DNA from: a virus
Taxonomy: Duplodnaviria > Heunggongvirae > Uroviricota > Caudoviricetes
Direction: 5' to 3' (one strand)
IMG/VR virus record: IMGVR_UViG_3300028048_000083
Coordinates: 59,364 to 123,363 of that record
Length of the DNA: 64,000 nucleotides
Part shown: positions 1-64,000 of the stretch, one piece after another
Numbering within the stretch: the first letter of the stretch is position 1
Layout: each line of letters begins with the position of its first letter
Notes under the pieces: model-generated
What the model saw: the letters and a program-made list of their open reading frames with translations, nothing else
Told to the model about the DNA's origin: nothing
Databases searched by the model: none
Program-made: the position numbers and the translations under genes

Positions 1-4
1 TGTA

Positions 5-613
5 ATGGGGGTCAAGAAAAAGACCGAATGGACGGAGTATAAGATACAACAGTGTCTGAGGAAGTTTTTCCTGTCGGAGTCAACAAAACGATATGAGTTA
101 TACAACTTGTATGTTTATGATTGGGAAAGTGACTACCTGACAATAACACGGTCAGGTATTGCCTATGAATGTGAAATCAAAATATCGAAGCAGGATTTCC
201 TGAACGACTCGAAAAAACACAACAAGCACGTAATTATAGCAGAGGGCAGATTGCCAAAGGGTCGTCCGAACTATTTCTACTATGCGGTTCCAGACGGGTT
301 GATATCCGTTGAAGATGTTCCAGAGCATGCTGGGCTTGTATATGTGACACCTTACGGCATACGAATAGTTAAAGAGGCGAAAAAACTCCATGACGGGAAA
401 TTCGACTATGAAGAAACCAAGCTGATGGACAAACTCTATTACAACTATGTGCATTATCGGGATTTGTACAAGGAAAGTGATATCACAGAGATGAAGAAGG
501 AAATAAAGTGGCTGAACAGGCAGATTATGGAATACGACGATATGCTTTCGGAAAGGGTGAACGAGATAGACGAACTGAAAATAATGCTTAAAAAACACGA
601 TATAGAATGCTGA
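5..613 (+). CDS. PD-(D/E)xK nuclease-like protein with C-terminal coiled coil (partial at window edge?)
   Basis: Motif ...VYDWESD...YECEIKIS fits the D...ExK pattern of PD-(D/E)xK nucleases. Lys/Glu-rich coiled-coil tail. Start lies at the window edge. Confidence 0.35.
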   Translation: MGVKKKTEWTEYKIQQCLRKFFLSESTKRYELYNLYVYDWESDYLTITRSGIAYECEIKISKQDFLNDSKKHNKHVIIAEGRLPKGRPNYFYYAVPDGLISVEDVPEHAGLVYVTPYGIRIVKEAKKLHDGKFDYEETKLMDKLYYNYVHYRDLYKESDITEMKKEIKWLNRQIMEYDDMLSERVNEIDELKIMLKKHDIEC

Positions 614-2487
614 ACATTAAAGATATTGAGGAAAGAAACCACGCTGAACCGCCAGAAGTCAAGGAAATAAGGGATAATATTATAAATTCATTCAAACGTC
701 TGGAATTTCAGGAAGGTCCTCATAAATATTATGTGCATAATGACGATGGGAGCGTTGTGGAATTGCCTAGTGTGTCAGCAATGACTCATCAATTCAAACC
801 AGAGTTTGAGACAGACTACCAGGCTGAAAAATATGCCTTGAAACATGCAATGGAAAAAGAGGCTGTATTGCGAATGTGGGAGGAAAACAATGTAAGAGCC
901 ACGAACAATGGAACTTCGACCCATCTCTACGGCGAAGGATTTATGCATTTCTTCATGGGTCACCCAGAAAAAATATCCCCCATAGTAAAACCCCAATACG
1001 AAAAAGGGTATCTGATACCTTATTCAAATAAACAGGAAGGTGTCCTGCAGTTTTACGAAGATTTGTTCACAATCGATTCAATATATCCAGTAATGCCAGA
1101 AGCTCAGGTTTATATGGGCATCAATCCGAATTATAGCGATATAATTCCGTATGCTGGAACATTCGACATGCTGTTTACGTACAAAGCACCTGACGGCAAA
1201 TGGAAACTGTTGCTATATGACTGGAAAGGTCTTCCGTTGGATACCCCAATATTAACAACCAAAGGTTTTAAAACAATGGGTACTCTAACCATTAACGATA
1301 TTGTATACGATAAGGATGGAAATGAGACCAGAATATTGCACATATCTGATATTCATAATAACCCTTGTATGAAAATCACATTTAATGATAATTACAGCAT
1401 TGTGTGTGATATTGACCACAGATGGTTAGTTAGTTCAAAAAAATGGGATAACGACAGAGTTATGACTACCAAAGAACTTCAAGAATACCTATCTGAGATT
1501 GGTGATAAATCAAAAAACAGCTATTATGCTGTCAGAATATCTAATAATAAACCGATTAGCAACACTAATCTGATTGAACTACCTATTGACCCGTATGTGT
1601 TTGGTGTGTGGCTTGGTGATGGGCATTCAAAAGCGGGCTATATTACAAACATGTATGATGGCATTTTCAATGAGATTGAAAAACGAGGTTATAAAGTAGG
1701 TAAAAATGTAAACGACGGTGTACATTGCGGGAAAGCAAAAACTAGATGTGTTTTTGGTTTATACACTAAACTGAAAAAATTAGGCGTATGTGGAAACAAA
1801 CACATTCCAGATTGTTATATTGTAAATTCAACCTATGAGCAAAGGCTTGATTTACTTAAAGGTATAATGGATACTGATGGGTATTATAATAAAACACGAA
1901 ATCGGTTCAGTATATCAACAACTAGAGAAAGCCAAGTTGAATTTGTGTGTAAATTATTAACAAGTTTAGGAATTAAACCTACGGTAATAAAAGCAAAAGG
2001 AAAATGTAACAATTGTAAAAAGAAAAAAATATTTGATAAATTTGATGTGTGCTTTTCAACCGATATTTATCCGTTTTTGGTAAGGCGTGTTGAAATTAAA
2101 CCAAGTAAAAAAAGTTATGATACGTGCAGAATTATATCATCAATTACCGCTTGTGATAGTGTACCGACAAGATGTATTGAAGTTGACAGTCCAACTCACA
2201 CATATTTAGCAGATAAAATGCTGTTGGTTACACATAACACCAACAAGTCGTTATATAAGGATTATTCCAGGGAATTTGGCAAAATGGCTTTGGAACCTTT
2301 TGACGACCTTTACGATGAGGATTACTCGTATTATATACTCCAATTGTCATGTTATTCTCTTTGTTTAATGCAGCTTGGGTATGAGATTGCGGACAGAAAA
2401 ATAATCTGGCTTAAAGAGGATGGTTCCTATGACAAAGTAAGTGTCCCAGATTTCACCTCCAGGGTTAGGGTCGCTTTACATAAATAA
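607..2487 (+). CDS. Intein-containing PD-(D/E)xK exonuclease-like protein (YqaJ/lambda-exo-like exteins)
   Basis: 626-aa ORF. N-extein ends ...LLLYDWKG (D-x-K). C-extein carries a YYILQLSCY motif resembling the QxQ/Y motif of lambda-exonuclease/RecB-family nucleases. Central 336 aa carry Hint and LAGLIDADG motifs. Confidence 0.5.
   Translation: MLNIKDIEERNHAEPPEVKEIRDNIINSFKRLEFQEGPHKYYVHNDDGSVVELPSVSAMTHQFKPEFETDYQAEKYALKHAMEKEAVLRMWEENNVRATNNGTSTHLYGEGFMHFFMGHPEKISPIVKPQYEKGYLIPYSNKQEGVLQFYEDLFTIDSIYPVMPEAQVYMGINPNYSDIIPYAGTFDMLFTYKAPDGKWKLLLYDWKGLPLDTPILTTKGFKTMGTLTINDIVYDKDGNETRILHISDIHNNPCMKITFNDNYSIVCDIDHRWLVSSKKWDNDRVMTTKELQEYLSEIGDKSKNSYYAVRISNNKPISNTNLIELPIDPYVFGVWLGDGHSKAGYITNMYDGIFNEIEKRGYKVGKNVNDGVHCGKAKTRCVFGLYTKLKKLGVCGNKHIPDCYIVNSTYEQRLDLLKGIMDTDGYYNKTRNRFSISTTRESQVEFVCKLLTSLGIKPTVIKAKGKCNNCKKKKIFDKFDVCFSTDIYPFLVRRVEIKPSKKSYDTCRIISSITACDSVPTRCIEVDSPTHTYLADKMLLVTHNTNKSLYKDYSREFGKMALEPFDDLYDEDYSYYILQLSCYSLCLMQLGYEIADRKIIWLKEDGSYDKVSVPDFTSRVRVALHK
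1228..2238 (+). mobile_element. Intein: Hint domain with LAGLIDADG homing endonuclease
   Basis: Block A-like GLPLDTPILTTKG. LAGLIDADG motifs VFGVWLGDGHS and LLKGIMDTDGYY. Terminal ...LLVTHN followed by +1 Thr (penultimate His, terminal Asn). The N-terminal boundary is approximate because there is no Cys/Ser at position 1. Confidence 0.65.
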
Positions 2488-2493
2488 AATAAA

Positions 2494-2524
2494 AAACGCA
2501 GCCGTTATTCGACTGCGTTTTTGC
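2494..2524 (+). terminator. Rho-independent terminator
   Basis: AACGCAGCCGTTATTCGACTGCGTT hairpin followed by TTTTTG, immediately after the stop of the 607-2487 gene. An A-run upstream makes it potentially bidirectional. Confidence 0.55.
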
Positions 2525-2546
2525 TGTATTGCCCGTTTAATGGAGG

Positions 2547-3383
2547 TTAATCCTCTTCATATTGGTAAAGGTTTCCGTCCTGGTACATGAAGTACATTGA
2601 ATACCTGTTGTTTTTGCGCAACAGCCAAACGCCGTTTTCATCAGTCATTATCCTGCAGTACTTTCTGTTAACCTGGGTCTTGACCAGAATATTGTCGGAC
2701 TGGTCGGTGATTGTGAAATACGTTATGCCTGTCCTTTCGTCCCTGTAAATGGTGTACACATAAGTATCGTCGGTACTTACGGCAACGACTGTGGTCGACG
2801 GGTACTTGTTGTTCACATAGACAACCACGTCATTGAACGGATATGCCCTGACATAGCTCCAGTATCCGTACCAGTACATGTTGTAGACAACCCAGTCATG
2901 GCATGGATGGTAATGCATACGGATTGGTCTGTGATGGTGTATCGGATGATGCATCGGCGGCATGGGGTGCATTCCATGTGGTGTATGATGTACGTGCGGT
3001 CTGCCATGCGGGGCATGAGATTTGGGTGCTGTTATCGGACTGTGGTGTTCAGGACGGCTATATGAGCCATTATTTTGGCTTCTGGGCGTGTTTCTGTCTT
3101 TTCTGGTAGGATTTGTTGTCACACTATGTGAACGCTCCTCAGAGCGCCTGTTTATGGACGAATTTTGACTTGAGCGTCTGGTTGGTGTATATACTGCCCC
3201 TGTGTTGCGTGACGATGGGCTGTAGCCGTTTCTGTTAGAAGATTGTCTTGGTGAGGCTGACGAAGACCTTGAAACGGAAACAGAGCCTCTTGATGAGGAC
3301 GATGAACGTGAAGATGTGTTTCTTTGGGCAAAACACACTGTCCCCAAGATGGTCAAAATTGCCAAAAAAACTATTTTTTTCAT
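2547..3383 (-). CDS. Secreted Ser/Arg-rich and His/Pro-rich protein
   Basis: Likely start at MKKIVFLAILTILGTVCFAQ (signal peptide). Then a low-complexity S/R-rich stretch and an HxH/P-rich stretch (HAPHGRPHVHHTPHGMHPMPPMHHPIHHH). C-terminal Tyr/Trp-rich globular part. Confidence 0.5.
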   Translation of the reverse strand: MKKIVFLAILTILGTVCFAQRNTSSRSSSSSRGSVSVSRSSSASPRQSSNRNGYSPSSRNTGAVYTPTRRSSQNSSINRRSEERSHSVTTNPTRKDRNTPRSQNNGSYSRPEHHSPITAPKSHAPHGRPHVHHTPHGMHPMPPMHHPIHHHRPIRMHYHPCHDWVVYNMYWYGYWSYVRAYPFNDVVVYVNNKYPSTTVVAVSTDDTYVYTIYRDERTGITYFTITDQSDNILVKTQVNRKYCRIMTDENGVWLLRKNNRYSMYFMYQDGNLYQYEED

Positions 3384-3441
3384 ATATAATTTTAATTTAA
3401 TTTGTTTATTCTCAATTATAAATATACAACATATTATAAAG

Positions 3442-3480
3442 AAAAACCCGAAAAACATCACTATTTTTCGGGCTGTTTTC
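3442..3480 (-). terminator. Rho-independent terminator
   Basis: CCCGAAAAA...TTTTTCGGG stem flanked by A/T runs, just downstream (minus sense) of the 3558-4145 gene. Confidence 0.45.
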
Positions 3481-3557
3481 GGAAAATTACCGTATCACAC
3501 AACAGTGTCAGGTTGTGAAATGGGGGTTGTGGTTTTCTTGACCGAGGCGCAATCACC

Positions 3558-4145
3558 TCAGTCCAATAAAACGGGTGGCAGGTTAGTGTGGTAACTCCAC
3601 ATTTTCTGTGCACGTGCCTGGATTGCGCCGTACAGTGTGCAGATGGTTGAACCAGCCTTCAATGCTGCTCTGTGCAATGACAGTTCCTCGCCGATGCTTT
3701 GGACAAAGGTATCCTCTGGTGCACAAACCGCCTTTGCTGTAACCTTGAATGTCTCGCAATAATCATATTCGACACATTCACCAAGCGGCTTTATTATGGT
3801 TCTGACTGGTATGATATCCCCAACTTGGGGAAGAAATTCCGTATCCTTACCACGGACATGTTTATAATATTTCCTGTTAAAAGCCAGTACCTTAGCTGTA
3901 CCACCAGGAAGAATGTAGTATTTGGCTACCACAGGTTCATTCATCGAATAGTTTGCGTTGGTGACTGTACACACAATCGGAAGGTATGTTCCGATAACAT
4001 TTTTAATGAATGACTGGTTAAACTGGAAGAACATTTCCTCGTAATGCCTCAGATTGACTTTCACAGTCATATCACAATAGACTGTGCTGTCTTCTGTACG
4101 GAATTTGGTATTTAAGACTTTGGCGTCAAAAAAATTTTTTTTCAT
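3558..4145 (-). CDS. hypothetical protein
   Basis: 195-aa ORF co-directional with its neighbours. No recognised motif. Confidence 0.45.
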   Translation of the reverse strand: MKKNFFDAKVLNTKFRTEDSTVYCDMTVKVNLRHYEEMFFQFNQSFIKNVIGTYLPIVCTVTNANYSMNEPVVAKYYILPGGTAKVLAFNRKYYKHVRGKDTEFLPQVGDIIPVRTIIKPLGECVEYDYCETFKVTAKAVCAPEDTFVQSIGEELSLHRAALKAGSTICTLYGAIQARAQKMWSYHTNLPPVLLD

Positions 4146-4166
4146 TTTAATTTCTTTTTAATGGTG

Positions 4167-5615
4167 TTAAAGTGTCATGTCGTCTGGTATGTTTTTTGCG
4201 TATTCAGTAAGCAGCTTGCTGATAAACTGCTCAGCATTGAAGTTGCAAGCCAGGAATTTAAGCATAGTCGGGTCATAGCCACTGATGAAGATACTGCCAT
4301 TGGCATCAACACGAACCGATTGGGGTGAGGTTCTGTTTCGTGAGTTGAGATTCCACCACACGAGTTTTGTCTTGATGCCGCGTTCACGCCATCTTTTCAT
4401 GGTTTCCTTGTTGGTTTCCTGGTATCCGCCGAAGTCAAATTCCATGTCGGACAACACAATCAGATATTCAGGGTACTCGGACTTAAGACCGCTCAGTATT
4501 TTCATGACCGCAGCAAAGTCAGTGTTACTGCAGTCACCAGTATACATTGAACGGATTTCCTTGTTATACTGATGTTCGTTGAGTTGTGGCAAAGATGTAA
4601 GATAATTATAGCTATACCTAGAACTACAGGAAGATTTGTCACCAAGGGTTATGAGATGGGGTTCGGAACTGAAAGTAATAACCTGATTCGGACAGTATGT
4701 GCTTGTTTTGGCAAGATAATGACCGATAGACAAAGCCTTACCCATGGCATCATCATTAAACATTGAACTTGACGTGTCGACAATCGGAATCCAGTTGCCG
4801 CTTATTTTCTCAATCTGGGAGAATGCCAAATCAGTGTCTATAGTGTTGGCTTTACGGTAGATGTCATATACCGTTGCTGTGGAGAAATTCATTTTCTTTT
4901 CACCCTTTTTGACAGAGTCAAGGTAAGCCTGGAAGCGGTCAGCCATGTCGGTTTTCTTGGCTTTGTTGGTGCCAGCGAAACGTGCCCAATATTTCAAAAG
5001 GGCTAAAGTGGGGATTTTGTCGAATTCGATTTCATCCTGTTCGCCTTGGGAAAGTTTGCTTTCCACTGTGGGGCATTTGACGAACTTGTTGTACTCTTGT
5101 TTCGTCATGCCAAGCAAGTTACGCATATGGCAAGCCATAAGGGTACTCTTGGCGACTTTGCCGTCTTTCTTCGCGACGTAATGCGGCATCCATTTTTTGG
5201 CCAGTTCGTTTCCGCTACGGCATTGGTCAAACAGGAACTTAAGCCAGTCTTCGTTGAATTCCTGACCTTTTGGCATTTCCCAAAGGTCATCAAAACGACC
5301 AGCAAAAGCCACAGCCTCAGGCGACAAACCGCTTTGGTACATAAGTACACGACCAAGGTCACGGTATTTCATGCCATGACGGGGGTCGCGCATGAACATT
5401 GCAAACAGTTTCTCAAGGTCACTGTTGCCGATTTTGACTTCATTGAGATGTTTTTGGTAATATTCAGCCTGGAAAATCAAATCAAGCAATTGGTTACCTG
5501 TACTTTTGTGTGTAAGGTCGCCGTTTTCGGTAAGCTTGTAATTGAAAAGTTCCGAAAGCTCGCTGTTGGAATGGTTTTTAACGGCATTTGCCAAACTATT
5601 GAAATCTATCTTCAT
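4167..5615 (-). CDS. vWA-domain protein (DUF2828-like)
   Basis: 482 aa. MIDAS-like IPIVDTSSSM motif. The overall layout resembles phage DUF2828 (TROVE-like plus vWA) proteins. Confidence 0.55.
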   Translation of the reverse strand: MKIDFNSLANAVKNHSNSELSELFNYKLTENGDLTHKSTGNQLLDLIFQAEYYQKHLNEVKIGNSDLEKLFAMFMRDPRHGMKYRDLGRVLMYQSGLSPEAVAFAGRFDDLWEMPKGQEFNEDWLKFLFDQCRSGNELAKKWMPHYVAKKDGKVAKSTLMACHMRNLLGMTKQEYNKFVKCPTVESKLSQGEQDEIEFDKIPTLALLKYWARFAGTNKAKKTDMADRFQAYLDSVKKGEKKMNFSTATVYDIYRKANTIDTDLAFSQIEKISGNWIPIVDTSSSMFNDDAMGKALSIGHYLAKTSTYCPNQVITFSSEPHLITLGDKSSCSSRYSYNYLTSLPQLNEHQYNKEIRSMYTGDCSNTDFAAVMKILSGLKSEYPEYLIVLSDMEFDFGGYQETNKETMKRWRERGIKTKLVWWNLNSRNRTSPQSVRVDANGSIFISGYDPTMLKFLACNFNAEQFISKLLTEYAKNIPDDMTL

Positions 5616-5641
5616 TGTTTTTTTGTGTTGAAAATTTATGT

Positions 5642-5678
5642 TATAACCGAAATTATTCTGTTTTTTCCAGGAAAACCA
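5642..5678 (-). promoter_or_regulatory. Conserved upstream motif (class B), instance
   Basis: Plus-strand TATAACCGAAATTATTCTGTTTTTTCCAGGAAAACC, lying upstream (minus sense) of the 4167-5615 gene. Confidence 0.4.
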
Positions 5679-5730
5679 AAAATTTTTAAAGGGGATGCGA
5701 TTACACCCCCTTTAAATGTAATCAGTTGTT

Positions 5731-6204
5731 TTAGAACGGGAGGTCATCGTCCGCTGTTGATTCTGGGACAGGCTCAGGTGTCGGGGCGGCTTTCTTTGGG
5801 GCAGCCTTTTTGGGGGCGGCTTCCTGTACAGGCTCCTGTGAGGGGACTGTTTGCATAGGTGCCGTCTGTGCATCCTGTGCGTCGTCATCGCGGCGTAATC
5901 CGCCGTAATATTGGACGTCGATTGCCCTGATATCCCTGCCAATCTCGTCATGACCTGTCTTCGTACTTGTGTAGGTACGGTCAGTTGGGGTACCGACCAC
6001 ATAGACATTGCTTCCCTTCTTAAGGGACTGGCACCATTTTTGGAGACCGCTGTCCCATACAGTGATACTATACCAATAAGTCACGTTTTCTGGGTCGTTG
6101 TATTCGTGGTTTGCCAGTCTGAATGTTGTGAATTGTCTGCCACTTGAAGTCGTCTTGACTTCTGGGTCATTACCAAGATGACCTGAAACAAAAATTGTTC
6201 TCAT
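5731..6204 (-). CDS. ssb: Single-stranded DNA-binding protein
   Basis: OB-fold-like N-terminus (MRTIFVSGHLGNDPEVKTT...), Pro/Ala/Lys-rich linker, and acidic tail ending DDDLPF. Confidence 0.85.
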   Translation of the reverse strand: MRTIFVSGHLGNDPEVKTTSSGRQFTTFRLANHEYNDPENVTYWYSITVWDSGLQKWCQSLKKGSNVYVVGTPTDRTYTSTKTGHDEIGRDIRAIDVQYYGGLRRDDDAQDAQTAPMQTVPSQEPVQEAAPKKAAPKKAAPTPEPVPESTADDDLPF

Positions 6205-7090
6205 TTTGAAATTTTTTTAATTGACTTATAATTTTAATTGACTTTGTTTGAAATTAGTGACCCCGACAGGACTCGAACCTGCAAGACCTTTCGGCACCTC
6301 TTTAGGAGAGAGGGACGCTTCCAGTTACGTGCTACGAGGCCAGTATATAAATTATCTAGTGTCGGCATACTCATATTAGTTGGCAAATAAACCGATTATT
6401 TCCATACCTTTCATGTGCTTTCAATTCCGTCAGGTTCCTTTCCATGTTCGAGCTTTCTATACCATCCAAAACACTTTTCGCTAACCTTATCCAATTCCAT
6501 GTGGTAGCATCTAACATAAACCATTGCCACAATTTTACCTGGTTTGTTATCTAGTTAAATGGTAAAATTGGCGATATTTATTAGTTTATCTCAACTATTT
6601 ACTCATGCTGAATACCCAACCTTTTACAGCCAGTTGAGCTATAGCTTTGTTTTTTAGTCAAACATACTCCTACTGGGTGAGTTGGATGGTATTAATAACC
6701 ATAGGGACGTTTCTGGACTTACCAGAGGTATGATGGTGTCTACTTACTTCCATTCACCATTAGTGCAATCCGACACAATCCGTTTATGGCTTTCACCAGT
6801 TTATGTTTCCTAAATACAGTTTCCTTACTATACTAAGGTGACTCGGTCTGTGGTTCTTACGGGACTTTGTCTTTTTGGTATTTTGTCTCTTGTTTACATA
6901 TCTACCTTAAAGTGAGACTACTTTACTTTTAAATCCAATTTTTACCATTGGACTTGTCCCGTAGTATTCCCTGTTTTGATATGGACAGGGAATTACCACT
7001 CGATAACTCGTTACCTTTTCTAACCTTTAGGGTTGTAGGATAACCGACACTAGACAAATTATTTCAAAGACCTGTTATTTAAACCTGTAA
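6205..7090. other. ORF-free ~880-bp region: candidate large structured ncRNA and/or replication origin
   Basis: No ORF of 60 aa or more in any frame across 886 bp, inside an otherwise gene-dense genome. Several local hairpins, e.g. CCCTGTtttgatatggACAGGG at 6969-6990, and a long-range stem CGGGAC(6862)/GTCCCG(6955). Flanked by ssb and the tRNA-like element. Confidence 0.3.
6258..6341 (-). tRNA. tRNA-like element, possible tRNA with CCU anticodon and long variable arm
   Basis: Read on the minus strand: acceptor GGCCUCG pairs with CGGGGUC (two G-U pairs), T-arm GCAGG-UUCGAGU-CCUGU, anticodon-like stem CCUCU/AGAGG with loop CUCCUAA, variable-arm hairpin GCC-GAAA-GGU. No encoded CCA. The D-arm is non-canonical, with 4 nt between acceptor and D-stem. 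Confidence 0.4.
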
Positions 7091-7465
7091 TTATTGATTA
7101 AGTTTATCAATAATCGAGGTTACGCTTTCGTTGACATCAATTCCAGCAAACGCCAGATTGGTGATTATAACTACCGTATTTCCGTTTGAGGATTTGTATA
7201 CCCTACTGATAATGTCGCTTGGTATGGCGATTTCATCGTTGTTTGTTACGGAATGAAGTATGATGAAATTACGGCTGTCGCCTATTTTTTTGATAATGTC
7301 GCTCGTTTTTTCATTTACCTCAAAAACTGTATCTTCTTTATCTTTAAGATAGATGGTGCTGTTTTTGGTGGTGTTAGAGTGGCTTGTAAAGCACACAATT
7401 TCATCAACGTTGAAACCAATCACTTCATTGGTGTCTTTCTTGTGCAGTATAATAAATTTGCTCAT
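7091..7465 (-). CDS. hypothetical protein
   Basis: 124-aa ORF. A GTTGTATATTTG promoter-like element (TAnnTTTG) lies immediately upstream. Confidence 0.5.
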   Translation of the reverse strand: MSKFIILHKKDTNEVIGFNVDEIVCFTSHSNTTKNSTIYLKDKEDTVFEVNEKTSDIIKKIGDSRNFIILHSVTNNDEIAIPSDIISRVYKSSNGNTVVIITNLAFAGIDVNESVTSIIDKLNQ

Positions 7466-7472
7466 TGTAATT

Positions 7473-7484
7473 CAAATATACAAC
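7473..7484 (-). promoter_or_regulatory. Bacteroidota-type -7 promoter element (TAnnTTTG)
   Basis: Minus-strand GTTGTATATTTG lies about 8 nt upstream of the ATG of the 7091-7465 gene. The same GTTGTATATT core recurs upstream of other minus-strand genes. Confidence 0.45.
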
Positions 7485-7530
7485 TTTTTTTGTTACTCAC
7501 AAAAAAATTTTTGCCAAAATAATACTAAAG

Positions 7531-7794
7531 TTAATTTTTGTAGACCATAAGCGAACCGTCACGGTTATAAAGAGGTGCAAGCAGTCCGTCTGATTCGGCT
7601 CCGCGCTGTACGGAATACATCACTTTTGTCTCTCTGTGATACACAATTCGCCAGTACTGGGTTTCTTCAATCACGACAAACATAGACGATGTGTTCTCCG
7701 TTTTATTGTTTTCAGTATATTCAATTGTGCGATAAGCGGGTGTGCATGATGCTAGCATAATCAAAGCTATGAATAAAAGACAGTATTTTTTCAT
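7531..7794 (-). CDS. Putative lipoprotein
   Basis: Likely start MKKYCLLFIALIMLASC, a signal peptide with a lipobox Cys. 88 aa. Confidence 0.5.
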   Translation of the reverse strand: MKKYCLLFIALIMLASCTPAYRTIEYTENNKTENTSSMFVVIEETQYWRIVYHRETKVMYSVQRGAESDGLLAPLYNRDGSLMVYKN

Positions 7795-7810
7795 TGTTAT
7801 TTGTTGTTTA

Positions 7811-8425
7811 TTATATAACCGTTTTTGTTGACTTTTTTCTTCGTTTTTCTTGCTTTTTTTCGGGAATCCAGTTAATGTCCATGGGCCATACTTCCAAGCC
7901 AGGTTCAAATTTGATATGGAATTTTTGGCATTCGTGTTTGTCCAATGTGAATTTTTTACCTTCAAAAGGTGTAATCTGTTTCATAATGACAATACCCATT
8001 TCAATGTCATTCACTGAATATATTGTCTTTACACATTGGTATTTGATAATAATGTCTGGCGAACCGTCTTTCGGTTTGATGCGCTGGTAGTAATATCTGC
8101 CTATCTTGAATTTGGTCTTAATCCTGTTTTTGGCTCGATGTTTGGTCAGGTATTTTGTCTGATATGTATTCTTGTTATCAGACAAAGACACGTTCTCTTC
8201 GACAGGTGAGGGAACTGGTGATGTTGACATGGTCTTTTTCTTGTGTTTTTTATTGTCAGCCATTACATATGCATTATATCCACCCGTAGTGTCAATCATG
8301 ATAGGATGACCACTTGTTACATAATATTTACCTGTAGTGTCAATCATGATAGGATGACCACTTGTTGACTCCATAACATTATTGTTTAATGTGGTTACAT
8401 ACAATTTGTTACTACTTGGATTCAA
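7811..8425 (-). CDS. hypothetical protein with internal tandem peptide repeat
   Basis: 204 aa. Two exact copies of a 33-nt unit (8296-8328 and 8343-8375) in the CDS encode TSGHPIMIDTTG twice. Basic C-terminal half. Confidence 0.5.
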   Translation of the reverse strand: MNPSSNKLYVTTLNNNVMESTSGHPIMIDTTGKYYVTSGHPIMIDTTGGYNAYVMADNKKHKKKTMSTSPVPSPVEENVSLSDNKNTYQTKYLTKHRAKNRIKTKFKIGRYYYQRIKPKDGSPDIIIKYQCVKTIYSVNDIEMGIVIMKQITPFEGKKFTLDKHECQKFHIKFEPGLEVWPMDINWIPEKKQEKRRKKSTKTVI

Positions 8426-9521
8426 TCATCTTAAGTTCACGGGAAGTCTGATTGTAGATGTCAACCAGTGCACGTTCCATGGTTTCACGGTTTTTCTCGC
8501 CAGCATCATGGATTTTGCGGACTTCTTTAAGCATTTCAATGAACTGCTTGTTGACGTCTTTGAGTGTCTCAAGTTCAACGATTGTCTGTTCACTTGCACG
8601 GGCTGTTTCCTCGGAATTGTAGCGCACGTTTTTGGCTGTAGCCTTCATCATGCGGTTGGTCGCACCTGAAACCATCTTTGTCGCATCGATTGCGCTTTTC
8701 TGTTTGTTAATCATGATGGCAAGCGCCAGTTCGTTTTTCCATAACGGCATAACCTGGTTGATTATGTTCTCGCATTTGTCGATGATGGCGTCGTTGTTGG
8801 CTTGAGCTGCCATGATATGGAACTGGTTGTTTGAAAGTATGTGCTCGGTAACTTCCAGGTCGGCGATTTTCTTGGATATTGCGTTGACCCAGTTCTGCAT
8901 GTTCTGCACATCCCACTGGCTGTTTTCAGGGTCGTTTTGCATTTCTTTGAGTTTTGCCTCATTTTCTTTCAGTTTGAGCTTAAGGGCAACAATAAGCTCC
9001 TTGAGACGGTCAATGCTGACGTCGTTGTTCCTGAACATCGATTCAAGTGTACTGTTGTCTTTTTTGGCTGTAATTTTGGCTGCGTCCATTTTGGCGCAGA
9101 TTTTCGAAACATTGTCCTGGATAGTGTCGGACTGGATAAGCACTTTGTCGACGGTCTTCACCAGGGAACGGAGAATTGGCATCGAGCGAAGGAACGCCTT
9201 GAACTTGTTGTTTGGGTCAAGGTCGCTGATGTCGACCATGTTCAGCTGAGCCAGGGTGTCGTTGACACAGGCGATAATCTCGTCGTTGTTTTTGGAACGT
9301 GCGGAAGAAAGAATACCTTCGCTTGACTGTGAAATTGTTGAATTGATTTCGCTGCCATACACCTGAAGTGTGGTTTTGTCGTTGATATCCACAGATTCGG
9401 CAATAGCAAGATAAGCCTGTTTTTCCTCGTCGCTGATGTTTGCGATATAGTTTTCATAATCCACACTGCGTTTAAGGCTCACCAGTGCGTTGTTGTTGTT
9501 GGTATTGTTATTTCCTTCCAT
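8412..9521 (-). CDS. TelA-like (toxic anion resistance family) coiled-coil protein, tentative
   Basis: 369 aa. Asn-rich N-terminus and long helical, coiled-coil-prone body. The similarity to the TelA/KlaA family is judged by eye only. Confidence 0.35.
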   Translation of the reverse strand: MEGNNNTNNNNALVSLKRSVDYENYIANISDEEKQAYLAIAESVDINDKTTLQVYGSEINSTISQSSEGILSSARSKNNDEIIACVNDTLAQLNMVDISDLDPNNKFKAFLRSMPILRSLVKTVDKVLIQSDTIQDNVSKICAKMDAAKITAKKDNSTLESMFRNNDVSIDRLKELIVALKLKLKENEAKLKEMQNDPENSQWDVQNMQNWVNAISKKIADLEVTEHILSNNQFHIMAAQANNDAIIDKCENIINQVMPLWKNELALAIMINKQKSAIDATKMVSGATNRMMKATAKNVRYNSEETARASEQTIVELETLKDVNKQFIEMLKEVRKIHDAGEKNRETMERALVDIYNQTSRELKMIESK

Positions 9522-9550
9522 TGTAAATTACTGTTTTCATTGATTTGGCA

Positions 9551-9590
9551 ATATAACCGAATTTTGTTCTTTTTTTCCGTGAAATCACAA
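9551..9590 (-). promoter_or_regulatory. Conserved upstream motif (class B), instance
   Basis: Plus-strand ATATAACCGAATTTTGTTCTTTTTTTCCGTGAAATCAC, about 30 nt upstream (minus sense) of the ATG at 9521. Confidence 0.45.
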
Positions 9591-9977
9591 AAATTTTCTG
9601 TACCAGCTGATAAGATACACGTGCTCGTCCTGTATATCCTCGATTTTCTCGGAAAGGTTGATAATCTCATACCCGTTATCCTTGAATATTTTGAGGATAT
9701 CGTTGATGTAAGGCGACATGTCCGACGGGAATGAATACACACACCTGTAATCGGTGAAAGTGTCGCCGTTTGCTGTAACCGAAGCCTTTTCGTGTATGAG
9801 TCTGTTGATTTTGTGCTGATGCATCTTAATCAGTTTGTCAACATTGGCATATTCACCGTAAGTCGCTTTGCAATATGCGACTTCGGCTGGCATCACAATC
9901 TCATCGACAGTGAATTTCGACTTAAGCCAAAATCTGACTTTATCCAGCCATGTTTGTGGTTTGTTTGTTTCTTCCAT
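9585..9977 (-). CDS. hypothetical protein
   Basis: The ORF-track entry 9585-10079 is trimmed to the internal start MEETNKPQ, which removes the overlap with the next gene. Confidence 0.4.
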   Translation of the reverse strand: MEETNKPQTWLDKVRFWLKSKFTVDEIVMPAEVAYCKATYGEYANVDKLIKMHQHKINRLIHEKASVTANGDTFTDYRCVYSFPSDMSPYINDILKIFKDNGYEIINLSEKIEDIQDEHVYLISWYRKFL

Positions 9978-9999
9978 AAAGCTAATTGGATTAAAAAAA

Positions 10000-10200
10000 C
10001 TACTCAAAAAGTGTTCTGTCAATCTCGAACGAGTGCGGGTAATATTTGTTTCCAGTGGTTTGGGACATTTCCTGAGCAACGTTGTAGGCTTTGGTAAATG
10101 TCATGAAAATCCGCATACCGCCTTCATCGTTCATTACGGGTTTGATTGTTCCTTTATCGTCCTTGTACAGGATAACATAAACTTCATTAAAATCCCCCAT
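10000..10200 (-). CDS. hypothetical small protein
   Basis: 66-aa ORF, co-directional and tightly spaced with its neighbours. Confidence 0.35.
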   Translation of the reverse strand: MGDFNEVYVILYKDDKGTIKPVMNDEGGMRIFMTFTKAYNVAQEMSQTTGNKYYPHSFEIDRTLFE

Positions 10201-10205
10201 GTTGT

Positions 10206-11633
10206 TTATTTTTTAAAATTGTAATATTGTTCAACCAACGCCTTAAGATAAGGATTATTATCCGCATCAGCATAAATTTGATATTTATAACGGATGTCAA
10301 GCAGAATTTGATTCATTTTTTCAGCATCCATATGTTCTGGAAGGGTTGACTCAGCAATAGCTTTGTCAAGTGCATCTTTCTTATTTTCGAGTTCCTTTAT
10401 AAGATATTCATACTCATACTTATGGTTACGAATATCAAGTAGGAAATCAGCGTCAATACCCTTGCGGTAAATCTGAACCTTGCCAGTCTGGGCGATTTCA
10501 AGACCCATATTAAGCAGACGGAAGCAGTGCATCACATTCTTGCTGTCGTAATTGTGACCAAGATTGCTCTCATAGCGAACCTGGCTGCGTTTCTGAACCC
10601 ACTCCTGATACTGGTGGTATTTATTGCAATGTTGGGTAAACCCATCCTTATTATAAGTCATAACACAGATTGGCTCCTCATTCTTCGGAATTGAAGAACA
10701 ACGCACAGTGTCACTCTTGTTGATGTCATTGACGATATACTTAACACCATCCTCTTCAATGATTTTTGCTGCAGTTAAAACTTTGGTATCCTCGTCATAG
10801 AAGTAGTAATCACCTTTGTTATCAACCTTGATTTCTTTATTATTCTTTACTTCATCCACAGGAATCTTGACACCGTAATCCTTTACAATGCCACGATATC
10901 CGATTGGTTTTTGGGTATTATCGAACCATTCTCGTATTTCATGATGGAATAAATCAAACACGTCGTCAACCACAAAATTGTAATATTTTTTATCGTTATA
11001 AAACTCGCAGAATTCTGTATATTTGTTGTGGTTATGTGCACCGAAATCGTAATATACACCGTAGCAGTCAGGCATGTTGTTGAGTGAAACAAGACCGCAG
11101 TACTTCTGTTCAAGACCACGGGCATCAAGCCACTCCTTCATACAGGCACTACCCTGTTTGTATGAAGTAAAACAGAAATCAAGCGGCTCCTTACGTTCTG
11201 TAATGGGCTGGACACACATCTTGTTATAACCACGAGCTCGTTTAATCTGGGCAATGGCATAGCCAATAAATGAATTGAAACAATCCTTGGTCACAAACTC
11301 CTGACGATGCTTTTTAAGCTCAGTGATAATCGGGTGTTCATAGATAACAAAACGGTCGTCAATGAAAAGGGATTCAAGGATATTTGGATTACTTGAAAGC
11401 AGAAGGGTCAGATACTTCTTAAGGGAGTACCATGTATTGTCATGTTTATCATCAGCAATCTCATCCTGGAAATCAAGTCCAAGTCCAAGTACCTGGTTGA
11501 TAGGCTCAAGGTACACACCACCATGGTCTTCGTCGGACTCAGGGGTGTTGGTGCCGTATGCTACGCTTCCGCGCACATATTCATACAGGAGCCATCCGTT
11601 ATTTCTTATATCGTCAAATGTGTATTTCTTCAT
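10206..11633 (-). CDS. Pol-beta superfamily nucleotidyltransferase (COG3541-like)
   Basis: N-terminal LYEYVRGSVAYGTNTPESDEDHGGVY matches the nucleotidyltransferase GS-x-AYG...SDxD signature. 475 aa. Confidence 0.6.
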   Translation of the reverse strand: MKKYTFDDIRNNGWLLYEYVRGSVAYGTNTPESDEDHGGVYLEPINQVLGLGLDFQDEIADDKHDNTWYSLKKYLTLLLSSNPNILESLFIDDRFVIYEHPIITELKKHRQEFVTKDCFNSFIGYAIAQIKRARGYNKMCVQPITERKEPLDFCFTSYKQGSACMKEWLDARGLEQKYCGLVSLNNMPDCYGVYYDFGAHNHNKYTEFCEFYNDKKYYNFVVDDVFDLFHHEIREWFDNTQKPIGYRGIVKDYGVKIPVDEVKNNKEIKVDNKGDYYFYDEDTKVLTAAKIIEEDGVKYIVNDINKSDTVRCSSIPKNEEPICVMTYNKDGFTQHCNKYHQYQEWVQKRSQVRYESNLGHNYDSKNVMHCFRLLNMGLEIAQTGKVQIYRKGIDADFLLDIRNHKYEYEYLIKELENKKDALDKAIAESTLPEHMDAEKMNQILLDIRYKYQIYADADNNPYLKALVEQYYNFKK

Positions 11634-11648
11634 AATCTATTTTATTGC

Positions 11649-11942
11649 TTATTGTTTATTGTAGCGTTTGACAATAGAGGTGAATTCATACGGTGAAATA
11701 TGTGGGTAATAACCGAATGACAGTTCACCTGTTTCACAATTTCTGAACATATACTCGTTGATAGAATAAGGGTGATTTTTGCGGTTGGTTTCATTGTCGG
11801 CAATCTTGCCTTCATAGATATAGATACCCTGGTGGATACCGTAATGGATTTCATATCTTTTACCAGCCTCCAATACCAAATTATCCCATCCTTTGATAGT
11901 CTCAGGAGTTTTGTCAAAAATTATGTCATCGCCAAATTTCAT
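11649..11942 (-). CDS. hypothetical protein
   Basis: 97-aa ORF with a class-B upstream motif at 11965-12000. Confidence 0.45.
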   Translation of the reverse strand: MKFGDDIIFDKTPETIKGWDNLVLEAGKRYEIHYGIHQGIYIYEGKIADNETNRKNHPYSINEYMFRNCETGELSFGYYPHISPYEFTSIVKRYNKQ

Positions 11943-12001
11943 ATTTCCGAATTTTTAATTTACTATATAACCAAATCAAGACAGTTTTTTCCACAAAAAA
12001 A

Positions 12002-12199
12002 TTAAATTTTTGCTGGACTACAGTCATTATCGTTATTCGTTGAAGACCTCCGTTCTCGGTTGGTGTCATGTTTCCACCTGACATGTATGTCGTCGTCTTC
12101 CATTGTCAGAAATCCATTATGGACGCCGTTGTTCCATAAAGCTTCACACACTTTAGGCAACGCATACGGTGCCACTCCAAAGTCGATATATTTATCCAT
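12002..12199 (-). CDS. hypothetical small protein
   Basis: 65-aa ORF. Confidence 0.3.
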   Translation of the reverse strand: MDKYIDFGVAPYALPKVCEALWNNGVHNGFLTMEDDDIHVRWKHDTNRERRSSTNNDNDCSPAKI

Positions 12200-12214
12200 A
12201 GTTTACTGAAAAAA

Positions 12215-12613
12215 TTAAACATTATAAAAATCAGACGGTCTTATATTTCCAATAAATTTATAATCTTTAGGCATATCTTCTCGGTTTCCGCTAACAATAT
12301 CATAAACATCACCATATTTAATATTTTGCGCAATAAACGTCACACGCATTGTAAAGGTAGAATGACCACAATTATTATATCCTTTACTGGAATAGAATCT
12401 TTTTAATGCGTTATAAGACAGTTCCTGTATGTCATCATCGCTCAAAGCTCTTCCTTCCCAGTCCGTTCTATCAACCTTTGAAAGTATAAATTCTTCTATA
12501 TTCCTATTATCAGCAATGATATCAAAATCCACAGAAAGAATTGGCTGATTCTTTATAAAATGTGATAATTGTGTTATCATATCAAGTGCCACATCTTTAT
12601 AATTTTCTAACAT
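12215..12613 (-). CDS. hypothetical protein
   Basis: 132-aa ORF. Confidence 0.45.
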   Translation of the reverse strand: MLENYKDVALDMITQLSHFIKNQPILSVDFDIIADNRNIEEFILSKVDRTDWEGRALSDDDIQELSYNALKRFYSSKGYNNCGHSTFTMRVTFIAQNIKYGDVYDIVSGNREDMPKDYKFIGNIRPSDFYNV

Positions 12614-12632
12614 TATGCTTTTTTATTTTTGA

Positions 12633-13424
12633 TTACATTGACAGTTTTTTGGAGAAAATCAAGTCTCTGATTCTCAAAATGTTAGTTGGGTCTATGTTAT
12701 TAAATACATTTTCAATCCACCATTCTTTCGATGGAGCCATCGGTGAAGGCTGTCTGAACTTGTTTTCTTCAATGAAGTTATCTACATATTCTTCATATGA
12801 CGGGTATTTTTTGGTGTCCCATACACGCTCGTCAGCAAGGAAACACACAACAGTGTTCATGCCATACAAGTCTTCCTCATAAAACACCGCATGAGGAATA
12901 TTTAACTGTATAAGTTCATGTATTGCATTAATCAAATCCACGGATGTACCAGCATCAAGGATAATCATGGTTTTATCCCTATGAGCCCAAGTGCTGTAGG
13001 CTTGCTTGTAATCCACTGAAAAAGTCTTAACCATTTCACCGTAATCCACCACAGCATGTAGTGACTGTATACCTTTCTGCATCGGGTTAAGTTGCCTCAA
13101 TACCATTGAATACATGCGGTATCTCATTGGCTGCAGGTCAAAATAATCGACTGGCGTGTTTTGAAAACGTTGTGTGGTTTTTATTTTGCTGCGTATGTCT
13201 ATTATTTCCTCGCTAAGATATTTGTTTTCACGCCGTAGCAGACCAATACGTTGAGCAATGGTCTTGATGAGTTCTTTCGAATCGGGTGTGTTTTTTATAA
13301 AATAACTGATAAGCTGTTTTTCAAACTTGATTGCATTTTGGACATCGACAACCCTTTTTTTGCATTCAGCCAACTTTTTGGCGTATTCCGAATGTTGATG
13401 ATTTATAGCCATAATATATTTCAA
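12633..13424 (-). CDS. hypothetical protein
   Basis: 263-aa ORF. No recognised motif. Confidence 0.5.
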   Translation of the reverse strand: MKYIMAINHQHSEYAKKLAECKKRVVDVQNAIKFEKQLISYFIKNTPDSKELIKTIAQRIGLLRRENKYLSEEIIDIRSKIKTTQRFQNTPVDYFDLQPMRYRMYSMVLRQLNPMQKGIQSLHAVVDYGEMVKTFSVDYKQAYSTWAHRDKTMIILDAGTSVDLINAIHELIQLNIPHAVFYEEDLYGMNTVVCFLADERVWDTKKYPSYEEYVDNFIEENKFRQPSPMAPSKEWWIENVFNNIDPTNILRIRDLIFSKKLSM

Positions 13425-13432
13425 TTAAAGTT

Positions 13433-13876
13433 TTATTCAGTACACAGGTAAATGTTGTTATGTCCGATTACGGCTTTGTTGAGGTAATGTATGCCAGTGT
13501 TGTCGGACTTGTATACCCATTTATGCGGGCTGTATATTTCAAGCTCACAATATTTGGCAACGACTTCGGAAATCGTATCAGAAAAGAACAGTGCGTCCTC
13601 AAAACACAGTGTGTTGTTTTCAACCCTGCACTCCTCCATGAATTCCAGGCTCATGTCAGGAACATATTTCTCGCCATCCTGTGAGATTATCGACATGAGG
13701 GTTTGCTTGTTGCCTTTATAATAATAAAGACAGTGGTTATAAAACTGTGGATTGTTAATGACATAATCCATGAAATCGTCAAGGTTGTCAAACCCAACAC
13801 AGAATTTGAATGCAGGTGACGAAAACCAGTTTTTGATTTTTTCTAATATTTTCATGATTATTTTATTTTGCCGCAA
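13433..13876 (-). CDS. hypothetical protein
   Basis: 147-aa ORF. Confidence 0.45.
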   Translation of the reverse strand: MRQNKIIMKILEKIKNWFSSPAFKFCVGFDNLDDFMDYVINNPQFYNHCLYYYKGNKQTLMSIISQDGEKYVPDMSLEFMEECRVENNTLCFEDALFFSDTISEVVAKYCELEIYSPHKWVYKSDNTGIHYLNKAVIGHNNIYLCTE

Positions 13877-14151
13877 TATAATACTGTACTGTCATTGGTG
13901 TCGGAAACTATTATGTATCGCGAAAACCTGTCTGGTGTGTCCTTGTATCTGTTGTATAATTCAGAATAAGTTTCTTTCCATTGACCATGTTCCACCCCAG
14001 TTTCACAATGAAGTTCGTCGAACTTACTGTTTACAACATGTATGTTAACCGTTTTTACATTGGTGTTTAGGAAATATTTGCCGATGTCGGGAAAACGGTA
14101 TCCACCCATACTGTATCCAAGAATCGTCCGTTCAAACTGTTTACTGGTCAT
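13858..14151 (-). CDS. hypothetical protein
   Basis: The ORF-track entry 13858-14190 is trimmed to the internal Met (MTSKQFERTILGYSMGG...). Confidence 0.4.
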   Translation of the reverse strand: MTSKQFERTILGYSMGGYRFPDIGKYFLNTNVKTVNIHVVNSKFDELHCETGVEHGQWKETYSELYNRYKDTPDRFSRYIIVSDTNDSTVLYCGKIK

Positions 14152-14572
14152 TTGGGTTAAAGGGTTTCCATTGGGCGTCAAAATCCACACTGAAGTGGCT
14201 TTTGTCTATTCCGTCAAGAGTGACAACAAATGCGATGGTTGAGCCGTTCTTTACACAGTCGACCGCCATTGATTCGCTCTTAAGTATCAATACTGCAATA
14301 TCAATACTTACTGGAGGGATAAAAAACCTGTTGTCATAACGGTTTTCGACTGGCTGCTGGTAATAACCGTATTTCGAAAAACTTGACTGTTCCTCAGTTG
14401 TATAGTATTCGTCCATGTCGCTTACTACGAGGACAACGTAATGTTTGCGTGTTTTTGAATCCTTGAAAGACTTCAGCACAGCATTGGTGAACATGTCTTC
14501 ATCAAATACGGACACACACTTCTGATAGGCGTCGAAATCCTCAGTGATATATTGTCTCATTATTTTTTCCAT
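14141..14572 (-). CDS. hypothetical protein
   Basis: 143-aa ORF. GTTGTATATTTTTT promoter-like element upstream (plus coordinates ~14627-14640). Confidence 0.45.
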   Translation of the reverse strand: MEKIMRQYITEDFDAYQKCVSVFDEDMFTNAVLKSFKDSKTRKHYVVLVVSDMDEYYTTEEQSSFSKYGYYQQPVENRYDNRFFIPPVSIDIAVLILKSESMAVDCVKNGSTIAFVVTLDGIDKSHFSVDFDAQWKPFNPNDQ

Positions 14573-14687
14573 GACGATATAACCATAATTGTTTCAATTT
14601 TTCCTCAAAAAAAGATTTTTTTACATAAAAAATATACAACTTTTTTCTCAGTTGTGAAAATATTTATATTATAATAAAACCTTTTGA

Positions 14688-15116
14688 ATGCTCGAAAACA
14701 TCCCTAAAGTATACACACACGGTGTTATTGGACAAGGCGAACAAATAACAAAAGCGTTCGAAAAACTAGGTGTCGACAATCCGACACACTATAAATTCAA
14801 CGACCCCTGGGTCTTGTATTATGCAGACAGAAACTCCCACGTTGCAATGGTTGAACCAAACACTGACTTGTATTATTCAATCGTTTCAAGCAATGAATGG
14901 AAAGAACTTAAAATCAAACAACCGAAAAAAACGCATAGTTTCCTAATTACTGTTAGAGAAGGCGCAAGTTCCTGTGAAGGATGCCATGCCGCCAACAAAT
15001 GTTCGCCAGAACAAAAATGCAAATGCCAGTTAGCTGCATTGCTAAATGAGTTAACAAAATGTAATGAACTAACTGGCAAGATTTTGGAAATAAAGGAAAT
15101 TAATACATCTCCTTGA
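14688..15116 (+). CDS. hypothetical Cys-rich protein (lone plus-strand gene)
   Basis: 142 aa with a C-terminal CEGCHAANKCSPEQKCKCQ cluster. Converges on, and overlaps by 17 nt, the minus-strand ThyX-like gene. Confidence 0.4.
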   Translation: MLENIPKVYTHGVIGQGEQITKAFEKLGVDNPTHYKFNDPWVLYYADRNSHVAMVEPNTDLYYSIVSSNEWKELKIKQPKKTHSFLITVREGASSCEGCHAANKCSPEQKCKCQLAALLNELTKCNELTGKILEIKEINTSP

Positions 15117-16038
15117 TTTTGTTTGCAACAATCTCACATTCTGGGTCAGCGTGGGAATCACAACGCCGCCAGAAGAAATTCTGCCATGCGTCGTCAAATC
15201 CGCAAAGCCTCAATTCAGCCTTGGCACTTAGTGGGAAAAGACGTTTCAGCTGTTGCGGTTGCAACCCCTCGTTTGCCATAATAAGATAGTTGTCTTCGTC
15301 ATCGGACATGCGCTGAAGAAACATCCATTCCGTACAGCGTTTGTCAAACTCCTCGTCACTAATGGAATCATTGGACAAATATGTCTCATCTTCATTTTCC
15401 CATGCCTTAAAAGTCTCTTCGCTAATCCAGTATGGTTTAATGAATGTCAATTCATTGTTGTATTTGTTTTTGCTGTAGTTGCAGAATCTGGTCGATTCGC
15501 AGATTGACGACAGTGTTATATGCGTTCTGTTGTCGTCAGTGCACCCACGGCTCATCCACATGGTAAAGGTGCGGCGTCTGTCATGTAGTTCTGTTGGCTC
15601 ACACCAGAAATCGCGAACATCATCCAACCAATTCGCATCATAGCCATGTTCCCACGCTTCCTTGTCAGTAGCGTAAGAACCTTGCATAATCACGCGCATA
15701 TTTGTGGTAATATACCAATTGCCGCCAAATTTGGAATGAGTCCATATTGTATTCTTGTGAACACCGTATTTTTCATATCTCCCAAACAACCTGCTGTCAA
15801 TTAGTCTTAATTCCATGTATGCTGTGCTTGGAATCTTAAGATACACTGTACCGAATTCCAATGGACGGGTGTGTCCGTTTTTCAAAAGCACCTGTTCAAC
15901 AAATTCTTTAGGTGGCATTTTCATTTTGTCAGCATCGGTCTGATAACAGATTCTGGCTGCGGATGCTATGGCACTATAAATCCCTTCTATTCCTGGCTCT
16001 TGAATATACTCTTCTACCTTATTATCTACTAGTTTCAT
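15100..16038 (-). CDS. thyX: ThyX-like FAD-dependent thymidylate synthase (divergent)
   Basis: LLKNGHTRPLEFGTVYLKI resembles ThyX HGHETPFEH. The C-terminal NFFWRRCDSHADPECEIVA resembles ThyX RADSHAQWEI. The RHRxxxS motif is degenerate (RTHITLSSICESTRF). Confidence 0.6.
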   Translation of the reverse strand: MKLVDNKVEEYIQEPGIEGIYSAIASAARICYQTDADKMKMPPKEFVEQVLLKNGHTRPLEFGTVYLKIPSTAYMELRLIDSRLFGRYEKYGVHKNTIWTHSKFGGNWYITTNMRVIMQGSYATDKEAWEHGYDANWLDDVRDFWCEPTELHDRRRTFTMWMSRGCTDDNRTHITLSSICESTRFCNYSKNKYNNELTFIKPYWISEETFKAWENEDETYLSNDSISDEEFDKRCTEWMFLQRMSDDEDNYLIMANEGLQPQQLKRLFPLSAKAELRLCGFDDAWQNFFWRRCDSHADPECEIVANKIKEMY

Positions 16039-16052
16039 AATATTAGTTTGTT

Positions 16053-16754
16053 TTATTCAATACACAGTTTAATTTTTGGTTCCAAATCAACTTTAACAAT
16101 TTTTTCCAAAGTATCACTATGAAATATTGGCATGACATATATTTTGACGCCATCAGCAACATCAAAAACCGTAATATGACTGTTATCCTTGTATTTAAAG
16201 GTACAACTATCACAGCCAAACTGTTTCATGACTATGGATACCAATCCAATATATTTTGGATTAAACAACACATCTTTGATTTGAATTGCAGTTTCTGTTT
16301 TGTCAAACCATCCGTCGTGATAGGGGGAGTATACATAATTTTCGTTGATACCGTCACCTTGGCAGACAGGGCATGTGTCGTTAACTGAATAACTTTGACC
16401 ATTCGTTGACACATATTCAAAATCCACGGTTCCACTTCCACCACAGTCTTTACATCTATGCAAATCACCATGGTCGACGTCAATTTTTTGAAGGGCTTCA
16501 TTCAAACTGAAAACTGATATTTGGTCTATCTGTTGGTCTAAAGTCTCTTCCTGTTCCTTGACAGTGTTTAGATAATTCTTGGTTGACATGTTTATCTGAT
16601 GGTCAACTTCAACACAATCCCTGTTAAGTACAATCATGGTATGGGCTTCAGTCGCACACACAAACCCCTGTTCCAGAAACGGCTCCTGGAAATATTTGTT
16701 ATGTGATTCACTGTTACAAAACAACTTTAATACATTGACATTTATCATATTCAA
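16053..16754 (-). CDS. Zinc-finger protein (DnaJ-like CxxCxGxG repeats)
   Basis: CKDCGGSGT and CPVCQGDGI motifs. 233 aa. Confidence 0.45.
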   Translation of the reverse strand: MNMINVNVLKLFCNSESHNKYFQEPFLEQGFVCATEAHTMIVLNRDCVEVDHQINMSTKNYLNTVKEQEETLDQQIDQISVFSLNEALQKIDVDHGDLHRCKDCGGSGTVDFEYVSTNGQSYSVNDTCPVCQGDGINENYVYSPYHDGWFDKTETAIQIKDVLFNPKYIGLVSIVMKQFGCDSCTFKYKDNSHITVFDVADGVKIYVMPIFHSDTLEKIVKVDLEPKIKLCIE

Positions 16755-17258
16755 TCAATATCCACTTTGTACACTAAAAAAATCGTTCTGCCCATTGTAA
16801 CTATATCCGACCACATGAACGGATTTGGTATCACCTTGGGTTTCAATCTCAAACTCAACCTCACCAGAAAAATCCTTGATTATGGTTGCACACCACGGAC
16901 GCTCAAGTGCCCGTTTCTGGTCTTCCGTACTAAGTTTGTCCCATTCAAATACGCCCACTTGACCGCTGTCGGCACAGAATTCACCCAAAATGTTCTTTTT
17001 CCATTCTTCTTTGAATTTGTTGAATTCTTCGCGCATAGCCTTTTTTTCATCTTTGGTCTTGCCCGTAAAGTTATAATCGTTGAAAAATTTGAAATAATGT
17101 TCATTCCATTCTTCATATTTTTTGTTCTCTTCCAGCTTGCCTGGATAGACCATGCATGACCAGTCGCCGTAAATTGTACTCCTTTGCATTGCACAACTGT
17201 TTTTACTGTTTTTAATGTAGCATGGGTCTGTAATTACAATATCACCTGAAAATTTCAT
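16755..17258 (-). CDS. hypothetical protein
   Basis: 167-aa ORF. Confidence 0.45.
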   Translation of the reverse strand: MKFSGDIVITDPCYIKNSKNSCAMQRSTIYGDWSCMVYPGKLEENKKYEEWNEHYFKFFNDYNFTGKTKDEKKAMREEFNKFKEEWKKNILGEFCADSGQVGVFEWDKLSTEDQKRALERPWCATIIKDFSGEVEFEIETQGDTKSVHVVGYSYNGQNDFFSVQSGY

Positions 17259-17262
17259 AATC

Positions 17263-17580
17263 CTAAAGTATTTCGTTTATATAAATTATTACAATACCGA
17301 GTTTTTCAGCAATTTTTTTCTCAATCATAGAACCATGGGAATCTTGCCAATCGTGCGTAAAAAAGATTGCATCACATTCCCATAAAGTATCTATGCAAAT
17401 ATCCATACTGTCAGCCCAGCTCATGTCGTCTGGACACAGGTCTGTTGGTATGATAACTTCAGCATCTGGATATTTTGATTGCACCATTTTTTTGGCTTTC
17501 TCAAATTTCTTCCTGTATTCAGGCACTGAAAGTCCAGTGATTTTGCCACCGATGTATATTTTCTTGAATTTTTTTTCCAT
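17263..17580 (-). CDS. DUF4406-like protein (nucleoside 2-deoxyribosyltransferase-like fold)
   Basis: N-terminal KIYIGGKITG and DAIFFTHDWQDSHGSMIE resemble the DUF4406 / nucleoside 2-deoxyribosyltransferase-like family. Confidence 0.5.
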   Translation of the reverse strand: MEKKFKKIYIGGKITGLSVPEYRKKFEKAKKMVQSKYPDAEVIIPTDLCPDDMSWADSMDICIDTLWECDAIFFTHDWQDSHGSMIEKKIAEKLGIVIIYINEIL

Positions 17581-17582
17581 AA

Positions 17583-18098
17583 TTATAGTCTCCCTTCAGC
17601 GATAGTATATAAACATATGCAATAGCATGAATTGTCAGACAAGTCATAGTATGTCTCGACGTTGAATACGCCTTCAATGCAGTACCCGATGGTCATATCA
17701 CCGTTTTTGTAGCTTGTCACATACCCATGTGTTTCCATTTGTTCAAAGCACGATTCCAGTAGTCCCCTTGCAATTTTTTTCAGTTCTTCTGCCGACCTGT
17801 TTCCACAAAAATCGTAATCCGAAACTTCACGTGAAATAACCTTTAATGCGGATGCCAGCGAATCAAAATCGATATAAGACAAACTTGCCTCGATTGCTTC
17901 GTTCTCTAATGCTTTATTGCGTTTATATGTAGGGTGTGTGCTGTAAAACGTTGTGTGTTTGACATAGTTATCACAATCTGGACATTTGATATAATTGTCT
18001 GGGTTAATTTCATTTACAGTGTATTCAAATACACATCCGCATTCGGGACATATGGTTGTAAATGATTTTTGTTTTCCGTGTTTATAGATTATCGCCAT
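17583..18098 (-). CDS. Zinc-ribbon protein
   Basis: CPECGCVFEY...CPDCDNYVKH Cys pairs. 171 aa. Confidence 0.45.
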   Translation of the reverse strand: MAIIYKHGKQKSFTTICPECGCVFEYTVNEINPDNYIKCPDCDNYVKHTTFYSTHPTYKRNKALENEAIEASLSYIDFDSLASALKVISREVSDYDFCGNRSAEELKKIARGLLESCFEQMETHGYVTSYKNGDMTIGYCIEGVFNVETYYDLSDNSCYCICLYTIAEGRL

Positions 18099-18354
18099 TT
18101 TGGTTGTTGTTTAATGTTATATAAACAGTGTCCGCCTTAAGAGGACGATTGATGTAGATAGTATCGGTTTGGTAAACGGTATCAGTTATCGTAACCGTGT
18201 CAATTATGACTTGTGGGTCAACGTTAGTTGGTTCAGGGTCATGTTTGACCAGGATGAAAATTATCAACAACAGAAACGCTATGGCACAAATCTTCCATGC
18301 GGCGCTTTCAGCATCACTCATTATTACCATAAAGCTCACTATTGGTTTGGTCAA
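18082..18354 (-). CDS. small membrane protein
   Basis: Hydrophobic segment ICAIAFLLLIIFILV. 90 aa. Confidence 0.4.
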   Translation of the reverse strand: MTKPIVSFMVIMSDAESAAWKICAIAFLLLIIFILVKHDPEPTNVDPQVIIDTVTITDTVYQTDTIYINRPLKADTVYITLNNNQNGDNL

Positions 18355-18468
18355 TAACGAAGGTTTCCTTTTGTGTCTGCAAGACAGTGCTTTTAGTCAG
18401 GAAAACTATTGAAATAATAGCAAAAATCAAGCCAGCTATTAAACCAGTTGTATTCATAAGCCAGGATT

Positions 18469-18771
18469 TTATATCATACTGTTTATTTTTCCGACAAGCG
18501 TCTCTTCGGATATAGCACCGACACTCTTATCTGCGATTTCTTTGTTTTTGACATACATAAACGTCGGTACGCTGCGTATTTTGTACTGGGTTGCAAGCTC
18601 TGGGCTCTCATCAACGTCAACATCAATGATTTTGACCTTGCCTGCAAATTTTTCTGCTACATTATTGATGATGGGTTCCATTATTCTACAAGGAGTACAC
18701 CACGTACTAGAAAATTTAACAATGACCACATTGTTATTTTCTAGAATTTTATTAAAATCTTTTAAATTCAT
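18469..18771 (-). CDS. trxA: Thioredoxin
   Basis: WCTPC active-site motif in a 100-aa thioredoxin-fold sequence (KFSSTWCTPCRIMEPI...VPTFMYVKN). Confidence 0.85.
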   Translation of the reverse strand: MNLKDFNKILENNNVVIVKFSSTWCTPCRIMEPIINNVAEKFAGKVKIIDVDVDESPELATQYKIRSVPTFMYVKNKEIADKSVGAISEETLVGKINSMI

Positions 18772-19687
18772 TTTTTATAGTTTTTATTAATTTTATAATA
18801 TTATGAAATATTTTAATACCATTTAGTTCGTTATATTTTTCATTTTTCGAATAATAATATAAATTTATCTTATGTGATTCACATAAAACACTTTTAACTA
18901 AATCCCTATCTTGTCTAATTTTAAAATTCTTATCATCATTCTTATATCTAAACGGAGTAAAATGTTGTTCACCTTGACATTCAATAGCAGCATTATAATC
19001 TGGTAAATAAAAATCTAAAGGCATTTCTTTTTTATAAACCAGCCATGAAAATTTTTTTTGCCTTTCAAATTTAATTCCATTTTTATTTAATACACTTTCT
19101 ACTTCTTTTTCTAATGAACTTTCTTTGCAATGAGTACATCCCCAGCGGTAATGATTATCTGGTGTTTGCCAAAACTCTCCGTGTTCTGGACAGATAATAC
19201 AAACTTTTGTGTGAGCATTAACATATTCTACTTTTGAATAATCATATTTACCATTATGTATACTATTAGCTTTAAGTATAAAGTCATTTATTGTATGTTT
19301 CTCTGTATTAGAACACTTAATACATCCTTTCCCTTTTAAATGGTCCTTTGGCGTTTGCCAAAACTCACCATGTTCTGGACATATTATGCATACCTTTGTG
19401 TGGTTGTTTATATAATTAACTTTTGAATAATCGTATTTATCACCGTGTACTTTGCATGCTTTTTCTATAAATTCTTCTTTATTTAATCTACAAACCCCAC
19501 CACACTTACTACAACCAATACCTTGTAAGTGACTTGATGGTACTTGCCAAAATTCACCATGTTCTGGGCATATTATACATACTTTTGTATAACTATTAAT
19601 ATATTCAACCTTAGAATAGTCATACTTGTCGCCGTGGACTTTTTTTGCTTTTTCTATAAATTCTTCTCTTGTCAGTTTTTTACCCAT
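18752..19687 (-). CDS. Triple Zn-ribbon repeat protein with C-terminal PD-(D/E)xK (Vsr/DUF559-like) nuclease domain
   Basis: Three tandem ~55-aa repeats (EFIEKA.KVHGDKYDYSKV.YIN..TKVCIICPEHGEFWQ.P..HL.G.GC.KC). The C-terminal LDFYLPDYNAAIECQGEQH motif is typical of small PD-(D/E)xK endonuclease domains, as in homing endonucleases. Confidence 0.5.
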   Translation of the reverse strand: MGKKLTREEFIEKAKKVHGDKYDYSKVEYINSYTKVCIICPEHGEFWQVPSSHLQGIGCSKCGGVCRLNKEEFIEKACKVHGDKYDYSKVNYINNHTKVCIICPEHGEFWQTPKDHLKGKGCIKCSNTEKHTINDFILKANSIHNGKYDYSKVEYVNAHTKVCIICPEHGEFWQTPDNHYRWGCTHCKESSLEKEVESVLNKNGIKFERQKKFSWLVYKKEMPLDFYLPDYNAAIECQGEQHFTPFRYKNDDKNFKIRQDRDLVKSVLCESHKINLYYYSKNEKYNELNGIKIFHNIIKLIKTIKNEFKRF

Positions 19688-19853
19688 ATTACTTAACCAT
19701 TTATATAAATAAATAGTAAGTAATATCTGTTTCGTGATTAAAAATTATCTTTTTTTTCACCAGGGAGCTCCGAATTTAACAACCACTACTGGGTTGCTGT
19801 CCAAAATTTCATTAAATTCCTTTAATTCCATTGTATGTTTGGTTTTGAATTTA

Positions 19854-20168
19854 TTATTTTTTCTTCCTATTCCCGTGTTTCACGTTAGGGGATTTTTTCT
19901 TTTTCCTTACGCATTTATGCTTGGTGCGCGGCGCATTGTCATACTGTTCCTTTTCGGAAGCTTTTAAAAGTTCCATGAACTTTTTTTGGTCTTCCTCGGA
20001 CATGTTATCATAAAGTTCACTGAATCCGCTTAACTGCATACCAATCCTGGTTTCAATTTCAGTAAGCTTCTGGTTTGCGAAATTCAACAGTTCTTCACTT
20101 TTCTTGTACCCCTTTTTAAGCTTGATTGGGGGTTTTGCCTCATTACTATTCATTGTACTGTTTTCCAT
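19854..20168 (-). CDS. hypothetical basic protein
   Basis: 104 aa with a Lys/Arg-rich C-terminus. Confidence 0.4.
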   Translation of the reverse strand: MENSTMNSNEAKPPIKLKKGYKKSEELLNFANQKLTEIETRIGMQLSGFSELYDNMSEEDQKKFMELLKASEKEQYDNAPRTKHKCVRKKKKSPNVKHGNRKKK

Positions 20169-20217
20169 ACTTCGGTTTATATTGTGTTATATGTATTTTT
20201 AATATACAGAATTTTTT

Positions 20218-20517
20218 TCATTTTATCGAAACTTTCTGATTCGCGGAGTCATTGTCGCAACACGGTCTGCTCTTAAGCAGATTTGTCAAATCGTTGATAG
20301 CCTCGTTCTTTGTTTTGTATTGGTTGATATGGAATGAGGGTGCACCTTCAATGGAAGCATTCAGATAATATATCGGTTCTGCTGGTATTTCGCGACCGAA
20401 TGGATAGTGGTCAAAACCTAAAAAAGATTCAACTGAAAAAGAGATTATTTTATTGATATTGTACCAAGTATCGCCGTCGTCTTTGGCGAAAAAATCTTTA
20501 TTAATCCAAACTAACAT
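20218..20517 (-). CDS. hypothetical protein
   Basis: 99-aa ORF. Confidence 0.4.
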   Translation of the reverse strand: MLVWINKDFFAKDDGDTWYNINKIISFSVESFLGFDHYPFGREIPAEPIYYLNASIEGAPSFHINQYKTKNEAINDLTNLLKSRPCCDNDSANQKVSIK

Positions 20518-20801
20518 ATTTTAATTGATTTTACTGTTTTGCCGCCACCAGCTGGTCTACTTGAAACGAATTTTTCAAAAACATTGTGTATTTCCAAACG
20601 TTTTGAATAGTCTTCCTTTACAAAAACAATTGTATCACCATGGGTTGTTTTTCCACCTATCTTCACAAATGTATCCCCAGTAATATTGTCTACCTCCTTA
20701 TAGCAGTTAATTGATATAAACGCGTTATAGTTATATATAATTAGTTTACCTGATACTGTAAAAGTATCCCTATCAACCCATGTTAGGTTTTGTTTTTCCA
20801 T
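20511..20801 (-). CDS. hypothetical protein
   Basis: 96-aa ORF. Confidence 0.4.
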   Translation of the reverse strand: MEKQNLTWVDRDTFTVSGKLIIYNYNAFISINCYKEVDNITGDTFVKIGGKTTHGDTIVFVKEDYSKRLEIHNVFEKFVSSRPAGGGKTVKSIKIC

Positions 20802-21856
20802 TACCCGCCAATTTTTTCGATTCTGAAGGTATCACAAAACATACAGTCAACATCCCCGTTACTGAAATGGTAATCCATTTCATTAGGTACAAGGTTGTTG
20901 TATAGTTTATAGACTAAAGCGTAATACGGTCCCTGCACGCACATCAGCTCACTGTTGGTAACAGTCAGGCTAAACGGCTTCGGGTGTTCATGGCGGGCAT
21001 AGAAAGTAAAGTGTTTACGGTTTCTGGCATTTGAGAAAAAGTTATATCCATCCAACGTATATATTTTAACATGCACATCTATACCGATAGAACTTCTGCA
21101 CATTTCAGGAAAATGTTCAAGTTTATCGTAATCACCGTATGATGTCATATCCGAAAGTTCAATCGTAATCTCATCGGCATTGATTGAATTGATTTCATAC
21201 GGAAAATTGAAGTAGCAACCCATAAGGTCAAGTATCTTATAAACCATATAAGTCTCTACAGTGAAAACCCTGGACGGATTCAGCTGTCCGAAGAAAACCT
21301 GTCTGAAATATTTGCTGTTAATCACAAGAGGGTTGTCCGTGAACTTTTTGATGAATTCGTCATAAGTCGCGCTGTTGAACATGATGTTTTTGTCAACGTA
21401 ATTCATAGCCTGAAAGTTGGCTTTACACAAGTCAATCGACACAAGGGTCTTACCGATGTTACCCTCATGGAAAATATTCTTGGACTTTTGCTTGTATTCG
21501 TTTTTGTTGACACCGTAACGGTTCATGTCCATTTGGTTGAACTTTATATAAGCCTCGTTTTCTTTCACTGCGTTGATGACAGTGTTGCGTATGTCCAAAA
21601 ACCCTTCAACAAATGATTGCGGATTACCATCAAATTGTTCTTCAATCAAAAGGCAGAGTTTGTTCCATTTTTCAATCGTATTAAAAACCTTATCATAGTT
21701 TTCTATGTGATAGAAAAAAAGTTTTTCGTTTACGACTGGCATTGGCAACCTGTGCTCGTTCACAAACCTTGTAGCCATTGGGAATGTCCACAAATCTTTG
21801 TAAACGGTGTTAGAGTCAATACAATTTTTAATCTGTTTTATATTATCAGTATTCAT
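20801..21856 (-). CDS. hypothetical protein
   Basis: 351-aa ORF. No recognised motif. Confidence 0.5.
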   Translation of the reverse strand: MNTDNIKQIKNCIDSNTVYKDLWTFPMATRFVNEHRLPMPVVNEKLFFYHIENYDKVFNTIEKWNKLCLLIEEQFDGNPQSFVEGFLDIRNTVINAVKENEAYIKFNQMDMNRYGVNKNEYKQKSKNIFHEGNIGKTLVSIDLCKANFQAMNYVDKNIMFNSATYDEFIKKFTDNPLVINSKYFRQVFFGQLNPSRVFTVETYMVYKILDLMGCYFNFPYEINSINADEITIELSDMTSYGDYDKLEHFPEMCRSSIGIDVHVKIYTLDGYNFFSNARNRKHFTFYARHEHPKPFSLTVTNSELMCVQGPYYALVYKLYNNLVPNEMDYHFSNGDVDCMFCDTFRIEKIGG

Positions 21857-21877
21857 TATCCAACCGTCGGCGGGAAA

Positions 21878-21897
21878 CCCGTGAATTTATTCACGGG
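21878..21897. promoter_or_regulatory. Perfect palindrome CCCGTGAATTTATTCACGGG
   Basis: 20-bp inverted repeat in the 236-bp intergenic region. It shares a GAATT(T/C)ATTC core with a second palindrome at 22067-22086. Confidence 0.4.
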
Positions 21898-21950
21898 AGG
21901 GATAGCCGACTTGTATCCCCTCTTTGATTAATATACAGCTTATTTTTAAC

Positions 21951-21986
21951 TATAACCAAAATAAACGCACTTTTTCTTTAAAAGCC
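21951..21986 (-). promoter_or_regulatory. Conserved upstream motif (class B variant), instance
   Basis: Plus-strand TATAACCAAAATAAACGCACTTTTTCTTTAAAAGCC, upstream (minus sense) of the 20801-21856 gene. Confidence 0.35.
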
Positions 21987-22066
21987 ACAAAAACTTTTCT
22001 CACTTTTACAAACAACGTGATATTTAAAACCCGATATAGCTAGTTAGCTTGTTCGGTCTTGCAAGC

Positions 22067-22086
22067 CACCGAATTCATTCGGTGGT
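22067..22086. promoter_or_regulatory. Perfect palindrome CCACCGAATTCATTCGGTGG
   Basis: 20-bp inverted repeat just past the stop of the 22093-22326 gene. Candidate operator or transcript-end hairpin. Confidence 0.4.
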
Positions 22087-22092
22087 AGTTGA

Positions 22093-22326
22093 CTAGATTG
22101 TTGAAATGTTTATTTTTTCAAAATTTACAACTACAGTCACTATGTTCCTGTATCCGCTTACTCTGAGACTGTCTCTGATATCGTCAGCAGTCTGTTGGTC
22201 ATTGTATAAGTTGGAATCGAGAACATTTTTAAACCAATCTATACCGTTGCCGCTGATTTTGCAGAAACTGTTGTCCTCAGGGTTATGGATTACATACCGA
22301 ACGCCACTTTGTTTCATAAGATGCAT
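22093..22326 (-). CDS. hypothetical protein
   Basis: 77-aa ORF. Confidence 0.4.
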   Translation of the reverse strand: MHLMKQSGVRYVIHNPEDNSFCKISGNGIDWFKNVLDSNLYNDQQTADDIRDSLRVSGYRNIVTVVVNFEKINISTI

Positions 22327-22462
22327 TTGTTTAATTTGTTATTTAATATTTAACCATTTCTTCAAGTGCTTCATCATAAAAAACCTCGAAGCTATCCGAA
22401 AGACAACTATTTAATTTCCTTCTGTTTATTATAACCGAATTTAACTCGTTTTTTCCTTGTGT

Positions 22463-23281
22463 TTACCTGACAGGAATTGCACCAATACTGTCAAAACGTT
22501 CCCTACCATCCTCATTGGTTAGTTGGAAACCATCAAAGGCTTTCCAATAATGACGTGTGTAAGTAGCTGGAATATTTGGATTTGTACGTTCTCCAGTGTA
22601 TTCAAATTCCTCTTCAACACGGTAAATGAACCGACCGAATTTCTTTCCATCCTCATAATCGTTCCAATCAACACCAGTCATTTCCTTAAGGAGGTTAATC
22701 TGCTCGTCTGCGTTCAGGCTTTCAAGTTGCTTGTGTGAAATTCTAGCCTGAGCTGCCTGTTGCTTTGAGTTACGGATACAGTCAATCTGCCTGTAAAGGA
22801 ACCAGGCAAACACATCATTATATGTAGGTAGATTCCAACACTTACAGTCAAACTGATATAGTGGCATATCAACAATAGTATCAATAGTTTGATGTGTAGG
22901 GATATATTTAATCGCGTGTTGAGTCATTAGATTATTGAACTTTGCCGTTGCCAAAGATGCAATAATCGAAAGCATTTTGGTAAGTCTGTAACCGAAGAAT
23001 GATTCAGTGTTCTCATTCTCGAAGTCTGTAATGACCAGTGAAATCTCATCTGACTGGACATAACCGAATTTGGCACCTTCCACTTTGGAACATACGTATT
23101 TGGCTGTCTCATTCATCATATCAATGAAATTATCGTCAAACGGTTTCTCAAACTTGTTCTTAATCATGGTTGAAAAAGAACGACCATCTAAGAAAACTAA
23201 AACATAACTTTTCGGCATTAACTTATAATCGGTCAAGCCACGGAAATACTCCATTCTGTCTTTTAATGTGTTAAATCTCAT
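22463..23281 (-). CDS. Thg1-like protein (tRNA-His guanylyltransferase family, 3'-5' polymerase)
   Basis: YVLVFLDGRSFSTMIKNKFEKPFDDNF resembles Thg1 VVRIDGKGFHKFTKKHGFEKPND. GYVQSDEISLV resembles Thg1 AYGQSDEYSFV, the second catalytic carboxylate motif. 272 aa. Confidence 0.8.
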   Translation of the reverse strand: MRFNTLKDRMEYFRGLTDYKLMPKSYVLVFLDGRSFSTMIKNKFEKPFDDNFIDMMNETAKYVCSKVEGAKFGYVQSDEISLVITDFENENTESFFGYRLTKMLSIIASLATAKFNNLMTQHAIKYIPTHQTIDTIVDMPLYQFDCKCWNLPTYNDVFAWFLYRQIDCIRNSKQQAAQARISHKQLESLNADEQINLLKEMTGVDWNDYEDGKKFGRFIYRVEEEFEYTGERTNPNIPATYTRHYWKAFDGFQLTNEDGRERFDSIGAIPVR

Positions 23282-23484
23282 ATTCTGTATCCTTTAATGT
23301 CTGTATAATTTTTGTCGGGGTTTATGTCAAAAGCGCAAAACCATTCACTCCAGTTGGCGTCACTGTATTTTTCAAGGAATCTGGCATATTCTTCACATTT
23401 GGATTTGTCGTGGAAGTATATTATGTGTGCATGTGACGTCAAGGGGTACCATCTTCCTCCGAACTTATACATGATTTTGTACAT
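23278..23484 (-). CDS. hypothetical small protein
   Basis: 68-aa ORF. Confidence 0.35.
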   Translation of the reverse strand: MYKIMYKFGGRWYPLTSHAHIIYFHDKSKCEEYARFLEKYSDANWSEWFCAFDINPDKNYTDIKGYRI

Positions 23485-23953
23485 TCCAGTATTTGTTAAA
23501 TATGGTTATTCCGTCAACATTGCCATATTTGCCAGGCTTAATGTACATGTAACAATCTGTCTCGCTTACAAGCTCGTCTATCATGGTCGGGTGTTTTTTA
23601 CACACGTCCTGGAATATCATGTTGACTTGTTTCTTTTGCCATGAACGAACAACACGGGTAATGCCGATATGGTTGTTGATGAACATACCCAAGTCATCCA
23701 GTTTGTACCATAACCGAAGAAGTAACTGGGTTAAGTTAGGTTTAGATGGGTTGATGTATTTACGGTAATTGCCGAGCCAACACAACCATGACCCGTCCCA
23801 AAGTGAAAAAAAGTCTGTACGGTAGCACCCGTACTTCTCTTTCCCAGCAACAGTTATATGGCATTTGTTCAACCTTATGTTAAGTTCACGGATGGCATCA
23901 TTCAACTCATCACCCCATTCCAGGAACCATTCATCACCCCATATGTGCATCAT
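23465..23953 (-). CDS. hypothetical protein
   Basis: 162-aa ORF. Confidence 0.45.
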   Translation of the reverse strand: MMHIWGDEWFLEWGDELNDAIRELNIRLNKCHITVAGKEKYGCYRTDFFSLWDGSWLCWLGNYRKYINPSKPNLTQLLLRLWYKLDDLGMFINNHIGITRVVRSWQKKQVNMIFQDVCKKHPTMIDELVSETDCYMYIKPGKYGNVDGITIFNKYWNVQNHV

Positions 23954-23962
23954 ATCTGAAGT

Positions 23963-24829
23963 TTAATATATTATTTCATCTGTTTTTAAATCCCTTAGCA
24001 ACCCTTCGTCGTCAATGTAGAAGCACTTGTGGCAGTCAATGCAAATGTTGCTGTTGTATACGGCAGGTGCGTCTATTACCCAGGTGTTCCAGGTGTGCTC
24101 CTCAATATTATGGTCAAAAACCTGTTTTAACTGTTGTGTATGTCCGAATATTTGTACATAAGGGGTAGGGGGAGCCATAAAAAATTCATGGCAGTCACTC
24201 CAAACAATTGACCCGCATTCGCAATGCCCTCCACGATAAAATCCTATATCGTTTAGGGCATATCTGAATTTGAAATCCCCTTTGTTGAACATGTCGGTTA
24301 ACGTTTTGCATATGGTTTCGGCACTGGTGGATAACACGTTATAATTCTCAATCAGTTTGTTTCTCTCAATCCATTCATTCTGGACGCCAGCGTGTGAAAA
24401 CAGGAATACCCTGTCACTGGCTGGTGTTGCTTCTGAATCCGTTAGCTGGTACATTTTACCAGGTATTGTTGCCATGTCGATTATTTTGAACAATTCATGG
24501 TTTGATGTGAATATGTCAAACAATTTGTTGCTATATTTAACATCAAACCTGTTGGCTGATACGTTCCATCTGTCATTCACACTACGGCGATAATACGACA
24601 AATCGTGATTGCCAATGAGCAATGTTACTTTATCCGAATGGGACTTGGCGAATTCCACAATTTCCTCAAAGTTATTGATTGAGTCTAAGTAACTGATGCC
24701 TTCATATTCATAAGGGTCATGGTAATCCCCTAAAAAGACAATCTTTTCACATTCGTCCACAAATGGGAGGATGTCTTTCCAAAACTGCCTGCCATGTACG
24801 TCTGGCACTAAAAGTATTTTTTTCTCCAT
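23963..24829 (-). CDS. Metallophosphoesterase (calcineurin-like phosphatase)
   Basis: VPDVHGR...FLGDYHD...GNHD signature motifs. 288 aa. Confidence 0.8.
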   Translation of the reverse strand: MEKKILLVPDVHGRQFWKDILPFVDECEKIVFLGDYHDPYEYEGISYLDSINNFEEIVEFAKSHSDKVTLLIGNHDLSYYRRSVNDRWNVSANRFDVKYSNKLFDIFTSNHELFKIIDMATIPGKMYQLTDSEATPASDRVFLFSHAGVQNEWIERNKLIENYNVLSTSAETICKTLTDMFNKGDFKFRYALNDIGFYRGGHCECGSIVWSDCHEFFMAPPTPYVQIFGHTQQLKQVFDHNIEEHTWNTWVIDAPAVYNSNICIDCHKCFYIDDEGLLRDLKTDEIIY

Positions 24830-24831
24830 AT

Positions 24832-25164
24832 TCAGTCTCCAATAATTTCCATAGGGACAAAGACATCATATCCGTCGTTGTCTTCAAAATGATTAATCAA
24901 TTCTTCATAACGATGTCCAAATTTGTATCGTTCATAGACAAATTTGCCGTCTCCCCATTTTGCTTCATCTGCATTTATGCATTCGCCCTCATAGACCTTT
25001 CCAAAGACAAGTTCTGACTTCGGAATAACTCTCACTATATTAGGAGAAACACCTTCTCCATACATAGCACAACCATAACAATCATCCGTCATACCCATCA
25101 GATTACAATGTCCGCCATCAGGATGCCCCATATATATTCCATTATCTTTAATAACTTCAATCAT
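24832..25164 (-). CDS. hypothetical protein
   Basis: 110-aa ORF. Confidence 0.4.
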   Translation of the reverse strand: MIEVIKDNGIYMGHPDGGHCNLMGMTDDCYGCAMYGEGVSPNIVRVIPKSELVFGKVYEGECINADEAKWGDGKFVYERYKFGHRYEELINHFEDNDGYDVFVPMEIIGD

Positions 25165-25624
25165 TATGCGCAGTGTTTAAAATGCCAATAGCTTTATAGC
25201 ATTCGCATGTAGTTAAACCATGCCTGTTGTCGCAATATACAAAATGTCTCATCTGTTCCTCCAGCATGTCCCTGTCATCATCGAGTATGGCATATGACTC
25301 CAAAGGTTCATGGTCTTTTTCGTAATCGTCAATCCACGCTTTAATTTCCTCGCCCCTTATACGGCTTGCGCAGTATGGTGTGACACTGGTGATTTTATAA
25401 TTGAACCCGCATTCCTCAAGTCTTTTTTGTGTTTCACTAACATTACCACGCCATGAAGACGAGAGTACAACCTCTGCACCAGTTTCTTCGATAATGTAGT
25501 TAAGGAACACTACAGCCCGTTCATCAATAAACTGGTCAGAATCAAACTTTTTGGATTTTATACGATATACAGCATAATCCTCGGAATTCATAATGCCGTC
25601 GATATCAAGAAACAATGCCTTCAT
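25157..25624 (-). CDS. HAD-superfamily phosphatase-like protein
   Basis: N-terminal ALFLDIDGIMN (HAD motif I, DxDG). Size is similar to the phosphatase domain of polynucleotide kinase-phosphatases. Confidence 0.5.
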   Translation of the reverse strand: MKALFLDIDGIMNSEDYAVYRIKSKKFDSDQFIDERAVVFLNYIIEETGAEVVLSSSWRGNVSETQKRLEECGFNYKITSVTPYCASRIRGEEIKAWIDDYEKDHEPLESYAILDDDRDMLEEQMRHFVYCDNRHGLTTCECYKAIGILNTAHND

Positions 25625-25633
25625 ATGTGTTTG

Positions 25634-25903
25634 TTAATATATAAGGAGTTCATATCCTAAAGATTCTATGTAATCCCCGATTTCTGATATACTAAAATCA
25701 CTCAAGTCTCGATGATAGTATTTCCCAATTTCCCTGTTTCTCTCATTCTCTTTAAAAAACGTAGCTCTTTCATACTCATCCATGGACAACAGGATATCTT
25801 CAAGACACACGTTTACGTGTTCAACGCCATCCTGTTCCAGTTTCTGCTTTTCATATAGCGGAAGCGTATCGATAATTTTTTTCAGGCTGATTAATGTATT
25901 CAT
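25634..25903 (-). CDS. hypothetical protein
   Basis: The ORF-track entry is trimmed to the internal Met (MNTLISLKK...) so that the conserved upstream motifs at 25907-25949 lie outside the CDS. Confidence 0.4.
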   Translation of the reverse strand: MNTLISLKKIIDTLPLYEKQKLEQDGVEHVNVCLEDILLSMDEYERATFFKENERNREIGKYYHRDLSDFSISEIGDYIESLGYELLIY

Positions 25904-25971
25904 GACTATATAACCGTTTTTATGATGTTTTTTCATTATTAATATACAGAAATTTCGTGAACTTGGTAAAA

Positions 25972-26592
25972 TCACCACCAGAGATGGAGAAAATATTTTG
26001 CAAACAAATCCAGACCGTTTTGTACTTTGACGTTTTCGTGTTCCAAAATTTCACGACGTTTATCCAATAGTTCCTGGTCATAGTTTTTGCCGTGCACAAT
26101 ATCATAATTGCCGTCTGGACGTTTCCTTTCCTTGTAATAACCAACCCAGTCAATACCCAATGACTCATCAAGTTCATCGTCGTATTTGTCATAGTTGACT
26201 ATATAGTCAAAAGCATAAATCATCTGGTCGATTGCGTCAAGCCAGTCTTCAAATTTATCAAACTCTGGAGGGTAGCCATTAACAACTTTCTTGAATTCGA
26301 CAAGCCTCGGCAATATGTATTTGGCAATAGTCTTGTCAAGGTTCCACAATTCGGTATCGTCAAACCCGCGCTCGATGCGTTGAGTTTTGTATTTGGCAAG
26401 CCTTTCAACCTGTTTTGCCTGGTCGTTTGTCTGCCAGTAATAATCGTCAAACGCTTCGATACAACTTCCGTTGCAGTTTGGAACGTTTATAGGGTCTACA
26501 GCATTAGCGGATTTCAATACCAAGTTCTTTAATTTAGCGTATTTGTTACGCTCTTTGTTTCGTTCACGGCTTCTTTTGTTCATAAGATTCAA
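25972..26592 (-). CDS. hypothetical protein
   Basis: 206-aa ORF with a basic N-terminus. Confidence 0.45.
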   Translation of the reverse strand: MNLMNKRSRERNKERNKYAKLKNLVLKSANAVDPINVPNCNGSCIEAFDDYYWQTNDQAKQVERLAKYKTQRIERGFDDTELWNLDKTIAKYILPRLVEFKKVVNGYPPEFDKFEDWLDAIDQMIYAFDYIVNYDKYDDELDESLGIDWVGYYKERKRPDGNYDIVHGKNYDQELLDKRREILEHENVKVQNGLDLFAKYFLHLWW

Positions 26593-26602
26593 ATCAGTTT
26601 AA

Positions 26603-26917
26603 CTAAAGTGTATTGTAATTAATGTTTAATGGTACGAAATTGTCTTGTATTTCCGCCTCTTCAATATAAGGACCTTCGAATTTGAAAAGTTCAAGTTGAT
26701 GGTTATACACGTTATCTTTAAGATATTTCAAAAGTTCTTCTAATTCAGGCAAGTTTTTTTCAGCATTAACCTTATCCGTATACCATTTACTGGTCTCCGT
26801 GTACCAGTGTTCCCATTCGCAGGTGTCAGCGTTATTATAGCACAAGGTTGCTCTGTATATTTTCATTATCAAGATTTTTAAGCTGGTTAATAATATTACA
26901 TCTGGTTGCCATATCAT
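26603..26917 (-). CDS. hypothetical protein
   Basis: 104-aa ORF. Confidence 0.4.
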   Translation of the reverse strand: MIWQPDVILLTSLKILIMKIYRATLCYNNADTCEWEHWYTETSKWYTDKVNAEKNLPELEELLKYLKDNVYNHQLELFKFEGPYIEEAEIQDNFVPLNINYNTL

Positions 26918-27840
26918 TTGTTTTTAATCGGAAGTTTTTTGACAAATCTTCTTATATCCTCAATGTCGTTAATTTCGTCAACAACGTCCTGGATTCCTGT
27001 AGCCAGTTCGGATAGCATTGTTTTGAGCTCATCTGTTGATAATTTCACAATATCATTCAAACAGTCTAGGTCTACATAATCGTCCAAGTTGGTCTTGTCT
27101 GTTTGAATACCTTGTTTGAGTTTTTCAGTTCTTTTTATAAAATAATCATGAATGTAGTTCAAGTCATATCCCTTCAGATTTTCTTTGTATTCTGGATATA
27201 TATCGGACAGTGCGGTATTCAACGCCTCATCAAAAAGCTCCTTTCCGTAGTTTTCTTCAGGTATAAACAAGCAAAACTTGTGAAATGTAGCAATTGTGTC
27301 ATGTAAGCTTGCAACATTATTCGTGTGAATCATTGGATAATATCTGCTGCCGAGTTGAGAATAAATCTGAATTGAAGTTTTTTCAACTCGAAATTCTGAA
27401 CAAATCCTGTTTATGCGTTCGACATTGCAGAATGCATATTCATCATTAAGCAAAACTGTATAAACTGGATGGTTTGGCAAATCAAGTGTGTTGTTGATAA
27501 TATCCACGTCAGTAAACTCCAATCCCTCAACTGGTATACAGTTATGGAAACTGATGAAAGCATAACCGTTTATCCGAAACAGTTTATACTCAACACCGCT
27601 TTCGGTGTAATATATGATGTTTGTTCCGAAAACATTTTCAAAACATTCTTTAATTTGTTCTTCACTAGCCTTGGTAATCCCAAGTATATGATACGCGCTG
27701 TCATATTTCATATGTCCAATGTCGTCTTTCCCACCTGTAAAGAACAACATGTCTTCTGGAAACTGTACTTCGACGCTGTCAGCGTCTTTGGGATTTAAAC
27801 TATAGTGTCCAAATTTCAATAAAGTTTTTTTCGTTTTCAT
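26914..27840 (-). CDS. hypothetical protein
   Basis: 308-aa ORF. Confidence 0.5.
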   Translation of the reverse strand: MKTKKTLLKFGHYSLNPKDADSVEVQFPEDMLFFTGGKDDIGHMKYDSAYHILGITKASEEQIKECFENVFGTNIIYYTESGVEYKLFRINGYAFISFHNCIPVEGLEFTDVDIINNTLDLPNHPVYTVLLNDEYAFCNVERINRICSEFRVEKTSIQIYSQLGSRYYPMIHTNNVASLHDTIATFHKFCLFIPEENYGKELFDEALNTALSDIYPEYKENLKGYDLNYIHDYFIKRTEKLKQGIQTDKTNLDDYVDLDCLNDIVKLSTDELKTMLSELATGIQDVVDEINDIEDIRRFVKKLPIKNK

Positions 27841-28460
27841 TGCCCGTCTTTTTTAACAACTTCAAAACTATAAGCATACATGTAAGGATTCTCATCCCAG
27901 AAATATTTTCCATTAAGCTTTTTAATAAGACTTTCAAACGCTTCTTTGGCAGTTGGAAACCATTGCCTACTGGTGCATTTTGGCGTATGTATATCAAACG
28001 CATATTTCGGACGACCGTTTTCCTCCTGCACTTTATCAATGAAAATACCCTCTCTCATACAGTCTTCCTCACTAATATCCTGTAAACGCTCAATCTTTAC
28101 ATTAGTTATTTTAATAAAATATTGCATATATTGCCCCTGAACAAACATTTTATTTGACCAGCCAGGTAAAGTACTGACAGGAAAATAACCTTTTTGCTTT
28201 TTACCATCAATAACTTTTGTTGTGTATATCAGGTCTTGTGGTTCTAAACCAACAATATCTTTATAAGGCTGGGCTATACCAACAACATCATCTACATGGT
28301 ATTTAGGCTTAACGAATTCACCAGTCCAGCACAAGTCTTGATTCTCATCTTCACAAAAGATTTTCTTGGCAAGTCTTCTGGTCATTGTCTTGGTTCCGTT
28401 AAGAACAGCCTGTTCAAGACCATATTTGTCATTAAACATCATTTTCTTAATATCAGCCAT
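27837..28460 (-). CDS. ASCH-domain-like protein, tentative
   Basis: N-terminal MMFNDKYGLEQAVLNGTKTMTRRLAKK resembles the start of ASCH/PUA-like domains. Confidence 0.35.
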   Translation of the reverse strand: MADIKKMMFNDKYGLEQAVLNGTKTMTRRLAKKIFCEDENQDLCWTGEFVKPKYHVDDVVGIAQPYKDIVGLEPQDLIYTTKVIDGKKQKGYFPVSTLPGWSNKMFVQGQYMQYFIKITNVKIERLQDISEEDCMREGIFIDKVQEENGRPKYAFDIHTPKCTSRQWFPTAKEAFESLIKKLNGKYFWDENPYMYAYSFEVVKKDGQ

Positions 28461-29373
28461 TGTTCTTGTGTTTTAAGATATTATTTTTAATATTGAACCA
28501 CGCATGATTCATCATATAAGGTATGTTTTTGTCATTGCAGCCATATAAACCACATGAGTAAAAATCATGGCACTCAAGCACCCATGTTCCGTTTTTGGTA
28601 ACAGCAACATCAAGGGTATAAGCCTCTGGTGCCTCAGTGTACTGGTCAATGAATTGATAGATTCTCTCAGTCTTAGGAAATGCAAATGGGTCACCAGAAT
28701 AATTCTTTACATCAATACCCTTTCCCTTATACACAAATACACGCCATTCTGACTCAATATCTTCCAACATTGTTGATACCTGGCAATTGGTAAATGCTTC
28801 GAATGACCTATGGTGGAAAATCTTATGCACTTGGTAACCATTATGCATTCTGGCTTCCAAAGTCATGTCTTTATTATATAAATCAGGAATCACATCATAG
28901 AAACCGTTGCGTTCATCTTTAATAGTATCAAGTGACTTAACAAAGAAACGATTAGAGTTTTTATCATTCAACGGTAAATGCATGTTTACATAGCCAAAGT
29001 AATTGTAAACATCTTCACCAGACATAAGATTACGACATATTCTACCTGAATACATTTCAGGCATCAATTGTTCAGGCACGTTAATAGGTTTCGGAAAGTA
29101 ATCAGTACCAAACACCTGCTTAGCAAATTCCTTTACAAATTCAACACTACCGACTGGAGTGATGTCTGTAACATCTGATGCATCTTCATTTTCAAATGAC
29201 TTATGTGTATCAACAAATCTTTTAATGTTTTCCAATAAACAAAAGTCAATATCCATTGTCGACTGTTGTGAACCGCCATATAGCCAACTGTAATATTCAA
29301 TGAGTTCAATCAAAGTTTTTGAAAAATCATGAATAACTCGTCCATGATTGTCTATTTGTATCAAAAATTTCAT
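28453..29373 (-). CDS. ATP-grasp domain protein
   Basis: RFFVKSLDT..., EWRVFVYKGKGIDV... and YTLDVAVTKNGTWVLECHDFYSCGLYG resemble the ATP-grasp K/E/N motif order. Confidence 0.45.
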   Translation of the reverse strand: MKFLIQIDNHGRVIHDFSKTLIELIEYYSWLYGGSQQSTMDIDFCLLENIKRFVDTHKSFENEDASDVTDITPVGSVEFVKEFAKQVFGTDYFPKPINVPEQLMPEMYSGRICRNLMSGEDVYNYFGYVNMHLPLNDKNSNRFFVKSLDTIKDERNGFYDVIPDLYNKDMTLEARMHNGYQVHKIFHHRSFEAFTNCQVSTMLEDIESEWRVFVYKGKGIDVKNYSGDPFAFPKTERIYQFIDQYTEAPEAYTLDVAVTKNGTWVLECHDFYSCGLYGCNDKNIPYMMNHAWFNIKNNILKHKNNG

Positions 29374-29395
29374 TATATTTTACAATATTGTGTTA

Positions 29396-29644
29396 TTAAA
29401 ATTCTTCTAATTTAATATAATAAACATATTTTTTGTCTGGGCGTTGATTTGGATGACAAGGGAATGCTCCAGCACTGGAAACGCATTTCCTGCAAATATC
29501 CCACCATATACATTTGGTACACTCTTCCTCACCACCTGTTCCTTCAACACATTTAACTTTCATTTTAGGCACATTGTCTTCAGTCAACAGAAACACCTCG
29601 TTAATACTTGGGCATGTCCATTCAGTTTTAATATCATATGTCAT
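29396..29644 (-). CDS. hypothetical Cys-rich small protein
   Basis: 82 aa with multiple Cys. Confidence 0.4.
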   Translation of the reverse strand: MTYDIKTEWTCPSINEVFLLTEDNVPKMKVKCVEGTGGEEECTKCIWWDICRKCVSSAGAFPCHPNQRPDKKYVYYIKLEEF

Positions 29645-29816
29645 ATTCAGGATTCCTTTCCAGATATATTTTTAACTTTTTGTCAAGTTCAGCATTAACT
29701 CCATAAGTATACCAAAGTGTTTCACTTAATTCATTAAAAGTTTTACAATGATATTTCTTCAAATAGTTATTGAGTTCGTCAAAATTACTAATTAACACAT
29801 TTCCGTCACTGTACAT
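29634..29816 (-). CDS. hypothetical small protein
   Basis: 60-aa ORF. Confidence 0.3.
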   Translation of the reverse strand: MYSDGNVLISNFDELNNYLKKYHCKTFNELSETLWYTYGVNAELDKKLKIYLERNPEYDI

Positions 29817-29817
29817 A

Positions 29818-30210
29818 TTAATTTAAATTAATTGAATAACCAACAATTGTCAATTTTTCATTTTGTTTGTCATAATAACCCTGAGGCTCTATACTAAAGT
29901 GTTTGTTTTCCATTTCTTGGGTATTTATAGCTTCAGTCAAAATTCTACCTTTCGGTATTTCCGTATGTATAGTGCAATCAGCGGTGAATGAATCATCTTC
30001 TTTACGTTCTATATGGTCAAGTGTACCGACTGCATCTTCCAACAGGAATGGATTAATATCAGTGCCTCTGTCCATATGTACCAATTTAGTCTCTGTATTA
30101 GACATATATTCCTTTATAGCCTTATCCAGCACTTCTGGGGATATTATGGTACCATTTCCGTTAATACAGGGTTCAGATACCTTACAAGTTAGTTTAATTT
30201 TATCTTCCAT
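29818..30210 (-). CDS. hypothetical protein
   Basis: 130-aa ORF. Confidence 0.4.
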   Translation of the reverse strand: MEDKIKLTCKVSEPCINGNGTIISPEVLDKAIKEYMSNTETKLVHMDRGTDINPFLLEDAVGTLDHIERKEDDSFTADCTIHTEIPKGRILTEAINTQEMENKHFSIEPQGYYDKQNEKLTIVGYSINLN

Positions 30211-30212
30211 AT

Positions 30213-31160
30213 TTATTGTTCAAAAGTCTTTATATATACTTCCTTGATTGCCATACACCCTTCATCGTTTAGTTTACGGGTTCCGATTCCAGCAAAGTTC
30301 TTTGTTAAAACAGGGGTATCGCTTCTCTCCCATTTTCCGTCGCTGTATCTGCCCCAAACACATTTATCCTGGTCATAGAAATTGACAATTTTTCCTGCGT
30401 CAATAGCCATCTGGACAGCCCATCCAGTCCCGCCGTCAACAACTTTGTTCTTAAAACAGCCAATAGCAAAAACTTCATCTGAATTTTTTACTTGCATCCA
30501 GTTTCTGGCTAAAAGGTTCATGTATTTGTAAGGCTGCCTGTGGAGCGTCTCATTTGCCTTTAGAACGTGTTTCTTGCCTTCCTCGAACTCTTCCTCACTA
30601 ATCTCGTGATTGCCGTTCTCCGTGCGTTTTCCGTGCCAATAATGCTCTGAAACCACACCGTATTGACCACCGATTTCGCCCCACACGGTATCACTGCCGA
30701 CAGCGCCGCCAGAATGGTTGACATATGTACCTTCATAATTGAGCATCTGACAGAAAATCTCATGCCATTCCTCGGAGAAACAGATATTGTTGGGTACAGG
30801 GTATGCAGTGAACATTTCAACCATTTCACCCCCAGTGTAACCGTTAAGTGTCTTCTCGTTTATCTTGTTCCGATAGGCGACTTTAAACAGCTTGTCTGGC
30901 ATTGACCTGGCTACCTTGTACAGGGTCTGTATATTGGAGATAATGTCTTTTTCGGATATGGTTCTGTACCCCTTGATTCTGAGGTCTTTTGTTGCCAATG
31001 CATATGAATTCCCCTGAAGACCTTCCCCTATTCCGTAAACAGCCCCGAACTTTTCTTTGGCTACTTTAGCTGAGCCAGCGCCATGTCTGCCCTCTGGATT
31101 GCTGCCGAAGACAAATATGGTGTTATTGTTCGGTTCGATTTCACCTTGATAAAATTTCAT
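30213..31160 (-). CDS. SLOG/DprA-LOG-like Rossmann-fold protein, tentative
   Basis: N-terminal IFVFGSNPEGRHGAGSAKVA and internal NHSGGAVGSDTVWG resemble the glycine-rich and GGAxGxD motifs of SLOG (DprA/LOG/YpsA) nucleotide-processing domains. Confidence 0.3.
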   Translation of the reverse strand: MKFYQGEIEPNNNTIFVFGSNPEGRHGAGSAKVAKEKFGAVYGIGEGLQGNSYALATKDLRIKGYRTISEKDIISNIQTLYKVARSMPDKLFKVAYRNKINEKTLNGYTGGEMVEMFTAYPVPNNICFSEEWHEIFCQMLNYEGTYVNHSGGAVGSDTVWGEIGGQYGVVSEHYWHGKRTENGNHEISEEEFEEGKKHVLKANETLHRQPYKYMNLLARNWMQVKNSDEVFAIGCFKNKVVDGGTGWAVQMAIDAGKIVNFYDQDKCVWGRYSDGKWERSDTPVLTKNFAGIGTRKLNDEGCMAIKEVYIKTFEQ

Positions 31161-31172
31161 ATTCTATTGTTC

Positions 31173-31388
31173 TTAGATTATATAACCAATCAACAAGCCA
31201 CAGAGGATACAACCCAATCCCATCGAAACCAGCAATATGGTTATGTTGGTGTAGAGCGTCGGGGATATGCATTTCTTGGTTGAACGTTCATATTCCGATA
31301 TAATCGCCGATATTTTAGCCCGAATGATTGTTGCAATTATGAAGCACACAAGTGACAACAGGGTTATTATAAAATTAACCATAATCAA
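31173..31388 (-). CDS. small membrane protein
   Basis: 71 aa with two hydrophobic helices. Confidence 0.35.
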   Translation of the reverse strand: MIMVNFIITLLSLVCFIIATIIRAKISAIISEYERSTKKCISPTLYTNITILLVSMGLGCILCGLLIGYII

Positions 31389-31826
31389 TCAGTTTTTAGG
31401 GTTATTAATTTCGTTTAGAATTTTCTTCACATTAGTTTTAAGGTCTGCTGTTCTGTCTTTGTATTCATTCACAAGCCGCTCCAGGTCTTCTGTTCCGATT
31501 TCATTTTTGACAATCGCGCTTTTATATTGTGTTGCCAACAGAAAAGCCATAATTCCATTAGGCAATGGGTTGAAAATGTTGTCCCAACAATCCTGTGAGT
31601 TGTATTTGCACCCATCAAGAGATTCATTCATGCAACCTTTACACTTGTCGTCAAACTTGGATTTCATCCATGGTTCCAGTTTGCTGACATCCACCGACAA
31701 CCTGGACGGGTCTTTCGGAAAATCCTCCAGATATTCGTTTTTGTCTAGATAATATCCGTTGAACAGTTTACGGATACGCCTTTTACAGTTTCTTAAACTA
31801 GTGAAAAAATCCATAATAAATATCAA
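31389..31826 (-). CDS. hypothetical protein
   Basis: 145-aa ORF. Confidence 0.45.
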   Translation of the reverse strand: MIFIMDFFTSLRNCKRRIRKLFNGYYLDKNEYLEDFPKDPSRLSVDVSKLEPWMKSKFDDKCKGCMNESLDGCKYNSQDCWDNIFNPLPNGIMAFLLATQYKSAIVKNEIGTEDLERLVNEYKDRTADLKTNVKKILNEINNPKN

Positions 31827-31858
31827 TTGTGTTTTAAATACAGGCTTTCATATACATT

Positions 31859-32194
31859 TTAGACTATTTTTATCTGTTTTTTGGTAACATCTGGTTTTGG
31901 GTGTGGCACTTCATCAAATTTCAGTTCATCCAAAGCATCATATATCTTTTTGATATTTGAAATTGATTGCCTATTTGTGCACCAAAGGGTTTCAGTTATT
32001 GAGTCACTGCCACTAACTTTATATCTGATATGCAATTCTCCAATCAAAAGGTTTCCAACCCTTACACTTGGGTCAAAGAACACATTTGCTATTTCTGGCG
32101 TTATTTCAACCAATTCCTGGGCATCATAAGTCTTTAAATCATCGCCATCATATAATTTAATTATCGTGTCTAACAGTATGTACTTTGATTTCAT
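31859..32194 (-). CDS. hypothetical protein
   Basis: 111-aa ORF. Confidence 0.4.
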   Translation of the reverse strand: MKSKYILLDTIIKLYDGDDLKTYDAQELVEITPEIANVFFDPSVRVGNLLIGELHIRYKVSGSDSITETLWCTNRQSISNIKKIYDALDELKFDEVPHPKPDVTKKQIKIV

Positions 32195-32634
32195 AGTTCA
32201 CGTTTTGATTGTCTGTCAATATCCCTCTCTTTAATATCCCTGCGCTTGTCGTATGTTTTTTTGCCACTGGCAATAGCAACCACCACTTTGCACAAGTTTC
32301 TCTCATTGATGAAAAGCTTATATGGCACAACAGTCATTCCCTTGATTTTAACCTGCTCATATATTTTCTTCAATTCACTTTTGTTCAAGAGCAGTTTCCT
32401 GTCCCTGTTGTAATCCTTGGCTGTATACGTGTCGTGTTCACGTTTTGGAGTCACAACCGAATTTTTAAGAAACAGTTCATTTCCAACAAAATGACAATAA
32501 GATTCAGAAATGTTGACACGTCCATCTCTGATTGCGCTGATTTCCGCGCCATTCAACACAATGCCAGCAACATATGTGTCCTTGAACTCATAGTTGAAAC
32601 TTGCCTTTTTGTTTGTAATTTCAAATCTTTTCAT
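32191..32634 (-). CDS. smpB: SsrA-binding protein SmpB homolog
   Basis: NKKASFNYEFKDTYVAGIVLNGAEISAIRDGRVNISESY...NRDRKLLLNKSELKKI...KGMTVVPYKLFINERNLCKVVVAIASGKKTYDKRRDIKERD matches the SmpB family end to end. Confidence 0.85.
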   Translation of the reverse strand: MKRFEITNKKASFNYEFKDTYVAGIVLNGAEISAIRDGRVNISESYCHFVGNELFLKNSVVTPKREHDTYTAKDYNRDRKLLLNKSELKKIYEQVKIKGMTVVPYKLFINERNLCKVVVAIASGKKTYDKRRDIKERDIDRQSKREL

Positions 32635-33037
32635 CTTTTATCTGATATGTCTTTAACCACACCGAAACCGTCTTTCACGCAATTAATCACTAACTGTGCT
32701 GCGGCATATATTGGATATTCACTGTAGCATACATATGGAGTACTGTCAGGGGCTTCCTGGTATTGGGCAAAATAAAACGGCGCATCTTTCCAGAAAATCA
32801 ACCCCTTGTATTCAGGGTGCCATTCGATTAGTTTATACTGTAGTTCCGATAGTGTATATGTAGGTGTAAACGGATAATTCATTTGCTCAGCCAACGACTT
32901 GTCTTCAGAGACATATTCTGTTCCGTCGATATCGATTATCCAGTATTTGTTGTCACCCATGGGAACACCGCTATCAACGAATTTCTGCATCCATTTCTTA
33001 TTCAGGAAATCTTGTTCTATTTTATCCGATAATCTTA
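32631..33037 (-). CDS. hypothetical protein
   Basis: Trimmed to the internal Met (MLRLSDK...). A class-B motif lies upstream at 33064-33092. Confidence 0.4.
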
Positions 33038-33098
33038 ACATAACACAGCTTATTATATTACAATAACCGAAATTGTGCAACTTTTTCCACGATTCCTG

Positions 33099-33548
33099 TT
33101 AATTGATAAACATAGGTTCAGGCACAAAACCAGGAGATTTTGAACCGTCATCGTATTCCAATAGCTCACAGCCAATAATCCTGAATAGAATTCTATTCAA
33201 AGTTTCCTCGGTACAATCTCCATCACCAAGGTCTTTTCCGCGAGTCCAATCTTCCAATGGTTTAAAATATCTATTTGAACATTCCCCGCAAATCCAGTTA
33301 TTTTTAACTGTAATAAAATATTCGTGCTTTTCGGTAAATAGTATTAGTTTATACCTTTTATCCTCTCTAGTTGATTTAAGGATAGCAACCCTTGAATTCC
33401 TATCTCCATTGAACATACAACAAATTTGTTCAAAAGGTGTTTTGAAAATTGGGAAATCGGTAATGAATTCATCAACCGTTCCTTCTCTCCACCCTTCCTT
33501 GTAGGTGTCAATTATCCAACCCGAATCAATTCTTTCTTGTATTGTCAT
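33099..33548 (-). CDS. hypothetical protein
   Basis: 149-aa ORF. Confidence 0.45.
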   Translation of the reverse strand: MTIQERIDSGWIIDTYKEGWREGTVDEFITDFPIFKTPFEQICCMFNGDRNSRVAILKSTREDKRYKLILFTEKHEYFITVKNNWICGECSNRYFKPLEDWTRGKDLGDGDCTEETLNRILFRIIGCELLEYDDGSKSPGFVPEPMFIN

Positions 33549-33549
33549 G

Positions 33550-34014
33550 TTATATTACTTTTAATTTATGTCTATATTCACTAATTATTTCATTCAATAT
33601 AATGGAGTCGGAAGCGTAATAACAGTCATTTTCCACATATTCGCTACCTTTAGGTATAGTACATTTTACTGCCACAAGCCTCATATAAGAACGAGAGGCA
33701 TATTCATATAGTTGCCATAAGGCTGTTTCTTCATTTTTATATGAATGAAACGCTTCATGTACCTCATAGAAATAACACCTATGCATAGCATCATATCCAA
33801 CACTAAAACCAAGACCTAACTCTGGTTTACGTTGATATGTTCTGCCAATAACATATTCGAAATTCTGATATAGTGATTTCAACACTTCGTTATTATCTTC
33901 TGCGATTGTATATGTATAACTTTTTAGTATTTTATAACAAGTTATATCTTTTTCCGCAATTTTAATAGCCTTTTCTGGCATTTGGTGTGGTTCTAATATT
34001 AAGCACATAATCAA
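33550..34014 (-). CDS. hypothetical protein
   Basis: 154-aa ORF. Confidence 0.45.
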   Translation of the reverse strand: MIMCLILEPHQMPEKAIKIAEKDITCYKILKSYTYTIAEDNNEVLKSLYQNFEYVIGRTYQRKPELGLGFSVGYDAMHRCYFYEVHEAFHSYKNEETALWQLYEYASRSYMRLVAVKCTIPKGSEYVENDCYYASDSIILNEIISEYRHKLKVI

Positions 34015-34326
34015 TTATCAAAATTTATGGTTTTCAAAATGACGCCCCAAAACACAGGGTTGGCATTACCGTCAGTCGGCTGGGTCAAAAGTTCATGCTG
34101 GAGGTTTTTCAAAAACTCGTATTGTTCTTGTGTTACTTCTATTTTCATAATAATCAACGCAAGGAAACCACGAAATCTTCAGTTTCGTGGAGGAATTGCG
34201 GTGCTTCCTTTTTAATTCTTATTTCTAATATACAACTTTTTTTAAAAAATCTTCAAATTTTTAGTCACTTTTCAATTCTACTGACTATTTATATATGTAC
34301 TTTCCTTTAAGGAAACCAATTTCGAT

Positions 34327-35496
34327 ATGAGTATAAGGACTTATAACATACAACTCTCAGGCGAACAGTCGTTCGTGAACCATTGGTTCAATCTCTTGTC
34401 AACGACAAGAGATGCATATAACCGTTGTTCACAACTGATTGTTGAGAACGATATTCCTCTCAGTTTGAAAGTGGTTCATAACCAGTGTTATAATATCCTT
34501 CGCTCAGAATACCCATCACTACCGTCACAGACGGTGATACGCGTTCAACGAGAGGTGCTGGCTGCATTCAAGTCCAAGAAATCCAACAAGCACAAGGGTT
34601 CTGCTCCACAGAAACATAATTTGTCAATGACGTTGGACAAACGCATGTACTCTAACTTCACTCGTGACGGCATATCCCTTGTGAGTGAGGTCAGCAACAA
34701 GCGTAAACGCTTGTCCTTCACACCATATCCTAAGATTGCGGAGATGTTTGCCACATCTGTGGCAAAAGACCCTACCATCTTCTGGAGGAATGACGGACTG
34801 TGGCTGTCAATACCGTTTGAATTTAACGGATGTATGCCTGAAAGCATATATGCCATAGGTGTGGACCTTGGCATGAAGAGGTTCTTCGTAACATCGGAAG
34901 GCAAGGCTTTCACTGACAAGGAGTATCTTGGACGTAGGCGAAAGATAAGGCATCTTAAGAAGAAACTACAGTCCAAGGGAACGAGGAGTGCCAAGAAGCG
35001 CCTCAAGAAGGTTTCAAGGAAAGAACATAACATGTCAAAGAACTATTGTCATCAGGCGTGCAACGCCCTCATAAGGTCGACAAAGGCAAGCTTTGTCGTG
35101 ATGGAGGATTTGGCAAAGATAAAGAAGAACACAAGCCGAAGCAAGGAAGGGCACAAGAGGAAGAGACACAACAACGCCATATCACAGGTGCCGTTCCATA
35201 TGTTTAAGCAGATATTGACGTACAAGGCAACGCTTGCTGGAAAGCAGGTGGTATCGGTTTCGCCATTCAATACAAGTCAGTGTGACAGCAGGACAGGTCT
35301 CAAGGAAGGAAAACGACAGGGCTGTCGTTTCTATACCGAAGACGGATACCTGTTGGATGCCGACTGGAACGCAGCAGTCAATATAGCTCAGAAGAGCAAA
35401 CACCCACTCTCAAAATCAGTGTTGCCGTTGCACGGCAAACTTGAGTTCCTGAGTGGCAGGGCATCGTCAACTGCCCAATCGTATCAAGACCTTTAA
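34327..35496 (+). CDS. tnpB: TnpB (IS605/IS1341-family OrfB; RNA-guided nuclease family)
   Basis: RuvC-I-like IGVDLGMKRFF, RuvC-II-like VVMEDL, C-terminal zinc-finger region NTSQCDSRTG...GCRFYT, and RuvC-III DADWNAAVNIAQK. No IS200-type tnpA is adjacent. Confidence 0.85.
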   Translation: MSIRTYNIQLSGEQSFVNHWFNLLSTTRDAYNRCSQLIVENDIPLSLKVVHNQCYNILRSEYPSLPSQTVIRVQREVLAAFKSKKSNKHKGSAPQKHNLSMTLDKRMYSNFTRDGISLVSEVSNKRKRLSFTPYPKIAEMFATSVAKDPTIFWRNDGLWLSIPFEFNGCMPESIYAIGVDLGMKRFFVTSEGKAFTDKEYLGRRRKIRHLKKKLQSKGTRSAKKRLKKVSRKEHNMSKNYCHQACNALIRSTKASFVVMEDLAKIKKNTSRSKEGHKRKRHNNAISQVPFHMFKQILTYKATLAGKQVVSVSPFNTSQCDSRTGLKEGKRQGCRFYTEDGYLLDADWNAAVNIAQKSKHPLSKSVLPLHGKLEFLSGRASSTAQSYQDL

Positions 35497-35580
35497 GTCT
35501 TAGGTACAAGCCCACAAATCTTTAGTTTGTGGGTAGTTGACAATTCTATCTTAGTTCTATCTTAGTTCTATGTTCACTTT
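35497..35580 (+). mobile_element. Putative right end / omega-RNA scaffold region of the tnpB element
   Basis: Directly after the stop codon: hairpin GCCCACAAATCTTTAGTTTGTGGGT followed by tandem TCTATCTTAGT x2 (+ partial). The exact element boundary is not determinable by eye. Confidence 0.3.
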
Positions 35581-35791
35581 TTTTAAGCATTATAACACAA
35601 CAATCGTAGTTCGTGTTATATAAAAGTGTTCTGTCTGTAACTTTATACATCTGTTTATCAATGCATATATTTTCATTGACATTTGGAACCACGTCACTTG
35701 TGGTTACAAGAACTTGTTCAATGTCATTCGAATCATCGCATTGGCAATAGAAATGAAGCCTCATATTATGAATATACAAAAAAATAACCAA
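35546..35791 (-). CDS. hypothetical protein
   Basis: 81-aa ORF. Confidence 0.35.
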   Translation of the reverse strand: MVIFLYIHNMRLHFYCQCDDSNDIEQVLVTTSDVVPNVNENICIDKQMYKVTDRTLLYNTNYDCCVIMLKKSEHRTKIELR

Positions 35792-35797
35792 AATGCA

Positions 35798-36127
35798 TTA
35801 ATAAAACCAATAACAATTAATATGGTCTTCAATTGCTGGGGAACTGTCAATATGTGACCGTTCATACCTTGACATGAACTGTTGAATTTCACGAAGGTTT
35901 TTCTTGTCCAAGGTTATGAATTTCAGGTAGCACGAATGCGGACCACTATCAACTTTAATGACAGCCCAAGAATCTGACATCAAATGGTGGTCGACACAGA
36001 CATCGCCATACTTATGGAATATGACGTCAAGATGCCGTGCAACCGCTTTTTTTATCCTTGAATCAATGAAAGCCTTTAATCTTGTATATGGGTTTATTTT
36101 GGATAAAAAACATTTAATTTTCTTCAT
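35798..36127 (-). CDS. hypothetical protein
   Basis: 109-aa ORF. Confidence 0.4.
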   Translation of the reverse strand: MKKIKCFLSKINPYTRLKAFIDSRIKKAVARHLDVIFHKYGDVCVDHHLMSDSWAVIKVDSGPHSCYLKFITLDKKNLREIQQFMSRYERSHIDSSPAIEDHINCYWFY

Positions 36128-36241
36128 ATGTCATATACATTTAGTTCCATTGGTTGTCATTTTTTTCTTTGTACTTGAAATAGCCGTACATTAATGCGGC
36201 GCCGATAATCATTCCTACAATCATAATCATGTGTTTTTAAG

Positions 36242-36553
36242 TTATTTATCAAATTTAATTGAAAGATTCAATTTGTCTTCTGTTTCAACTGCGGTCAAGG
36301 ATTTGTTCCATATAAGGATGGTGTCACCAACAATTTCAGTATGAGTGACTATTTTCCATACATGGTTTAAGGATACCTTGTTTTTTGATGAAGTTTCCTT
36401 TTCAACCTTATGAATCGGAACCATCCCGTTTTCCTGGACAATCATGCAGTTTGTATCAATAGGTATGTCCACTGGGCTTGCTATTGTGACTACATAACCG
36501 TTACCAATAACACATTGGCGGTTTGTTACTTGATATTCATTAAACGGACTCAT
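36242..36553 (-). CDS. hypothetical protein
   Basis: 103-aa ORF. Confidence 0.4.
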   Translation of the reverse strand: MSPFNEYQVTNRQCVIGNGYVVTIASPVDIPIDTNCMIVQENGMVPIHKVEKETSSKNKVSLNHVWKIVTHTEIVGDTILIWNKSLTAVETEDKLNLSIKFDK

Positions 36554-36561
36554 TATCAGTT

Positions 36562-36954
36562 TTATTTACCGTAATAAAACCATTGAGGTGTTACCACCAC
36601 AGCGACATAGGCATCATCGCATCCCTTAATACAGTCGCCAAAAACATCACTTTGAAACCTAAATCCTCTGTCATACGTGCCGTCACCGTCGTAAGGGCGT
36701 TCCCCGATATCAGCCTTTTTAAGCCACCCCCACACAAAATCGGTTATCTCTTTTTTATCCATTGTGTAGGGAAACCATGATACTTCATCTGAAGTTTGTT
36801 TACTGTCATTCCAGTAAATAAACATCCTTAGACCATATTCTTCGTCTTTAATTACCCTGTATCCGTAATACTTGGTATGGTTTTCATCAGCCAAATCAAA
36901 GCATTTGACTAAATTGTCCTTTCCGTTGAGATAGATACTCATTTTACCGTTCAT
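36562..36954 (-). CDS. hypothetical protein
   Basis: 130-aa ORF. Confidence 0.45.
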   Translation of the reverse strand: MNGKMSIYLNGKDNLVKCFDLADENHTKYYGYRVIKDEEYGLRMFIYWNDSKQTSDEVSWFPYTMDKKEITDFVWGWLKKADIGERPYDGDGTYDRGFRFQSDVFGDCIKGCDDAYVAVVVTPQWFYYGK

Positions 36955-36962
36955 AATCCATA

Positions 36963-37310
36963 TTATATTTTAAGTGATTGGTGCTTGATGAAATTGTCAA
37001 CGCTTAAATAAACAGCGTTGTTGTTGATAACCAAATCGTTCCCACACCAAGTGTACTGCCCTAAAATGTTCATAAGGTCATGAAGCTGGAATTCAGTAAG
37101 GGTGACTGGTTCTTCAATTCCGTTAATCAAATATTTCTCTGTCCTGTTTCGGTAAAAGGCAACTGAATCGGACACATGTTTTTCAACATCCCACACCTGG
37201 TCTACCTTCTCAAACAGATTCCTGTAATGTGTTTCAATACAATCCCACCCGTATTGGGTCAGTTCAACCCATACTGAGTCGTTCAGATTCATTTTTATTT
37301 CAAGAGACAT
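36963..37310 (-). CDS. hypothetical protein
   Basis: 115-aa ORF. Confidence 0.4.
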   Translation of the reverse strand: MSLEIKMNLNDSVWVELTQYGWDCIETHYRNLFEKVDQVWDVEKHVSDSVAFYRNRTEKYLINGIEEPVTLTEFQLHDLMNILGQYTWCGNDLVINNNAVYLSVDNFIKHQSLKI

Positions 37311-37315
37311 AGCTT

Positions 37316-38251
37316 TTAAAACAATTCAAATTTAACAAGCGCGTCAGTTAGCTTATCCAGGTCGCAACTCCAATGGCTTTTGTTATATGAGGCGTAATAG
37401 TCATTTACCTTGTAATCCTCGATTTCGCAACAATCCGCCCGAATTCCCTTGTATGTCAGGAAAGGAATTGCTGGATAAAGTATTGTCAGTAATTTGTCAA
37501 ATTCGTCAAACTCACACGGTTTATCGCCACCGACCGAACGTTCGTGACCGTCATATGACCATTCAGTGCCACCAGTTATCCACGGTTCACCATATAAAAA
37601 GTTGCCTTTGACACAAAAACCGACTTGGTTGGCAGCACTATAGACATAAGCTCTTGTACGTTCAGCACTGTCAGCTTTATATGCATTCCAGATTTCACGG
37701 TGTTTGCTTTCAACCAAAATATCACACTCAATATCCAGACTATTGGCAATTTTGGCTGAAGCCACCGCTTTTATTTTCTCCACATCGACAGGTTCAAAAA
37801 TACAGGTTTCTATTGTGGATTTTGCACTGCGAGTCGGATTGGCGAATGACCTTATCATGTCGTTTTTGATACACAGTTCGCGGTTATCGTCAAAATCTAT
37901 AATGGTGAATTTGTACGAACTATCGTGTAACATGCAATGATAGCGGTTGACCAAAGTGTATATCAGATTAGCCAAATCATTGTTAGTCAAACACAAGCAA
38001 TCGACATATACCGTGGCTTTTTCTGGTTTGTACGAAAACCATATGCTGTCGTCATATGAACGCTCATAATTTGCTGTAAAAACAGCATCTCTAAGACGTT
38101 TTTCAAGTTTTTTAATTGAACAATCATATGTACTATCCAAATTCAAGTATTCAGCCTCTTCTTTTTTCTGAAGCTTTTCACTAACCAAACGCTTGAAAAG
38201 CGTGGTTTTACCACTGCCTGGCAATCCATGAGCAATCAAAAACTTTTTCAT
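37316..38251 (-). CDS. P-loop kinase (polynucleotide kinase-like), tentative
   Basis: N-terminal Walker A LIAHGLPGSGKTTLFKRL, like T4 Pnk-type 5'-kinases. 311 aa, with a class-B motif upstream at 38279-38314. Confidence 0.5.
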   Translation of the reverse strand: MKKFLIAHGLPGSGKTTLFKRLVSEKLQKKEEAEYLNLDSTYDCSIKKLEKRLRDAVFTANYERSYDDSIWFSYKPEKATVYVDCLCLTNNDLANLIYTLVNRYHCMLHDSSYKFTIIDFDDNRELCIKNDMIRSFANPTRSAKSTIETCIFEPVDVEKIKAVASAKIANSLDIECDILVESKHREIWNAYKADSAERTRAYVYSAANQVGFCVKGNFLYGEPWITGGTEWSYDGHERSVGGDKPCEFDEFDKLLTILYPAIPFLTYKGIRADCCEIEDYKVNDYYASYNKSHWSCDLDKLTDALVKFELF

Positions 38252-38278
38252 GTTATATACATTTAATGCTTTAACAAA

Positions 38279-38314
38279 GATATAACCGTATCTTAGTTAT
38301 TTTTTCCGCAAAAA
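38279..38314 (-). promoter_or_regulatory. Conserved upstream motif (class B), instance
   Basis: Plus-strand GATATAACCGTATCTTAGTTATTTTTTCCGCAAAAA. Confidence 0.4.
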
Positions 38315-38324
38315 TATTCAAAAA

Positions 38325-38657
38325 TTACGTAATACGGATTAGTCCATCATCCTTTACGTTCTCTGTGTCGTTTGTATAGTAACTTACTGGAGTCTTGTGT
38401 ATGAAACTAACATGATAGTCATTTGCCGACAAAATTTCTTTTCCGTGTTCCTGTGTGGTAACAAATTGATAACATGTGTATCCTTCAACAGTTCCTGTTT
38501 TAACTTCACCATTACTGTCGTTATAAGTAATGATATCACCGTCAACTCCTTCATCGTGATTTGTATTCAAATTCCACAGAACCCCGTCTCTAACTTCCCA
38601 ACGACAAAAATCACTTAATTCATAAACATTGTCTTTGACTTTGATTTTATTTTTCAT
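38325..38657 (-). CDS. hypothetical protein
   Basis: 110-aa ORF. Confidence 0.4.
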   Translation of the reverse strand: MKNKIKVKDNVYELSDFCRWEVRDGVLWNLNTNHDEGVDGDIITYNDSNGEVKTGTVEGYTCYQFVTTQEHGKEILSANDYHVSFIHKTPVSYYTNDTENVKDDGLIRIT

Positions 38658-38855
38658 CCTTTATAATCTTATTATTAATTATTTTTAAAATAACATACCT
38701 ATTTGGCTCATTATATATAGGGTGTTCTTTGATAATATTTTCTTTGATTAATTCAAGTTCAAGTGTTTCGTTACTTTCAGCAACAACACATGCGTCATAT
38801 TGGTCGTATAATTGATAATCCTTCATGTATTCTACCTGTTTAGTGTAAATATGTT

Positions 38856-39083
38856 TTAATTTTCTATTTTAACCTTGTCAAATGGACATTTTTTCCCTGG
38901 ATAATTACAGGTGAAACAAAGCCCATCACCAAAGAATCCCCAATGTCTGCAGTTATTGTATATGTAATCACGCTTTTTCTTATTTTGCACCTCAGACGGT
39001 TTAAACCCATCTAATGAATAACCACATAGGTACAATCGTTTACCATTCAATGTGCCAGCTTTTAACTTTGAATTAATTGACAT
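38856..39083 (-). CDS. hypothetical Cys-rich protein
   Basis: Trimmed to the internal Met (MSINSKLKAG...) to resolve the 188-nt overlap with the 39073-39420 gene. C-terminal CRHWGFFGDGLCFTCNYPGKKCP. Confidence 0.35.
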   Translation of the reverse strand: MSINSKLKAGTLNGKRLYLCGYSLDGFKPSEVQNKKKRDYIYNNCRHWGFFGDGLCFTCNYPGKKCPFDKVKIEN

Positions 39084-39420
39084 CTTTATAAAATTCATCA
39101 ACCATTGCCTGGGCATCTTTGTTAAATTGGCAAACAAGCTTTGTAAGGTCAAAATCATCATAAAATATCTCAACTTTAGGCTCCAATAGATACGCTGGTA
39201 CCACCTGTTCTCCAACGATGAATGATTTGTGCTCTTTAATAAATTGTTCTTTTGCCTCATTTAACAAATTTAATACTTTGGCTTTTATTGTTTCTCTGGT
39301 TGGCGTATCGTTATGTTCATAAAGAAATTCTTCAACTATTGAATTGAGATGTTCATTAAATGTCGTCGCCAAACGAATGTTCTGAACGGAATCTAGTGTT
39401 TTTTCATTGAAATGTATCAT
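39073..39420 (-). CDS. hypothetical protein
   Basis: 115-aa ORF. Confidence 0.4.
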   Translation of the reverse strand: MIHFNEKTLDSVQNIRLATTFNEHLNSIVEEFLYEHNDTPTRETIKAKVLNLLNEAKEQFIKEHKSFIVGEQVVPAYLLEPKVEIFYDDFDLTKLVCQFNKDAQAMVDEFYKDVN

Positions 39421-39947
39421 TATATAGACCTATATTCTCCATAATGTTCGAGTGAACCGAATGAAAACAATGCCTGCTTGGTGTTTTTGTCGAACACTGT
39501 TATAGCCAACAGCCCTTGGCAACCGCTGTAATAGGAGATAACCCTTACCTCATCATCCCAATGATTGTTTGCATAATCGCATACAATATCAATAAAGGGT
39601 GTGGTAATTGGATATGCAACAGGTTCGCCTTGGGCATTGTAGCCGTGCTTGCACTCCAGTCTGCCGTTTTTGCTGCCGAAATATGTAAGTATTCCGCTTC
39701 CGTTTATTAGTGCGTGTTCATATCTGATGGACAAGTTCATGTTTTCGTTGGCATGATATGAACGATAGTTTTCCTTTGTGATTTTGTTTTCATACTCATC
39801 CTCATCAAACGCCGCCATCCAGCGCATCACATTTCCTAACGTATCATTGCAAGCTTGTATTTCGATATGATTGTCTGAATTGTCTTCGGCAGTGTTTTGA
39901 AGGAAATCATCCTGAACTTTGGTGATTTCTTTGTTTAATTTTTCCAT
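39420..39947 (-). CDS. hypothetical protein
   Basis: 175-aa ORF. Confidence 0.45.
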   Translation of the reverse strand: MEKLNKEITKVQDDFLQNTAEDNSDNHIEIQACNDTLGNVMRWMAAFDEDEYENKITKENYRSYHANENMNLSIRYEHALINGSGILTYFGSKNGRLECKHGYNAQGEPVAYPITTPFIDIVCDYANNHWDDEVRVISYYSGCQGLLAITVFDKNTKQALFSFGSLEHYGEYRSI

Positions 39948-39959
39948 AAAAATTCAATT

Positions 39960-40424
39960 TTATTTGTCTCTATTTAAAAGTTTGTTAATATATTCAATGT
40001 TTTTCTTTTTTTCATCCAATTCGCTTTCAAGTTTTTTTTGGATTTGCGTTAGCACAAAATCGTTTGGATATTTGACACATTCCGCAATTTTGTGTACAAA
40101 TTCGTCAAATTTACTTTCGATTTGTTCTTTTCGGTGGCTGTCAAACATAATACAGTCATAGGTAATATCACTTTCCGTTGGCTGGTTGGATGGAAAAGCA
40201 TAAAAAGCATAAAGCCAAGGAATGTGGTCTTCATCCACCGAATAATCCGCATAAAAAATCACAGTGTCTGTATTCTTGAAAGAGTTTGTCTCTGAATATT
40301 CGGTTAAAACCTGCTGGTACTTCTCCATGTCAATGACATATGGTATATTGTATTTAAGTCCAGTGTCAAGAATGTCCTCCATGTACTCATTCTGGTAACT
40401 GTTTGTCGCTGCATCGTATTTCAT
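39960..40424 (-). CDS. hypothetical protein
   Basis: 154-aa ORF. Confidence 0.45.
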   Translation of the reverse strand: MKYDAATNSYQNEYMEDILDTGLKYNIPYVIDMEKYQQVLTEYSETNSFKNTDTVIFYADYSVDEDHIPWLYAFYAFPSNQPTESDITYDCIMFDSHRKEQIESKFDEFVHKIAECVKYPNDFVLTQIQKKLESELDEKKKNIEYINKLLNRDK

Positions 40425-40612
40425 GTTAAATCAATTGGTTTTAGTTGGTTAAAATCATATTTCTTTCGGAATTCTTCAATTTCCTCTGGCGTGAGAACCT
40501 TTATGTTGTTATCCTCGTCTATAAACATATAGGATTCCCCGTAAACAAGGGTATTACGCAGAACCTGTTCACAGATATCCTGTGCTTTCATTTCAATTTC
40601 AAGGTCAGTCAT
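40421..40612 (-). CDS. hypothetical small protein
   Basis: 63-aa ORF. Confidence 0.35.
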   Translation of the reverse strand: MTDLEIEMKAQDICEQVLRNTLVYGESYMFIDEDNNIKVLTPEEIEEFRKKYDFNQLKPIDLT

Positions 40613-40618
40613 AACGTT

Positions 40619-40918
40619 TCAGATTTCTTCACTTATTACGATGGCTCCTTGTATCCATATGCGTTTACCGTCAAGGTCGAAGAACACCTGGTTGTCCGCA
40701 CCGTCGTCACGTATGTCGAATTTGCCTTTGTATGTCCTGATGGTGTCTCCGTTATAGCTGTATACCGTCAATGTACGGTTGAGACCGCCACCCCAGTCAC
40801 TGCCAATGCTTTTTATTTCACGTTTGCAGCTTTGTGGACCAAAAGCAAAAAACGCAAAAGCCAAACCAACGATAATAAGTATAACCACAAAAATGCCAAA
40901 AAATGTTCTTTTTTTCAT
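40619..40918 (-). CDS. membrane-anchored protein
   Basis: N-terminal TM segment FFGIFVVILIIVGLAFAFFAF. 99 aa. Confidence 0.45.
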   Translation of the reverse strand: MKKRTFFGIFVVILIIVGLAFAFFAFGPQSCKREIKSIGSDWGGGLNRTLTVYSYNGDTIRTYKGKFDIRDDGADNQVFFDLDGKRIWIQGAIVISEEI

Positions 40919-41454
40919 ATTCTAAAATATTTTCCGTAATTAAAATTCAATTTGTCTTTAATCCTATAATATCTGGACTTGATTGTACTTTCGGGCATCC
41001 CAAACATTTTGGAAATCTCCTTGAATGTGTATTCGTCGATAGCGACAAGATTCACCAAAGTACGTTCCTCTTCAGTCAGACAGCGCATGATTTTCAGAAT
41101 CAAGTCCTGTTTCTCATAATCGGTAGCCAAATCAAAATCGTCGCTTAATTCAGGAAGGAATTCACTCTCTATTGGAAGATACCGATACTTCATGTCCTTC
41201 TTGTAGCGGTTAATGATTTGCCTCATAATTATCCTGTGCATCCATCCCTCAAAGGTTCCGTCACCCCTGTATTTTTTGATATTGGCAAATATTGACACGA
41301 AACCTTCAACCAACACATCCTGGGCAATGTCATCGTCAGCCGAATATCGTCGGCATAAAGCATAAAACTTAGGACTGTACTTGTCATATAAGGCTCGTTG
41401 CATTGAAGGGTTGTTGTTTCGGCACCCTTCTATAATGTTGTCTATATTATCCAT
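40915..41454 (-). CDS. RNA polymerase sigma factor, sigma-70 family (ECF-like)
   Basis: Region 2-like LYDKYSPKFYALCRRYSADDDIAQDVLVEGFVSIFANIKKY and region 4-like LTEEERTLVNLVAIDEYTFKEISKMFGMPESTIKSRYYRIKDKL. 179 aa. Confidence 0.85.
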   Translation of the reverse strand: MDNIDNIIEGCRNNNPSMQRALYDKYSPKFYALCRRYSADDDIAQDVLVEGFVSIFANIKKYRGDGTFEGWMHRIIMRQIINRYKKDMKYRYLPIESEFLPELSDDFDLATDYEKQDLILKIMRCLTEEERTLVNLVAIDEYTFKEISKMFGMPESTIKSRYYRIKDKLNFNYGKYFRI

Positions 41455-41463
41455 AAATCAAAC

Positions 41464-41733
41464 TTAAAGCGATTTCCAAACCACAACGCTATCAAAACTA
41501 CAAGAGTCATAATACACAACGCGCAATTCCGTGTTGCCTCGATACACATCGATTGCCTGGGGTTCTTTATTGTAAGCTGAAATAACCCACAAAATGATAG
41601 CCAAGCCGACCAGATTGAACAGGAAACTCCATATCATGATTATGATTGGAATGTTTTGGCTTTTGAATGACAGCAAATATCCCAAGCACCCGATGCATAT
41701 GAAACTTATCGCTATAAACAAAAGTATTGTCAT
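41464..41733 (-). CDS. small membrane protein (possible anti-sigma/regulatory partner)
   Basis: Two TM helices. Overlaps the next gene by 4 nt and lies 9 nt upstream of the sigma factor gene. Confidence 0.35.
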   Translation of the reverse strand: MTILLFIAISFICIGCLGYLLSFKSQNIPIIIMIWSFLFNLVGLAIILWVISAYNKEPQAIDVYRGNTELRVVYYDSCSFDSVVVWKSL

Positions 41734-42050
41734 TTGGCGTCGTAATATATCATGTTTTCCACAGAGTATTCACCATAGTTTTGATGGTAATCGCTGTTCA
41801 ATTTCTTGCACCTTTTCTCGGCTTCCTTTTTTGTATGCCCACGGCTCCATATGCAGTCAAAGTACCCGTTCCTGTATCTGACAATCCCCCACACAGGGGC
41901 TTTATCCATGTCAATGTCCAGTAATGTGGTAGGATTGCCGTTGGCTGTTTTGGGGTTCTGGATATCAGTTTCCGTCTCCTTCTCCTTGTTGGATGACCCG
42001 AACAAGAAACCGACTATAAAACTAATGACTATTAATAATAAAATATGCAT
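41730..42050 (-). CDS. membrane-anchored protein
   Basis: N-terminal TM segment MHILLLIVISFIVGFLFG. 106 aa. Confidence 0.4.
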   Translation of the reverse strand: MHILLLIVISFIVGFLFGSSNKEKETETDIQNPKTANGNPTTLLDIDMDKAPVWGIVRYRNGYFDCIWSRGHTKKEAEKRCKKLNSDYHQNYGEYSVENMIYYDAK

Positions 42051-42062
42051 GGCTTTTTTTTA

Positions 42063-43367
42063 TCAATTGGTAGAGTTTTTCATGGGGTTGGCGCAAAAGC
42101 CTATTCTTTTTTCAACCTTCTTGAGTATACTAGCACCGCCTACGGGATTACTGGAATATGAATATGGTCTATCGTCTTCAGCCTCAGGGGTATCATAACA
42201 ATAATTCATCCCAAACTCATCTTCATTAGTATCGCGTAATGGGTTGGTTTTTTCAGTAACATTGAAATTGACCGTTATGTAATCTGGAGTCAGGTTTCTG
42301 TAGTATAAGATAAGGTCTTTGGTTTCCTGGTTTGCAATTGAAGATACGTTCATCCATTCATTGTCAATGTTTTTAGTATCAATATACAATCCATATTCTT
42401 TATTGTATTTCAAATCCTCAACTTTGAAAATACAGTCGCCCAAACGAGTCCATCCCTTAGGCTGGAATAATTCACAACGAATACATTTATTCGAAAACGG
42501 TGTATAATAAAACTTACTCACAAGTCTGTCACCATTGGTGAACATTAAATTAAGAGAGCCTTGCCTTTCTTCGTTGTAACCGATATTCAAATCGTCAAAG
42601 GTGTCAATAAGGCTGTATCCATTGTTAAGTTCAAACACAAGACTGCGCAGGCAATCATAGTTCAAAGCGTTTACATAAGCAAACAAAGTTATCTTGTCAA
42701 TACTCTCAATGCATTTTTCGGTATTGATATTGTCGTGCATGTACTCGGTAATATCATCATATTTCGGTTCAGAGAACGAAAAACTGTAGTGAAAACGACC
42801 AGGTCTGTTGTATATGTATTGCGACAAGTTCGAAACGCTGTTGCAGGTTATGATAAACATCTTCTTGGTCATGTTGATGCCGTCAAAAGTGGACAGCATT
42901 TCATTTTGCTCACTCCCGCGTTTCTCATCATGTACAAACATTTTCTCAAATTCATCAAACAGGAAAACACATTCCTGGCTAATCTGTGTCATAAATGTTG
43001 GTAAAGACGGGTGATAGAAATTCACGTTGATTACAGGATAGCCAGCGTTTATCATGTTGATACACATTTGCTTGGCGAATAAAGTTTTACCATTGCCCTT
43101 GTTACCCACAAGCATGATACCTAAGCTGCGGTTGAACTCCTTGTAGGTCTTCATACACTTGGCGATTTTGTTCTGGTCACTGCCATAGACTTTTCCGTTG
43201 ATTTCAGGTCTGGTTGTCTTTACTACGAAAGGACCATTGTCATCCACCATAAACTGGTAAAAGTCAGGTTCAAACTGGTCGTAAACCTCAATGTTTTCGC
43301 CATATACTCTGTATTTGCCTTCTGTCTTTATTATTTGCATAGTTCTATTTTTTTTTTCTATTAACAT
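42063..43367 (-). CDS. AAA+ ATPase
   Basis: Walker A LGIMLVGNKGNGKTLFAKQM and Walker B CVFLFDEFEKM. 434 aa. Confidence 0.7.
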   Translation of the reverse strand: MLIEKKNRTMQIIKTEGKYRVYGENIEVYDQFEPDFYQFMVDDNGPFVVKTTRPEINGKVYGSDQNKIAKCMKTYKEFNRSLGIMLVGNKGNGKTLFAKQMCINMINAGYPVINVNFYHPSLPTFMTQISQECVFLFDEFEKMFVHDEKRGSEQNEMLSTFDGINMTKKMFIITCNSVSNLSQYIYNRPGRFHYSFSFSEPKYDDITEYMHDNINTEKCIESIDKITLFAYVNALNYDCLRSLVFELNNGYSLIDTFDDLNIGYNEERQGSLNLMFTNGDRLVSKFYYTPFSNKCIRCELFQPKGWTRLGDCIFKVEDLKYNKEYGLYIDTKNIDNEWMNVSSIANQETKDLILYYRNLTPDYITVNFNVTEKTNPLRDTNEDEFGMNYCYDTPEAEDDRPYSYSSNPVGGASILKKVEKRIGFCANPMKNSTN

Positions 43368-43400
43368 TAATATACAAATTTTATACGTAACACATAAAAT

Positions 43401-43811
43401 TTATTTGCCTGGTTTCAGTTTCATGTCATATTTGATTGCATCGTAGAGTTTGGACGGTGTTGTAACGTTCATTGTTTTTCCGTCAGAAAACGTTATTTCA
43501 CATGGTTTTACGGAATCATCTTTGATGCTGAAGTGCTTTGATTTGCCAAAATTACATTCCCACATCCACCAATTGATTAAATCAACCGCATATTCTGACG
43601 CATAGTCAGGTGTGTCAAAATCTTCGGCTATCGCGTTTACAAGGCTGTCGAATAAATTGCCATACGGCGGTTCATACGAAGTCGAATATATGTAATCCCT
43701 TTCACAGCCAGCATTGGTATATGCATTGGAGACTTCTTCACCAAACCGCTTGACGGTCTCATAATATGACTTCATTGAATTAATCAGTCCAACAAATGTT
43801 TTCCTCTTCAT
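43401..43811 (-). CDS. hypothetical protein
   Basis: 136-aa ORF. Confidence 0.4.
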   Translation of the reverse strand: MKRKTFVGLINSMKSYYETVKRFGEEVSNAYTNAGCERDYIYSTSYEPPYGNLFDSLVNAIAEDFDTPDYASEYAVDLINWWMWECNFGKSKHFSIKDDSVKPCEITFSDGKTMNVTTPSKLYDAIKYDMKLKPGK

Positions 43812-43974
43812 GTTATTCGTTGTTACGGTTAGCGTGTTTGATATTCAAAGTCCACCACTTGTCCTGGAATTTGTGCATTGTACGGCGGAGAGCCAGTTTT
43901 GCAAGTTTCTCTTCTCTTTTGATTTGCTTGGGGGGTTTCTTTTTTGCTATATTTTCCATAATCTGTGTTGTTTA

Positions 43975-44208
43975 TTAATTTTTGAGTTTTGATAAATTTC
44001 CGAATTTTGACAGCAGCATATTCTCCATCTCGTCGTCTGAAATTGTCGGCTGTTGTTTGTATTCATTAAAATACGATTCGCGCGATGCTTGACCTACAAG
44101 CACTTTGGCTGGTTTTGACACTTTGAATGAGGAAATGCGTTCCTTTTCACACAAGGGACAGCAGTTTTCGGTATAAACCAAATGGTGTTTTTCACATGTT
44201 TTTTTCAT
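43975..44208 (-). CDS. small zinc-binding protein
   Basis: CEKHH...CCPLCEK. 77 aa. Confidence 0.35.
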   Translation of the reverse strand: MKKTCEKHHLVYTENCCPLCEKERISSFKVSKPAKVLVGQASRESYFNEYKQQPTISDDEMENMLLSKFGNLSKLKN

Positions 44209-44218
44209 AATTCAAGTG

Positions 44219-44596
44219 TTATAAACATTTCAATGACTTTAAATATGAATTCAAATATGAAAGTATGTTTTCCCTTCCGTCTGGATTGGATGAATGGCAT
44301 TCGAATTTCGGTAACGGCATGTTGTATTTCATACAAGTCTCAACCAAGACTTTCGCACAGTCAAGTCCAGTCTTTTCCTCACCCAAATCGTGGTCGAAGC
44401 AAACCAGCGCGGGAAACAGTTCCGCAGGGTCGTCCATAACCTTTGACATCCAGTCACAGAATTTTTCATATGTTTTAATCCACACGACCACAGGTTCACC
44501 TTTAAAATCGTGTGAGTTTTTCTGTATCACTGGATACCAGTCGTAACTGAAAGGATTCCTCCTGTCATCTAACCATATAACCAAATTGTTGAACAT
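44219..44596 (-). CDS. hypothetical protein
   Basis: 125-aa ORF with a class-B motif upstream at 44604-44640. Confidence 0.45.
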   Translation of the reverse strand: MFNNLVIWLDDRRNPFSYDWYPVIQKNSHDFKGEPVVVWIKTYEKFCDWMSKVMDDPAELFPALVCFDHDLGEEKTGLDCAKVLVETCMKYNMPLPKFECHSSNPDGRENILSYLNSYLKSLKCL

Positions 44597-44639
44597 ATGC
44601 CTTTATAACCGAAATATGTCTGTTTTTTCTGTGATTTTG

Positions 44640-45668
44640 TCATTTAATTGGTATCAGTGTTTCGGAATCAACATCCAATTGTCTGCAATTGTATTTAACA
44701 GCCTCCCTTGATGCGTTGGCATAACAATATATACAGAAATGCGGACAAGTGTTGTATGCCCCTATATCTTTGCTTAACATGCACCCACATTCCTTCCGTT
44801 GTCCTCTGTCTTTCCACCAATTGGTTGATACTTTATCGATAGACAATAACCCGCCATAATTCAGAAAATTCAAAAAGGAAATATCATCGGCTGCAATTTT
44901 CTTGAATTGCTCACTGTCAATACACCTGTTATGCTGGATGTCATATTGTTCAAGGTTGAACTTTTCGCCACAGGTAGCCAGTTCAATCTCCCAGCCATCC
45001 TCTTTCCATTTGTCGCGTAGAGCGGCTATTCTGGACGCTATGGCATTCATCAGGTCTGGGGTGTATTCACTGTCCAGTATCGTTTCGTTGGTGAAACCGT
45101 TGCCGTATTTTAATAGGTTGGTTTGGACTTTTTTGTAGCAGTTGATGTCAACAAAACTGAAAACAAGTTTGTTTGTATACCCCTTTATTTTGTTTCCAAT
45201 GTTTTCAATCCTGCCGATGAGTTCATCCTGGTTCATCGGCATAAGCGGGTCAAACCGCCAGATTACCCTGTCGGCCCCTACAGTATTCGACAAGTTGATA
45301 AATGTCTCAATACGCTTGTCAAGCGGCGGCAAATTCGGTTCAAACCCCTCTTTTTCATAGTCGTTCAAAGTGTATTGGAAATATGTGTGTATACCCTGCT
45401 CGTCAAGTTCCTTTTGGAAATCTATGATTTTCTTGTGGGGATTCTTTGTCCAGAACACAATACCTTTCACTTTCTCATATGATATATATTGAGGTATGTT
45501 GGTATAAGGGTTGTTCCATACAGAATAGCCTGCTTTCCAACGGTTCATGAACCAGTTGAAATGAAAAGCGGGAATATCGGTGGAACGGCTGACGGACAAT
45601 ATGACAGGTGCTATAGCATCAACTGTATTGCCGTTCGGTAGTGTGAGTTTAACTTTTTCGTGTGCCAT
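44640..45668 (-). CDS. DUF1848-like protein with C-terminal Cys cluster, tentative
   Basis: 342 aa with C-terminal ECGCMLSKDIGAYNTCPHFCIYCYAN, suggesting an Fe-S or metal site. The similarity to DUF1848 is judged by eye. Confidence 0.35.
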   Translation of the reverse strand: MAHEKVKLTLPNGNTVDAIAPVILSVSRSTDIPAFHFNWFMNRWKAGYSVWNNPYTNIPQYISYEKVKGIVFWTKNPHKKIIDFQKELDEQGIHTYFQYTLNDYEKEGFEPNLPPLDKRIETFINLSNTVGADRVIWRFDPLMPMNQDELIGRIENIGNKIKGYTNKLVFSFVDINCYKKVQTNLLKYGNGFTNETILDSEYTPDLMNAIASRIAALRDKWKEDGWEIELATCGEKFNLEQYDIQHNRCIDSEQFKKIAADDISFLNFLNYGGLLSIDKVSTNWWKDRGQRKECGCMLSKDIGAYNTCPHFCIYCYANASREAVKYNCRQLDVDSETLIPIK

Positions 45669-45683
45669 ATAATAACAATAATT

Positions 45684-45896
45684 TTATTCAATTTCTTTGA
45701 AGACCTGTGCATCTCCTGCTGGCACATCACCATAGTCAGTAACATAATAACGCTTATGGGTTTCGTTATCTTTCATTTCAATACGTATTTTTCTGACAAC
45801 TCCTGAAACAATGTTGCCAGTTTCGGAATCTTTGAAACAAATCATATCGCCAGGTGAGAAATTGAGAAAACCTTTTACGTTATATTCAAATACCAT
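45684..45896 (-). CDS. hypothetical small protein
   Basis: 70-aa ORF. Confidence 0.35.
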   Translation of the reverse strand: MVFEYNVKGFLNFSPGDMICFKDSETGNIVSGVVRKIRIEMKDNETHKRYYVTDYGDVPAGDAQVFKEIE

Positions 45897-46099
45897 AGTT
45901 ATTGTGCATTTTAGTTATCATAGTCATCAAAATCTTCAGGATGGTAAGTATATTGCATTGAAAAGCATAACCACCCTGCCAGTATTCGCCATTCACTTAT
46001 ATCAAAAAACGGTAATACATGAAATTCCCATATAGGATTCTGTATTGTAAAATGAATACTTAAATGTTTTGTTAAGTAAAAATCTTTTTTCATGTTGTT

Positions 46100-46309
46100 T
46101 TAATAATAAAAGTGGAATAGTGATTTAAGGTTATCGAATTTCTCGTCTTTGTCAATCGGTTCAATGGTTCCGTCTTCGTTGGCTTTGACTACCATCCAAC
46201 CAACGAGTTCATTTGTGCTGTCGTCAATCAGGGCTGACACTTTGCACTTTTCGGCGAATCCAAAGCATTCGGTTAACTGGTCAATGATTGGTTTTAATTC
46301 TATTTTCAT
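46100..46309 (-). CDS. hypothetical small protein
   Basis: 69-aa ORF. Confidence 0.35.
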   Translation of the reverse strand: MKIELKPIIDQLTECFGFAEKCKVSALIDDSTNELVGWMVVKANEDGTIEPIDKDEKFDNLKSLFHFYY

Positions 46310-46311
46310 AA

Positions 46312-46746
46312 TTAAATTTTAATTTTTCTTGTTTTGTTTGGAATTAGAAATTTATTAAATTTGGTCTTGACATAAAATTCCAGTTCTTTATCTGTTGCAA
46401 AGTAAAATTTTTGCGTACTGCCGTCAAGAAAATGTATCGTCAAGCAAGGCGCATTGTACCATTTGTTGTCTTTGAACAATATGTGTTTGTTGGTACAATC
46501 CTCAATGTACTCAGGAGTGCCAAAAAATGTATGTGCATATGTCCAAATATCGTTTTTAGCTTTATATATCGGAAACAAGCCACCGCCAAAAAACGAAAAA
46601 TATCTGTCCCTTTCAGCAATCTCTGGCTGCACTTCACCGAATACTGGCTGGTATTTCTCACCTTTAGGTATCAATGAAACTTTTTCACACAATGAAAGTT
46701 TTGAAACAGTAAGATGTGAAATATTATTATAAAGTGTTTCGTTCAT
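46312..46746 (-). CDS. hypothetical protein
   Basis: 144-aa ORF. Confidence 0.45.
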   Translation of the reverse strand: MNETLYNNISHLTVSKLSLCEKVSLIPKGEKYQPVFGEVQPEIAERDRYFSFFGGGLFPIYKAKNDIWTYAHTFFGTPEYIEDCTNKHILFKDNKWYNAPCLTIHFLDGSTQKFYFATDKELEFYVKTKFNKFLIPNKTRKIKI

Positions 46747-46754
46747 TCGTTTGT

Positions 46755-47477
46755 TTATTTGGCTTTCAGTTTGGCTAGTTCAGCTTCAAGCACTTTGAGT
46801 CTTTTCTCTTTAGCCAGCTCCTTTTCCCTCAATTCAACCTTGTTGTCAACATATTTGATGACAATCTTGTATATCCTGTTCTCTACGGAATCATCGTCTT
46901 CAACCCCTTTATGTTCATAAACAAAATAATTGTCTTCATAACCAGACCATTTTTGTTCAAAGGTACCGACACCAAACCGCTTTTCAGGTTGTTTGAAATA
47001 CACACAGAGTTCTTCAGGTGTCTTACCAAACAACTCGTGCCCATCCAAACCTTCCTCTACCTTGATTTCTTTTGGTATAAAGTCCTCATCTTTGACACAT
47101 TGGTCGAACATCACAGTAAGCTGTTGTTTGTTGTAAAAGTGCCCGTATACATAGTGAACACTCTCAATTACAGCATTTTTTATCTTATTCCTGTTCATGG
47201 TCTGATTGTTTAGTCGGTCAATTTCAGCAGCAATAAGTGCTCCAGCTTTTACCAATTCCCGTATACGGTTGTCTGGAGTTGGCTTGTACCAGTCAAGTGA
47301 CCAGTCCTCTGGCCATCCAACATAGTCAAGTCGTTTTCCCCTGTATGGGTAAGCGTAGCAAGCAGCAGCGTGGGCTAATTCGCCGTTAATGTGTTCATTG
47401 TCATGTTCAACATTCCAACCTTCAACTTCAATCTGACGTTTTCTTTCGTCAGCAATCAATTCTACACCTGTTTTCAT
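46755..47477 (-). CDS. hypothetical protein with C-terminal coiled coil
   Basis: 240 aa with a coiled-coil tail (KELAKEKRLKVLEAELAKLKAK). Confidence 0.45.
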   Translation of the reverse strand: MKTGVELIADERKRQIEVEGWNVEHDNEHINGELAHAAACYAYPYRGKRLDYVGWPEDWSLDWYKPTPDNRIRELVKAGALIAAEIDRLNNQTMNRNKIKNAVIESVHYVYGHFYNKQQLTVMFDQCVKDEDFIPKEIKVEEGLDGHELFGKTPEELCVYFKQPEKRFGVGTFEQKWSGYEDNYFVYEHKGVEDDDSVENRIYKIVIKYVDNKVELREKELAKEKRLKVLEAELAKLKAK

Positions 47478-47479
47478 AT

Positions 47480-47686
47480 TTAAAAATTTAATTCAATTTC
47501 AATTCCGCTGTATGTGTCATAGGCTTCATACACTTCCTTCCCTCGCCAGTCATATGTGTCCCAGTCTTCCAGTTCCATATTATTCACAATCTTACTGATT
47601 TCCTTTGACAGTTCAGCATCGGTAACGTCATCGGAACACGGGATTTCCACAGTAGTGAACAGTTTTTTTACAATATTGATTTCCAT
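47480..47686 (-). CDS. hypothetical small protein
   Basis: 68-aa ORF. Confidence 0.35.
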   Translation of the reverse strand: MEINIVKKLFTTVEIPCSDDVTDAELSKEISKIVNNMELEDWDTYDWRGKEVYEAYDTYSGIEIELNF

Positions 47687-47695
47687 ATTATTAAC

Positions 47696-47971
47696 TTAAA
47701 AATTTTTCTCTAAATGGACTGTTGTCCAAAGTATGGTTACTCTATCAATCCTGCATTGTCCGTTGACAATAAACTTGTCGTTAAAATATACACTCAGCCT
47801 TTCCACCACCTCATCACGCGTATATTCGTGTTTGTCAAAATAAAAGGTACATTCCTCATTGTTGTCTTTATTGCTATAGAACGACAAGCCGTCTTCATGG
47901 TCAGAATACGGGAAAACCTTGAACAACCCCTTTACACCTTCAATTGCGTCATGTAAACTAATTTCGTGCAT
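47696..47971 (-). CDS. hypothetical protein
   Basis: 91-aa ORF. Confidence 0.4.
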   Translation of the reverse strand: MHEISLHDAIEGVKGLFKVFPYSDHEDGLSFYSNKDNNEECTFYFDKHEYTRDEVVERLSVYFNDKFIVNGQCRIDRVTILWTTVHLEKNF

Positions 47972-48252
47972 TATGCTAAATTTTCAGTATTCTCAAACAA
48001 ATTGCTTCTTATCCTGCCTTTGACTCGACCGTTCACTTCTGTCAGCCAGTCCGAATATGTTTTGGCAGTTGTGTACCAGTAGTCAATCACATTGCAGAAT
48101 TCATATCGCGGATTGATTTCCGAAGTCTTGTCTGAATAGGCATACTGGTCACCGACAATGTCAAGTATTGTGATTTTGTGCCCTTCACAATTAACCAGGA
48201 TATCTCCCTTTTCATATAATGGGTCATAAAAACCGCCAATGTTATTTTCCAT
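47971..48252 (-). CDS. hypothetical protein
   Basis: 93-aa ORF. Confidence 0.4.
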   Translation of the reverse strand: MENNIGGFYDPLYEKGDILVNCEGHKITILDIVGDQYAYSDKTSEINPRYEFCNVIDYWYTTAKTYSDWLTEVNGRVKGRIRSNLFENTENLA

Positions 48253-48313
48253 AATAGCTTTTTTGGTTTAATCTTTCACTTAAGCCGTTAATTATAATAT
48301 ACAAAAATTTTCG

Positions 48314-49108
48314 TTATTCAACGGGTTTTGGACAAAGTTTCACCAACTCGCTTCTCAAATTGTTGAATTTTTCCTGGTACTTCTCCTTATAATAGTCCCA
48401 TGTGGGGGTTTCAGCGCTTTTTATTTCCCACCACAAATCGTTGGCACACGAATAGTCATATATCTTGCCAGTCTGTGCAATCTGTATTGCAAACATGTAG
48501 ATGCGCATTGAGTGCCACAATGATTTTTGTCCAATCCTTAAGTCATAGTCTTTTTCAACTGTCAGCTTTTTCTTGGCTTTTACCCACGAATTACTGCAGA
48601 CAGCCGATACCGATTCGCGCAGTTTCCATTTGTCAAGTTTGAAATACTCTTGGTACATGCCTTTCGAATCACCTTTCAGGGTCGGTGAAAAAATACACTC
48701 TAAGGCGGCTATGTCGTGTTTTTCAATTTGTGCAATGAAGTCTTTCTCACACACAAACTGATAGTCTACGTTGGCAAATTTATCTTTATATTCGAAAATA
48801 TGTCTTGGATATTGCGACAGCAAATTATAAAAACTGTCGGGTACCACCACTAAATAGTCAGTATCTGAAACGCCTTTTTCATAAGTACCATACACACGAG
48901 ACCCACGGGCAACAGCGAACAAATATGTGGTGCTTTCAAGCTTATTGACCAATTCTGTTTCATATTTGTCAACATATTCATCCAGAATACTTTTCAATAC
49001 TGGAGTGACGTAACTGTTTTCATGTATATAAGGGCTTGCTGCATTTTTGTTATACAATTCCCTTAGGACATCTACCTGTTCCTTCAAGATTTCATATTTG
49101 TTTTTCAT
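48314..49108 (-). CDS. Pol-beta superfamily nucleotidyltransferase (COG3541-like), second copy
   Basis: YLFAVARGSRVYGTYEKGVSDTDYLVVVP matches the GS-x-YG...SDxD nucleotidyltransferase motif. Paralogous in motif to the 10206-11633 gene. Confidence 0.6.
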   Translation of the reverse strand: MKNKYEILKEQVDVLRELYNKNAASPYIHENSYVTPVLKSILDEYVDKYETELVNKLESTTYLFAVARGSRVYGTYEKGVSDTDYLVVVPDSFYNLLSQYPRHIFEYKDKFANVDYQFVCEKDFIAQIEKHDIAALECIFSPTLKGDSKGMYQEYFKLDKWKLRESVSAVCSNSWVKAKKKLTVEKDYDLRIGQKSLWHSMRIYMFAIQIAQTGKIYDYSCANDLWWEIKSAETPTWDYYKEKYQEKFNNLRSELVKLCPKPVE

Positions 49109-49112
49109 GATA

Positions 49113-49150
49113 ATATAACCAATTTCCGCCTGTTTTTTTCCTGAAAATTC
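49113..49150 (-). promoter_or_regulatory. Conserved upstream motif (class B), instance
   Basis: Plus-strand ATATAACCAATTTCCGCCTGTTTTTTTCCTGAAAATTC. Confidence 0.4.
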
Positions 49151-49451
49151 AAAGATTGTTAATCATCCAGTCGTGAAGCTTCTCGTTCAGCCGTTTTTCC
49201 TCGTCAGTTAAGTTTCCGTTTTTGTCTGGATAGTGGTAATGGGTGTAATAGTAAAGCTTGTTAAACAGTTTTTCACACTGTTTTTTGTCTTCTTTGGTTA
49301 TGATATGGTATATAATACTGGAAACCAAAGCGTGACATTTAACCTTTTTGGCAAGTGTCTTCTGACTAACAGCCGTAAAATCATAAGCACCGCCTAATCG
49401 GTTGGTCAAGTCATAAAGCTTCCATAGCATTTCAGTCTGCCATTTTGTCAT
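49149..49451 (-). CDS. hypothetical protein
   Basis: 100-aa ORF. Confidence 0.4.
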   Translation of the reverse strand: MTKWQTEMLWKLYDLTNRLGGAYDFTAVSQKTLAKKVKCHALVSSIIYHIITKEDKKQCEKLFNKLYYYTHYHYPDKNGNLTDEEKRLNEKLHDWMINNL

Positions 49452-49475
49452 ATGTTCGCGTTGTATAATTTGATT

Positions 49476-50153
49476 TCATAGTTCAATATCTTCTCGGCAA
49501 GGTTTTGTGATTTTGTTAAGTGAATAGACAACAAGTTCATCAAAATCACGAATGTCTTCATCTTTATTTTCCATTTCACTTAGTTTATAACCCAAATCAA
49601 ATGACGTACACGCATAGTGTTCAAGCATATCAGCCAGTTTACCCTTGAATACCATCAATCTATGATAATCATTTCTGCCTCTGTATTTATCCTCATTAAT
49701 AAGTGTGTCAACATCAAGATTTTTGGAAAATTTTATTTTCCGATAAACTTCGTCAATTGGCCAATGACCATCTGTCGGTTGCATAATCAAATGATGTTCT
49801 TTCTTAATCCTATCCTTGATTTCCTCGAAGGCATCTGCCTGTGCTTGTGCCTTGATACGGATTAAAGGGTCTGTTGTTGTAAGTGCAACCATATTTTTGT
49901 ATTTCCCAGTGTTTGCTAAAGCAGTTATTAAATTTTCGGCAAACTGTTCATACAAACTAAAGGCATATTGGACGGCGTCGGCTTTTGTGATTACATTCTC
50001 GTTGTTGTATAGTTCTTCATTTATGTCTTTCTCAGCCTGCTCATATCCGTATATGTAAGCCTGTCTTAATCCGTCTTCATCGGTAACTACCCCTGTTCTG
50101 ATTTCACTTGGCTCAGGAAACTCTTCAAAAGCCCTTTGTTCTGATTTTTTCAT
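49476..50153 (-). CDS. hypothetical protein
   Basis: 225-aa ORF. Confidence 0.45.
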   Translation of the reverse strand: MKKSEQRAFEEFPEPSEIRTGVVTDEDGLRQAYIYGYEQAEKDINEELYNNENVITKADAVQYAFSLYEQFAENLITALANTGKYKNMVALTTTDPLIRIKAQAQADAFEEIKDRIKKEHHLIMQPTDGHWPIDEVYRKIKFSKNLDVDTLINEDKYRGRNDYHRLMVFKGKLADMLEHYACTSFDLGYKLSEMENKDEDIRDFDELVVYSLNKITKPCREDIEL

Positions 50154-50171
50154 TTTAGTTCAAATTATATG

Positions 50172-50573
50172 TTAAACCAAATTTTCAAGACAATACTTTA
50201 TAGCTGCTTCGCAGGCTTGTTCTTTTTTATCTTTATTATCATTCAATCTTATTTCCGTACAAGGAATTGATAACTTAAAAATAATAGCGGAATAAGTCCA
50301 TTTACTATTATCAAATTGCGGAGGAGCAATTATATCAAGATTATGAACTTCCCTCAACCACTTCATTGCCATTTGGAGAGTTGGGGCACTGCAGTTAAAA
50401 ATTCCATCTTCTTTATTGAATTCGTCCCATTGTGAGTTAGTGTGACCCACATCAAAGGATAACTCATGTTCTCTATTAGTTTCGAAATATGCTCTATATG
50501 TCGACCAATTAAACCCTTTTTCTTTTAATAGTTTTGCTGTATTATATGATACATAATCCTCAAATAAATCCAT
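50172..50573 (-). CDS. hypothetical protein, paralog of 51457-51882
   Basis: Shares LAKLLKEKGFNW, MKWLREVHNL and EAAIKYCLENL with the 51457-51882 product. Confidence 0.5.
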   Translation of the reverse strand: MDLFEDYVSYNTAKLLKEKGFNWSTYRAYFETNREHELSFDVGHTNSQWDEFNKEDGIFNCSAPTLQMAMKWLREVHNLDIIAPPQFDNSKWTYSAIIFKLSIPCTEIRLNDNKDKKEQACEAAIKYCLENLV

Positions 50574-50574
50574 A

Positions 50575-51201
50575 TCAAATCATGTTAAGTGATTTTATAT
50601 ATTCATCCCATTCCTTATTCCTTTTCTCTCGAATAACTCTAGTGTCCTTATGCCATTGGAGAAGTTTTGGACAGTTCATGTGGTAGTGTTTCTCGCAATT
50701 GTCAACACAAGCCATATCAGTCCAAACCCGTTCGATACAAGTACCGTTGCGGCAAGGCATAGCGTCTTGTATCTGTTTATCAACCTCTTTGAAAAACTCT
50801 TGATACTCTCTGTCCACTCGTTTTATTTTTTTGTCTCTTGCGATTTCTGCTTTCCTAAAATTGTCATCTAAAACATCTTTCATGTTGTATTTCAACCAAA
50901 AAGGGTCAAGACTCGGTGGAACATCTTCAAAAGTTTCATCTGAACTGTCACCCTCGTCTTCCGCTTCAACAAGTTCCATTTTGTCCCAATCAGTCTTTAC
51001 ATGTTCAATATAACGGAGAAAATCTTCAACCGCATCCATAAATCCAAACGAAACTGTACTGTATCCATCTCCGTTTACACTGTTTGTTGCTCTGATGTCC
51101 CAGACTTGCCCGTCAAAACCGTTGTTTGCAATGTCAATTTCAACGTTCATGTCATAACGGTACAGGCACAAAATAAGCTTAAAGTAATCTTTACTCGTCA
51201 T
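50575..51201 (-). CDS. hypothetical protein
   Basis: 208-aa ORF. Confidence 0.45.
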   Translation of the reverse strand: MTSKDYFKLILCLYRYDMNVEIDIANNGFDGQVWDIRATNSVNGDGYSTVSFGFMDAVEDFLRYIEHVKTDWDKMELVEAEDEGDSSDETFEDVPPSLDPFWLKYNMKDVLDDNFRKAEIARDKKIKRVDREYQEFFKEVDKQIQDAMPCRNGTCIERVWTDMACVDNCEKHYHMNCPKLLQWHKDTRVIREKRNKEWDEYIKSLNMI

Positions 51202-51451
51202 CTTCTTTTTTCTTTTTCAAATAATCAAAATCCAAATTAAGTGTGTTCCAGACGTATTTCATGAACCAGTCTGGAAAACGCTTATAGATTATTATGTCAA
51301 TCCTGAAAATCCACCACATGAAAATAAGTGTAGGCATTGAATAACATACATCCAAAGTAAGACTGGGAAGTAGATACAAGTATCCCCAGTGTTTCATTGT
51401 CAAGAATTTGATTTCAATTGGAAATTTCTTTTTCCGATTTGAGTGTTCCAT
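51191..51451 (-). CDS. small membrane protein
   Basis: 86 aa with hydrophobic helices. Confidence 0.35.
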   Translation of the reverse strand: MEHSNRKKKFPIEIKFLTMKHWGYLYLLPSLTLDVCYSMPTLIFMWWIFRIDIIIYKRFPDWFMKYVWNTLNLDFDYLKKKKEDDE

Positions 51452-51456
51452 ATGTT

Positions 51457-51882
51457 TTACTTAATCAATTTGGTTAAACAGAATTTGATTGCTTCCTCAA
51501 CAGCCTCCTCGTAGGTATTTTTCTCGATAATGCCATCCATTGGTACTGTCGGAACATACTCTTTAGTAACATTTATGACATCGAAATCATACCAAATCTC
51601 CCCATTGGCATAATCGCCACAATTGATTTCTATGAAAAGACCGTGAACTTCCCTGAGCCACTTCATCACTACAGCAAGGCTGACATGCGGCAACCCGTCT
51701 GTTATCGTCGCACTGCTAAACGGAATGTCTGGGTCGTAATCTGGGTTTGGTTTCTCAATATGATACTGTTGAACCCAAACATCCCTGTCCTGCCAGTCTT
51801 CAAAGGGATTGGATTCCCAGTCAAAACCTTTCTCGTAGAGCAGTTTTGCCAATTCAAAATTAGCATACACTTCTTTGCACAT
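51457..51882 (-). CDS. hypothetical protein, paralog of 50172-50573
   Basis: LAKLLYEKGFDW, MKWLREVHGL, EEAIKFCLTKL. Confidence 0.5.
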   Translation of the reverse strand: MCKEVYANFELAKLLYEKGFDWESNPFEDWQDRDVWVQQYHIEKPNPDYDPDIPFSSATITDGLPHVSLAVVMKWLREVHGLFIEINCGDYANGEIWYDFDVINVTKEYVPTVPMDGIIEKNTYEEAVEEAIKFCLTKLIK

Positions 51883-51900
51883 ACTTAAATTTTATATATT

Positions 51901-52125
51901 TTAAAAAACAATCCAGTCAGTGATTTTTATGTCTTGTACATATAAACCGTTTACACCGTCATGGCTTTTAATGAACTCCGCTAGTTCTTTGGCTTTATCC
52001 TCCGAACTGCATATACTGTTAAGTTCATGCGAACCGTTAGTATAAATGGTTTCCACCGTCCATACAATGCCGATTTTGTTCCCTACTTCATTTTCCATCC
52101 CGAAGTTTTTATTCTTTTCAAACAT
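51901..52125 (-). CDS. hypothetical small protein
   Basis: 74-aa ORF. Confidence 0.35.
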   Translation of the reverse strand: MFEKNKNFGMENEVGNKIGIVWTVETIYTNGSHELNSICSSEDKAKELAEFIKSHDGVNGLYVQDIKITDWIVF

Positions 52126-52477
52126 TTTTGGCCAAGGGTGTATTGTAATTAAGGTGCCTGATATTCTCCAAATCTTCTGGAGGTATTTCGTTTCTCAGTT
52201 TTACATAAAAATCTTCCATAGCCTGTTCCGACTGGAAACAAACCAGAGCATCAATAACTTCATCAAAACAATGCACAATGCCAGCCTCAGTCAATTCTCT
52301 GTCAGCAACGCCGATTTCATTATTAGACCATTCAAATGTCCACAAATTGCAACTGTAATTAGTCTTCAGTTTGTCTTTAATCAAGGAAATTCTTTCGTCC
52401 TTTTTCAGATTGAAATATTCTTCCCTTCCATCGGATTTACCGATATACTCTTTTAACCTGTCAGTATATGATGACAT
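52118..52477 (-). CDS. hypothetical protein
   Basis: 119-aa ORF. Confidence 0.4.
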   Translation of the reverse strand: MSSYTDRLKEYIGKSDGREEYFNLKKDERISLIKDKLKTNYSCNLWTFEWSNNEIGVADRELTEAGIVHCFDEVIDALVCFQSEQAMEDFYVKLRNEIPPEDLENIRHLNYNTPLAKNV

Positions 52478-52482
52478 ACGGC

Positions 52483-53421
52483 TTACTTTATGTTCTCAAT
52501 CATTTCGATATTATCCATGTACCACTTGTGGAAATTGTGGTATTCAACATCACCGACTTCATTAACCACATTACGAAGGTCATCGTAGTCACAATGCTTG
52601 ATTTTGACAATGATGCGGTTACCGCGCGGGTCTTTGATTGGGACGACAGGTCTTGCAACAATGCCTTCTTCGATAAAATCAGGATTGTCAGCATTAGGAA
52701 CCTTGGTTTTGAAGCCTTCAATCACCATTTTCTCAGCTTCATCGATAGTCATTTGACCAAGATAAGGGACAACATCCAAACCGAGATTGCCACAGTATTC
52801 GTCCAACATATTGATTGGAATCCACCAACCCTGCTGGTAGATATCAAATACACTGAAACGGTTATTCTCCTTGTCATAGTTGCCGCCGCATTTCTGGATT
52901 TTCTTTCCGAAAAACTCGCCATAGATGTATACAGGAACCTCTTCCAGCTGCACACCATAGAAATTGCCGTTCTCTTTGAAGTCAACCTCATTGATGTTTG
53001 CGATAGGTTCACCACACTCAGCCCAATAATACTGAATCTGGTTTTTGTCATTCAGAACTGGGGTGAAACGGGCACTCTCTGGCGGAAACATTTCAGTCAG
53101 GATTGGTTTGATTCGTTCAATAACCTGGTCAAGCATGGCTTTCTGACCCGTTCCGACAATATCAGCGTTATCAGTCTTGCCGCCACAGAAACATTCGCCT
53201 GTTGATGGAAGATAGATAATTTTCGAATTGGTTCCATCCAGTTTCGAAAAACAGTCGAATTTCAAATCCTTAATATATTCCATGTAATCGTCGGAGAAAC
53301 AACCCATTATAATTTTGTTTTGGAATTTAGCCCAAATCTTGTTCGGAAGTTCCACCTTGTTAAGGTTTTTGTAACGACGGTACAAGGTGTTGATTTTTTG
53401 ATATGTAAGAGTTTTTTGCAT
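52483..53421 (-). CDS. ATP-dependent RNA ligase (Rnl2-like)
   Basis: Nucleotidyltransferase motif I FSKLDGTN (KxDGxN), motif IV EGIVARP, motif V IVKIKH. 312 aa. Confidence 0.75.
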   Translation of the reverse strand: MQKTLTYQKINTLYRRYKNLNKVELPNKIWAKFQNKIIMGCFSDDYMEYIKDLKFDCFSKLDGTNSKIIYLPSTGECFCGGKTDNADIVGTGQKAMLDQVIERIKPILTEMFPPESARFTPVLNDKNQIQYYWAECGEPIANINEVDFKENGNFYGVQLEEVPVYIYGEFFGKKIQKCGGNYDKENNRFSVFDIYQQGWWIPINMLDEYCGNLGLDVVPYLGQMTIDEAEKMVIEGFKTKVPNADNPDFIEEGIVARPVVPIKDPRGNRIIVKIKHCDYDDLRNVVNEVGDVEYHNFHKWYMDNIEMIENIK

Positions 53422-53565
53422 AATTAATTTGTTTTGATTTATAAATGAAATTGCATATTTTTTTCCTTGAACAACTATGCTTTTACTTTGAAAAGCTTTT
53501 CAACCGCTTTCTTGGTGTTGGTGGGGTTCATCGCATTGGTAACCTCCTTGCTCCATCGGTTTTTG

Positions 53566-53766
53566 TTACCTTGGTATTTCATTATTCTCTTTTTTTGTTC
53601 TATATACTTCTTTGCATAAATCGTCTATTTTCCCACAAAGTGCCGATAAAGGCTCATATGACGTGCAATAAAGTTTCCTGCTCAAAATTATGTGCCCAAG
53701 CAAGACGGTTTCCTGACGTGTCAGTTCAAGCACATACTTTTTACTGTCTTTTGTATTGGAACACAT
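53566..53766 (-). CDS. hypothetical small protein
   Basis: The ORF-track entry 53566-53961 is trimmed to the internal Met (MCSNTKDSKK...). The upstream part is low-complexity and overlaps the next gene. Confidence 0.3.
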   Translation of the reverse strand: MCSNTKDSKKYVLELTRQETVLLGHIILSRKLYCTSYEPLSALCGKIDDLCKEVYRTKKENNEIPR

Positions 53767-53773
53767 GGTTTTT

Positions 53774-54064
53774 TTAAATTTCAGTGTTGTCGTCTTCATA
53801 CTGTTCATGAAGCCAGATGAGAAAGTCATATCTTCCACCGAAAGTGTCCGTCTCTGGCCACCAGTGGTCATGTTCCTCAAGGGCGCCGAATTCAAGCGCG
53901 TTGTCAAGAGTGAACTTTGGGAACACATCGCGCGGGTCTTTGCCGATATACTCCTTGACATAAGGGGTCAAAGTGAATTTGTTACTGTGCCTCTGGGCAT
54001 ACTTCTTGTAATTGTCAACCAAAATGTTGATGGCTTCTCGTCTTGTCATTTTCTTGTTTTCCAT
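53774..54064 (-). CDS. hypothetical protein
   Basis: 96-aa ORF. Confidence 0.45.
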   Translation of the reverse strand: MENKKMTRREAINILVDNYKKYAQRHSNKFTLTPYVKEYIGKDPRDVFPKFTLDNALEFGALEEHDHWWPETDTFGGRYDFLIWLHEQYEDDNTEI

Positions 54065-54218
54065 TTTTATTTGTTGTTTTTACTGTTTACATTAAGACTG
54101 GAGTCACGGATGAAGTCAAAATCTTCAAGCATCTCTTGAGAACAAGTGTACTTTTCCATTTCGTTTCAGTTTAAATTATGATTTATGTTTACTGTTAATA
54201 TACAACTTTTTTTTGAAG

Positions 54219-54255
54219 ATATAACCGAAAACATTCGGTTTTTTCAACAAAAATG
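54219..54255 (-). promoter_or_regulatory. Conserved upstream motif (class B), instance
   Basis: Plus-strand GATATAACCGAAAACATTCGGTTTTTTCAACAAAAATGG, with an internal hairpin AACCGAA..TTCGGTT. Confidence 0.4.
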
Positions 54256-54267
54256 GAGGGAATTTTT

Positions 54268-55209
54268 TCAACCCTCCAGTTTTATGTATTTTGAAAATAT
54301 GCCCTCGGAAACCTTTTTGTATTGCTGTTCTTTTCTCTTTGCAACATTCCTTTCAAACTTCTTATATTGGCTGTTTCTACCGACCAAATGATTATGATAT
54401 TGCGGGAAATTGGATATACACCATTGTACAAGAAACCCCAGGGTTTCAAATTCAACTAATCTTCTACCTGTTATTTCACTATCAACATACCACATTTTTG
54501 TTTCATCATCCTGAAATAAGAATATCAAATTTCTGGCACTGGGACCATAAAAAATAACTTGATATTGTTGGTCTCCCCAATGGTATATTTGTATACCGCT
54601 GGCTTGGAATAATACCGCACAATCGCCATATCCACTCTTTTCAGCAACACTGGCATCGTCGGCATCAAAAGCAAAATCATACCCCGCACCATACTTGTAG
54701 TTTGTTGTACCAATACCTGGGGTATAAGCTAAATTGTCTATATCGACACCATAACTAAATCCCTCTTTATACAGTCCAGGTATATTGCTGCTACTAGTCA
54801 TATGAACAAGCCATTCGTTATGTACTTCTCTTCTAAAATCAGCCACACAGAATAAAGGTTCGTCAGTATCACCCTGATAGCTTACATATTGAATGAAATC
54901 CTCACAAAATGGCTTTAAATCGGTCTCGAAATATTCAGATAACGCTTCTGCCATTTCATAATCATCCCATTGGAGTATATCTTCAGGAACTTTATCTTGT
55001 TCAATCATCTGTTCAATCGTTTCATAAGCATTTTTGTTGTTTTCCAGATAATCACGGAACAGCCATGGTAGTTTGCAAGCACATTCCCACGCTTTTTCAG
55101 CATCGTCCATGGCAAGAAATTTCTTCAATGGAACCATGTAGTCTTTGTCAAGATACTCGTTCAATGCCTTCTTTACAATACTGGCTATGTGTTTTTCGTT
55201 GATATTCAT
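54268..55209 (-). CDS. hypothetical protein
   Basis: 313-aa ORF, the last gene of the long minus-strand block. Confidence 0.5.
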   Translation of the reverse strand: MNINEKHIASIVKKALNEYLDKDYMVPLKKFLAMDDAEKAWECACKLPWLFRDYLENNKNAYETIEQMIEQDKVPEDILQWDDYEMAEALSEYFETDLKPFCEDFIQYVSYQGDTDEPLFCVADFRREVHNEWLVHMTSSSNIPGLYKEGFSYGVDIDNLAYTPGIGTTNYKYGAGYDFAFDADDASVAEKSGYGDCAVLFQASGIQIYHWGDQQYQVIFYGPSARNLIFLFQDDETKMWYVDSEITGRRLVEFETLGFLVQWCISNFPQYHNHLVGRNSQYKKFERNVAKRKEQQYKKVSEGIFSKYIKLEG

Positions 55210-55434
55210 AATAAAGAGTCACTAAAGTCAAATATACAATAAATAGTCGAGTCCATGCAAAAAATTTCGCTTTATAAGGTCCTTAAGCTTAAGGATGAAA
55301 AAGAAAATATAAATTTAATTTTTATATTTTCTTTTTTACTTATACCTAAAGTATATTATAATATAAGGGACCTTTAGCGTACACACGCACATTTTATATT
55401 TAGCCACTATTTATATTAAAATACTTGCATACAA
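55210..55434. promoter_or_regulatory. Strand-switch region with palindromes (divergent promoters/operators)
   Basis: TCCTTAAGCTTAAGGA palindrome, AAAGAAAATATAAATTTAATTTTTATATTTTCTTT inverted repeat, and AAGGTCCTT / AAGGGACCTT half-sites, lying between the minus block and the plus cassette. Confidence 0.5.
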
Positions 55435-56214
55435 ATGGACAACGAAAAAAACACGATACTTAGCGAGGTTTACAAATACTACACAAACACCAGGAACTAC
55501 CTTAACGAAAGCCTCAATGAAGACGGATATTGTGTCACTGTCGACGACCAAATGTTCAATGACATACTTGACATGATAAACACAGGCACGTATAGTGAAA
55601 CAGAGCCAGGGCATATTCTCATTCCAACCGAAGGAGGTTACACGCTCCATATCACACCGAACAGTGGCATATACCTTGACGATGAAAGAGGCAATGAAAT
55701 GGAAGTCAACATTGACCAGCAGAAACTCAACCAAATAATGAACACCATTGCATCAAGGGACTACAAACAAGTTTCTGAGAACAGGAACAACCCGTTCACC
55801 AACGTGGAACAAGACCCTGAATCTGGCTTCATCAAATTTACCAAAAAGGGCAACGTTTCTGACGACGATGCCAAAAAAGCGATGAGAACGGCAGTCAACA
55901 AATCCAAAGAAAGACACAATGCCAAGCGTCAGGAAACAACCCCGTCTTCAATAAAAGACAAGAGAAACGACCCAGAATACATGGGAAAAGTCCACGGCTA
56001 TTGGAACAAAAGGCGCGACAACATGGCAGAACCCCACGGATATGGCACAAGCGGCACTCTGTCAATGTTCAAGGAAAGTACAGACGAAGCCGACATGTAT
56101 GACCCAGCAGCGGACAAGCCAGACACGACAGTCTACCCACCAAAGGGTCTTGGCATCAACGAAGCCAGACTGAACAAAATCATATCAAGAATAATCAAAA
56201 ACAAATTCAGATAA
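55435..56214 (+). CDS. hypothetical protein
   Basis: 259-aa ORF, the first gene of the plus-strand cassette. Confidence 0.5.
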   Translation: MDNEKNTILSEVYKYYTNTRNYLNESLNEDGYCVTVDDQMFNDILDMINTGTYSETEPGHILIPTEGGYTLHITPNSGIYLDDERGNEMEVNIDQQKLNQIMNTIASRDYKQVSENRNNPFTNVEQDPESGFIKFTKKGNVSDDDAKKAMRTAVNKSKERHNAKRQETTPSSIKDKRNDPEYMGKVHGYWNKRRDNMAEPHGYGTSGTLSMFKESTDEADMYDPAADKPDTTVYPPKGLGINEARLNKIISRIIKNKFR

Positions 56215-56216
56215 AA

Positions 56217-56612
56217 ATGAGCAAAAATATCAGGACTTTAAACGAAGCGCAACTGTGCGACTTGGTAACCAATATCACCAAACAATGTCTTATGGAATCA
56301 ATGGGTCTCGACCCAGAAAGCGGCGAAGACGAATATGGAATGGAGCAGGATTATTTCAATTCACCTGACAATGTTGCTGACAGTCACGGTTCAGATGTAC
56401 CAGACGAGGAATTCTATGACGATTTCTTTGACAACCCAGCTGAAGAGGCTTTTGGCAATGACACCGACAGTGAACTTGATTCATATGACGACGGTGGATA
56501 TGACACATTGCTTGAAAACAAGGAAAAGGAAGACCTTGCCGAAAAACAGGAAAAACTTTTCACTTTTATCACTGAAAATTGGGATAACCACGCTAATAAC
56601 CTTATTAAATAA
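56217..56612 (+). CDS. Highly acidic protein (possible DNA mimic/anti-restriction)
   Basis: 131 aa, very rich in Asp/Glu (DSHGSDVPDEEFYDDFFDNPAEEAFGNDTDSELDSYDDGGYD). Its N-terminus resembles that of the next gene. Confidence 0.45.
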   Translation: MSKNIRTLNEAQLCDLVTNITKQCLMESMGLDPESGEDEYGMEQDYFNSPDNVADSHGSDVPDEEFYDDFFDNPAEEAFGNDTDSELDSYDDGGYDTLLENKEKEDLAEKQEKLFTFITENWDNHANNLIK

Positions 56613-56627
56613 AAAACGTTATAGAAA

Positions 56628-56894
56628 ATGAAAAAAGTAATAAAACTGACTGAGGCAAACCTCAAGAACATGATTAGAGAGGCTGTCGTTGAAGCGGTCA
56701 ACGGCGGTTGGGAAGTCGACGACAACGAAGCTAGGAAGGCTTATGAATTTGCAGCCGACACCCTGGGTAAAGAAACAATTGACAGTGCTATAATAAGAGC
56801 AATGTCAGACAATACGCTTGCCGAGATACTGGCATACGTTTTCCGTATGTATGATTTCAGAGAATGGGATGAATACAAACAAAACAATTATTAA
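56628..56894 (+). CDS. hypothetical protein
   Basis: 88-aa ORF. The N-terminal IKLTEANLKNMIRE is similar to IRTLNEAQLCDLV of the upstream gene. Confidence 0.45.
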   Translation: MKKVIKLTEANLKNMIREAVVEAVNGGWEVDDNEARKAYEFAADTLGKETIDSAIIRAMSDNTLAEILAYVFRMYDFREWDEYKQNNY

Positions 56895-56924
56895 AACAAT
56901 AAACTTAAAACAACATAAACAGGT

Positions 56925-56958
56925 TAAGCGGACAATATGAAAATATGCCCGCTTTTTT
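56925..56958. terminator. Bidirectional rho-independent terminator
   Basis: AAGCGG...CCGCTT stem followed by TTTTTT on plus, with A-rich sequence upstream. Located between the convergent plus cassette and minus genes. Confidence 0.5.
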
Positions 56959-56981
56959 AAAATGTGTATGTAGTTAAAGTA

Positions 56982-57221
56982 TCACATTATCACCACACGT
57001 TTTTGTTTGGTTTCATTTTTTGCCTTTTCTGGAATTTTGACAAGTGCTCCGATTCTGAAATGGTTGTCATCAATTAAGAAAATCTCGTGTTTAATGAGGT
57101 TTTCATATCCGTAGTCACTGATTATCTCATTGAGAAACATGGTTATTTCAGCATCCGCGTTGGTAGTCCCGAAATATGATAGTAAACCACTTGTACGGTA
57201 TTTCACTATTACTTTTTCCAT
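56982..57221 (-). CDS. hypothetical protein
   Basis: 79-aa ORF. Confidence 0.4.
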   Translation of the reverse strand: MEKVIVKYRTSGLLSYFGTTNADAEITMFLNEIISDYGYENLIKHEIFLIDDNHFRIGALVKIPEKAKNETKQKRVVIM

Positions 57222-57229
57222 GATGGTAG

Positions 57230-57421
57230 TTAACAGTTTATCTTGATTGCACAGTTTTGTTCTACCAGTTCAATGAGTTCATCCATGGTCACATCCATTT
57301 CTTCGAATACTGGGGAGTAGTCGCCCCTGGTTGTTATGTCATCAAACCTTTGGCTGGCTTTTCTGTCGTTTTCGAACATCAGCTTGTCAAACCAGTAGTT
57401 TTTTGAAACCTTTACTTTCAT
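57230..57421 (-). CDS. hypothetical small protein
   Basis: 63-aa ORF. Confidence 0.35.
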   Translation of the reverse strand: MKVKVSKNYWFDKLMFENDRKASQRFDDITTRGDYSPVFEEMDVTMDELIELVEQNCAIKINC

Positions 57422-57430
57422 GCTGGCAGA

Positions 57431-58222
57431 TTACTTGATATTGATAAACGGTATTGAATTTCCCATCATGTAGGTAGGCAAAGTACCGTTCCATTTCTGC
57501 ACAGCCTCATATTCCACAAGTTTCGGGTTGTTGGCAAGGGAGTTGGCTTTGATTCGCATGGCTTCAGCTTCAGCTTCGGCTGCAATCTTTGTCTGTTTTG
57601 CCTTTTCCTCAACCTGGATAGTGACATTCTTGGCTTTCAATGCAGCCTGTTCAGCGACCTGTTTTTCCTTAATGGCTGTTTCGAAAGCATCGTCAAAATC
57701 GATATCAACAAGCTGGAACTGAATGTTGGTGAAATATCTGTTGTCCAGTGTCTGTCTCAATACCTCTTCAATATTCCTGCGTACAGCGTCGCGGTTTTCC
57801 ACAATCTGGGTTGCGGCGAAATTGCCAAAAGCCTCTTTCATTGCCGAGCGGATATAAGGTACAACGATACGGTTATGATAATCATCGCCGACGTTTTTCA
57901 TGAGCTGGCTGACATTTTCCTGAACCAGGTCGTAGTTGATGGTGTAGTCAACGACAGAGGTTTGCACGTCACGGGTGTATGAGTTTTCCTGACCGTCGAA
58001 TTTTTTCTGTTGGATGTTGACTTTCTTCACCTTCTGCACAAAAGGCAGTTTCATGTGGAGACCGTCGTTGATTACACTGTCGCTCATTTTGCCGAATGTG
58101 CTGAGTACACCTCTTTCAGTGGATTTGACTGTGTAGAAAGTTGAGGATAGCACCACAAGTGCAAGCAGTCCAAGCACACACCATAGAATAGTTTTCGTTC
58201 TGTTCATTTCGTTCTGTTTCAT
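57431..58222 (-). CDS. SPFH/band-7 (prohibitin/HflC-like) membrane protein
   Basis: N-terminal TM segment, then an SPFH-like body (YTVKSTERGVLSTFGKMSD...) and an Ala/Glu-rich coiled coil (AEQAALKAKNVTIQVEEKAKQTKIAAEAEAEAMRIKA). Confidence 0.8.
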   Translation of the reverse strand: MKQNEMNRTKTILWCVLGLLALVVLSSTFYTVKSTERGVLSTFGKMSDSVINDGLHMKLPFVQKVKKVNIQQKKFDGQENSYTRDVQTSVVDYTINYDLVQENVSQLMKNVGDDYHNRIVVPYIRSAMKEAFGNFAATQIVENRDAVRRNIEEVLRQTLDNRYFTNIQFQLVDIDFDDAFETAIKEKQVAEQAALKAKNVTIQVEEKAKQTKIAAEAEAEAMRIKANSLANNPKLVEYEAVQKWNGTLPTYMMGNSIPFINIK

Positions 58223-58249
58223 TTTTATTTTAATTTATTTAAATATTAA

Positions 58250-58714
58250 TTAGTTAATTTCATACTTCTGATTTACATTTTCGTTAAGTGTCTCGAATAT
58301 CTGGTTTATTGTACTAATCTCCTTTGCTGAATATTGTATTGTGCGTTCGAGTTCGGTTTTTCGTGTCCTGAGCAATCTTGATATTTTTTCAATACGCTCG
58401 TTTTTGTATTGCTGCTCATTCAGCCAAGGAGTCACCCAAAAATAGATTGTTCCGTATGATTTATATGAGTACACCTGCATTTCAAGTTTACCGTCGTCGT
58501 ATTTGTATATTGCAGCGTTTTCCAACTCATAGTTGTCTTTGTTTATTTTTTCCGTACTGAGATAGTGCTCAAGTTCATTGGCAATGTACTGTACGGAATT
58601 AATCATATCTAGATTCATGGTTTTAAGCAAGTCACAATTCCAATCAATGGACTTGTTGTATGCTTCAACAAATTGTTCTATGTCCTCTTGTTTATTGGGA
58701 TTTTTGTCTTCCAT
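58250..58714 (-). CDS. hypothetical protein
   Basis: 154-aa ORF. Confidence 0.45.
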   Translation of the reverse strand: MEDKNPNKQEDIEQFVEAYNKSIDWNCDLLKTMNLDMINSVQYIANELEHYLSTEKINKDNYELENAAIYKYDDGKLEMQVYSYKSYGTIYFWVTPWLNEQQYKNERIEKISRLLRTRKTELERTIQYSAKEISTINQIFETLNENVNQKYEIN

Positions 58715-58717
58715 ATC

Positions 58718-58912
58718 TTATAAAATTGTTTGGGTTATGTTTTTGGATTCTTCTTCTGTCAGGAACACGAGGTCGTCACAAAGTATCGTTTCGTGGTTTC
58801 TCAAATAGACACAAACAACATCGTCGAAATAACAAGGGTTGCCAACGTGGTCTATGTCATTACAGTCGACAACCGCTATCACTTCACCAAAGTTATATAG
58901 TTTTACTTTCAT
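58718..58912 (-). CDS. hypothetical small protein
   Basis: 64-aa ORF. Confidence 0.35.
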   Translation of the reverse strand: MKVKLYNFGEVIAVVDCNDIDHVGNPCYFDDVVCVYLRNHETILCDDLVFLTEEESKNITQTIL

Positions 58913-58969
58913 TTCAATTTAGTTTTAATAACTGAACGAATGTTAAGGATTTCATCTATGTATTTTAGA

Positions 58970-59173
58970 TTAATACAATTTGCTGATACCTTCCCATCCC
59001 TCAACATCAAATGTCTTTCCACATGCCGCACAGGTGACGTAAGGAGATTTGGTACCGCTGATATCCGTGTACCATCTAATGTCACCCTTTTCCAATTCAA
59101 GTCTTGATTTGCAGCATGGGCAAATTCCAGTTACAGTTATTTCGTGGCGTTCAAGAATCTTCATATATAACAT
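58970..59173 (-). CDS. zinc-ribbon small protein
   Basis: Trimmed to the internal Met. CPCCKSRLE...CAACGKTF. Confidence 0.4.
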   Translation of the reverse strand: MLYMKILERHEITVTGICPCCKSRLELEKGDIRWYTDISGTKSPYVTCAACGKTFDVEGWEGISKLY

Positions 59174-59190
59174 TTTTGGATTTAACAAAC

Positions 59191-59226
59191 ATATAACCGA
59201 AAACAGCGAATTTTTTCCGTAAAATT
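59191..59226 (-). promoter_or_regulatory. Conserved upstream motif (class B), instance
   Basis: Plus-strand ATATAACCGAAAACAGCGAATTTTTTCCGTAAAATT. Confidence 0.45.
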
Positions 59227-59236
59227 TCACAATTAT

Positions 59237-59425
59237 TCAGTCAACCCATAGCCAATCCAGGAATTTCAGCCACATAGACAGTAAAAAAGGCATTGTATAT
59301 CCAAACAGGATATATTCAAAACCCCAGAGGAAAGGTATTTCGACTATTATAAACGGTACCAACATTATTCCAATGATGATTCCTGCTAGCAGTTTAATGA
59401 CATTAATCAGTCTGTTTTTCATTTT
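59237..59425 (-). CDS. small membrane protein
   Basis: Trimmed to MKNRLINVIKLLAGIIIGIMLVPFIIVEIPFLWGF.... Confidence 0.35.
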   Translation of the reverse strand, partial: KMKNRLINVIKLLAGIIIGIMLVPFIIVEIPFLWGFEYILFGYTMPFLLSMWLKFLDWLWVD

Positions 59426-59618
59426 AAATTTCAAACAAGTTTTCAATCGCAACACAACCAACGACCTTGTCAACAAAACAACATTCAGTGCCGCACATAG
59501 TGTAAGGTTCGCTTGTGATGGTAACTTCAATTGGTTCGCATCCAGGTTTCCCCTTTCCGTCCAGATATGATGCATACAAGACTATCTTACCTACCTTGAT
59601 ATTTTCTTTTCTAATCAT
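59424..59618 (-). CDS. hypothetical small protein
   Basis: 64-aa ORF. Confidence 0.35.
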   Translation of the reverse strand: MIRKENIKVGKIVLYASYLDGKGKPGCEPIEVTITSEPYTMCGTECCFVDKVVGCVAIENLFEI

Positions 59619-59626
59619 TTGTTGTA

Positions 59627-60193
59627 TTATTTAAATTCCTCGATTTTGATTCTATGTGAACACCAATAGGTTTCATCACCACCCTCATATCCTTCCTTGA
59701 TAATTTCCTCGGTGGCGGGGTTACGAACCAGGACATTTATGACGGCAATACCTTCTTTTTTGTACAAGGTCAAGTCAATACCCTTGGCAAAATTAACACA
59801 GTCACCGTTTTTGATATCACGTGAAATTACGGAATTTTTCAACCAGGAACTATGATGTTGATTGACCCACTCATACACACATTCAGCCCTTTCTGATATT
59901 ACGGTGCCGACCGTCCGCAATACCGCGTGGTAAGTTTCAACAAAGCCGCTTATAATGTTAGTGAACGTGTTGTACTGGTCAAGGACATTTGCATTTTTGT
60001 TATCGTAATCATAATGCACATATCCGTTGCCGTTGTTCAGACTATACGGTATGTCAGCGCAACTGTGTGTCGGGTCACACACAAGCTTGCCTACCAGCTC
60101 AAGGTTTTCGTTGGCATATACTATGACTTCGTATCCGTCCTTGCACACAAGTCTGTCGCCAATATTTATTTCAATTCCGTTGTCGTCTTTCAT
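59627..60193 (-). CDS. hypothetical protein
   Basis: Trimmed to MKDDNGIE, so that the class-B motif at 60221-60256 lies upstream. Confidence 0.45.
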   Translation of the reverse strand: MKDDNGIEINIGDRLVCKDGYEVIVYANENLELVGKLVCDPTHSCADIPYSLNNGNGYVHYDYDNKNANVLDQYNTFTNIISGFVETYHAVLRTVGTVISERAECVYEWVNQHHSSWLKNSVISRDIKNGDCVNFAKGIDLTLYKKEGIAVINVLVRNPATEEIIKEGYEGGDETYWCSHRIKIEEFK

Positions 60194-60220
60194 TGTTCTT
60201 TGTTTTTTTTTTAACATCAA

Positions 60221-60256
60221 GATAACCAAAAACAATGGATTTTTTCCGTAAAATAT
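60221..60256 (-). promoter_or_regulatory. Conserved upstream motif (class B), instance
   Basis: Plus-strand GATAACCAAAAACAATGGATTTTTTCCGTAAAATAT. Confidence 0.4.
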
Positions 60257-60257
60257 T

Positions 60258-60473
60258 TTAATTTATTTTGTTTTGTTTGACATATTCCCAGGAAATTTCT
60301 TCCTCAGTGTGTTTATTTACTTTGAAAGCTGTCACATCCTGGTAAGATTGACCAGCCATTTCACGGGCAATTCTCTTACATTCACCCAAGTCATCAAAAA
60401 GTCCAACTAACCAAGGTTTGCCTTGGAAGTCAGTACCATCTTTGTGTCTGTATGCAATACTGTACATTGTCAT
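60258..60473 (-). CDS. hypothetical small protein
   Basis: 71-aa ORF. Confidence 0.35.
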   Translation of the reverse strand: MTMYSIAYRHKDGTDFQGKPWLVGLFDDLGECKRIAREMAGQSYQDVTAFKVNKHTEEEISWEYVKQNKIN

Positions 60474-60829
60474 TTCATTTTTTTGGTGCGATGCTTTACT
60501 GCGGTTTCAGGCCATGTTTCAGCAATGTTTTCAGCTAGTGATATCCAGTCGAATTTGCCGTCATACATGGATGTAGCCATACCAGCCCCTCTATCACAAC
60601 TGTACCCGTTATAGGAGAGATAGTTCACCAGTAAGGTATTCTCATATTTGTTTTTCACTATAAGAGCCAGCATAACGTATTCCTTTCCATCTTTTTTGTA
60701 CGAAGGGCGTAAAATACGTTTCACATTAGACGGTATTTTGGTGTACATGAATTTCTCTTTGTCACATTCCAATTTTTCGTATAGTTCTTTGTCAGACATC
60801 ATATCGCGGCATATAAGGGTTGTTCTCAA
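60470..60829 (-). CDS. hypothetical protein
   Basis: 119-aa ORF. Confidence 0.4.
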   Translation of the reverse strand: MRTTLICRDMMSDKELYEKLECDKEKFMYTKIPSNVKRILRPSYKKDGKEYVMLALIVKNKYENTLLVNYLSYNGYSCDRGAGMATSMYDGKFDWISLAENIAETWPETAVKHRTKKMK

Positions 60830-60863
60830 TGTATCGTTTAATCAAATCTTCATTCATAACATA

Positions 60864-61136
60864 TTAATTCGTTTTACATTTAAACATGGGGTCGACCTCA
60901 ACATATTCCAGGTAGTTGTTCATTACGTCACTATAAGTCGGCAAATCAATAGCCATATTCTTCCCGATACTGGCTATAACATGTTTTGCAAACCAATCCC
61001 AGGTGTCAGCTACAGCCTGATGGTACCCTTCCTCATAACCTTTCGTGTAACCAGTCCTCGCTGATACAGCCTCGTCGGAAGTCCCCTTGTAGGCTTTTCT
61101 TGCACCATCTGTAATTAAAATTTCTCTGCGTGTCAT
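60864..61136 (-). CDS. hypothetical protein
   Basis: 90-aa ORF. Confidence 0.4.
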   Translation of the reverse strand: MTRREILITDGARKAYKGTSDEAVSARTGYTKGYEEGYHQAVADTWDWFAKHVIASIGKNMAIDLPTYSDVMNNYLEYVEVDPMFKCKTN

Positions 61137-61153
61137 GTCTATTAATTTCCTTT

Positions 61154-61579
61154 CTATTTTATATTGTACATACCTTCTGGCGCTTCAAGGGCAAGGCCCT
61201 TTCCAATCAGTCCACGGTAGTCGAAATGATGTGCGTTGAGCCAATCAATAGATTCGCATGTTTCAAAAAAATAAGTTACATCATCACTGGCAATAATACT
61301 TTCTTTTAAACTAATATATTCAAGTACTTCAATCCCAGTCATACTTGACATCGGACGGAGATATGGTTTGATATTCTCCAGTGTGAAACCATCATTGATA
61401 TCGTCTTCAACCATGTTCATGATTGGCACAGGACCATAATCACCAAGCATCGCTTCGATGTTTGCGGATGTTAATAACATATCTTCCTCATGACCCATGA
61501 ACGAAGTGTGTACCATGACACCATAAGGTAGTCTGGCACAGAGGTCAGTCAATAACAGTTGTTCATCATTTGTCTCCAT
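61154..61579 (-). CDS. hypothetical protein
   Basis: 141-aa ORF. Confidence 0.45.
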   Translation of the reverse strand: METNDEQLLLTDLCARLPYGVMVHTSFMGHEEDMLLTSANIEAMLGDYGPVPIMNMVEDDINDGFTLENIKPYLRPMSSMTGIEVLEYISLKESIIASDDVTYFFETCESIDWLNAHHFDYRGLIGKGLALEAPEGMYNIK

Positions 61580-61603
61580 TTAGCTATTCCTTTATGTTCA
61601 TTA

Positions 61604-61798
61604 TTACAGTTTTATTTTCTTAGGCTTGTTGTTGTCAGGCTTTTCCATGTATACCCAAATTTCATCTCTTTTATCCACGTTAACCATTGATACGATTCTC
61701 CAACCTTTATCAATTAATTTAGTGATTTCCACTTTTGTAATCGCGTACTGAAAAGTATCGGTAGTGCTTGCTATTTTAATACATTTGTTCACTTCCAT
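61604..61798 (-). CDS. hypothetical small protein
   Basis: 64-aa ORF. Confidence 0.35.
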   Translation of the reverse strand: MEVNKCIKIASTTDTFQYAITKVEITKLIDKGWRIVSMVNVDKRDEIWVYMEKPDNNKPKKIKL

Positions 61799-62097
61799 AG
61801 TTTAAGCCTATTATCAATCCAATTTTGTAATGACCCGTTTTCCCTGTCGCCTTGTTTCCTGTTCCAATAATCTGGACAATAGCAATCACCAGCAACGGTT
61901 TGGTATGGGCGTTCATCTCCATTATGCGCCCAGCAGTTTCCTTCGCCGAGTTTCTCAAGGACACCTTTCGGTGTTACAATCCAGCTTCTGTTTTTAGTTG
62001 CCTGATACCACCAACAGTTTATGCAATATCCGTGATTCATAATGTGATTTTTTTCATTGGAGAGATTGATACACAAATATTCCAGACTCTCAATCAA
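61789..62097 (-). CDS. hypothetical Cys/Trp-rich protein
   Basis: CINCWWYQ...NCWAHNGDERPYQTVAGDCYCPDYW. 102 aa. Confidence 0.4.
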   Translation of the reverse strand: MIESLEYLCINLSNEKNHIMNHGYCINCWWYQATKNRSWIVTPKGVLEKLGEGNCWAHNGDERPYQTVAGDCYCPDYWNRKQGDRENGSLQNWIDNRLKLWK

Positions 62098-62407
62098 ATT
62101 TTACCGACCAATCACCGACCTCGAAATTCGGTTTCCAGTTGTCATTATTCTCACAATCTTTTTTTATGTCACAAGGAATTTGTTCCACTATGTTTTTAAG
62201 CCAGGCGATAATATCTTCCTTGTTGTCATATGGTACAAACGCCTCAAGATAATCAATCGCAATATTCAACATTTTCGTGTTGTTAACCTCGTTCAATTCT
62301 GGATGTTTATAATTGATAAAATTCACCAGTTGTTTGTTGTCTGGGTTTTGCTCTTTTATTGTTTTGAGTGTCTCAAGAGCGTCTTTATATTTTGCTTTAT
62401 AGTCCAT
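62090..62407 (-). CDS. hypothetical protein
   Basis: 105-aa ORF. Confidence 0.4.
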   Translation of the reverse strand: MDYKAKYKDALETLKTIKEQNPDNKQLVNFINYKHPELNEVNNTKMLNIAIDYLEAFVPYDNKEDIIAWLKNIVEQIPCDIKKDCENNDNWKPNFEVGDWSVKFD

Positions 62408-62428
62408 ATTATTTAATTCTGAATTAAA

Positions 62429-62776
62429 TTACCAACAGATACTGTATTGGTAAGGGTGCACACTTAGGCAGTTTATACTATCGCCGTAAATCGGGTAATA
62501 TCCACCGCAAGCCGTTCTTGATGTTTTCGAATCCTTATAGTCAATTAAATAGATTATCATACCCATCACCAGTTCCTCCGTCCTTTCGTCAATGAAAACC
62601 CTTATCCTGTCTGGACGTAAGGTTTCTTTGTTATACAGTTCGGTATAGCCTGGATGTGATTTTTCAGCCTCTTTCAGAATAAGCTCGGTGTCAAATATTG
62701 TGGCAACTTCACAACTATAGGTCTTGCCCATATATTCAAAACAGCCATTCTCGATTTTTATTTCCTCTTGTTTCAT
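62429..62776 (-). CDS. hypothetical protein
   Basis: 115-aa ORF with a class-B motif at 62804-62843. Confidence 0.45.
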   Translation of the reverse strand: MKQEEIKIENGCFEYMGKTYSCEVATIFDTELILKEAEKSHPGYTELYNKETLRPDRIRVFIDERTEELVMGMIIYLIDYKDSKTSRTACGGYYPIYGDSINCLSVHPYQYSICW

Positions 62777-62803
62777 AATTTAATTTTTTTGCATTAATTC
62801 ATA

Positions 62804-62843
62804 CATATAACCGAAAACAACGGTTTTTTTCCGTAAAAACCGT
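62804..62843 (-). promoter_or_regulatory. Conserved upstream motif (class B), best instance
   Basis: Plus-strand CATATAACCGAAAACAACGGTTTTTTTCCGTAAAAACCG. The minus strand reads TTTTACGGAAAAAAACCGTTGTTTTCGGTTATATG, about 25 nt before the ATG. Confidence 0.45.
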
Positions 62844-62848
62844 TTATA

Positions 62849-63055
62849 TTATATGCTCCAAATACCGCCACCAGGGTATTTTTTCCTGAAATCTTCAGTT
62901 GTTTTGCATTCGTCGACCACTTCACCGATACAATTCACCACTTCGTGGGTGTCAGGTATATATGTATATTCAGGGGGTATTGAATCAAAACCGAATAGGT
63001 ATTCCTCGAATTCGTCTGAGAAAAGTTCATCTAATGTCTCTGGTATCAAAATCAT
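62849..63055 (-). CDS. hypothetical small protein
   Basis: 68-aa ORF. Confidence 0.35.
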   Translation of the reverse strand: MILIPETLDELFSDEFEEYLFGFDSIPPEYTYIPDTHEVVNCIGEVVDECKTTEDFRKKYPGGGIWSI

Positions 63056-63164
63056 GTTTAAATCAAGTTTTTAAGACAATATGTTATTGTTGATTCACAA
63101 GCTTGTCCAAATGGCGTCATATCTATCAATCATCCTCTAAAAAATGAATCATAACCGTGATAGG

Positions 63165-63299
63165 TCAGAAAGCTATACATACCGCATCAACAAATGAATC
63201 TAGAAAACCATCATTGTCATACAATATCCCCAACTTATCACAAATCATTATTCCTAACAATACATATACAATGAATAACAAACTAATTAATACTATCAT
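63165..63299 (-). CDS. small membrane protein
   Basis: Trimmed to the internal Met (MIVLISLLFIVYVLLGIMI...). Confidence 0.3.
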   Translation of the reverse strand: MIVLISLLFIVYVLLGIMICDKLGILYDNDGFLDSFVDAVCIAF

Positions 63300-63303
63300 C
63301 GTC

Positions 63304-63645
63304 TTATTTTTCTTTGGAGAACAATTTACTGTAATGCCAGGGTACATACACAGGTTTCTTACCTTCAATATGGCAATACCACAAAATATCAAAGCGATGT
63401 TTGTTTCCGCACCAGACAACATACTTGTTTTTCATCCAGTTGCTTAGCACTTTTATCACTTTAAGCTCATGAATCTCCCCGCATTTACTGCAGCCTATTG
63501 TTATGGTGTCTGGACAAAATTCCAGATTGTCTTTAATTCGCATAACAAGTGCGAATACGCCGACAACAATCAAACCAATAGCAACGCCAATAATTTCAAC
63601 CAGGGCAAGAATACCAATCATTTTAAATACAAAATTTATTGTCAT
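63304..63645 (-). CDS. membrane-anchored Cys-rich protein
   Basis: N-terminal TM segment IGILALVEIIGVAIGLIVVGVFALV, then CSKCGE...WCGNKH. 113 aa. Confidence 0.45.
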   Translation of the reverse strand: MTINFVFKMIGILALVEIIGVAIGLIVVGVFALVMRIKDNLEFCPDTITIGCSKCGEIHELKVIKVLSNWMKNKYVVWCGNKHRFDILWYCHIEGKKPVYVPWHYSKLFSKEK

Positions 63646-64000
63646 GCCAATTTTGTTTTATTTTAAACACCCGTTTTCCAAACCCAGTTCGCACAGACGA
63701 CGGCTTTGTTTAATTGTTGTGTAATAGTTTTTCATATTCACCAATTAAATACTTATACCTATGTGAATCCATACATTTTCTGTGCTCTTCATATGTCGGA
63801 GCCACTTTAAACATGTAGTCTGGATAGAGAAAAGAAAACCGTACACGAAAACTTATGAAAATCTATGATTCCCAAGTTTCCGCTTCTTGTTTCAACGAGT
63901 CACTGCTTCTTAGGTCAGGCTCTGCCTGACGGTCGTCCACTGTTGGGCTCTCCACAAGCGTGAATTCGGGTCTACGGAACCCTATTATTCTTTTCCCCTC

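What the first reader, a model, noticed from the sequence alone, without database searches (positions are those of the whole stretch)
6205..7090. An ~880-bp ORF-free island between ssb and the next gene, carrying a tRNA-like element
Everywhere else in the window intergenic spacers are 0-250 bp. Here 886 bp have no ORF of 60 aa or more in any of the six frames. At its left edge (6258-6341, minus strand) sits a tRNA-shaped element. It has a T-arm GCAGG-UUCGAGU-CCUGU, a pairing acceptor GGCCUCG/CGGGGUC, an anticodon-like loop CUCCUAA and a hairpinned variable arm, but its D-arm is irregular. The rest of the island contains local hairpins (CCCTGT..ACAGGG at 6969-6990) and a long-range complement CGGGAC(6862)/GTCCCG(6955). 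In phages, large ornate ncRNAs (the GOLLD and ROOL classes), group I introns and tmRNA-like RNAs are commonly found next to tRNA genes. The location next to ssb is also consistent with a replication origin. Either way, this is the largest stretch of the window not explained by proteins.
Basis: partly seen in the sequence, partly recalled or inferred. Interest (0 to 1): 0.75.

Follow-up and report, generated by a model that had tools for sequence, protein, structure and literature searches.

The report
New large structured phage RNA
The gene-free island encodes a previously uncatalogued, roughly 700-nucleotide folded RNA plus an unusual arginine tRNA; related giant phages keep both, just upstream of a Ro60-like RNA-binding protein, so this may be a new kind of large viral RNA machine.

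Summary
Window 6205-7090 is by far the largest ORF-free stretch in the window. It carries a tRNA-Arg(CCU) with an odd D-arm region and a long variable arm.

The other ~735 nt (6344-7078, minus strand) are a conserved structured RNA, not spacer, origin or decayed gene. Homologs sit at the same place in at least 12 lineages of large phage-like metagenomic contigs (up to 400 kb). On a sequence-only alignment, 93.6% of cells in 60 consensus pairs form pairs, against 29-42% when partners are slid. Forty pairs show compensatory changes. The 20-bp terminal helix is rewritten on both strands in distant lineages.

The layout is a terminal helix, a 5' domain with a hypervariable insert, and an ornate conserved 3' domain. 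The insert holds a tRNA or tRNA-like module in several lineages and a decayed one here.

No Rfam 15 family other than tRNA matches, including GOLLD, ROOL, OLE, Y RNA, RNase P, tmRNA and introns.

Best reading: a new family of large ornate phage RNA, built like GOLLD. It is plausibly (~0.4) a giant Y-RNA-like partner of the Ro60-like protein. Function is inferred, not shown.

The parts
6344..7078 (-). Core of the large structured RNA (~735 nt as aligned; the terminal helix spans 6347-7062). The true 5' and 3' ends are not mapped.
   Evidence: Homologs in 12 or more lineages. Covariation: 60 pairs, 93.6% paired, 40 with compensatory changes. No conserved ORF.
7041..7062 (-). P1, 5' strand of the ~20-bp terminal helix. 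It pairs with 6347-6367.
   Evidence: Inverted repeat I2. 9 of 11 core pairs covary. The sequence is fully rewritten but still complementary in L037, L039 and L047, and is shortened on both strands in L036.
6347..6367 (-). P1, 3' strand. It ends 6 nt before the first base of the tRNA.
   Evidence: Three substitutions in L011-L016 keep pairing only as G-U, U-G or G-C on the minus-strand RNA.
7002..7040 (-). Conserved 5' domain. Contains the 5' strands of P2 (7035-7040) and P3 (7002-7017) and the invariant CCCUAAAGGU.AGAA block.
   Evidence: Invariant columns in A3. P2 and P3 pairs covary.
6849..7001 (-). Hypervariable insert enclosed by P3. In this window it is a hairpin plus the CGGGAC...GUCCCG stem, with only remnants of D- and T-arm-like sequence.
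   Evidence: The same position holds tRNA-like modules in L020, L024 and L022 (Rfam tRNA 35.3, 35.1 and 25.6 bits), a closely similar module in L042 (seen in the alignment only) and an ARAGORN tRNA-Ile(TAT) in L036. See alignments A2 and A3.
6610..6847 (-). Most conserved 3'-domain core. Includes the 3' strands of P3 and P2, the 5' strands of P4-P9 and P11, the P10 arm with the invariant block AACGUCCCUAUGGUUA, and P12 and P13.
   Evidence: Covariance model R1, built from 10 close sequences, finds the excluded distant homologs: L036 at E 3e-34, L037 at 3e-13, L039 at 6e-10, L047 at 1e-19. Nucleotide identity is 73-79% where ssb is 60-65%.
6369..6609 (-). Remainder of the 3' domain: a variable hairpin region, P14 (GGAAAGGAAC block), and the 3' strands of P11 and of P4-P9, which close the domain.
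   Evidence: Helices at A3 columns 389-442 with 830-899 and 520-535 with 776-791 are 71-94% paired with many compensatory changes.
7055..7071 (-). Conserved motif GUCUUUGAAAUAAUUUG (GUUCUUUGAAAUAAUUUG in most homologs). It lies at and just upstream of the P1 5' strand. It may be a promoter or a 5' leader; unresolved.
   Evidence: Nearly invariant in A3. It is unique in the window. It is complementary to the invariant AAAGGAACU block but shows no covariation.
6257..6341 (-). tRNA-Arg(CCU), 85 nt, with a 13-nt variable arm and two extra nucleotides before the D stem.
   Evidence: ARAGORN and Rfam, 36.9 bits. It folds as a cloverleaf. It is 94-97% identical across lineages, with compensatory acceptor-stem changes.
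7091..7465 (-). 124-aa ORF directly 5' of the RNA, with a LytTR-type DNA-binding fold. Candidate regulator.
5731..6204 (-). ssb gene downstream of the tRNA.
   Evidence: Pfam SSB, E 1.5e-16.
4167..5615 (-). 482-aa Ro60-like protein (helical ring plus vWA; Pfam DUF2828 + DUF7788). Candidate protein partner of the RNA.
5685..5716 (-). Terminator-like hairpin just after ssb. Possible end of an RNA-tRNA-ssb transcript.
   Evidence: Consensus scan only.

Best explanation
Shown: the island encodes, on the minus strand, a member of a previously uncatalogued family of large (about 490-850 nt; ~735 nt here) highly structured non-coding RNAs. The family is found in large phage-like metagenomic contigs. 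The host is probably Bacteroidota.

Architecture:
- A ~20-bp helix joins the 5' and 3' ends.
- A short conserved 5' domain has a helix (P3) that encloses a hypervariable insert.
- A ~450-nt conserved 3' domain is built from a long stack of helices (P4-P9) closing a multi-branched core (P10-P14).
- The insert is a docking site for a tRNA or tRNA-like module. It is intact in several lineages and decayed in this window. Lineages with a decayed insert carry a conserved, non-canonical tRNA-Arg(CCU) 6 nt after the terminal helix instead.

Inferred:
- The RNA and tRNA are made as one transcript, possibly running into ssb.
- RNase P cleavage at the tRNA 5' end defines the 3' end of the large RNA.
- The mature RNA acts in trans as a scaffold.

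The mechanism I commit to (probability about 0.4) is that it is the RNA partner of the Ro60-like protein encoded about 0.7 kb downstream on the same strand. In this reading it is an oversized Y-RNA-like molecule. Its terminal stem and tRNA-like module would engage the Ro60-like ring, and its large 3' domain would recruit or organise other factors. This would be part of the phage's RNA repair and quality-control kit (RlaP here; Thg1 and a kinase in relatives).

It resembles GOLLD in layout and context but is not homologous to it.
For: Structure and conservation:
- Homologs occur at the same locus in at least 12 lineages whose Ro60-like proteins are 60-98% identical to the window's.
- On a MAFFT-only alignment, 93.6% of 942 cells pair, against 29-42% for slid partners. 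Forty of 60 pairs have double changes, against 9-15 in the slid controls. 0 of 500 shuffles reach the observed values.
- Further helices are supported.
- P1 is rewritten on both strands in L037, L039 and L047.
- The strand is the minus strand: 91 G-U cells, 93.6% paired against 85.6% when read on the opposite strand; fold z is -6.1 against -2.5.
- Model R1 finds the excluded distant members at E 3e-34 to 6e-10.
- The RNA is as conserved as the flanking genes, and no ORF is conserved.

Novelty:
- No Rfam 15 hit other than tRNA at E <= 10 or E <= 1.
- Nothing in the literature searches.

tRNA modules.

Ro60 link:
- The neighbour folds as Ro60.
- Bacterial and phage Y RNAs lie within 4 kb of Ro60 on the same strand, have a 5'-3' terminal stem and carry a tRNA-like domain (PMC4201824). 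In phage phiLo they lie upstream of the Ro60 gene (PMC12135203).
- No canonical Y RNA is detectable near this Ro60-like gene.
- The gene context is RNA repair: RlaP and Thg1 plus a kinase in relatives, as described for jumbo phages (PMC7824862).
Against: There is no expression, end-mapping or binding data.

Against the Ro60 link:
- The RNA is 3-8 times longer than any described Y RNA.
- The GNCGAAN0-1G Ro-binding motif is absent from the 5' strand of P1. Only ANCGAAAAG and YCGAAC occur, both in the 3' domain.
- The Rfam library, which holds Y_RNA-type models, gives no hit.
- The tRNA-like module is in normal order, not permuted, and is decayed in this window.
- Two related phages with Ro60-like genes lack the RNA at the locus (L001, 66% identical, and L041). 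I held only 8-9 kb of each.
- The synteny of the RNA and the Ro60-like gene is inherited, so the 12 lineages are not independent evidence of a functional link.
- The gene that co-occurs strictly with the RNA is the LytTR-fold ORF, not the Ro60-like gene.
Confidence: 0.45

Rival explanations
1. A third, independent class of GOLLD/ROOL-type phage RNA. In this reading it works on its own, for example by self-assembling into a multimeric shell whose variable linker presents or encloses tRNAs. The Ro60-like gene is then only a syntenic neighbour.
For: The RNA is phage-borne, 0.5-0.85 kb long and ornate, with many GNRA-like and A-rich elements. It is adjacent to a tRNA. Its variable insert sometimes holds a tRNA, as reported for the GOLLD linker (PMC12286853, PMC5737381). 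The large conserved 3' domain suggests more than a protein tether. L001 and L041 keep the Ro60-like gene without the RNA.
Against: There is no sequence or structure match to the GOLLD or ROOL models. There is no evidence on oligomerisation. I did not identify conserved self-complementary loops. The functions of GOLLD and ROOL are themselves unknown, so this reading predicts little.
Confidence: 0.3
2. A cis-acting element: a long structured leader or processing platform that controls expression or maturation of the downstream tRNA and ssb, with no trans function.
For: It has the same strand and order (RNA, tRNA, ssb) in all lineages. Only 6 nt separate P1 from the tRNA. A terminator-like hairpin appears only after ssb.
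Against: The tRNA is absent in about half of the lineages while the RNA stays. Other genes are inserted between the RNA and ssb: a 530-aa ATPase in L022 and an 88-aa ORF in L023. Several lineages have a TAnnTTTG-type promoter box between the RNA and ssb. About 700 nt of conserved multi-domain structure is far more than known leaders need.
Confidence: 0.1
3. An unrecognised catalytic RNA, such as a very divergent RNase P-like, intron-like or other ribozyme, linked to tRNA processing.
For: It has size and complexity typical of large ribozymes. It has invariant unpaired blocks: CCCUAAAGG, AACGUCCCU (AAAGUCCCU in L037 and L039, faintly like the RNase P CR-I region) and GGAAAGGAAC. It is linked to tRNAs.
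Against: There is no hit to any RNase P, group I, group II or other ribozyme model at E <= 10. There are no flanking exons. The resemblance to CR-I is a recollection, not a test.
Confidence: 0.07
4. Not an RNA gene at all: a replication origin next to ssb, a decayed gene, or a non-autonomous mobile element bounded by inverted repeats.
For: It lies next to ssb. The 19-nt terminal inverted repeat resembles transposon ends. Some related phages lack the island.
Against: Compensatory changes occur in 40 internal and terminal pairs, with strand-specific G-U pairs. There are no iterons, repeat arrays or GC-skew switch. The position is fixed across lineages of 60-98% protein identity. There is a single copy per window or locus. 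Stops lie in all frames, and ORFs differ among homologs.
Confidence: 0.03

Closest known systems
[quoted passage not shown]
   Same: Both are phage or prophage borne, 0.5-0.8 kb or more, and very elaborate folds. Both are next to tRNA genes. Both have one well-conserved part plus a poorly conserved part or linker that in some members holds a tRNA (PMC12286853). Here the variable insert holds tRNA(-like) modules.
   Different: There is no match to the Rfam model at E <= 10, so no detectable homology. The hosts and environments differ. Here the variable insert sits inside the 5' third, enclosed by P3. Oligomerisation is unknown. A Ro60-like gene is a conserved neighbour, which the papers searched do not report for GOLLD.
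ROOL RNA (Rumen-Originating, Ornate, Large)
   Same: Both are large ornate RNAs of phages and prophages, often near tRNAs, with a variable internal linker (PMC5737381, PMC12286853). The contig and sample names of the relatives look like ruminant-gut studies; this is my inference from the labels.
   Different: There is no match to the Rfam ROOL model. I saw no similarity by eye to ROOL env-120. The helix layout is different.
Bacterial and phage Y RNAs (YrlA, Yrn1, phiLo Yrl1/2) with Ro60/Rsr
   Same: It is encoded on the same strand, upstream and within 4 kb of a Ro60-fold gene. Its 5' and 3' ends form a long stem. A tRNA-like module is present in several lineages. The gene context is RNA repair (PMC4201824, PMC12135203, PMC7824862).
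   Different: It is 490-850 nt, not about 100-200 nt. There is no GNCGAA motif in the terminal stem. The tRNA-like part is not permuted and is dispensable in some lineages. There is no Rfam Y-RNA-type hit. The protein is too divergent to match Pfam TROVE and matches DUF2828/DUF7788 instead.
Class II-like phage tRNAs / tRNA-Arg
   Same: It has a cloverleaf with a canonical T loop, G18-G19, A20, C35 and U36. The last three are the arginine identity elements known from E. coli (my own knowledge). The phage uses AGG often, at 7.6 per 1000 codons.
   Different: It has a 13-nt variable arm and a 4-nt acceptor-to-D connector, which bacterial tRNA-Arg does not normally have. It is fused within 6 nt to a large RNA.

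Membership tests
tRNA (Rfam tRNA model / ARAGORN) | Cloverleaf scoring above the curated threshold, with a 7-nt anticodon loop and a T loop | tested here: met
   36.9 bits against a gathering score of 29. ARAGORN calls tRNA-Arg(cct). The minimum-energy fold is a cloverleaf.
tRNA (Rfam tRNA model / ARAGORN) | Canonical geometry: a 2-nt connector before the D stem, and a short variable loop as in bacterial tRNA-Arg | tested here: not met
   There are two inserted nucleotides before the D stem and a 13-nt hairpinned variable arm.
tRNA (Rfam tRNA model / ARAGORN) | Selection on the acceptor stem (compensatory changes among homologs) | tested here: met
   Pairs 4, 5 and 6 change in a compensatory way in L027, L045, L023 and L030.
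tRNA (Rfam tRNA model / ARAGORN) | Aminoacylation and use in translation | not testable with these tools
   Needs biochemistry.
GOLLD RNA | Match to the Rfam covariance model (Kretsch et al. used cmsearch at E < 1e-5) | tested here: not met
   No hit at E <= 10 on 1 kb of the window, and none at E <= 1 on four homologs.
GOLLD RNA | Phage location, tRNA adjacency, and a variable region that can contain tRNAs | tested here: met
   This is an analogy of layout only.
GOLLD RNA | Homo-oligomeric nanocage | not testable with these tools
   Needs in-vitro transcription with cryo-EM or SEC-MALS.
ROOL RNA | Match to the Rfam covariance model | tested here: not met
   No hit.
ROOL RNA | Phage or prophage context near tRNAs | tested here: met
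   There is only one tRNA in the 64 kb, so this is not a tRNA island.
Y RNA / YrlA | Encoded within 4 kb of a Ro60 ortholog on the same strand | tested here: met
   The RNA is at 6344-7078(-) and the Ro60-fold gene at 4167-5615(-). The criterion is from PMC4201824.
Y RNA / YrlA | Helix formed by the 5' and 3' ends | tested here: met
   P1, about 20 bp, covarying.
Y RNA / YrlA | GNCGAAN0-1G (CGAA) Ro-binding motif in the 5' strand of that helix | tested here: not met
   The 5' strand of P1 reads UAGUGUC(A/G)G. CGAA-containing blocks occur only in the 3' domain.
Y RNA / YrlA | tRNA-like domain with D and T arms | tested here: inconclusive
   It is detected in L020, L024 and L022 (25.6-35.3 bits), visible by alignment in L042, and called as a tRNA in L036. 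It is decayed in the window, L023, L027, L030 and L045, and absent in L037 and L039. It is in normal order, not permuted.
Y RNA / YrlA | Size of about 100-200 nt and a match to Rfam Y-RNA-type models | tested here: not met
   The RNA is 490-850 nt. There is no hit.
Y RNA / YrlA | Binding by the Ro60 protein | not testable with these tools
   Needs EMSA or co-immunoprecipitation.
Ro60 / TROVE proteins (for the 482-aa neighbour) | Helical-repeat ring plus a C-terminal vWA domain | tested here: met
Ro60 / TROVE proteins (for the 482-aa neighbour) | Match to Pfam TROVE | tested here: not met
   Only DUF2828 and DUF7788 match. No PDB sequence hit.
Group I/II introns, RNase P RNA, tmRNA, OLE, raiA, HEARO and other large Rfam RNAs | Match to the family covariance model, or ARAGORN tmRNA detection | tested here: not met
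Replication origin | Iterons or repeat arrays, an AT-rich unwinding element, and a GC-skew switch | tested here: not met
   Only short two-copy repeats. GC content is 35-40%, like the surroundings, and there is only a local dip in GC skew.
LytTR DNA-binding domain (for the 124-aa ORF) | LytTR beta fold | tested here: met

The most novel reading that the evidence does not exclude
This is the first giant Y-RNA-like ribonucleoprotein. A 0.5-0.85-kb ornate phage RNA would use its terminal stem and a tRNA(-like) module to load a divergent Ro60 ring, and would use its large conserved 3' domain to organise tRNA repair, tRNA protection or RNA decay during infection. That would tie the unexplained GOLLD/ROOL-type ornate phage RNAs to the Ro60 RNA quality-control system. 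It would also give a testable function for why such RNAs are welded to tRNAs.
Probability: 0.3. Interest if true: 0.9.

Novelty: new variant of a known kind. Interest (0 to 1): 0.8.

Why it matters
Very few large, highly structured bacterial or phage RNAs are known beyond rRNA, RNase P, tmRNA and introns. GOLLD, ROOL, OLE and raiA are the main examples, and their functions are still open.

This family is a new one of comparable size. It has strong covariation support and a clear modular layout. It also brings two leads that GOLLD and ROOL lack:
- a conserved Ro60-fold neighbour set in an RNA-repair gene context;
- a strictly co-occurring LytTR-fold gene.

It also shows a tRNA slot that is filled, decayed, or replaced by a 3'-fused tRNA in different lineages. 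That makes the long-noted link between ornate phage RNAs and tRNAs experimentally approachable through binding, processing and cryo-EM tests.

The family could be submitted to Rfam, and it would improve annotation of large phage genomes.

Tried and rejected
- Stop-codon recoding to open an ORF: rejected, because all three stop codons occur in all six frames.
- Phage GenBank similarity: only a 47-nt piece of the tRNA matches, in Bacteroides phage BF1-TP2.
- IMG/VR searches with the 124-aa protein and with two conserved DNA patterns found nothing. The SSB search gave L001, a relative without the island.
- The GTDB genome pattern scan gave one chance hit inside a coding ORF (L026), which I discarded.
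- Rfam, in gathering mode and in three or more E-value scans, returned only tRNA.
- General promoter hypothesis for GTTCTTTGAAATAATTTG: the motif is unique in the window. A pairing of it with AAAGGAACU is possible but does not covary, and it is weakened in this window.
- Scan for pseudoknots and tertiary pairs: only invariant, ambiguous candidates.
- CsrA-like idea for the 124-aa protein, with GGA enrichment in the RNA: rejected. The fold is LytTR, and GGA occurs 16 times against 11.7 +/- 3.0 expected.
- A small canonical Y RNA near the Ro60-like gene in the window, L001 or L041: none found.
I repeated it with A7.
- The Sim et al. 2020 review on bacterial Ro60 could not be read.
Full report
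OBSERVATION

Window 6205-7090 (886 bp) lies between ssb (5731-6204, minus strand; Pfam SSB) and a 124-aa ORF (7091-7465, minus strand). It has no ORF of 60 aa or more. TAA, TAG and TGA all occur in all six frames, so no stop-codon reassignment opens a gene. It is the largest ORF-free stretch in the 64 kb; the next are 276 bp at the window edge and 201 bp.

ARAGORN calls one tRNA in the whole window, tRNA-Arg(CCT) at 6257-6341 on the minus strand. The Rfam tRNA model scores it at 36.9 bits against a gathering score of 29. The fast-filter gathering scan of the full window missed it.

The irregular D arm is a 4-nt instead of a 2-nt connector before a 4-bp D stem, and the variable arm is a 13-nt hairpin. 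The hairpin at 6969-6990 and the CGGGAC/GTCCCG pair are real.

THE REST OF THE ISLAND IS A STRUCTURED RNA ON THE MINUS STRAND

The 749 nt between the tRNA and the upstream ORF fold with z = -6.1 as minus-strand RNA and -2.5 as plus-strand RNA. A 19-nt inverted repeat (6347-6365 with 7044-7062) closes the whole region.

I retrieved homologous loci in four ways:
- from contigs encoding the neighbouring proteins;
- from a conserved DNA pattern in JGI metagenomes;
- by BLAST among the fetched loci;
- finally, through the 124-aa protein family alone.

The contigs are metagenomic and up to 245-400 kb long. They carry phage genes such as a terminase-like gene. The sample labels (SHIW14, STEW19, XIEF21) look like ruminant-gut studies; that is my reading of the labels and is not verified.

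In every one of these lineages a 535-1078-nt gene-free gap sits between a homolog of the 124-aa ORF and ssb.

Near-identical relatives (L011-L016) differ from the window at three positions in the 3' strand of the closing helix. All three changes keep pairing as G-U, U-G or G-C on the minus-strand RNA only.

COVARIATION

I aligned sixteen sequences with MAFFT only, covering about nine clearly distinct lineages (alignment A3). RNAalifold predicted 60 consensus pairs, 40 of them with compensatory double changes.

Counting those pairs gave the following:

| Measure | Observed | Controls |
|---|---|---|
| Cells forming standard pairs (942 cells) | 93.6% | 29-42% when the 3' partner is slid by 1-3 columns |
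| Pairs with double changes | 40 | 9-15 in the slid versions |
| Column shuffles reaching the observed values | 0 of 500 | n/a |

The alignment was not fitted to any structure.

I also mapped the window's constrained minimum-energy fold onto the alignment. This added several supported helices: an extended P1 of about 20 bp, the stack I call P4-P9, and a long-range helix P11 in which 12 of 13 pairs covary.

P1 gives the clearest case:
- UAGUGUC(A/G)G / C(U/C)GACACUA in most lineages;
- GUGCC / GGCAC in L045;
- AUGUGUCUGGAAUG / CAUUCCAGACACAU in L037, with further compensated changes in L047;
- UGUUUAAAGGGCU / AGCCCUUUAAACA in L039;
- a matched shortening of both strands in L036.

Read on the opposite strand, pairing falls to 85.6%. 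The 91 G-U cells are what make the difference.

I built covariance model R1 for the 238-nt core from ten close sequences only. It finds the excluded distant members at E = 3e-34 (L036), 3e-13 (L037), 6e-10 (L039) and 1e-19 (L047). It finds nothing else in the window.

The RNA is as conserved as its coding neighbours. Against the L027, L030, L042 and L045 lineages, nucleotide identity is as follows:

| Feature | Identity to window |
|---|---|
| Whole RNA | 66-67% |
| 238-nt core | 73-79% |
| ssb | 60-65% |
| 124-aa ORF | 59-62% |
| Ro60-like gene | 74-75% |
| tRNA (L027, L030 and L045 only) | 94-97% |

No ORF is conserved. The longest ORFs in the homologs are 27-103 aa and lie at different positions and on different strands.

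ANATOMY (window coordinates)

- P1: 7041-7062 with 6347-6367.
- 5' domain: P2 (7035-7040 with 6822-6828), the invariant CCCUAAAGGU.AGAA block, and P3 (7002-7017 with 6835-6848).
- Hypervariable insert enclosed by P3: 6849-7001.
- 3' domain, outer stack: P4 to P9 (6767-6820 with 6369-6426).
- 3' domain, core branches:
  - P10 arm (6698-6737), carrying the invariant ACCAUCAUACCYCUGGUAAGYCCAGAAACGUCCCUAUGGU;
  - P11 (6678-6692 with 6459-6473), enclosing P12, P13 and a variable hairpin region;
  - P14 (6427-6451), with the GGAAAGGAAC block.

The 5' and 3' ends are not mapped. The nearly invariant GUUCUUUGAAAUAAUUUG at and just upstream of P1 (7055-7071) is unique in the window. It could be a promoter or a leader. 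It is complementary to the invariant AAAGGAACU block, but that pairing does not covary and is weakened in this window.

THE tRNA CONNECTION

The insert inside P3 differs by lineage:

| Lineage | Content of the insert | Source |
|---|---|---|
| L020, L024 | Scores as tRNA (35.3 and 35.1 bits), with a poor acceptor stem and an enlarged anticodon loop | |
| L022 | Scores as tRNA at 25.6 bits, below the gathering score | |
| L042 | Near-identical module to L024 in the alignment; not scanned separately | |
| L036 | ARAGORN calls an 84-nt tRNA-Ile(TAT) | |
| Window, L023, L027, L030, L045 | Only remnants remain | |

The lineages with only remnants are exactly those that carry the tRNA-Arg(CCU), 6-8 nt after P1. 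L037, L039 and L047 have neither module. L020 and L022 carry another odd tRNA-like element after the RNA.

The tRNA-Arg itself is under selection:
- its acceptor-stem pairs 4, 5 and 6 change in a compensatory way among lineages;
- it has G18-G19, A20, C35 and U36, the arginine identity elements known from E. coli (my own knowledge);
- AGG makes up 7.6 per 1000 codons in the long ORFs of the window.

WHAT IT IS NOT

Rfam 15 gives no hit other than tRNA. I scanned the region at E <= 10, and at E <= 1 I scanned 10 kb around it, four divergent homologs, and the two relatives without the RNA. This excludes recognisable GOLLD, ROOL, OLE, raiA, RNase P, tmRNA, group I/II introns, omega and HEARO RNAs, and Y RNAs.

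The ROOL env-120 sequence printed in the supplement of PMC12286853 shows no similarity that I could see.

A replication origin is not supported. There are no iterons and no skew switch, and the substitution pattern is RNA-like and strand-specific.

A mobile element is unlikely, because the position is fixed, the copy is single, and the internal helices covary.

A cis-leader for ssb is unlikely. The tRNA is optional, other genes are inserted between the RNA and ssb in L022 and L023, and a TAnnTTTG-type box precedes ssb in several lineages. That box fits the Bacteroides -7 promoter consensus (my own knowledge).

NEIGHBOURS

The 482-aa protein one gene beyond ssb (4167-5615) matches only Pfam DUF2828 and DUF7788, plus PHROG 850 'RNA-binding protein'.

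An AlphaFold2 model from 56 homologs has pLDDT 85.9 and pTM 0.86. Its best structural matches are Ro60:
- Foldseek: 1yvr and 2i91, E about 4e-7.

The literature links Ro60 proteins to nearby RNAs:
- Bacterial and phage Ro60 proteins partner with Y RNAs encoded within 4 kb on the same strand. These have a 5'-3' terminal stem with a GNCGAA motif and a tRNA-like domain (PMC4201824).
- In phage phiLo two Y-like RNAs lie just upstream of the Ro60 gene (PMC12135203).
- In jumbo phages, TROVE proteins are counted among RNA-repair systems together with RlaP, Thg1 and kinases (PMC7824862).

The window has an RlaP gene at 10206-11633. Relatives have Thg1 and a kinase next to the Ro60-like gene. No canonical Y RNA is detectable near the gene.

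L001 has a Ro60-like protein 66% identical to the window's but lacks both the RNA and this ORF at the locus.

INTERPRETATION

Shown:
- This is a new, conserved, multi-domain structured RNA family.
- It lies on the minus strand.
- It has a tRNA slot or a tRNA fusion.
- Its synteny with a LytTR-fold gene and a Ro60-fold gene is conserved.

Inferred:
- It is co-transcribed with the tRNA.
- RNase P defines its 3' end.
- It acts in trans.

I rank the functional readings as follows:
1. Giant Y-RNA-like partner of the Ro60-like protein, about 0.4.
   - For: position and strand, the terminal stem, tRNA mimicry, the repair context, and the lack of another candidate partner.
   - Against: its size, the missing CGAA motif in P1, the decayed tRNA-like module here, the absence of the RNA in L001 and L041, and synteny that is inherited.
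2. Autonomous GOLLD/ROOL-type RNA, about 0.3.
3. Cis-acting platform, about 0.1.
4. Unrecognised ribozyme, about 0.07.
5. Not an RNA gene, about 0.03.

Readings 1 and 2 are not exclusive.

Membership in GOLLD, ROOL or the Y RNA/YrlA family was tested and failed on the defining model matches. The claim is therefore 'works like', not 'is a'.

NOVELTY

Searches of the held literature for ornate or large structured phage RNAs, for rumen jumbo phage ncRNAs, and for any GOLLD-Ro60 link returned nothing describing this RNA. DUF2828 with 'phage' returned no paper.

I rate it a new variant of a known kind, the kind being large ornate phage RNAs associated with tRNAs. Interest is high because it adds protein partners that can be tested.

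Noticed in passing
   Followed up: yes
window 7091-7465 (-): A 124-aa ORF with no Pfam match has a LytTR DNA-binding fold built from two beta5-alpha repeats. It always sits directly 5' of the large RNA and evolves fast (17-49% identity among lineages).
   Followed up: yes
window 607-2487 (+): A 626-aa protein matches terminase large subunit PHROGs and has LAGLIDADG / Hom_end homing-endonuclease matches at residues ~411-468. This may be an intein or endonuclease insertion.
   Followed up: no
window 10206-11633 (-) and 8412-9521 (-); L037 6545-8710; L047 9154-10402: RNA-repair-type genes surround the locus. The window has an RlaP nucleotidyltransferase and a TelA-like protein. Relatives have Thg1 and an AAA_33/NT5C kinase-phosphatase next to the Ro60-like gene.
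   Followed up: partly
window 6215-6227 and 6232-6244 (+): Two 13-nt direct repeats, TTTTAATTGACTT, lie 17 nt apart between the tRNA and the ssb start. Similar AAAGTCAAAT repeats precede ssb in L001 and L023. They may be an operator or another regulatory site.
   Followed up: no
window 5685-5716 (-): A strong terminator-like hairpin (14-bp stem followed by a T run) lies immediately after ssb. This suggests a transcription unit made of the RNA, the tRNA and ssb.
   Followed up: no
L020 620-740 (-); L022 6620-6745 (-): A ~105-nt tRNA-like element follows the RNA. It has an 8-bp acceptor stem and D and T arms but an aberrant long middle part. Neither ARAGORN nor Rfam calls it.
   Followed up: partly
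L022 4896-6488 (-): A 530-aa HATPase_c_3 (GHKL ATPase) gene sits between the RNA and ssb, where other lineages have the tRNA-Arg.
   Followed up: no
L039 5825-7030 and 9348-9425: Two TnpB-type genes (OrfB_IS605 / Cas12f-like) lie beside the Ro60-like gene in the lineage that has the minimal 490-nt version of the RNA.
   Followed up: no
window, long minus-strand ORFs: TAG ends only 1 of 40 long ORFs (TAA 25, TGA 14). AGG is used at 7.6 per 1000 codons, which fits the phage carrying its own tRNA-Arg(CCU).
   Followed up: partly
window 45669-46311 and 56895-57430: These are the next-largest stretches without an ORF of 80 aa or more (643 and 536 bp). They contain 60-79-aa ORFs. I did not examine them for RNA genes.
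   Followed up: no
window 1-64000: The gathering-threshold Rfam scan of the whole window returned nothing. The tRNA at 6258-6341 scores above its gathering score when a shorter stretch is scanned, so the speed filters hid it.
   Followed up: yes

Follow-up and report, generated by a model that had tools for sequence, protein, structure and literature searches.

A putative distributed RNA end-repair pathway in a large gut phage, a remote relative of the Lak megaphages of Prevotella

Overall, after analyzing a 64,000-nucleotide stretch of phage DNA (the window), we propose that a large gut phage, a distant relative of the Prevotella Lak megaphages, probably encodes a distributed end-repair pathway for RNA, most likely tRNA, which is plausibly used against host tRNA-cleaving defences. 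Every step of this putative pathway is drawn from the biochemistry of the enzyme families concerned. Cleavage of a tRNA, or of some other RNA used in translation, by a host nuclease would leave a 5'-OH on one side and a 3'-phosphate or 2',3'-cyclic phosphate on the other, and at times nucleotides would be lost as well. The g37 and g39 module would turn the 3' ends into 3'-OH, perhaps with the help of g79, and g64 would put a phosphate on the 5'-OH. One or two nucleotides missing on the 3' side would be replaced by g13 and g89, whereas 5'-truncated acceptor stems would be rebuilt in the 3'-5' direction by g34. As the final step, g98 would seal the 3'-OH to the 5'-phosphate. The damaged translation apparatus may also be approached from other angles, by SmpB, by a tRNA of the phage's own and by a vWA protein that is a possible RNA-binding scaffold.

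About 121 ORFs are densely arrayed on the minus strand of the window, among them all seven RNA-repair candidates named in the initial annotation (g98, g64, g39, g37, g34, g13 and g89). Their coordinates and minus-strand orientation were confirmed exactly, and each motif quoted for them was located in its ORF. The ORFs were searched against Pfam profiles, with bit scores judged against the Pfam gathering cutoff; six of the seven family calls lay above curated thresholds with catalytic motifs intact. Homologs of each of the seven occur in other metagenomic phage contigs, and these ORFs are far above chance-ORF expectation. Further related genes in the window encode a cRec protein, a DUF2828/vWA protein, SmpB, an SPFH protein and a tRNA-Arg. 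The features are as follows.

4167..5615, minus strand: g5, DUF2828/DUF7788 protein, helical in its N-terminal part and containing a vWA domain (phrog_850)
6258..6341, minus strand: tRNA-Arg(CCU) with a long variable arm (ARAGORN; Rfam RF00005, 36.9 bits)
10206..11633, minus strand: g13, RlaP-family Pol-beta nucleotidyltransferase carrying a large insertion, candidate for restoring nucleotides at 3' ends
22463..23281, minus strand: g34, bacterial-type Thg1-like protein (TLP), candidate for tRNA 5'-end repair
23278..23953, minus strand: g36 (162 aa) and g35 (68 aa), unannotated, between the phosphoesterase and Thg1-like genes
23963..24829, minus strand: g37, calcineurin-like metallophosphoesterase, candidate 2',3'-cyclic phosphodiesterase or 3'-phosphatase
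24832..25164, minus strand: g38, small ORF of 110 aa between g39 and g37 (phrog_18490)
25157..25624, minus strand: g39, HAD phosphatase of the 'Swiss Army Knife' RNA-repair family, candidate 3'-phosphatase
32191..32634, minus strand: g53, SmpB, tmRNA-binding ribosome-rescue factor (PF01668)
37316..38251, minus strand: g64, P-loop kinase-like protein, candidate RNA 5'-OH kinase
44219..44596, minus strand: g79, cRec ('cyclic-phosphate processing receiver' domain; PF20274)
48314..49108, minus strand: g89, second, smaller Pol-beta nucleotidyltransferase, RlaP-related (phrog_388)
52483..53421, minus strand: g98, ATP-dependent RNA ligase with the PF09414 nucleotidyltransferase domain only
57431..58222, minus strand: g106, membrane-anchored SPFH/Band-7 protein (PF01145)

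The repair genes are scattered across more than 43 kb among unrelated genes, and they are likewise spread out in Lak-A1. The sole compact block, HAD-x-MPE-x-x-TLP, runs from g39 to g34 as six tightly packed genes whose start and stop codons overlap or abut; g38, which matches a profile of unknown function (phrog_18490, 4e-23), shares 8 nt with g39 and is separated from g37 by 2 nt, and g36 and g35 had no match in Pfam or PHROG. The HAD phosphatase g39 matches HAD_SAK_2 (PF18143, 86.3 bits against a cutoff of 27.5, 3.3e-24) and carries D7-I-D9-G (D7-x-D9), S55-S57 and D115-D117. The metal-binding motifs of g37 (DVHG, GDYHD, GNHD and GHT) are complete; it matches Metallophos (PF00149, 34.1 bits, cutoff 21.5, 4.8e-8) and, at 5e-5, the phosphoesterase region of the 737-residue 'RNA ligase' profile phrog_8238. 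The metallophosphoesterase fold is generic and most of the 2,890 representatives of the g37 family are standalone, which counts against a repair reading. However, g37-type and HAD_SAK genes stand side by side in another megaphage, on a contig of 380 kb (L010) and about 4 kb from RlaP, and one family member (P0409) is a HAD_SAK_2-Metallophos fusion protein. By these gene arrangements (one ORF apart here, adjacent in L010, fused in P0409), g37 and g39 form a predicted linked module.

On tRNA with a truncated 5' end, Thg1-like proteins carry out template-dependent nucleotide addition (PMC4820378). The g34 protein matches Thg1 (PF04446, 96.9 bits, cutoff 29.2, 1.2e-27), phrog_4717 (1e-59) and, across the full catalytic region with the D and DE motifs aligned, the Thg1-like protein of PDB 4KGK (2.6e-32). 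It shares its catalytic carboxylates (D32 and D78-E79) with the bacterial TLPs (PDB 4KGK; PMC3701042, PMC4820378), has 'CIRNSKQ' at the position of the Thg1 HINNLYN, and is 52-53% identical to its homologs in Lak phages. In contrast to the bacterial TLPs, g34 is phage-encoded, has approximately 40 additional C-terminal residues and lies in a block with two phosphoesterases. A Thg1-like gene had been called uncommon in a phage, and the frequency agrees (161 of 50,697 records), but such genes are known and already annotated there.

Both nucleotidyltransferases have the GS...DxD motif (G22-S23...D34-x-D36 in g13), and g89 has in common with g13 not only the GS motif but also a C-terminal H..R..IAQTGK motif. 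Matches to RlaP (PF10127, 74.5 bits, cutoff 23, 1.4e-20) and phrog_388 (2.7e-53) place g13 in the RlaP family, and its homologs in Lak phages and 232-380 kb contigs are 41-48% identical. The g89 match to NTP_transf_2 (PF01909) is marginal (21.5 bits, cutoff 21) and that to phrog_388 reaches 3e-11; its relatives match PF01909/PF18765 and not PF10127, but comparison of the g89 and g13 families with hhalign gave 94.9% probability (E=4.4e-8). We therefore rejected g13 and g89 as CCA-adding enzymes, since the profile and family comparisons give RlaP for g13 and an RlaP relative for g89. RlaP adds one or two NMPs at damaged RNA 3' ends and is required for over-damaged tRNA to regain aminoacylation (PMC12776372). 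Therefore, the rebuilding of CCA, raised earlier as a possibility, is unsupported for either protein.

The ligase g98 matches RNA_ligase (PF09414, 54.7 bits, cutoff 27, 1.8e-14) and the PHROG 'RNA ligase' profile phrog_548 (4e-21). Its motif I is K60-LDGTN, and motifs I (K60), III (E169), IIIa (F189/D193), IV (E252-G253) and V (K273/K275) are invariant among 17 homologs. Although it had been described as 'Rnl2-type' and T4 Rnl2 was its only match, a weak one, in a PDB sequence search, we rejected g98 as a canonical Rnl2: it scored 24 bits against the 197-bit TIGR02307 cutoff, and the Rnl2 C-terminal domain cannot fit because just 37 residues remain past motif V. We found 1,319 homologs, on contigs of up to 473 kb; the best 120 of the 1,319 are at least 70% identical. 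A 41 kb phage contig encodes a vWA/DUF7788 protein, a Metallophos protein, a g98-type ligase and a second ligase-like protein inside 8 kb, and HAD_SAK_2 lies about 4 kb from a g98-type ligase in a 152 kb phage contig.

In g64, about 150 aa at the N-terminus make up the kinase domain, with the P-loop motif GLPGSGKT, and a further conserved domain, of about 155 aa, follows at the C-terminus. Pfam gave only sub-threshold P-loop matches within the first 50 or so residues (AAA_33, 23.9 against 27), and g64 was classified from a structure model. The best fold matches of the model are RNA/tRNA kinases, Trl1-type foremost. The initial call of a Pnk-like kinase thus holds as far as kinase-like; the best structural matches are RNA/tRNA 5'-kinases but are non-exclusive, so the modeled fold makes g64 a candidate RNA 5'-OH kinase and is also compatible with small-molecule kinases. 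The fungal/plant tRNA ligase Trl1 (LIG-KIN-CPD) and the Mucorales standalone RNA 5'-OH kinase (PMC11571804) are the closest sequence and fold matches of the kinase domain, at only 14-17% identity. The C-terminal domain gave no assignable fold and differs from the Trl1 CPD in having no invariant histidine, whereas a 2H domain needs two H-x-T/S motifs. Unlike the KIN-CPD pairing of Trl1, the window yielded no 2H enzyme. However, the g64 homolog of Bacillus phage G lies two genes away from a 2H/LigT phosphoesterase, which echoes that pairing.

Other genes extend the set. cRec domains are predicted to open 2',3'-cyclic phosphate ends and have been linked to RNA ligases (PMC7824862); g79 matches PF20274 at 3.7e-19, adjoins the DUF1848 gene g80 (44640-45668) and has no detectable homolog in Lak-A1. 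The g5 protein matches phrog_850 'RNA-binding protein' (2e-52) and both PF11443 and PF25043, and its MIDAS motif, D280-x-S-x-S284, is invariant. Its homologs occur in the ligase cluster of L008 and in Lak-A1 (46% identity). A profile search of the PDB did not find Ro60; g5 is a possible Ro/TROVE-like RNA-binding scaffold. SmpB (g53, 2.2e-45), with homologs of 72% identity in a 386 kb relative and 47% in Lak-A1, is peripheral to end repair yet shares the theme of damaged translation; no tmRNA was found in the window. The SPFH protein g106 (2.1e-28) is a tentative and likewise peripheral member; its Lak-A1 homolog lies at most 15 kb from the Thg1-like and phosphoesterase genes of that phage. Burroughs and Aravind reportedly tied SPFH proteins to RNA repair in 2016.

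Lak-A1 has homologs of only 13 of the 121 ORFs in the window, nine of them from the extended repair set (9 of 11, compared with 4 of the 110 remaining ORFs; Fisher p=3e-9). For the seven genes first annotated the count is six (Fisher p=3e-6), and the enrichment persisted among ORFs of at least 140 aa (p=1.5e-6) and among Pfam-annotated genes (p=0.004). In Lak-A1, the g37 homolog is 6 kb from the Thg1-like gene. The retention statistic could in part arise because conserved enzymes are easier to detect, yet Lak-A1 yielded no match to ThyX, the sigma factor, AAA, SSB or DUF1848 of the window.

We also considered whether the enzymes serve the phage's own RNA biology, in the maturation and quality control of its large tRNA complement or in translation takeover, for instance through the trimming or refilling of tRNA ends (5' as well as 3'), G-1 addition to tRNA-His, or the joining of split or intron-containing tRNAs. 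Besides the toolkit homologs, Lak-A1 has 32 tRNA genes, tRNA-His and suppressor tRNAs among them, the long variable arm of the window tRNA-Arg is unusual, SmpB suggests general translation management, and the Trl1-type kinases, the top fold match of g64, are tRNA-splicing enzymes (PMC11571804). However, we regard this explanation as unlikely: g34 is of the bacterial TLP type, without the HINNLYN of G-1-adding Thg1, RlaP prefers damaged RNA (PMC12776372), and no intron-containing or split tRNAs were seen in the window.

That the genes are functionally unrelated, the toolkit having been read into an accessory region rich in genes, seems to us quite improbable. In that case, the phosphoesterases and cRec would destroy immune signals of the host (cyclic-nucleotide or ADP-ribose), the P-loop kinase and HAD protein would act in nucleotide metabolism, and the ligase and nucleotidyltransferases would act on other nucleic acids. 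The dispersal of the genes among others of different kinds fits this account, as do the nucleotide metabolism genes ThyX, thioredoxin and DUF4406 in the window, the non-exclusive fold match of g64, the proposal that calcineurin-like, 2H and cRec enzymes also hit nucleotide signals (PMC7824862), and a weak, sub-threshold match of the phage G 2H protein to Acb1. Retention in Lak-A1, the g37/g39 linkage and the g64-2H neighborhood in phage G link the parts to one another. The core of the initial proposal, in which several enzymes together heal, seal and re-extend broken RNA ends, is supported, with families, active sites, fusion or adjacency, and Lak-A1 retention in agreement.

The end-repair set is a well-supported further example of a known jumbo-phage toolkit and no new type of system, because the jumbo-phage set is already published, phage Thg1-like genes are annotated and T4 has RlaP. 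Iyer, Anantharaman, Krishnan, Burroughs and Aravind (2021, Viruses 13:63; PMC7824862, section 3.4.9) described ATP-dependent RNA ligases, polynucleotide kinase, HAD phosphatases including the standalone 'Swiss-army-knife' type, calcineurin-like phosphoesterases, cRec, RlaP as the commonest nucleotidyltransferase, sporadic Thg1, a ROT/TROVE protein and phage tRNAs, and interpreted them as countering host attack on tRNA and translation. The parts list and logic match those of the window. T4 Pnkp and Rnl1 likewise heal cyclic phosphate or 3'-phosphate and 5'-OH ends before an ATP-dependent ligase seals them, and T4 has, besides Rnl2, the RlaP member NrdC.11 (PMC12776372). However, T4 combines kinase and HAD phosphatase in one protein and uses the Rnl1 ligase, whereas the window encodes kinase, HAD, metallophosphoesterase and cRec separately, with a minimal PF09414 ligase and an extra Thg1-like 5'-end repair enzyme. 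Bacterial Pnkp systems (Clostridium thermocellum Pnkp; Pnkp1-Rnl-Hen1; PMC2190708, PMC4411300) form a single polypeptide or a defined complex with the Hen1 methyltransferase; the window parts are separate and dispersed, and Hen1 was not found among them. Whereas the survey covered 224 mostly cultured jumbo phages, the present phage comes from the gut, is uncultured and has the Lak megaphages as relatives. Its ligase falls outside Rnl1 and Rnl2 proper, its kinase is not of the PNK-HAD fusion type and has an unassigned C-terminal domain, and it encodes SmpB, SPFH and DUF1848 proteins, which the survey does not mention. Additionally, the pairing of the phosphoesterase with HAD_SAK, and their fusion in a related protein, are documented here.

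With moderate confidence, we interpreted these genes as an RNA/tRNA end-repair pathway that probably serves in counter-defence. The initial annotation had read seven proteins from the sequence as a dispersed RNA/tRNA repair toolkit; the core of that reading held, and its Rnl2 label for the ligase, its suggestion of a CCA-adding enzyme and the rarity or novelty that it implied did not. All seven ORFs lie on the minus strand at exactly the coordinates it had given, within a tightly packed minus-strand array (~121 ORFs in the window), and the catalytic motifs that it quoted were found in the ORF sequences. The family calls were above curated Pfam cutoffs for six of the seven, the P-loop ORF giving sub-threshold matches only. 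Pfam scans of all window ORFs, with PHROG checks, added four protein candidates that had not been listed before (g5, g53, g79 and g106), which together with the seven form an extended set of eleven.

Features of the proposed repair set and the associated tRNA
4167-5615, minus strand: DUF2828/DUF7788 vWA protein (g5); phrog_850 'RNA-binding protein', 2e-52
6258-6341, minus strand: tRNA-Arg(CCU); ARAGORN, and 36.9 bits in a relaxed Rfam scan
10206-11633, minus strand: RlaP-type nucleotidyltransferase (g13)
22463-23281, minus strand: Thg1-like protein, TLP (g34)
23963-24829, minus strand: metallophosphoesterase (g37)
25157-25624, minus strand: HAD_SAK protein (g39)
32191-32634, minus strand: SmpB (g53); profile match, 2.2e-45
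37316-38251, minus strand: P-loop kinase-like protein (g64)
44219-44596, minus strand: cRec (g79); PF20274
48314-49108, minus strand: second nucleotidyltransferase (g89)
52483-53421, minus strand: RNA ligase (g98)
57431-58222, minus strand: SPFH/Band-7 protein (g106); Pfam

Deposited phages gave no match to a 20 kb megablast query. Exact-protein look-ups retrieved near-identical contigs with the same gene order from animal-gut metagenomes (ENA ERZ28655929 'WOLF17-1' and SRR8442993), and a 386 kb contig was collinear with the window from g80 to g50 at ~40-78% protein identity. For the Thg1-like and RlaP proteins, the nearest deposited homologs belong to the ~540-550 kb Prevotella Lak megaphages (52% and 41% identity, respectively). 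From the gut contigs, the collinear contig and these two Lak homologs, we conclude that the window derives from a large phage of the gut with a distant relationship to Lak.

The ligase scored 54.7 bits for PF09414 (RNA_ligase), where the cutoff is 27, PHROGs agreed on an RNA ligase, and motifs I (K60-LDGTN), III (E169), IIIa (F189/D193), IV (E252-G253) and V (K273/K275) were invariant across 17 homologs. At the sequence level, it is a member of the PF09414 ATP-dependent RNA ligase superfamily. No DNA-ligase family was matched at E ≤ 0.1 in Pfam and NCBIfam. The more specific Rnl2 label was not sustained: the TIGR02307 score of 24.1 bits fell far short of the 197.15 cutoff, and the Rnl2-specific C-terminal domain is absent. 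T4 Rnl2 has about 107 residues after motif V; just 37 follow it in g98, which leaves no room for that domain. T4 Rnl2 was nevertheless the sole PDB sequence match, a weak one. The family gave 1,319 matches, of which the best 120, located on contigs of up to 473 kb, share at least 70% identity.

The Thg1-like protein matched PF04446 at 96.9 bits against 29.2, was assigned to tRNA-His guanylyltransferase by PHROGs and found its best PDB match in 4KGK, a bacterial Thg1-like protein (E=2.6e-32); D32 and D78-E79 aligned with the catalytic carboxylates of 'vriDG' and 'qSDEis'. HINNLYN is the motif of the G-1-adding eukaryotic Thg1, and compared with 3WBZ, g34 has 'DCIRNSKQQ' in place of the Thg1 'DCHINNLYN'. 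Given the 4KGK match with its catalytic motifs and the missing HINNLYN, we assign g34 to the bacterial-type TLPs rather than to G-1-adding Thg1, and it is a candidate for 3'-5' nucleotide addition. Bacterial-type TLPs fill 5'-truncated tRNAs (PMC4820378, PMC3701042). Such proteins are uncommon in phages but known: 161 of 50,697 deposited phage records contain one, already annotated as Thg1-like.

The TLP gene shares a block with two putative 3'-end healing enzymes, in which the HAD gene, a small ORF, the metallophosphoesterase gene, two small ORFs and the TLP gene follow one another so closely that their start and stop codons overlap or abut. A search of 20.5-30.5 kb for sigma-70 promoters and terminators stayed near background and is uninformative for a probable Bacteroidota host. 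The HAD protein matched HAD_SAK_2 (PF18143) at 86.3 bits against 27.5 and contains the HAD motifs D7-I-D9, S55-S57 and D115-D117. The metallophosphoesterase matched Metallophos (PF00149) at 34.1 bits against 21.5 and phrog_8238 weakly (5e-5), and a PDB sequence search at E ≤ 1 returned no match; all of its metal-binding residues are present (D10-x-H12, G33-D34...D38, G73-N74-H75-D76, H146, H202 and G229-H230-T). HAD_SAK has a Metallophos gene as its immediate neighbour on a 380 kb phage contig, and one protein of the g37 family (P0409; 41% identity to g37) is a natural HAD_SAK_2-Metallophos fusion. It is this context that favours a putative role of g37 as an RNA end-healing phosphoesterase of the Pnkp type.

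The first nucleotidyltransferase, g13, scored 74.5 bits against 23 for RlaP (PF10127) and matched phrog_388 at 2.7e-53, and its Pol-beta motif is intact (G22-S23, D34-x-D36); from these features it is clearly recognizable as an RlaP carrying a large insertion. A PDB sequence search with it gave no match. The RlaP family takes its name from a gene neighbourhood with RNA ligase. In the window, RlaP and ligase are not neighbours, being ~41 kb apart, and on the 380 kb contig no ligase was found in the 13 kb covered, where the Metallophos-HAD_SAK pair lies ~4 kb from RlaP. The second, g89, was marginal for NTP_transf_2 (21.5 bits against 21) and had no PF10127 match, its relatives carrying PF01909/PF18765. 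It shares with g13 the phrog_388 assignment (3e-11 for g89), a GS motif and a C-terminal H..R..IAQTGK, and hhalign of the two families gave 94.9% probability (E=4.4e-8). The head-domain family of CCA-adding enzymes and poly(A) polymerases did not come up in Pfam scans of g13, g89 and the other window ORFs; g13 and g89 are not CCA-adding enzymes, and the earlier suggestion of one falls away. RlaP was recently found to add 1-2 nucleotides to damaged RNA 3' ends, and over-damaged tRNA needs RlaP to regain aminoacylation; T4 NrdC.11 belongs to this family (PMC12776372).

The kinase-like protein, g64, gave P-loop matches below threshold, confined to its first ~50 residues, and no PHROG match. Its family of 26 proteins (~50% identity) is conserved end to end, with Walker A, D39, D84, R134 and R141 invariant. 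The best PDB sequence match was the Mucorales tRNA-splicing RNA 5'-OH kinase (E=0.0025; PMC11571804), and the AlphaFold model has a pLDDT of 82; Walker A, the catalytic Asp and the lid arginines of a P-loop kinase fold were all found. TMP, CMP and adenylate kinases ranked below RNA/tRNA kinases and no dNMP-kinase family was detected in Pfam or NCBIfam, so that nucleotide monophosphate kinases are not the closest relatives of g64. A predicted RNA 5'-kinase is thus the best reading, and it is not exclusive because PFK-2 (10.4) and gluconate kinase (10.1) scored nearly as well in the fold comparison, in which TMP kinases reached 7.9. The C-terminal ~155 residues, which are also conserved, could not be assigned to a fold. 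A single full-length homolog of g64 occurs in deposited phages, namely gp242 of Bacillus phage G (23.6% identity over 94% of the query), encoded two genes from gp240, a 2H/LigT phosphoesterase (phage G segment L027, 164540-177304); this neighbourhood echoes the kinase-CPDase pairing of Trl1. An NAD-dependent DNA ligase also lies ~3 kb from gp242, and gp378 of phage G is a Thg1.

Of the added candidates, cRec is predicted to process cyclic phosphate ends (PMC7824862). Immediately upstream of it lies a DUF1848 gene (44640-45668, minus strand; 7e-81) that is 71% identical in the 386 kb relative; no homolog of it was detected in Lak-A1, the complete Prevotella Lak megaphage genome used for comparison, and the searchable literature does not cover its function. 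SmpB is 72% identical in the 386 kb relative and 47% in Lak-A1. Neither ARAGORN nor Rfam detected a tmRNA in the window, and ARAGORN found none across the 541 kb of Lak-A1; the phage SmpB would then either work with the tmRNA of the host or have a phage partner that has diverged beyond detection. SmpB and tmRNA of huge phages were described by Al-Shayeb et al. 2020 (PMC7162821). In the vWA protein g5, DUF2828 and DUF7788 were the only Pfam matches even at E ≤ 0.5, and a three-sequence profile searched against the PDB did not retrieve Ro60; its predicted architecture, in which a helical region is combined with a MIDAS-bearing vWA domain, would be compatible with Ro60.

The region next to g5 also contains RNA features. 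The tRNA-Arg has a variable arm of ~12 nt, unusual for tRNA-Arg. Upstream of it and two genes from g5 lies the largest ORF-free gap of the window (6533-7090, 558 nt). Its RNA (531 nt, minus-strand sense) had a minimum free energy of -130.5 kcal/mol against a shuffled mean of -109.6 (z=-3.2), and we regard the gap as a candidate structured non-coding RNA on the basis of this folding model. At gathering thresholds, Rfam matched nothing in the whole window, the tRNA-Arg included; a relaxed scan of 5600-7200 detected the tRNA only, leaving the gap without a match. Searches with ORF-free 6342-7090 by nhmmer and blastn against all fetched loci and Lak-A1 recovered an identical copy only.

The dispersed genes are linked by three independent lines of evidence, namely module linkage, recurrent neighbourhoods and selective retention. 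Besides the contiguous block and the 380 kb contig, a 41 kb contig carries DUF7788/vWA, Metallophos, a g98-type ligase and a second ligase-like protein inside 8 kb, and a 152 kb contig carries HAD_SAK_2 ~4 kb from a ligase. Single-protein scans of IMG/VR use exact peptide seeds and reach different contigs each; we therefore judged co-occurrence on the complete Lak-A1 genome instead. By tblastn, 13 of the 121 window ORFs have homologs there, and nine of these encode the vWA protein, RlaP, TLP, phosphoesterase, HAD_SAK, SmpB, the second nucleotidyltransferase, the ligase and SPFH. Retention was assessed with Fisher's exact test, comparing toolkit genes with other window ORFs for the presence of a Lak-A1 homolog. 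Homologs were found for 6/7 of the original seven against 7/114 other ORFs (p=3e-6) and for 9/11 of the extended set against 4/110 (p=3e-9). The excess persisted among ORFs of at least 140 aa (9/10 against 4/43, p=1.5e-6) and when the extended set was compared within Pfam-annotated genes only (9/11 against 2/11, p=0.004). No conservation of the kinase-like protein or cRec was detectable in Lak-A1. The toolkit genes are dispersed in that genome too, although one 15 kb stretch holds TLP, phosphoesterase, TelA and SPFH. RlaP-type and HAD_SAK-type proteins occur in 210 and 326 of the 50,697 deposited phage records, and all 15 of 15 Lak records contain Thg1-like, RlaP-type and HAD_SAK-type proteins.

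We propose the following pathway. A cut by a host nuclease would leave a 2',3'-cyclic phosphate or 3'-phosphate and a 5'-OH. The phosphoesterase and HAD protein would regenerate a 3'-OH, possibly helped by cRec, and the kinase-like protein would phosphorylate the 5' end. Lost nucleotides would be put back by the RlaP paralogs on the 3' side and by the TLP on the 5' side, and the ligase would seal the break. Two other explanations were weighed against this counter-defence pathway. The repair genes may serve the phage's own tRNA complement, and the window does encode a tRNA; in the pathway that we favour, this tRNA would compensate for depleted tRNA, and SmpB, retained with the set, would act on stalled ribosomes. 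We consider such a housekeeping role unlikely. Alternatively, the toolkit genes may have unrelated functions. Their dispersal would suit that explanation, which we judge quite improbable.

The favoured end-repair pathway is not a new class of system. Iyer et al. 2021 described the same parts list and logic in jumbo phages (PMC7824862, section 3.4.9), including a standalone Swiss-army-knife HAD, calcineurin-like enzymes, cRec, RlaP, sporadic Thg1 and a ROT/TROVE protein. The concept and most of the parts were already in the literature, and the present set is a new example of a known jumbo-phage toolkit. What distinguishes this case is the minimal ligase outside Rnl2, the module of phosphoesterase and HAD_SAK, a kinase-like protein whose C-terminal domain is unassigned, and the strong selective retention in Lak.

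More speculatively, and with considerable doubt, we suggest that the repair of this gut megaphage lineage may extend beyond T4-style heal-and-seal by three elements that would be new, so that tRNAs lacking nucleotides on either side of a cut would be rebuilt. The metallophosphoesterase and HAD_SAK, sometimes fused, may form a dedicated two-enzyme 3'-end healing step. The RNA 5'-kinase may be lineage-restricted, with its ~155-aa C-terminal domain a new RNA/tRNA-recognition module. Nucleotides may be restored at both ends, by two RlaP paralogs at the 3' end and the Thg1-like protein at the 5' end. The vWA/DUF2828 protein, together with an RNA from the 558-nt ORF-free region, might serve to organise this pathway. 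If the repair set itself works as we propose, Lak-related gut megaphages spend about a dozen genes on keeping tRNAs and ribosomes working under attack and keep these repair genes while nearly everything else in the accessory region turns over; RNA-targeting defences would then be a major selective pressure in gut Prevotella and other Bacteroidota hosts. The minimal ligase, the metallophosphoesterase/HAD_SAK pair, the kinase-like protein and the phage Thg1-like protein are nominated for biochemistry.

Other genes were observed around the repair set. TelA (8412-9521, minus strand; 7e-55) and the adjacent g10 (7811-8425, minus strand) are among the few non-toolkit genes kept in Lak-A1, where 650 bp separate their homologs (447160-448619) from that of the phosphoesterase; RlaP is two genes away from TelA in the window. 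TelA and g10 may also be associated with the repair set. The stretch from the HAD block to SmpB encodes an R2K-clade ATP-grasp protein (g45; R2K_2/R2K_3; 28453-29373, minus strand) and a 315-aa protein whose C-terminal half is DprA/SLOG-like (phrog_768; 30213-31160, minus strand). We considered the former as a second ligase and rejected it, as the literature describes the family as peptide/protein-modifying, with a predicted role in modifying proteins with amino acids (PMC7824862).

An ECF-type sigma-70 factor (40915-41454, minus strand) and an AAA ATPase (42063-43367, minus strand) keep their order in the 386 kb relative. The minus-strand array is broken by a TnpB-like gene on the opposite strand (34327-35496, plus strand), with OrfB_IS605 and a Cas12f1-like TNB domain, which looks like an IS200/IS605-type insertion and has a distant homolog in Lak-A1. 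A 626-aa protein (607-2487, plus strand) resembles an exonuclease at its ends (phrog_298), and its central region gives matches to LAGLIDADG homing-endonuclease domains and to those parts of terminase profiles that contain an intein; the gene is probably interrupted by an intein. Lak-A1 carries suppressor-type tRNAs (anticodon CTA twice and TTA once; loci L020, 25329-26308, and L021, 40204-40276), which fits the recoding of stop codons in Lak phages. The window itself is densely filled with ORFs when read with the standard bacterial code.
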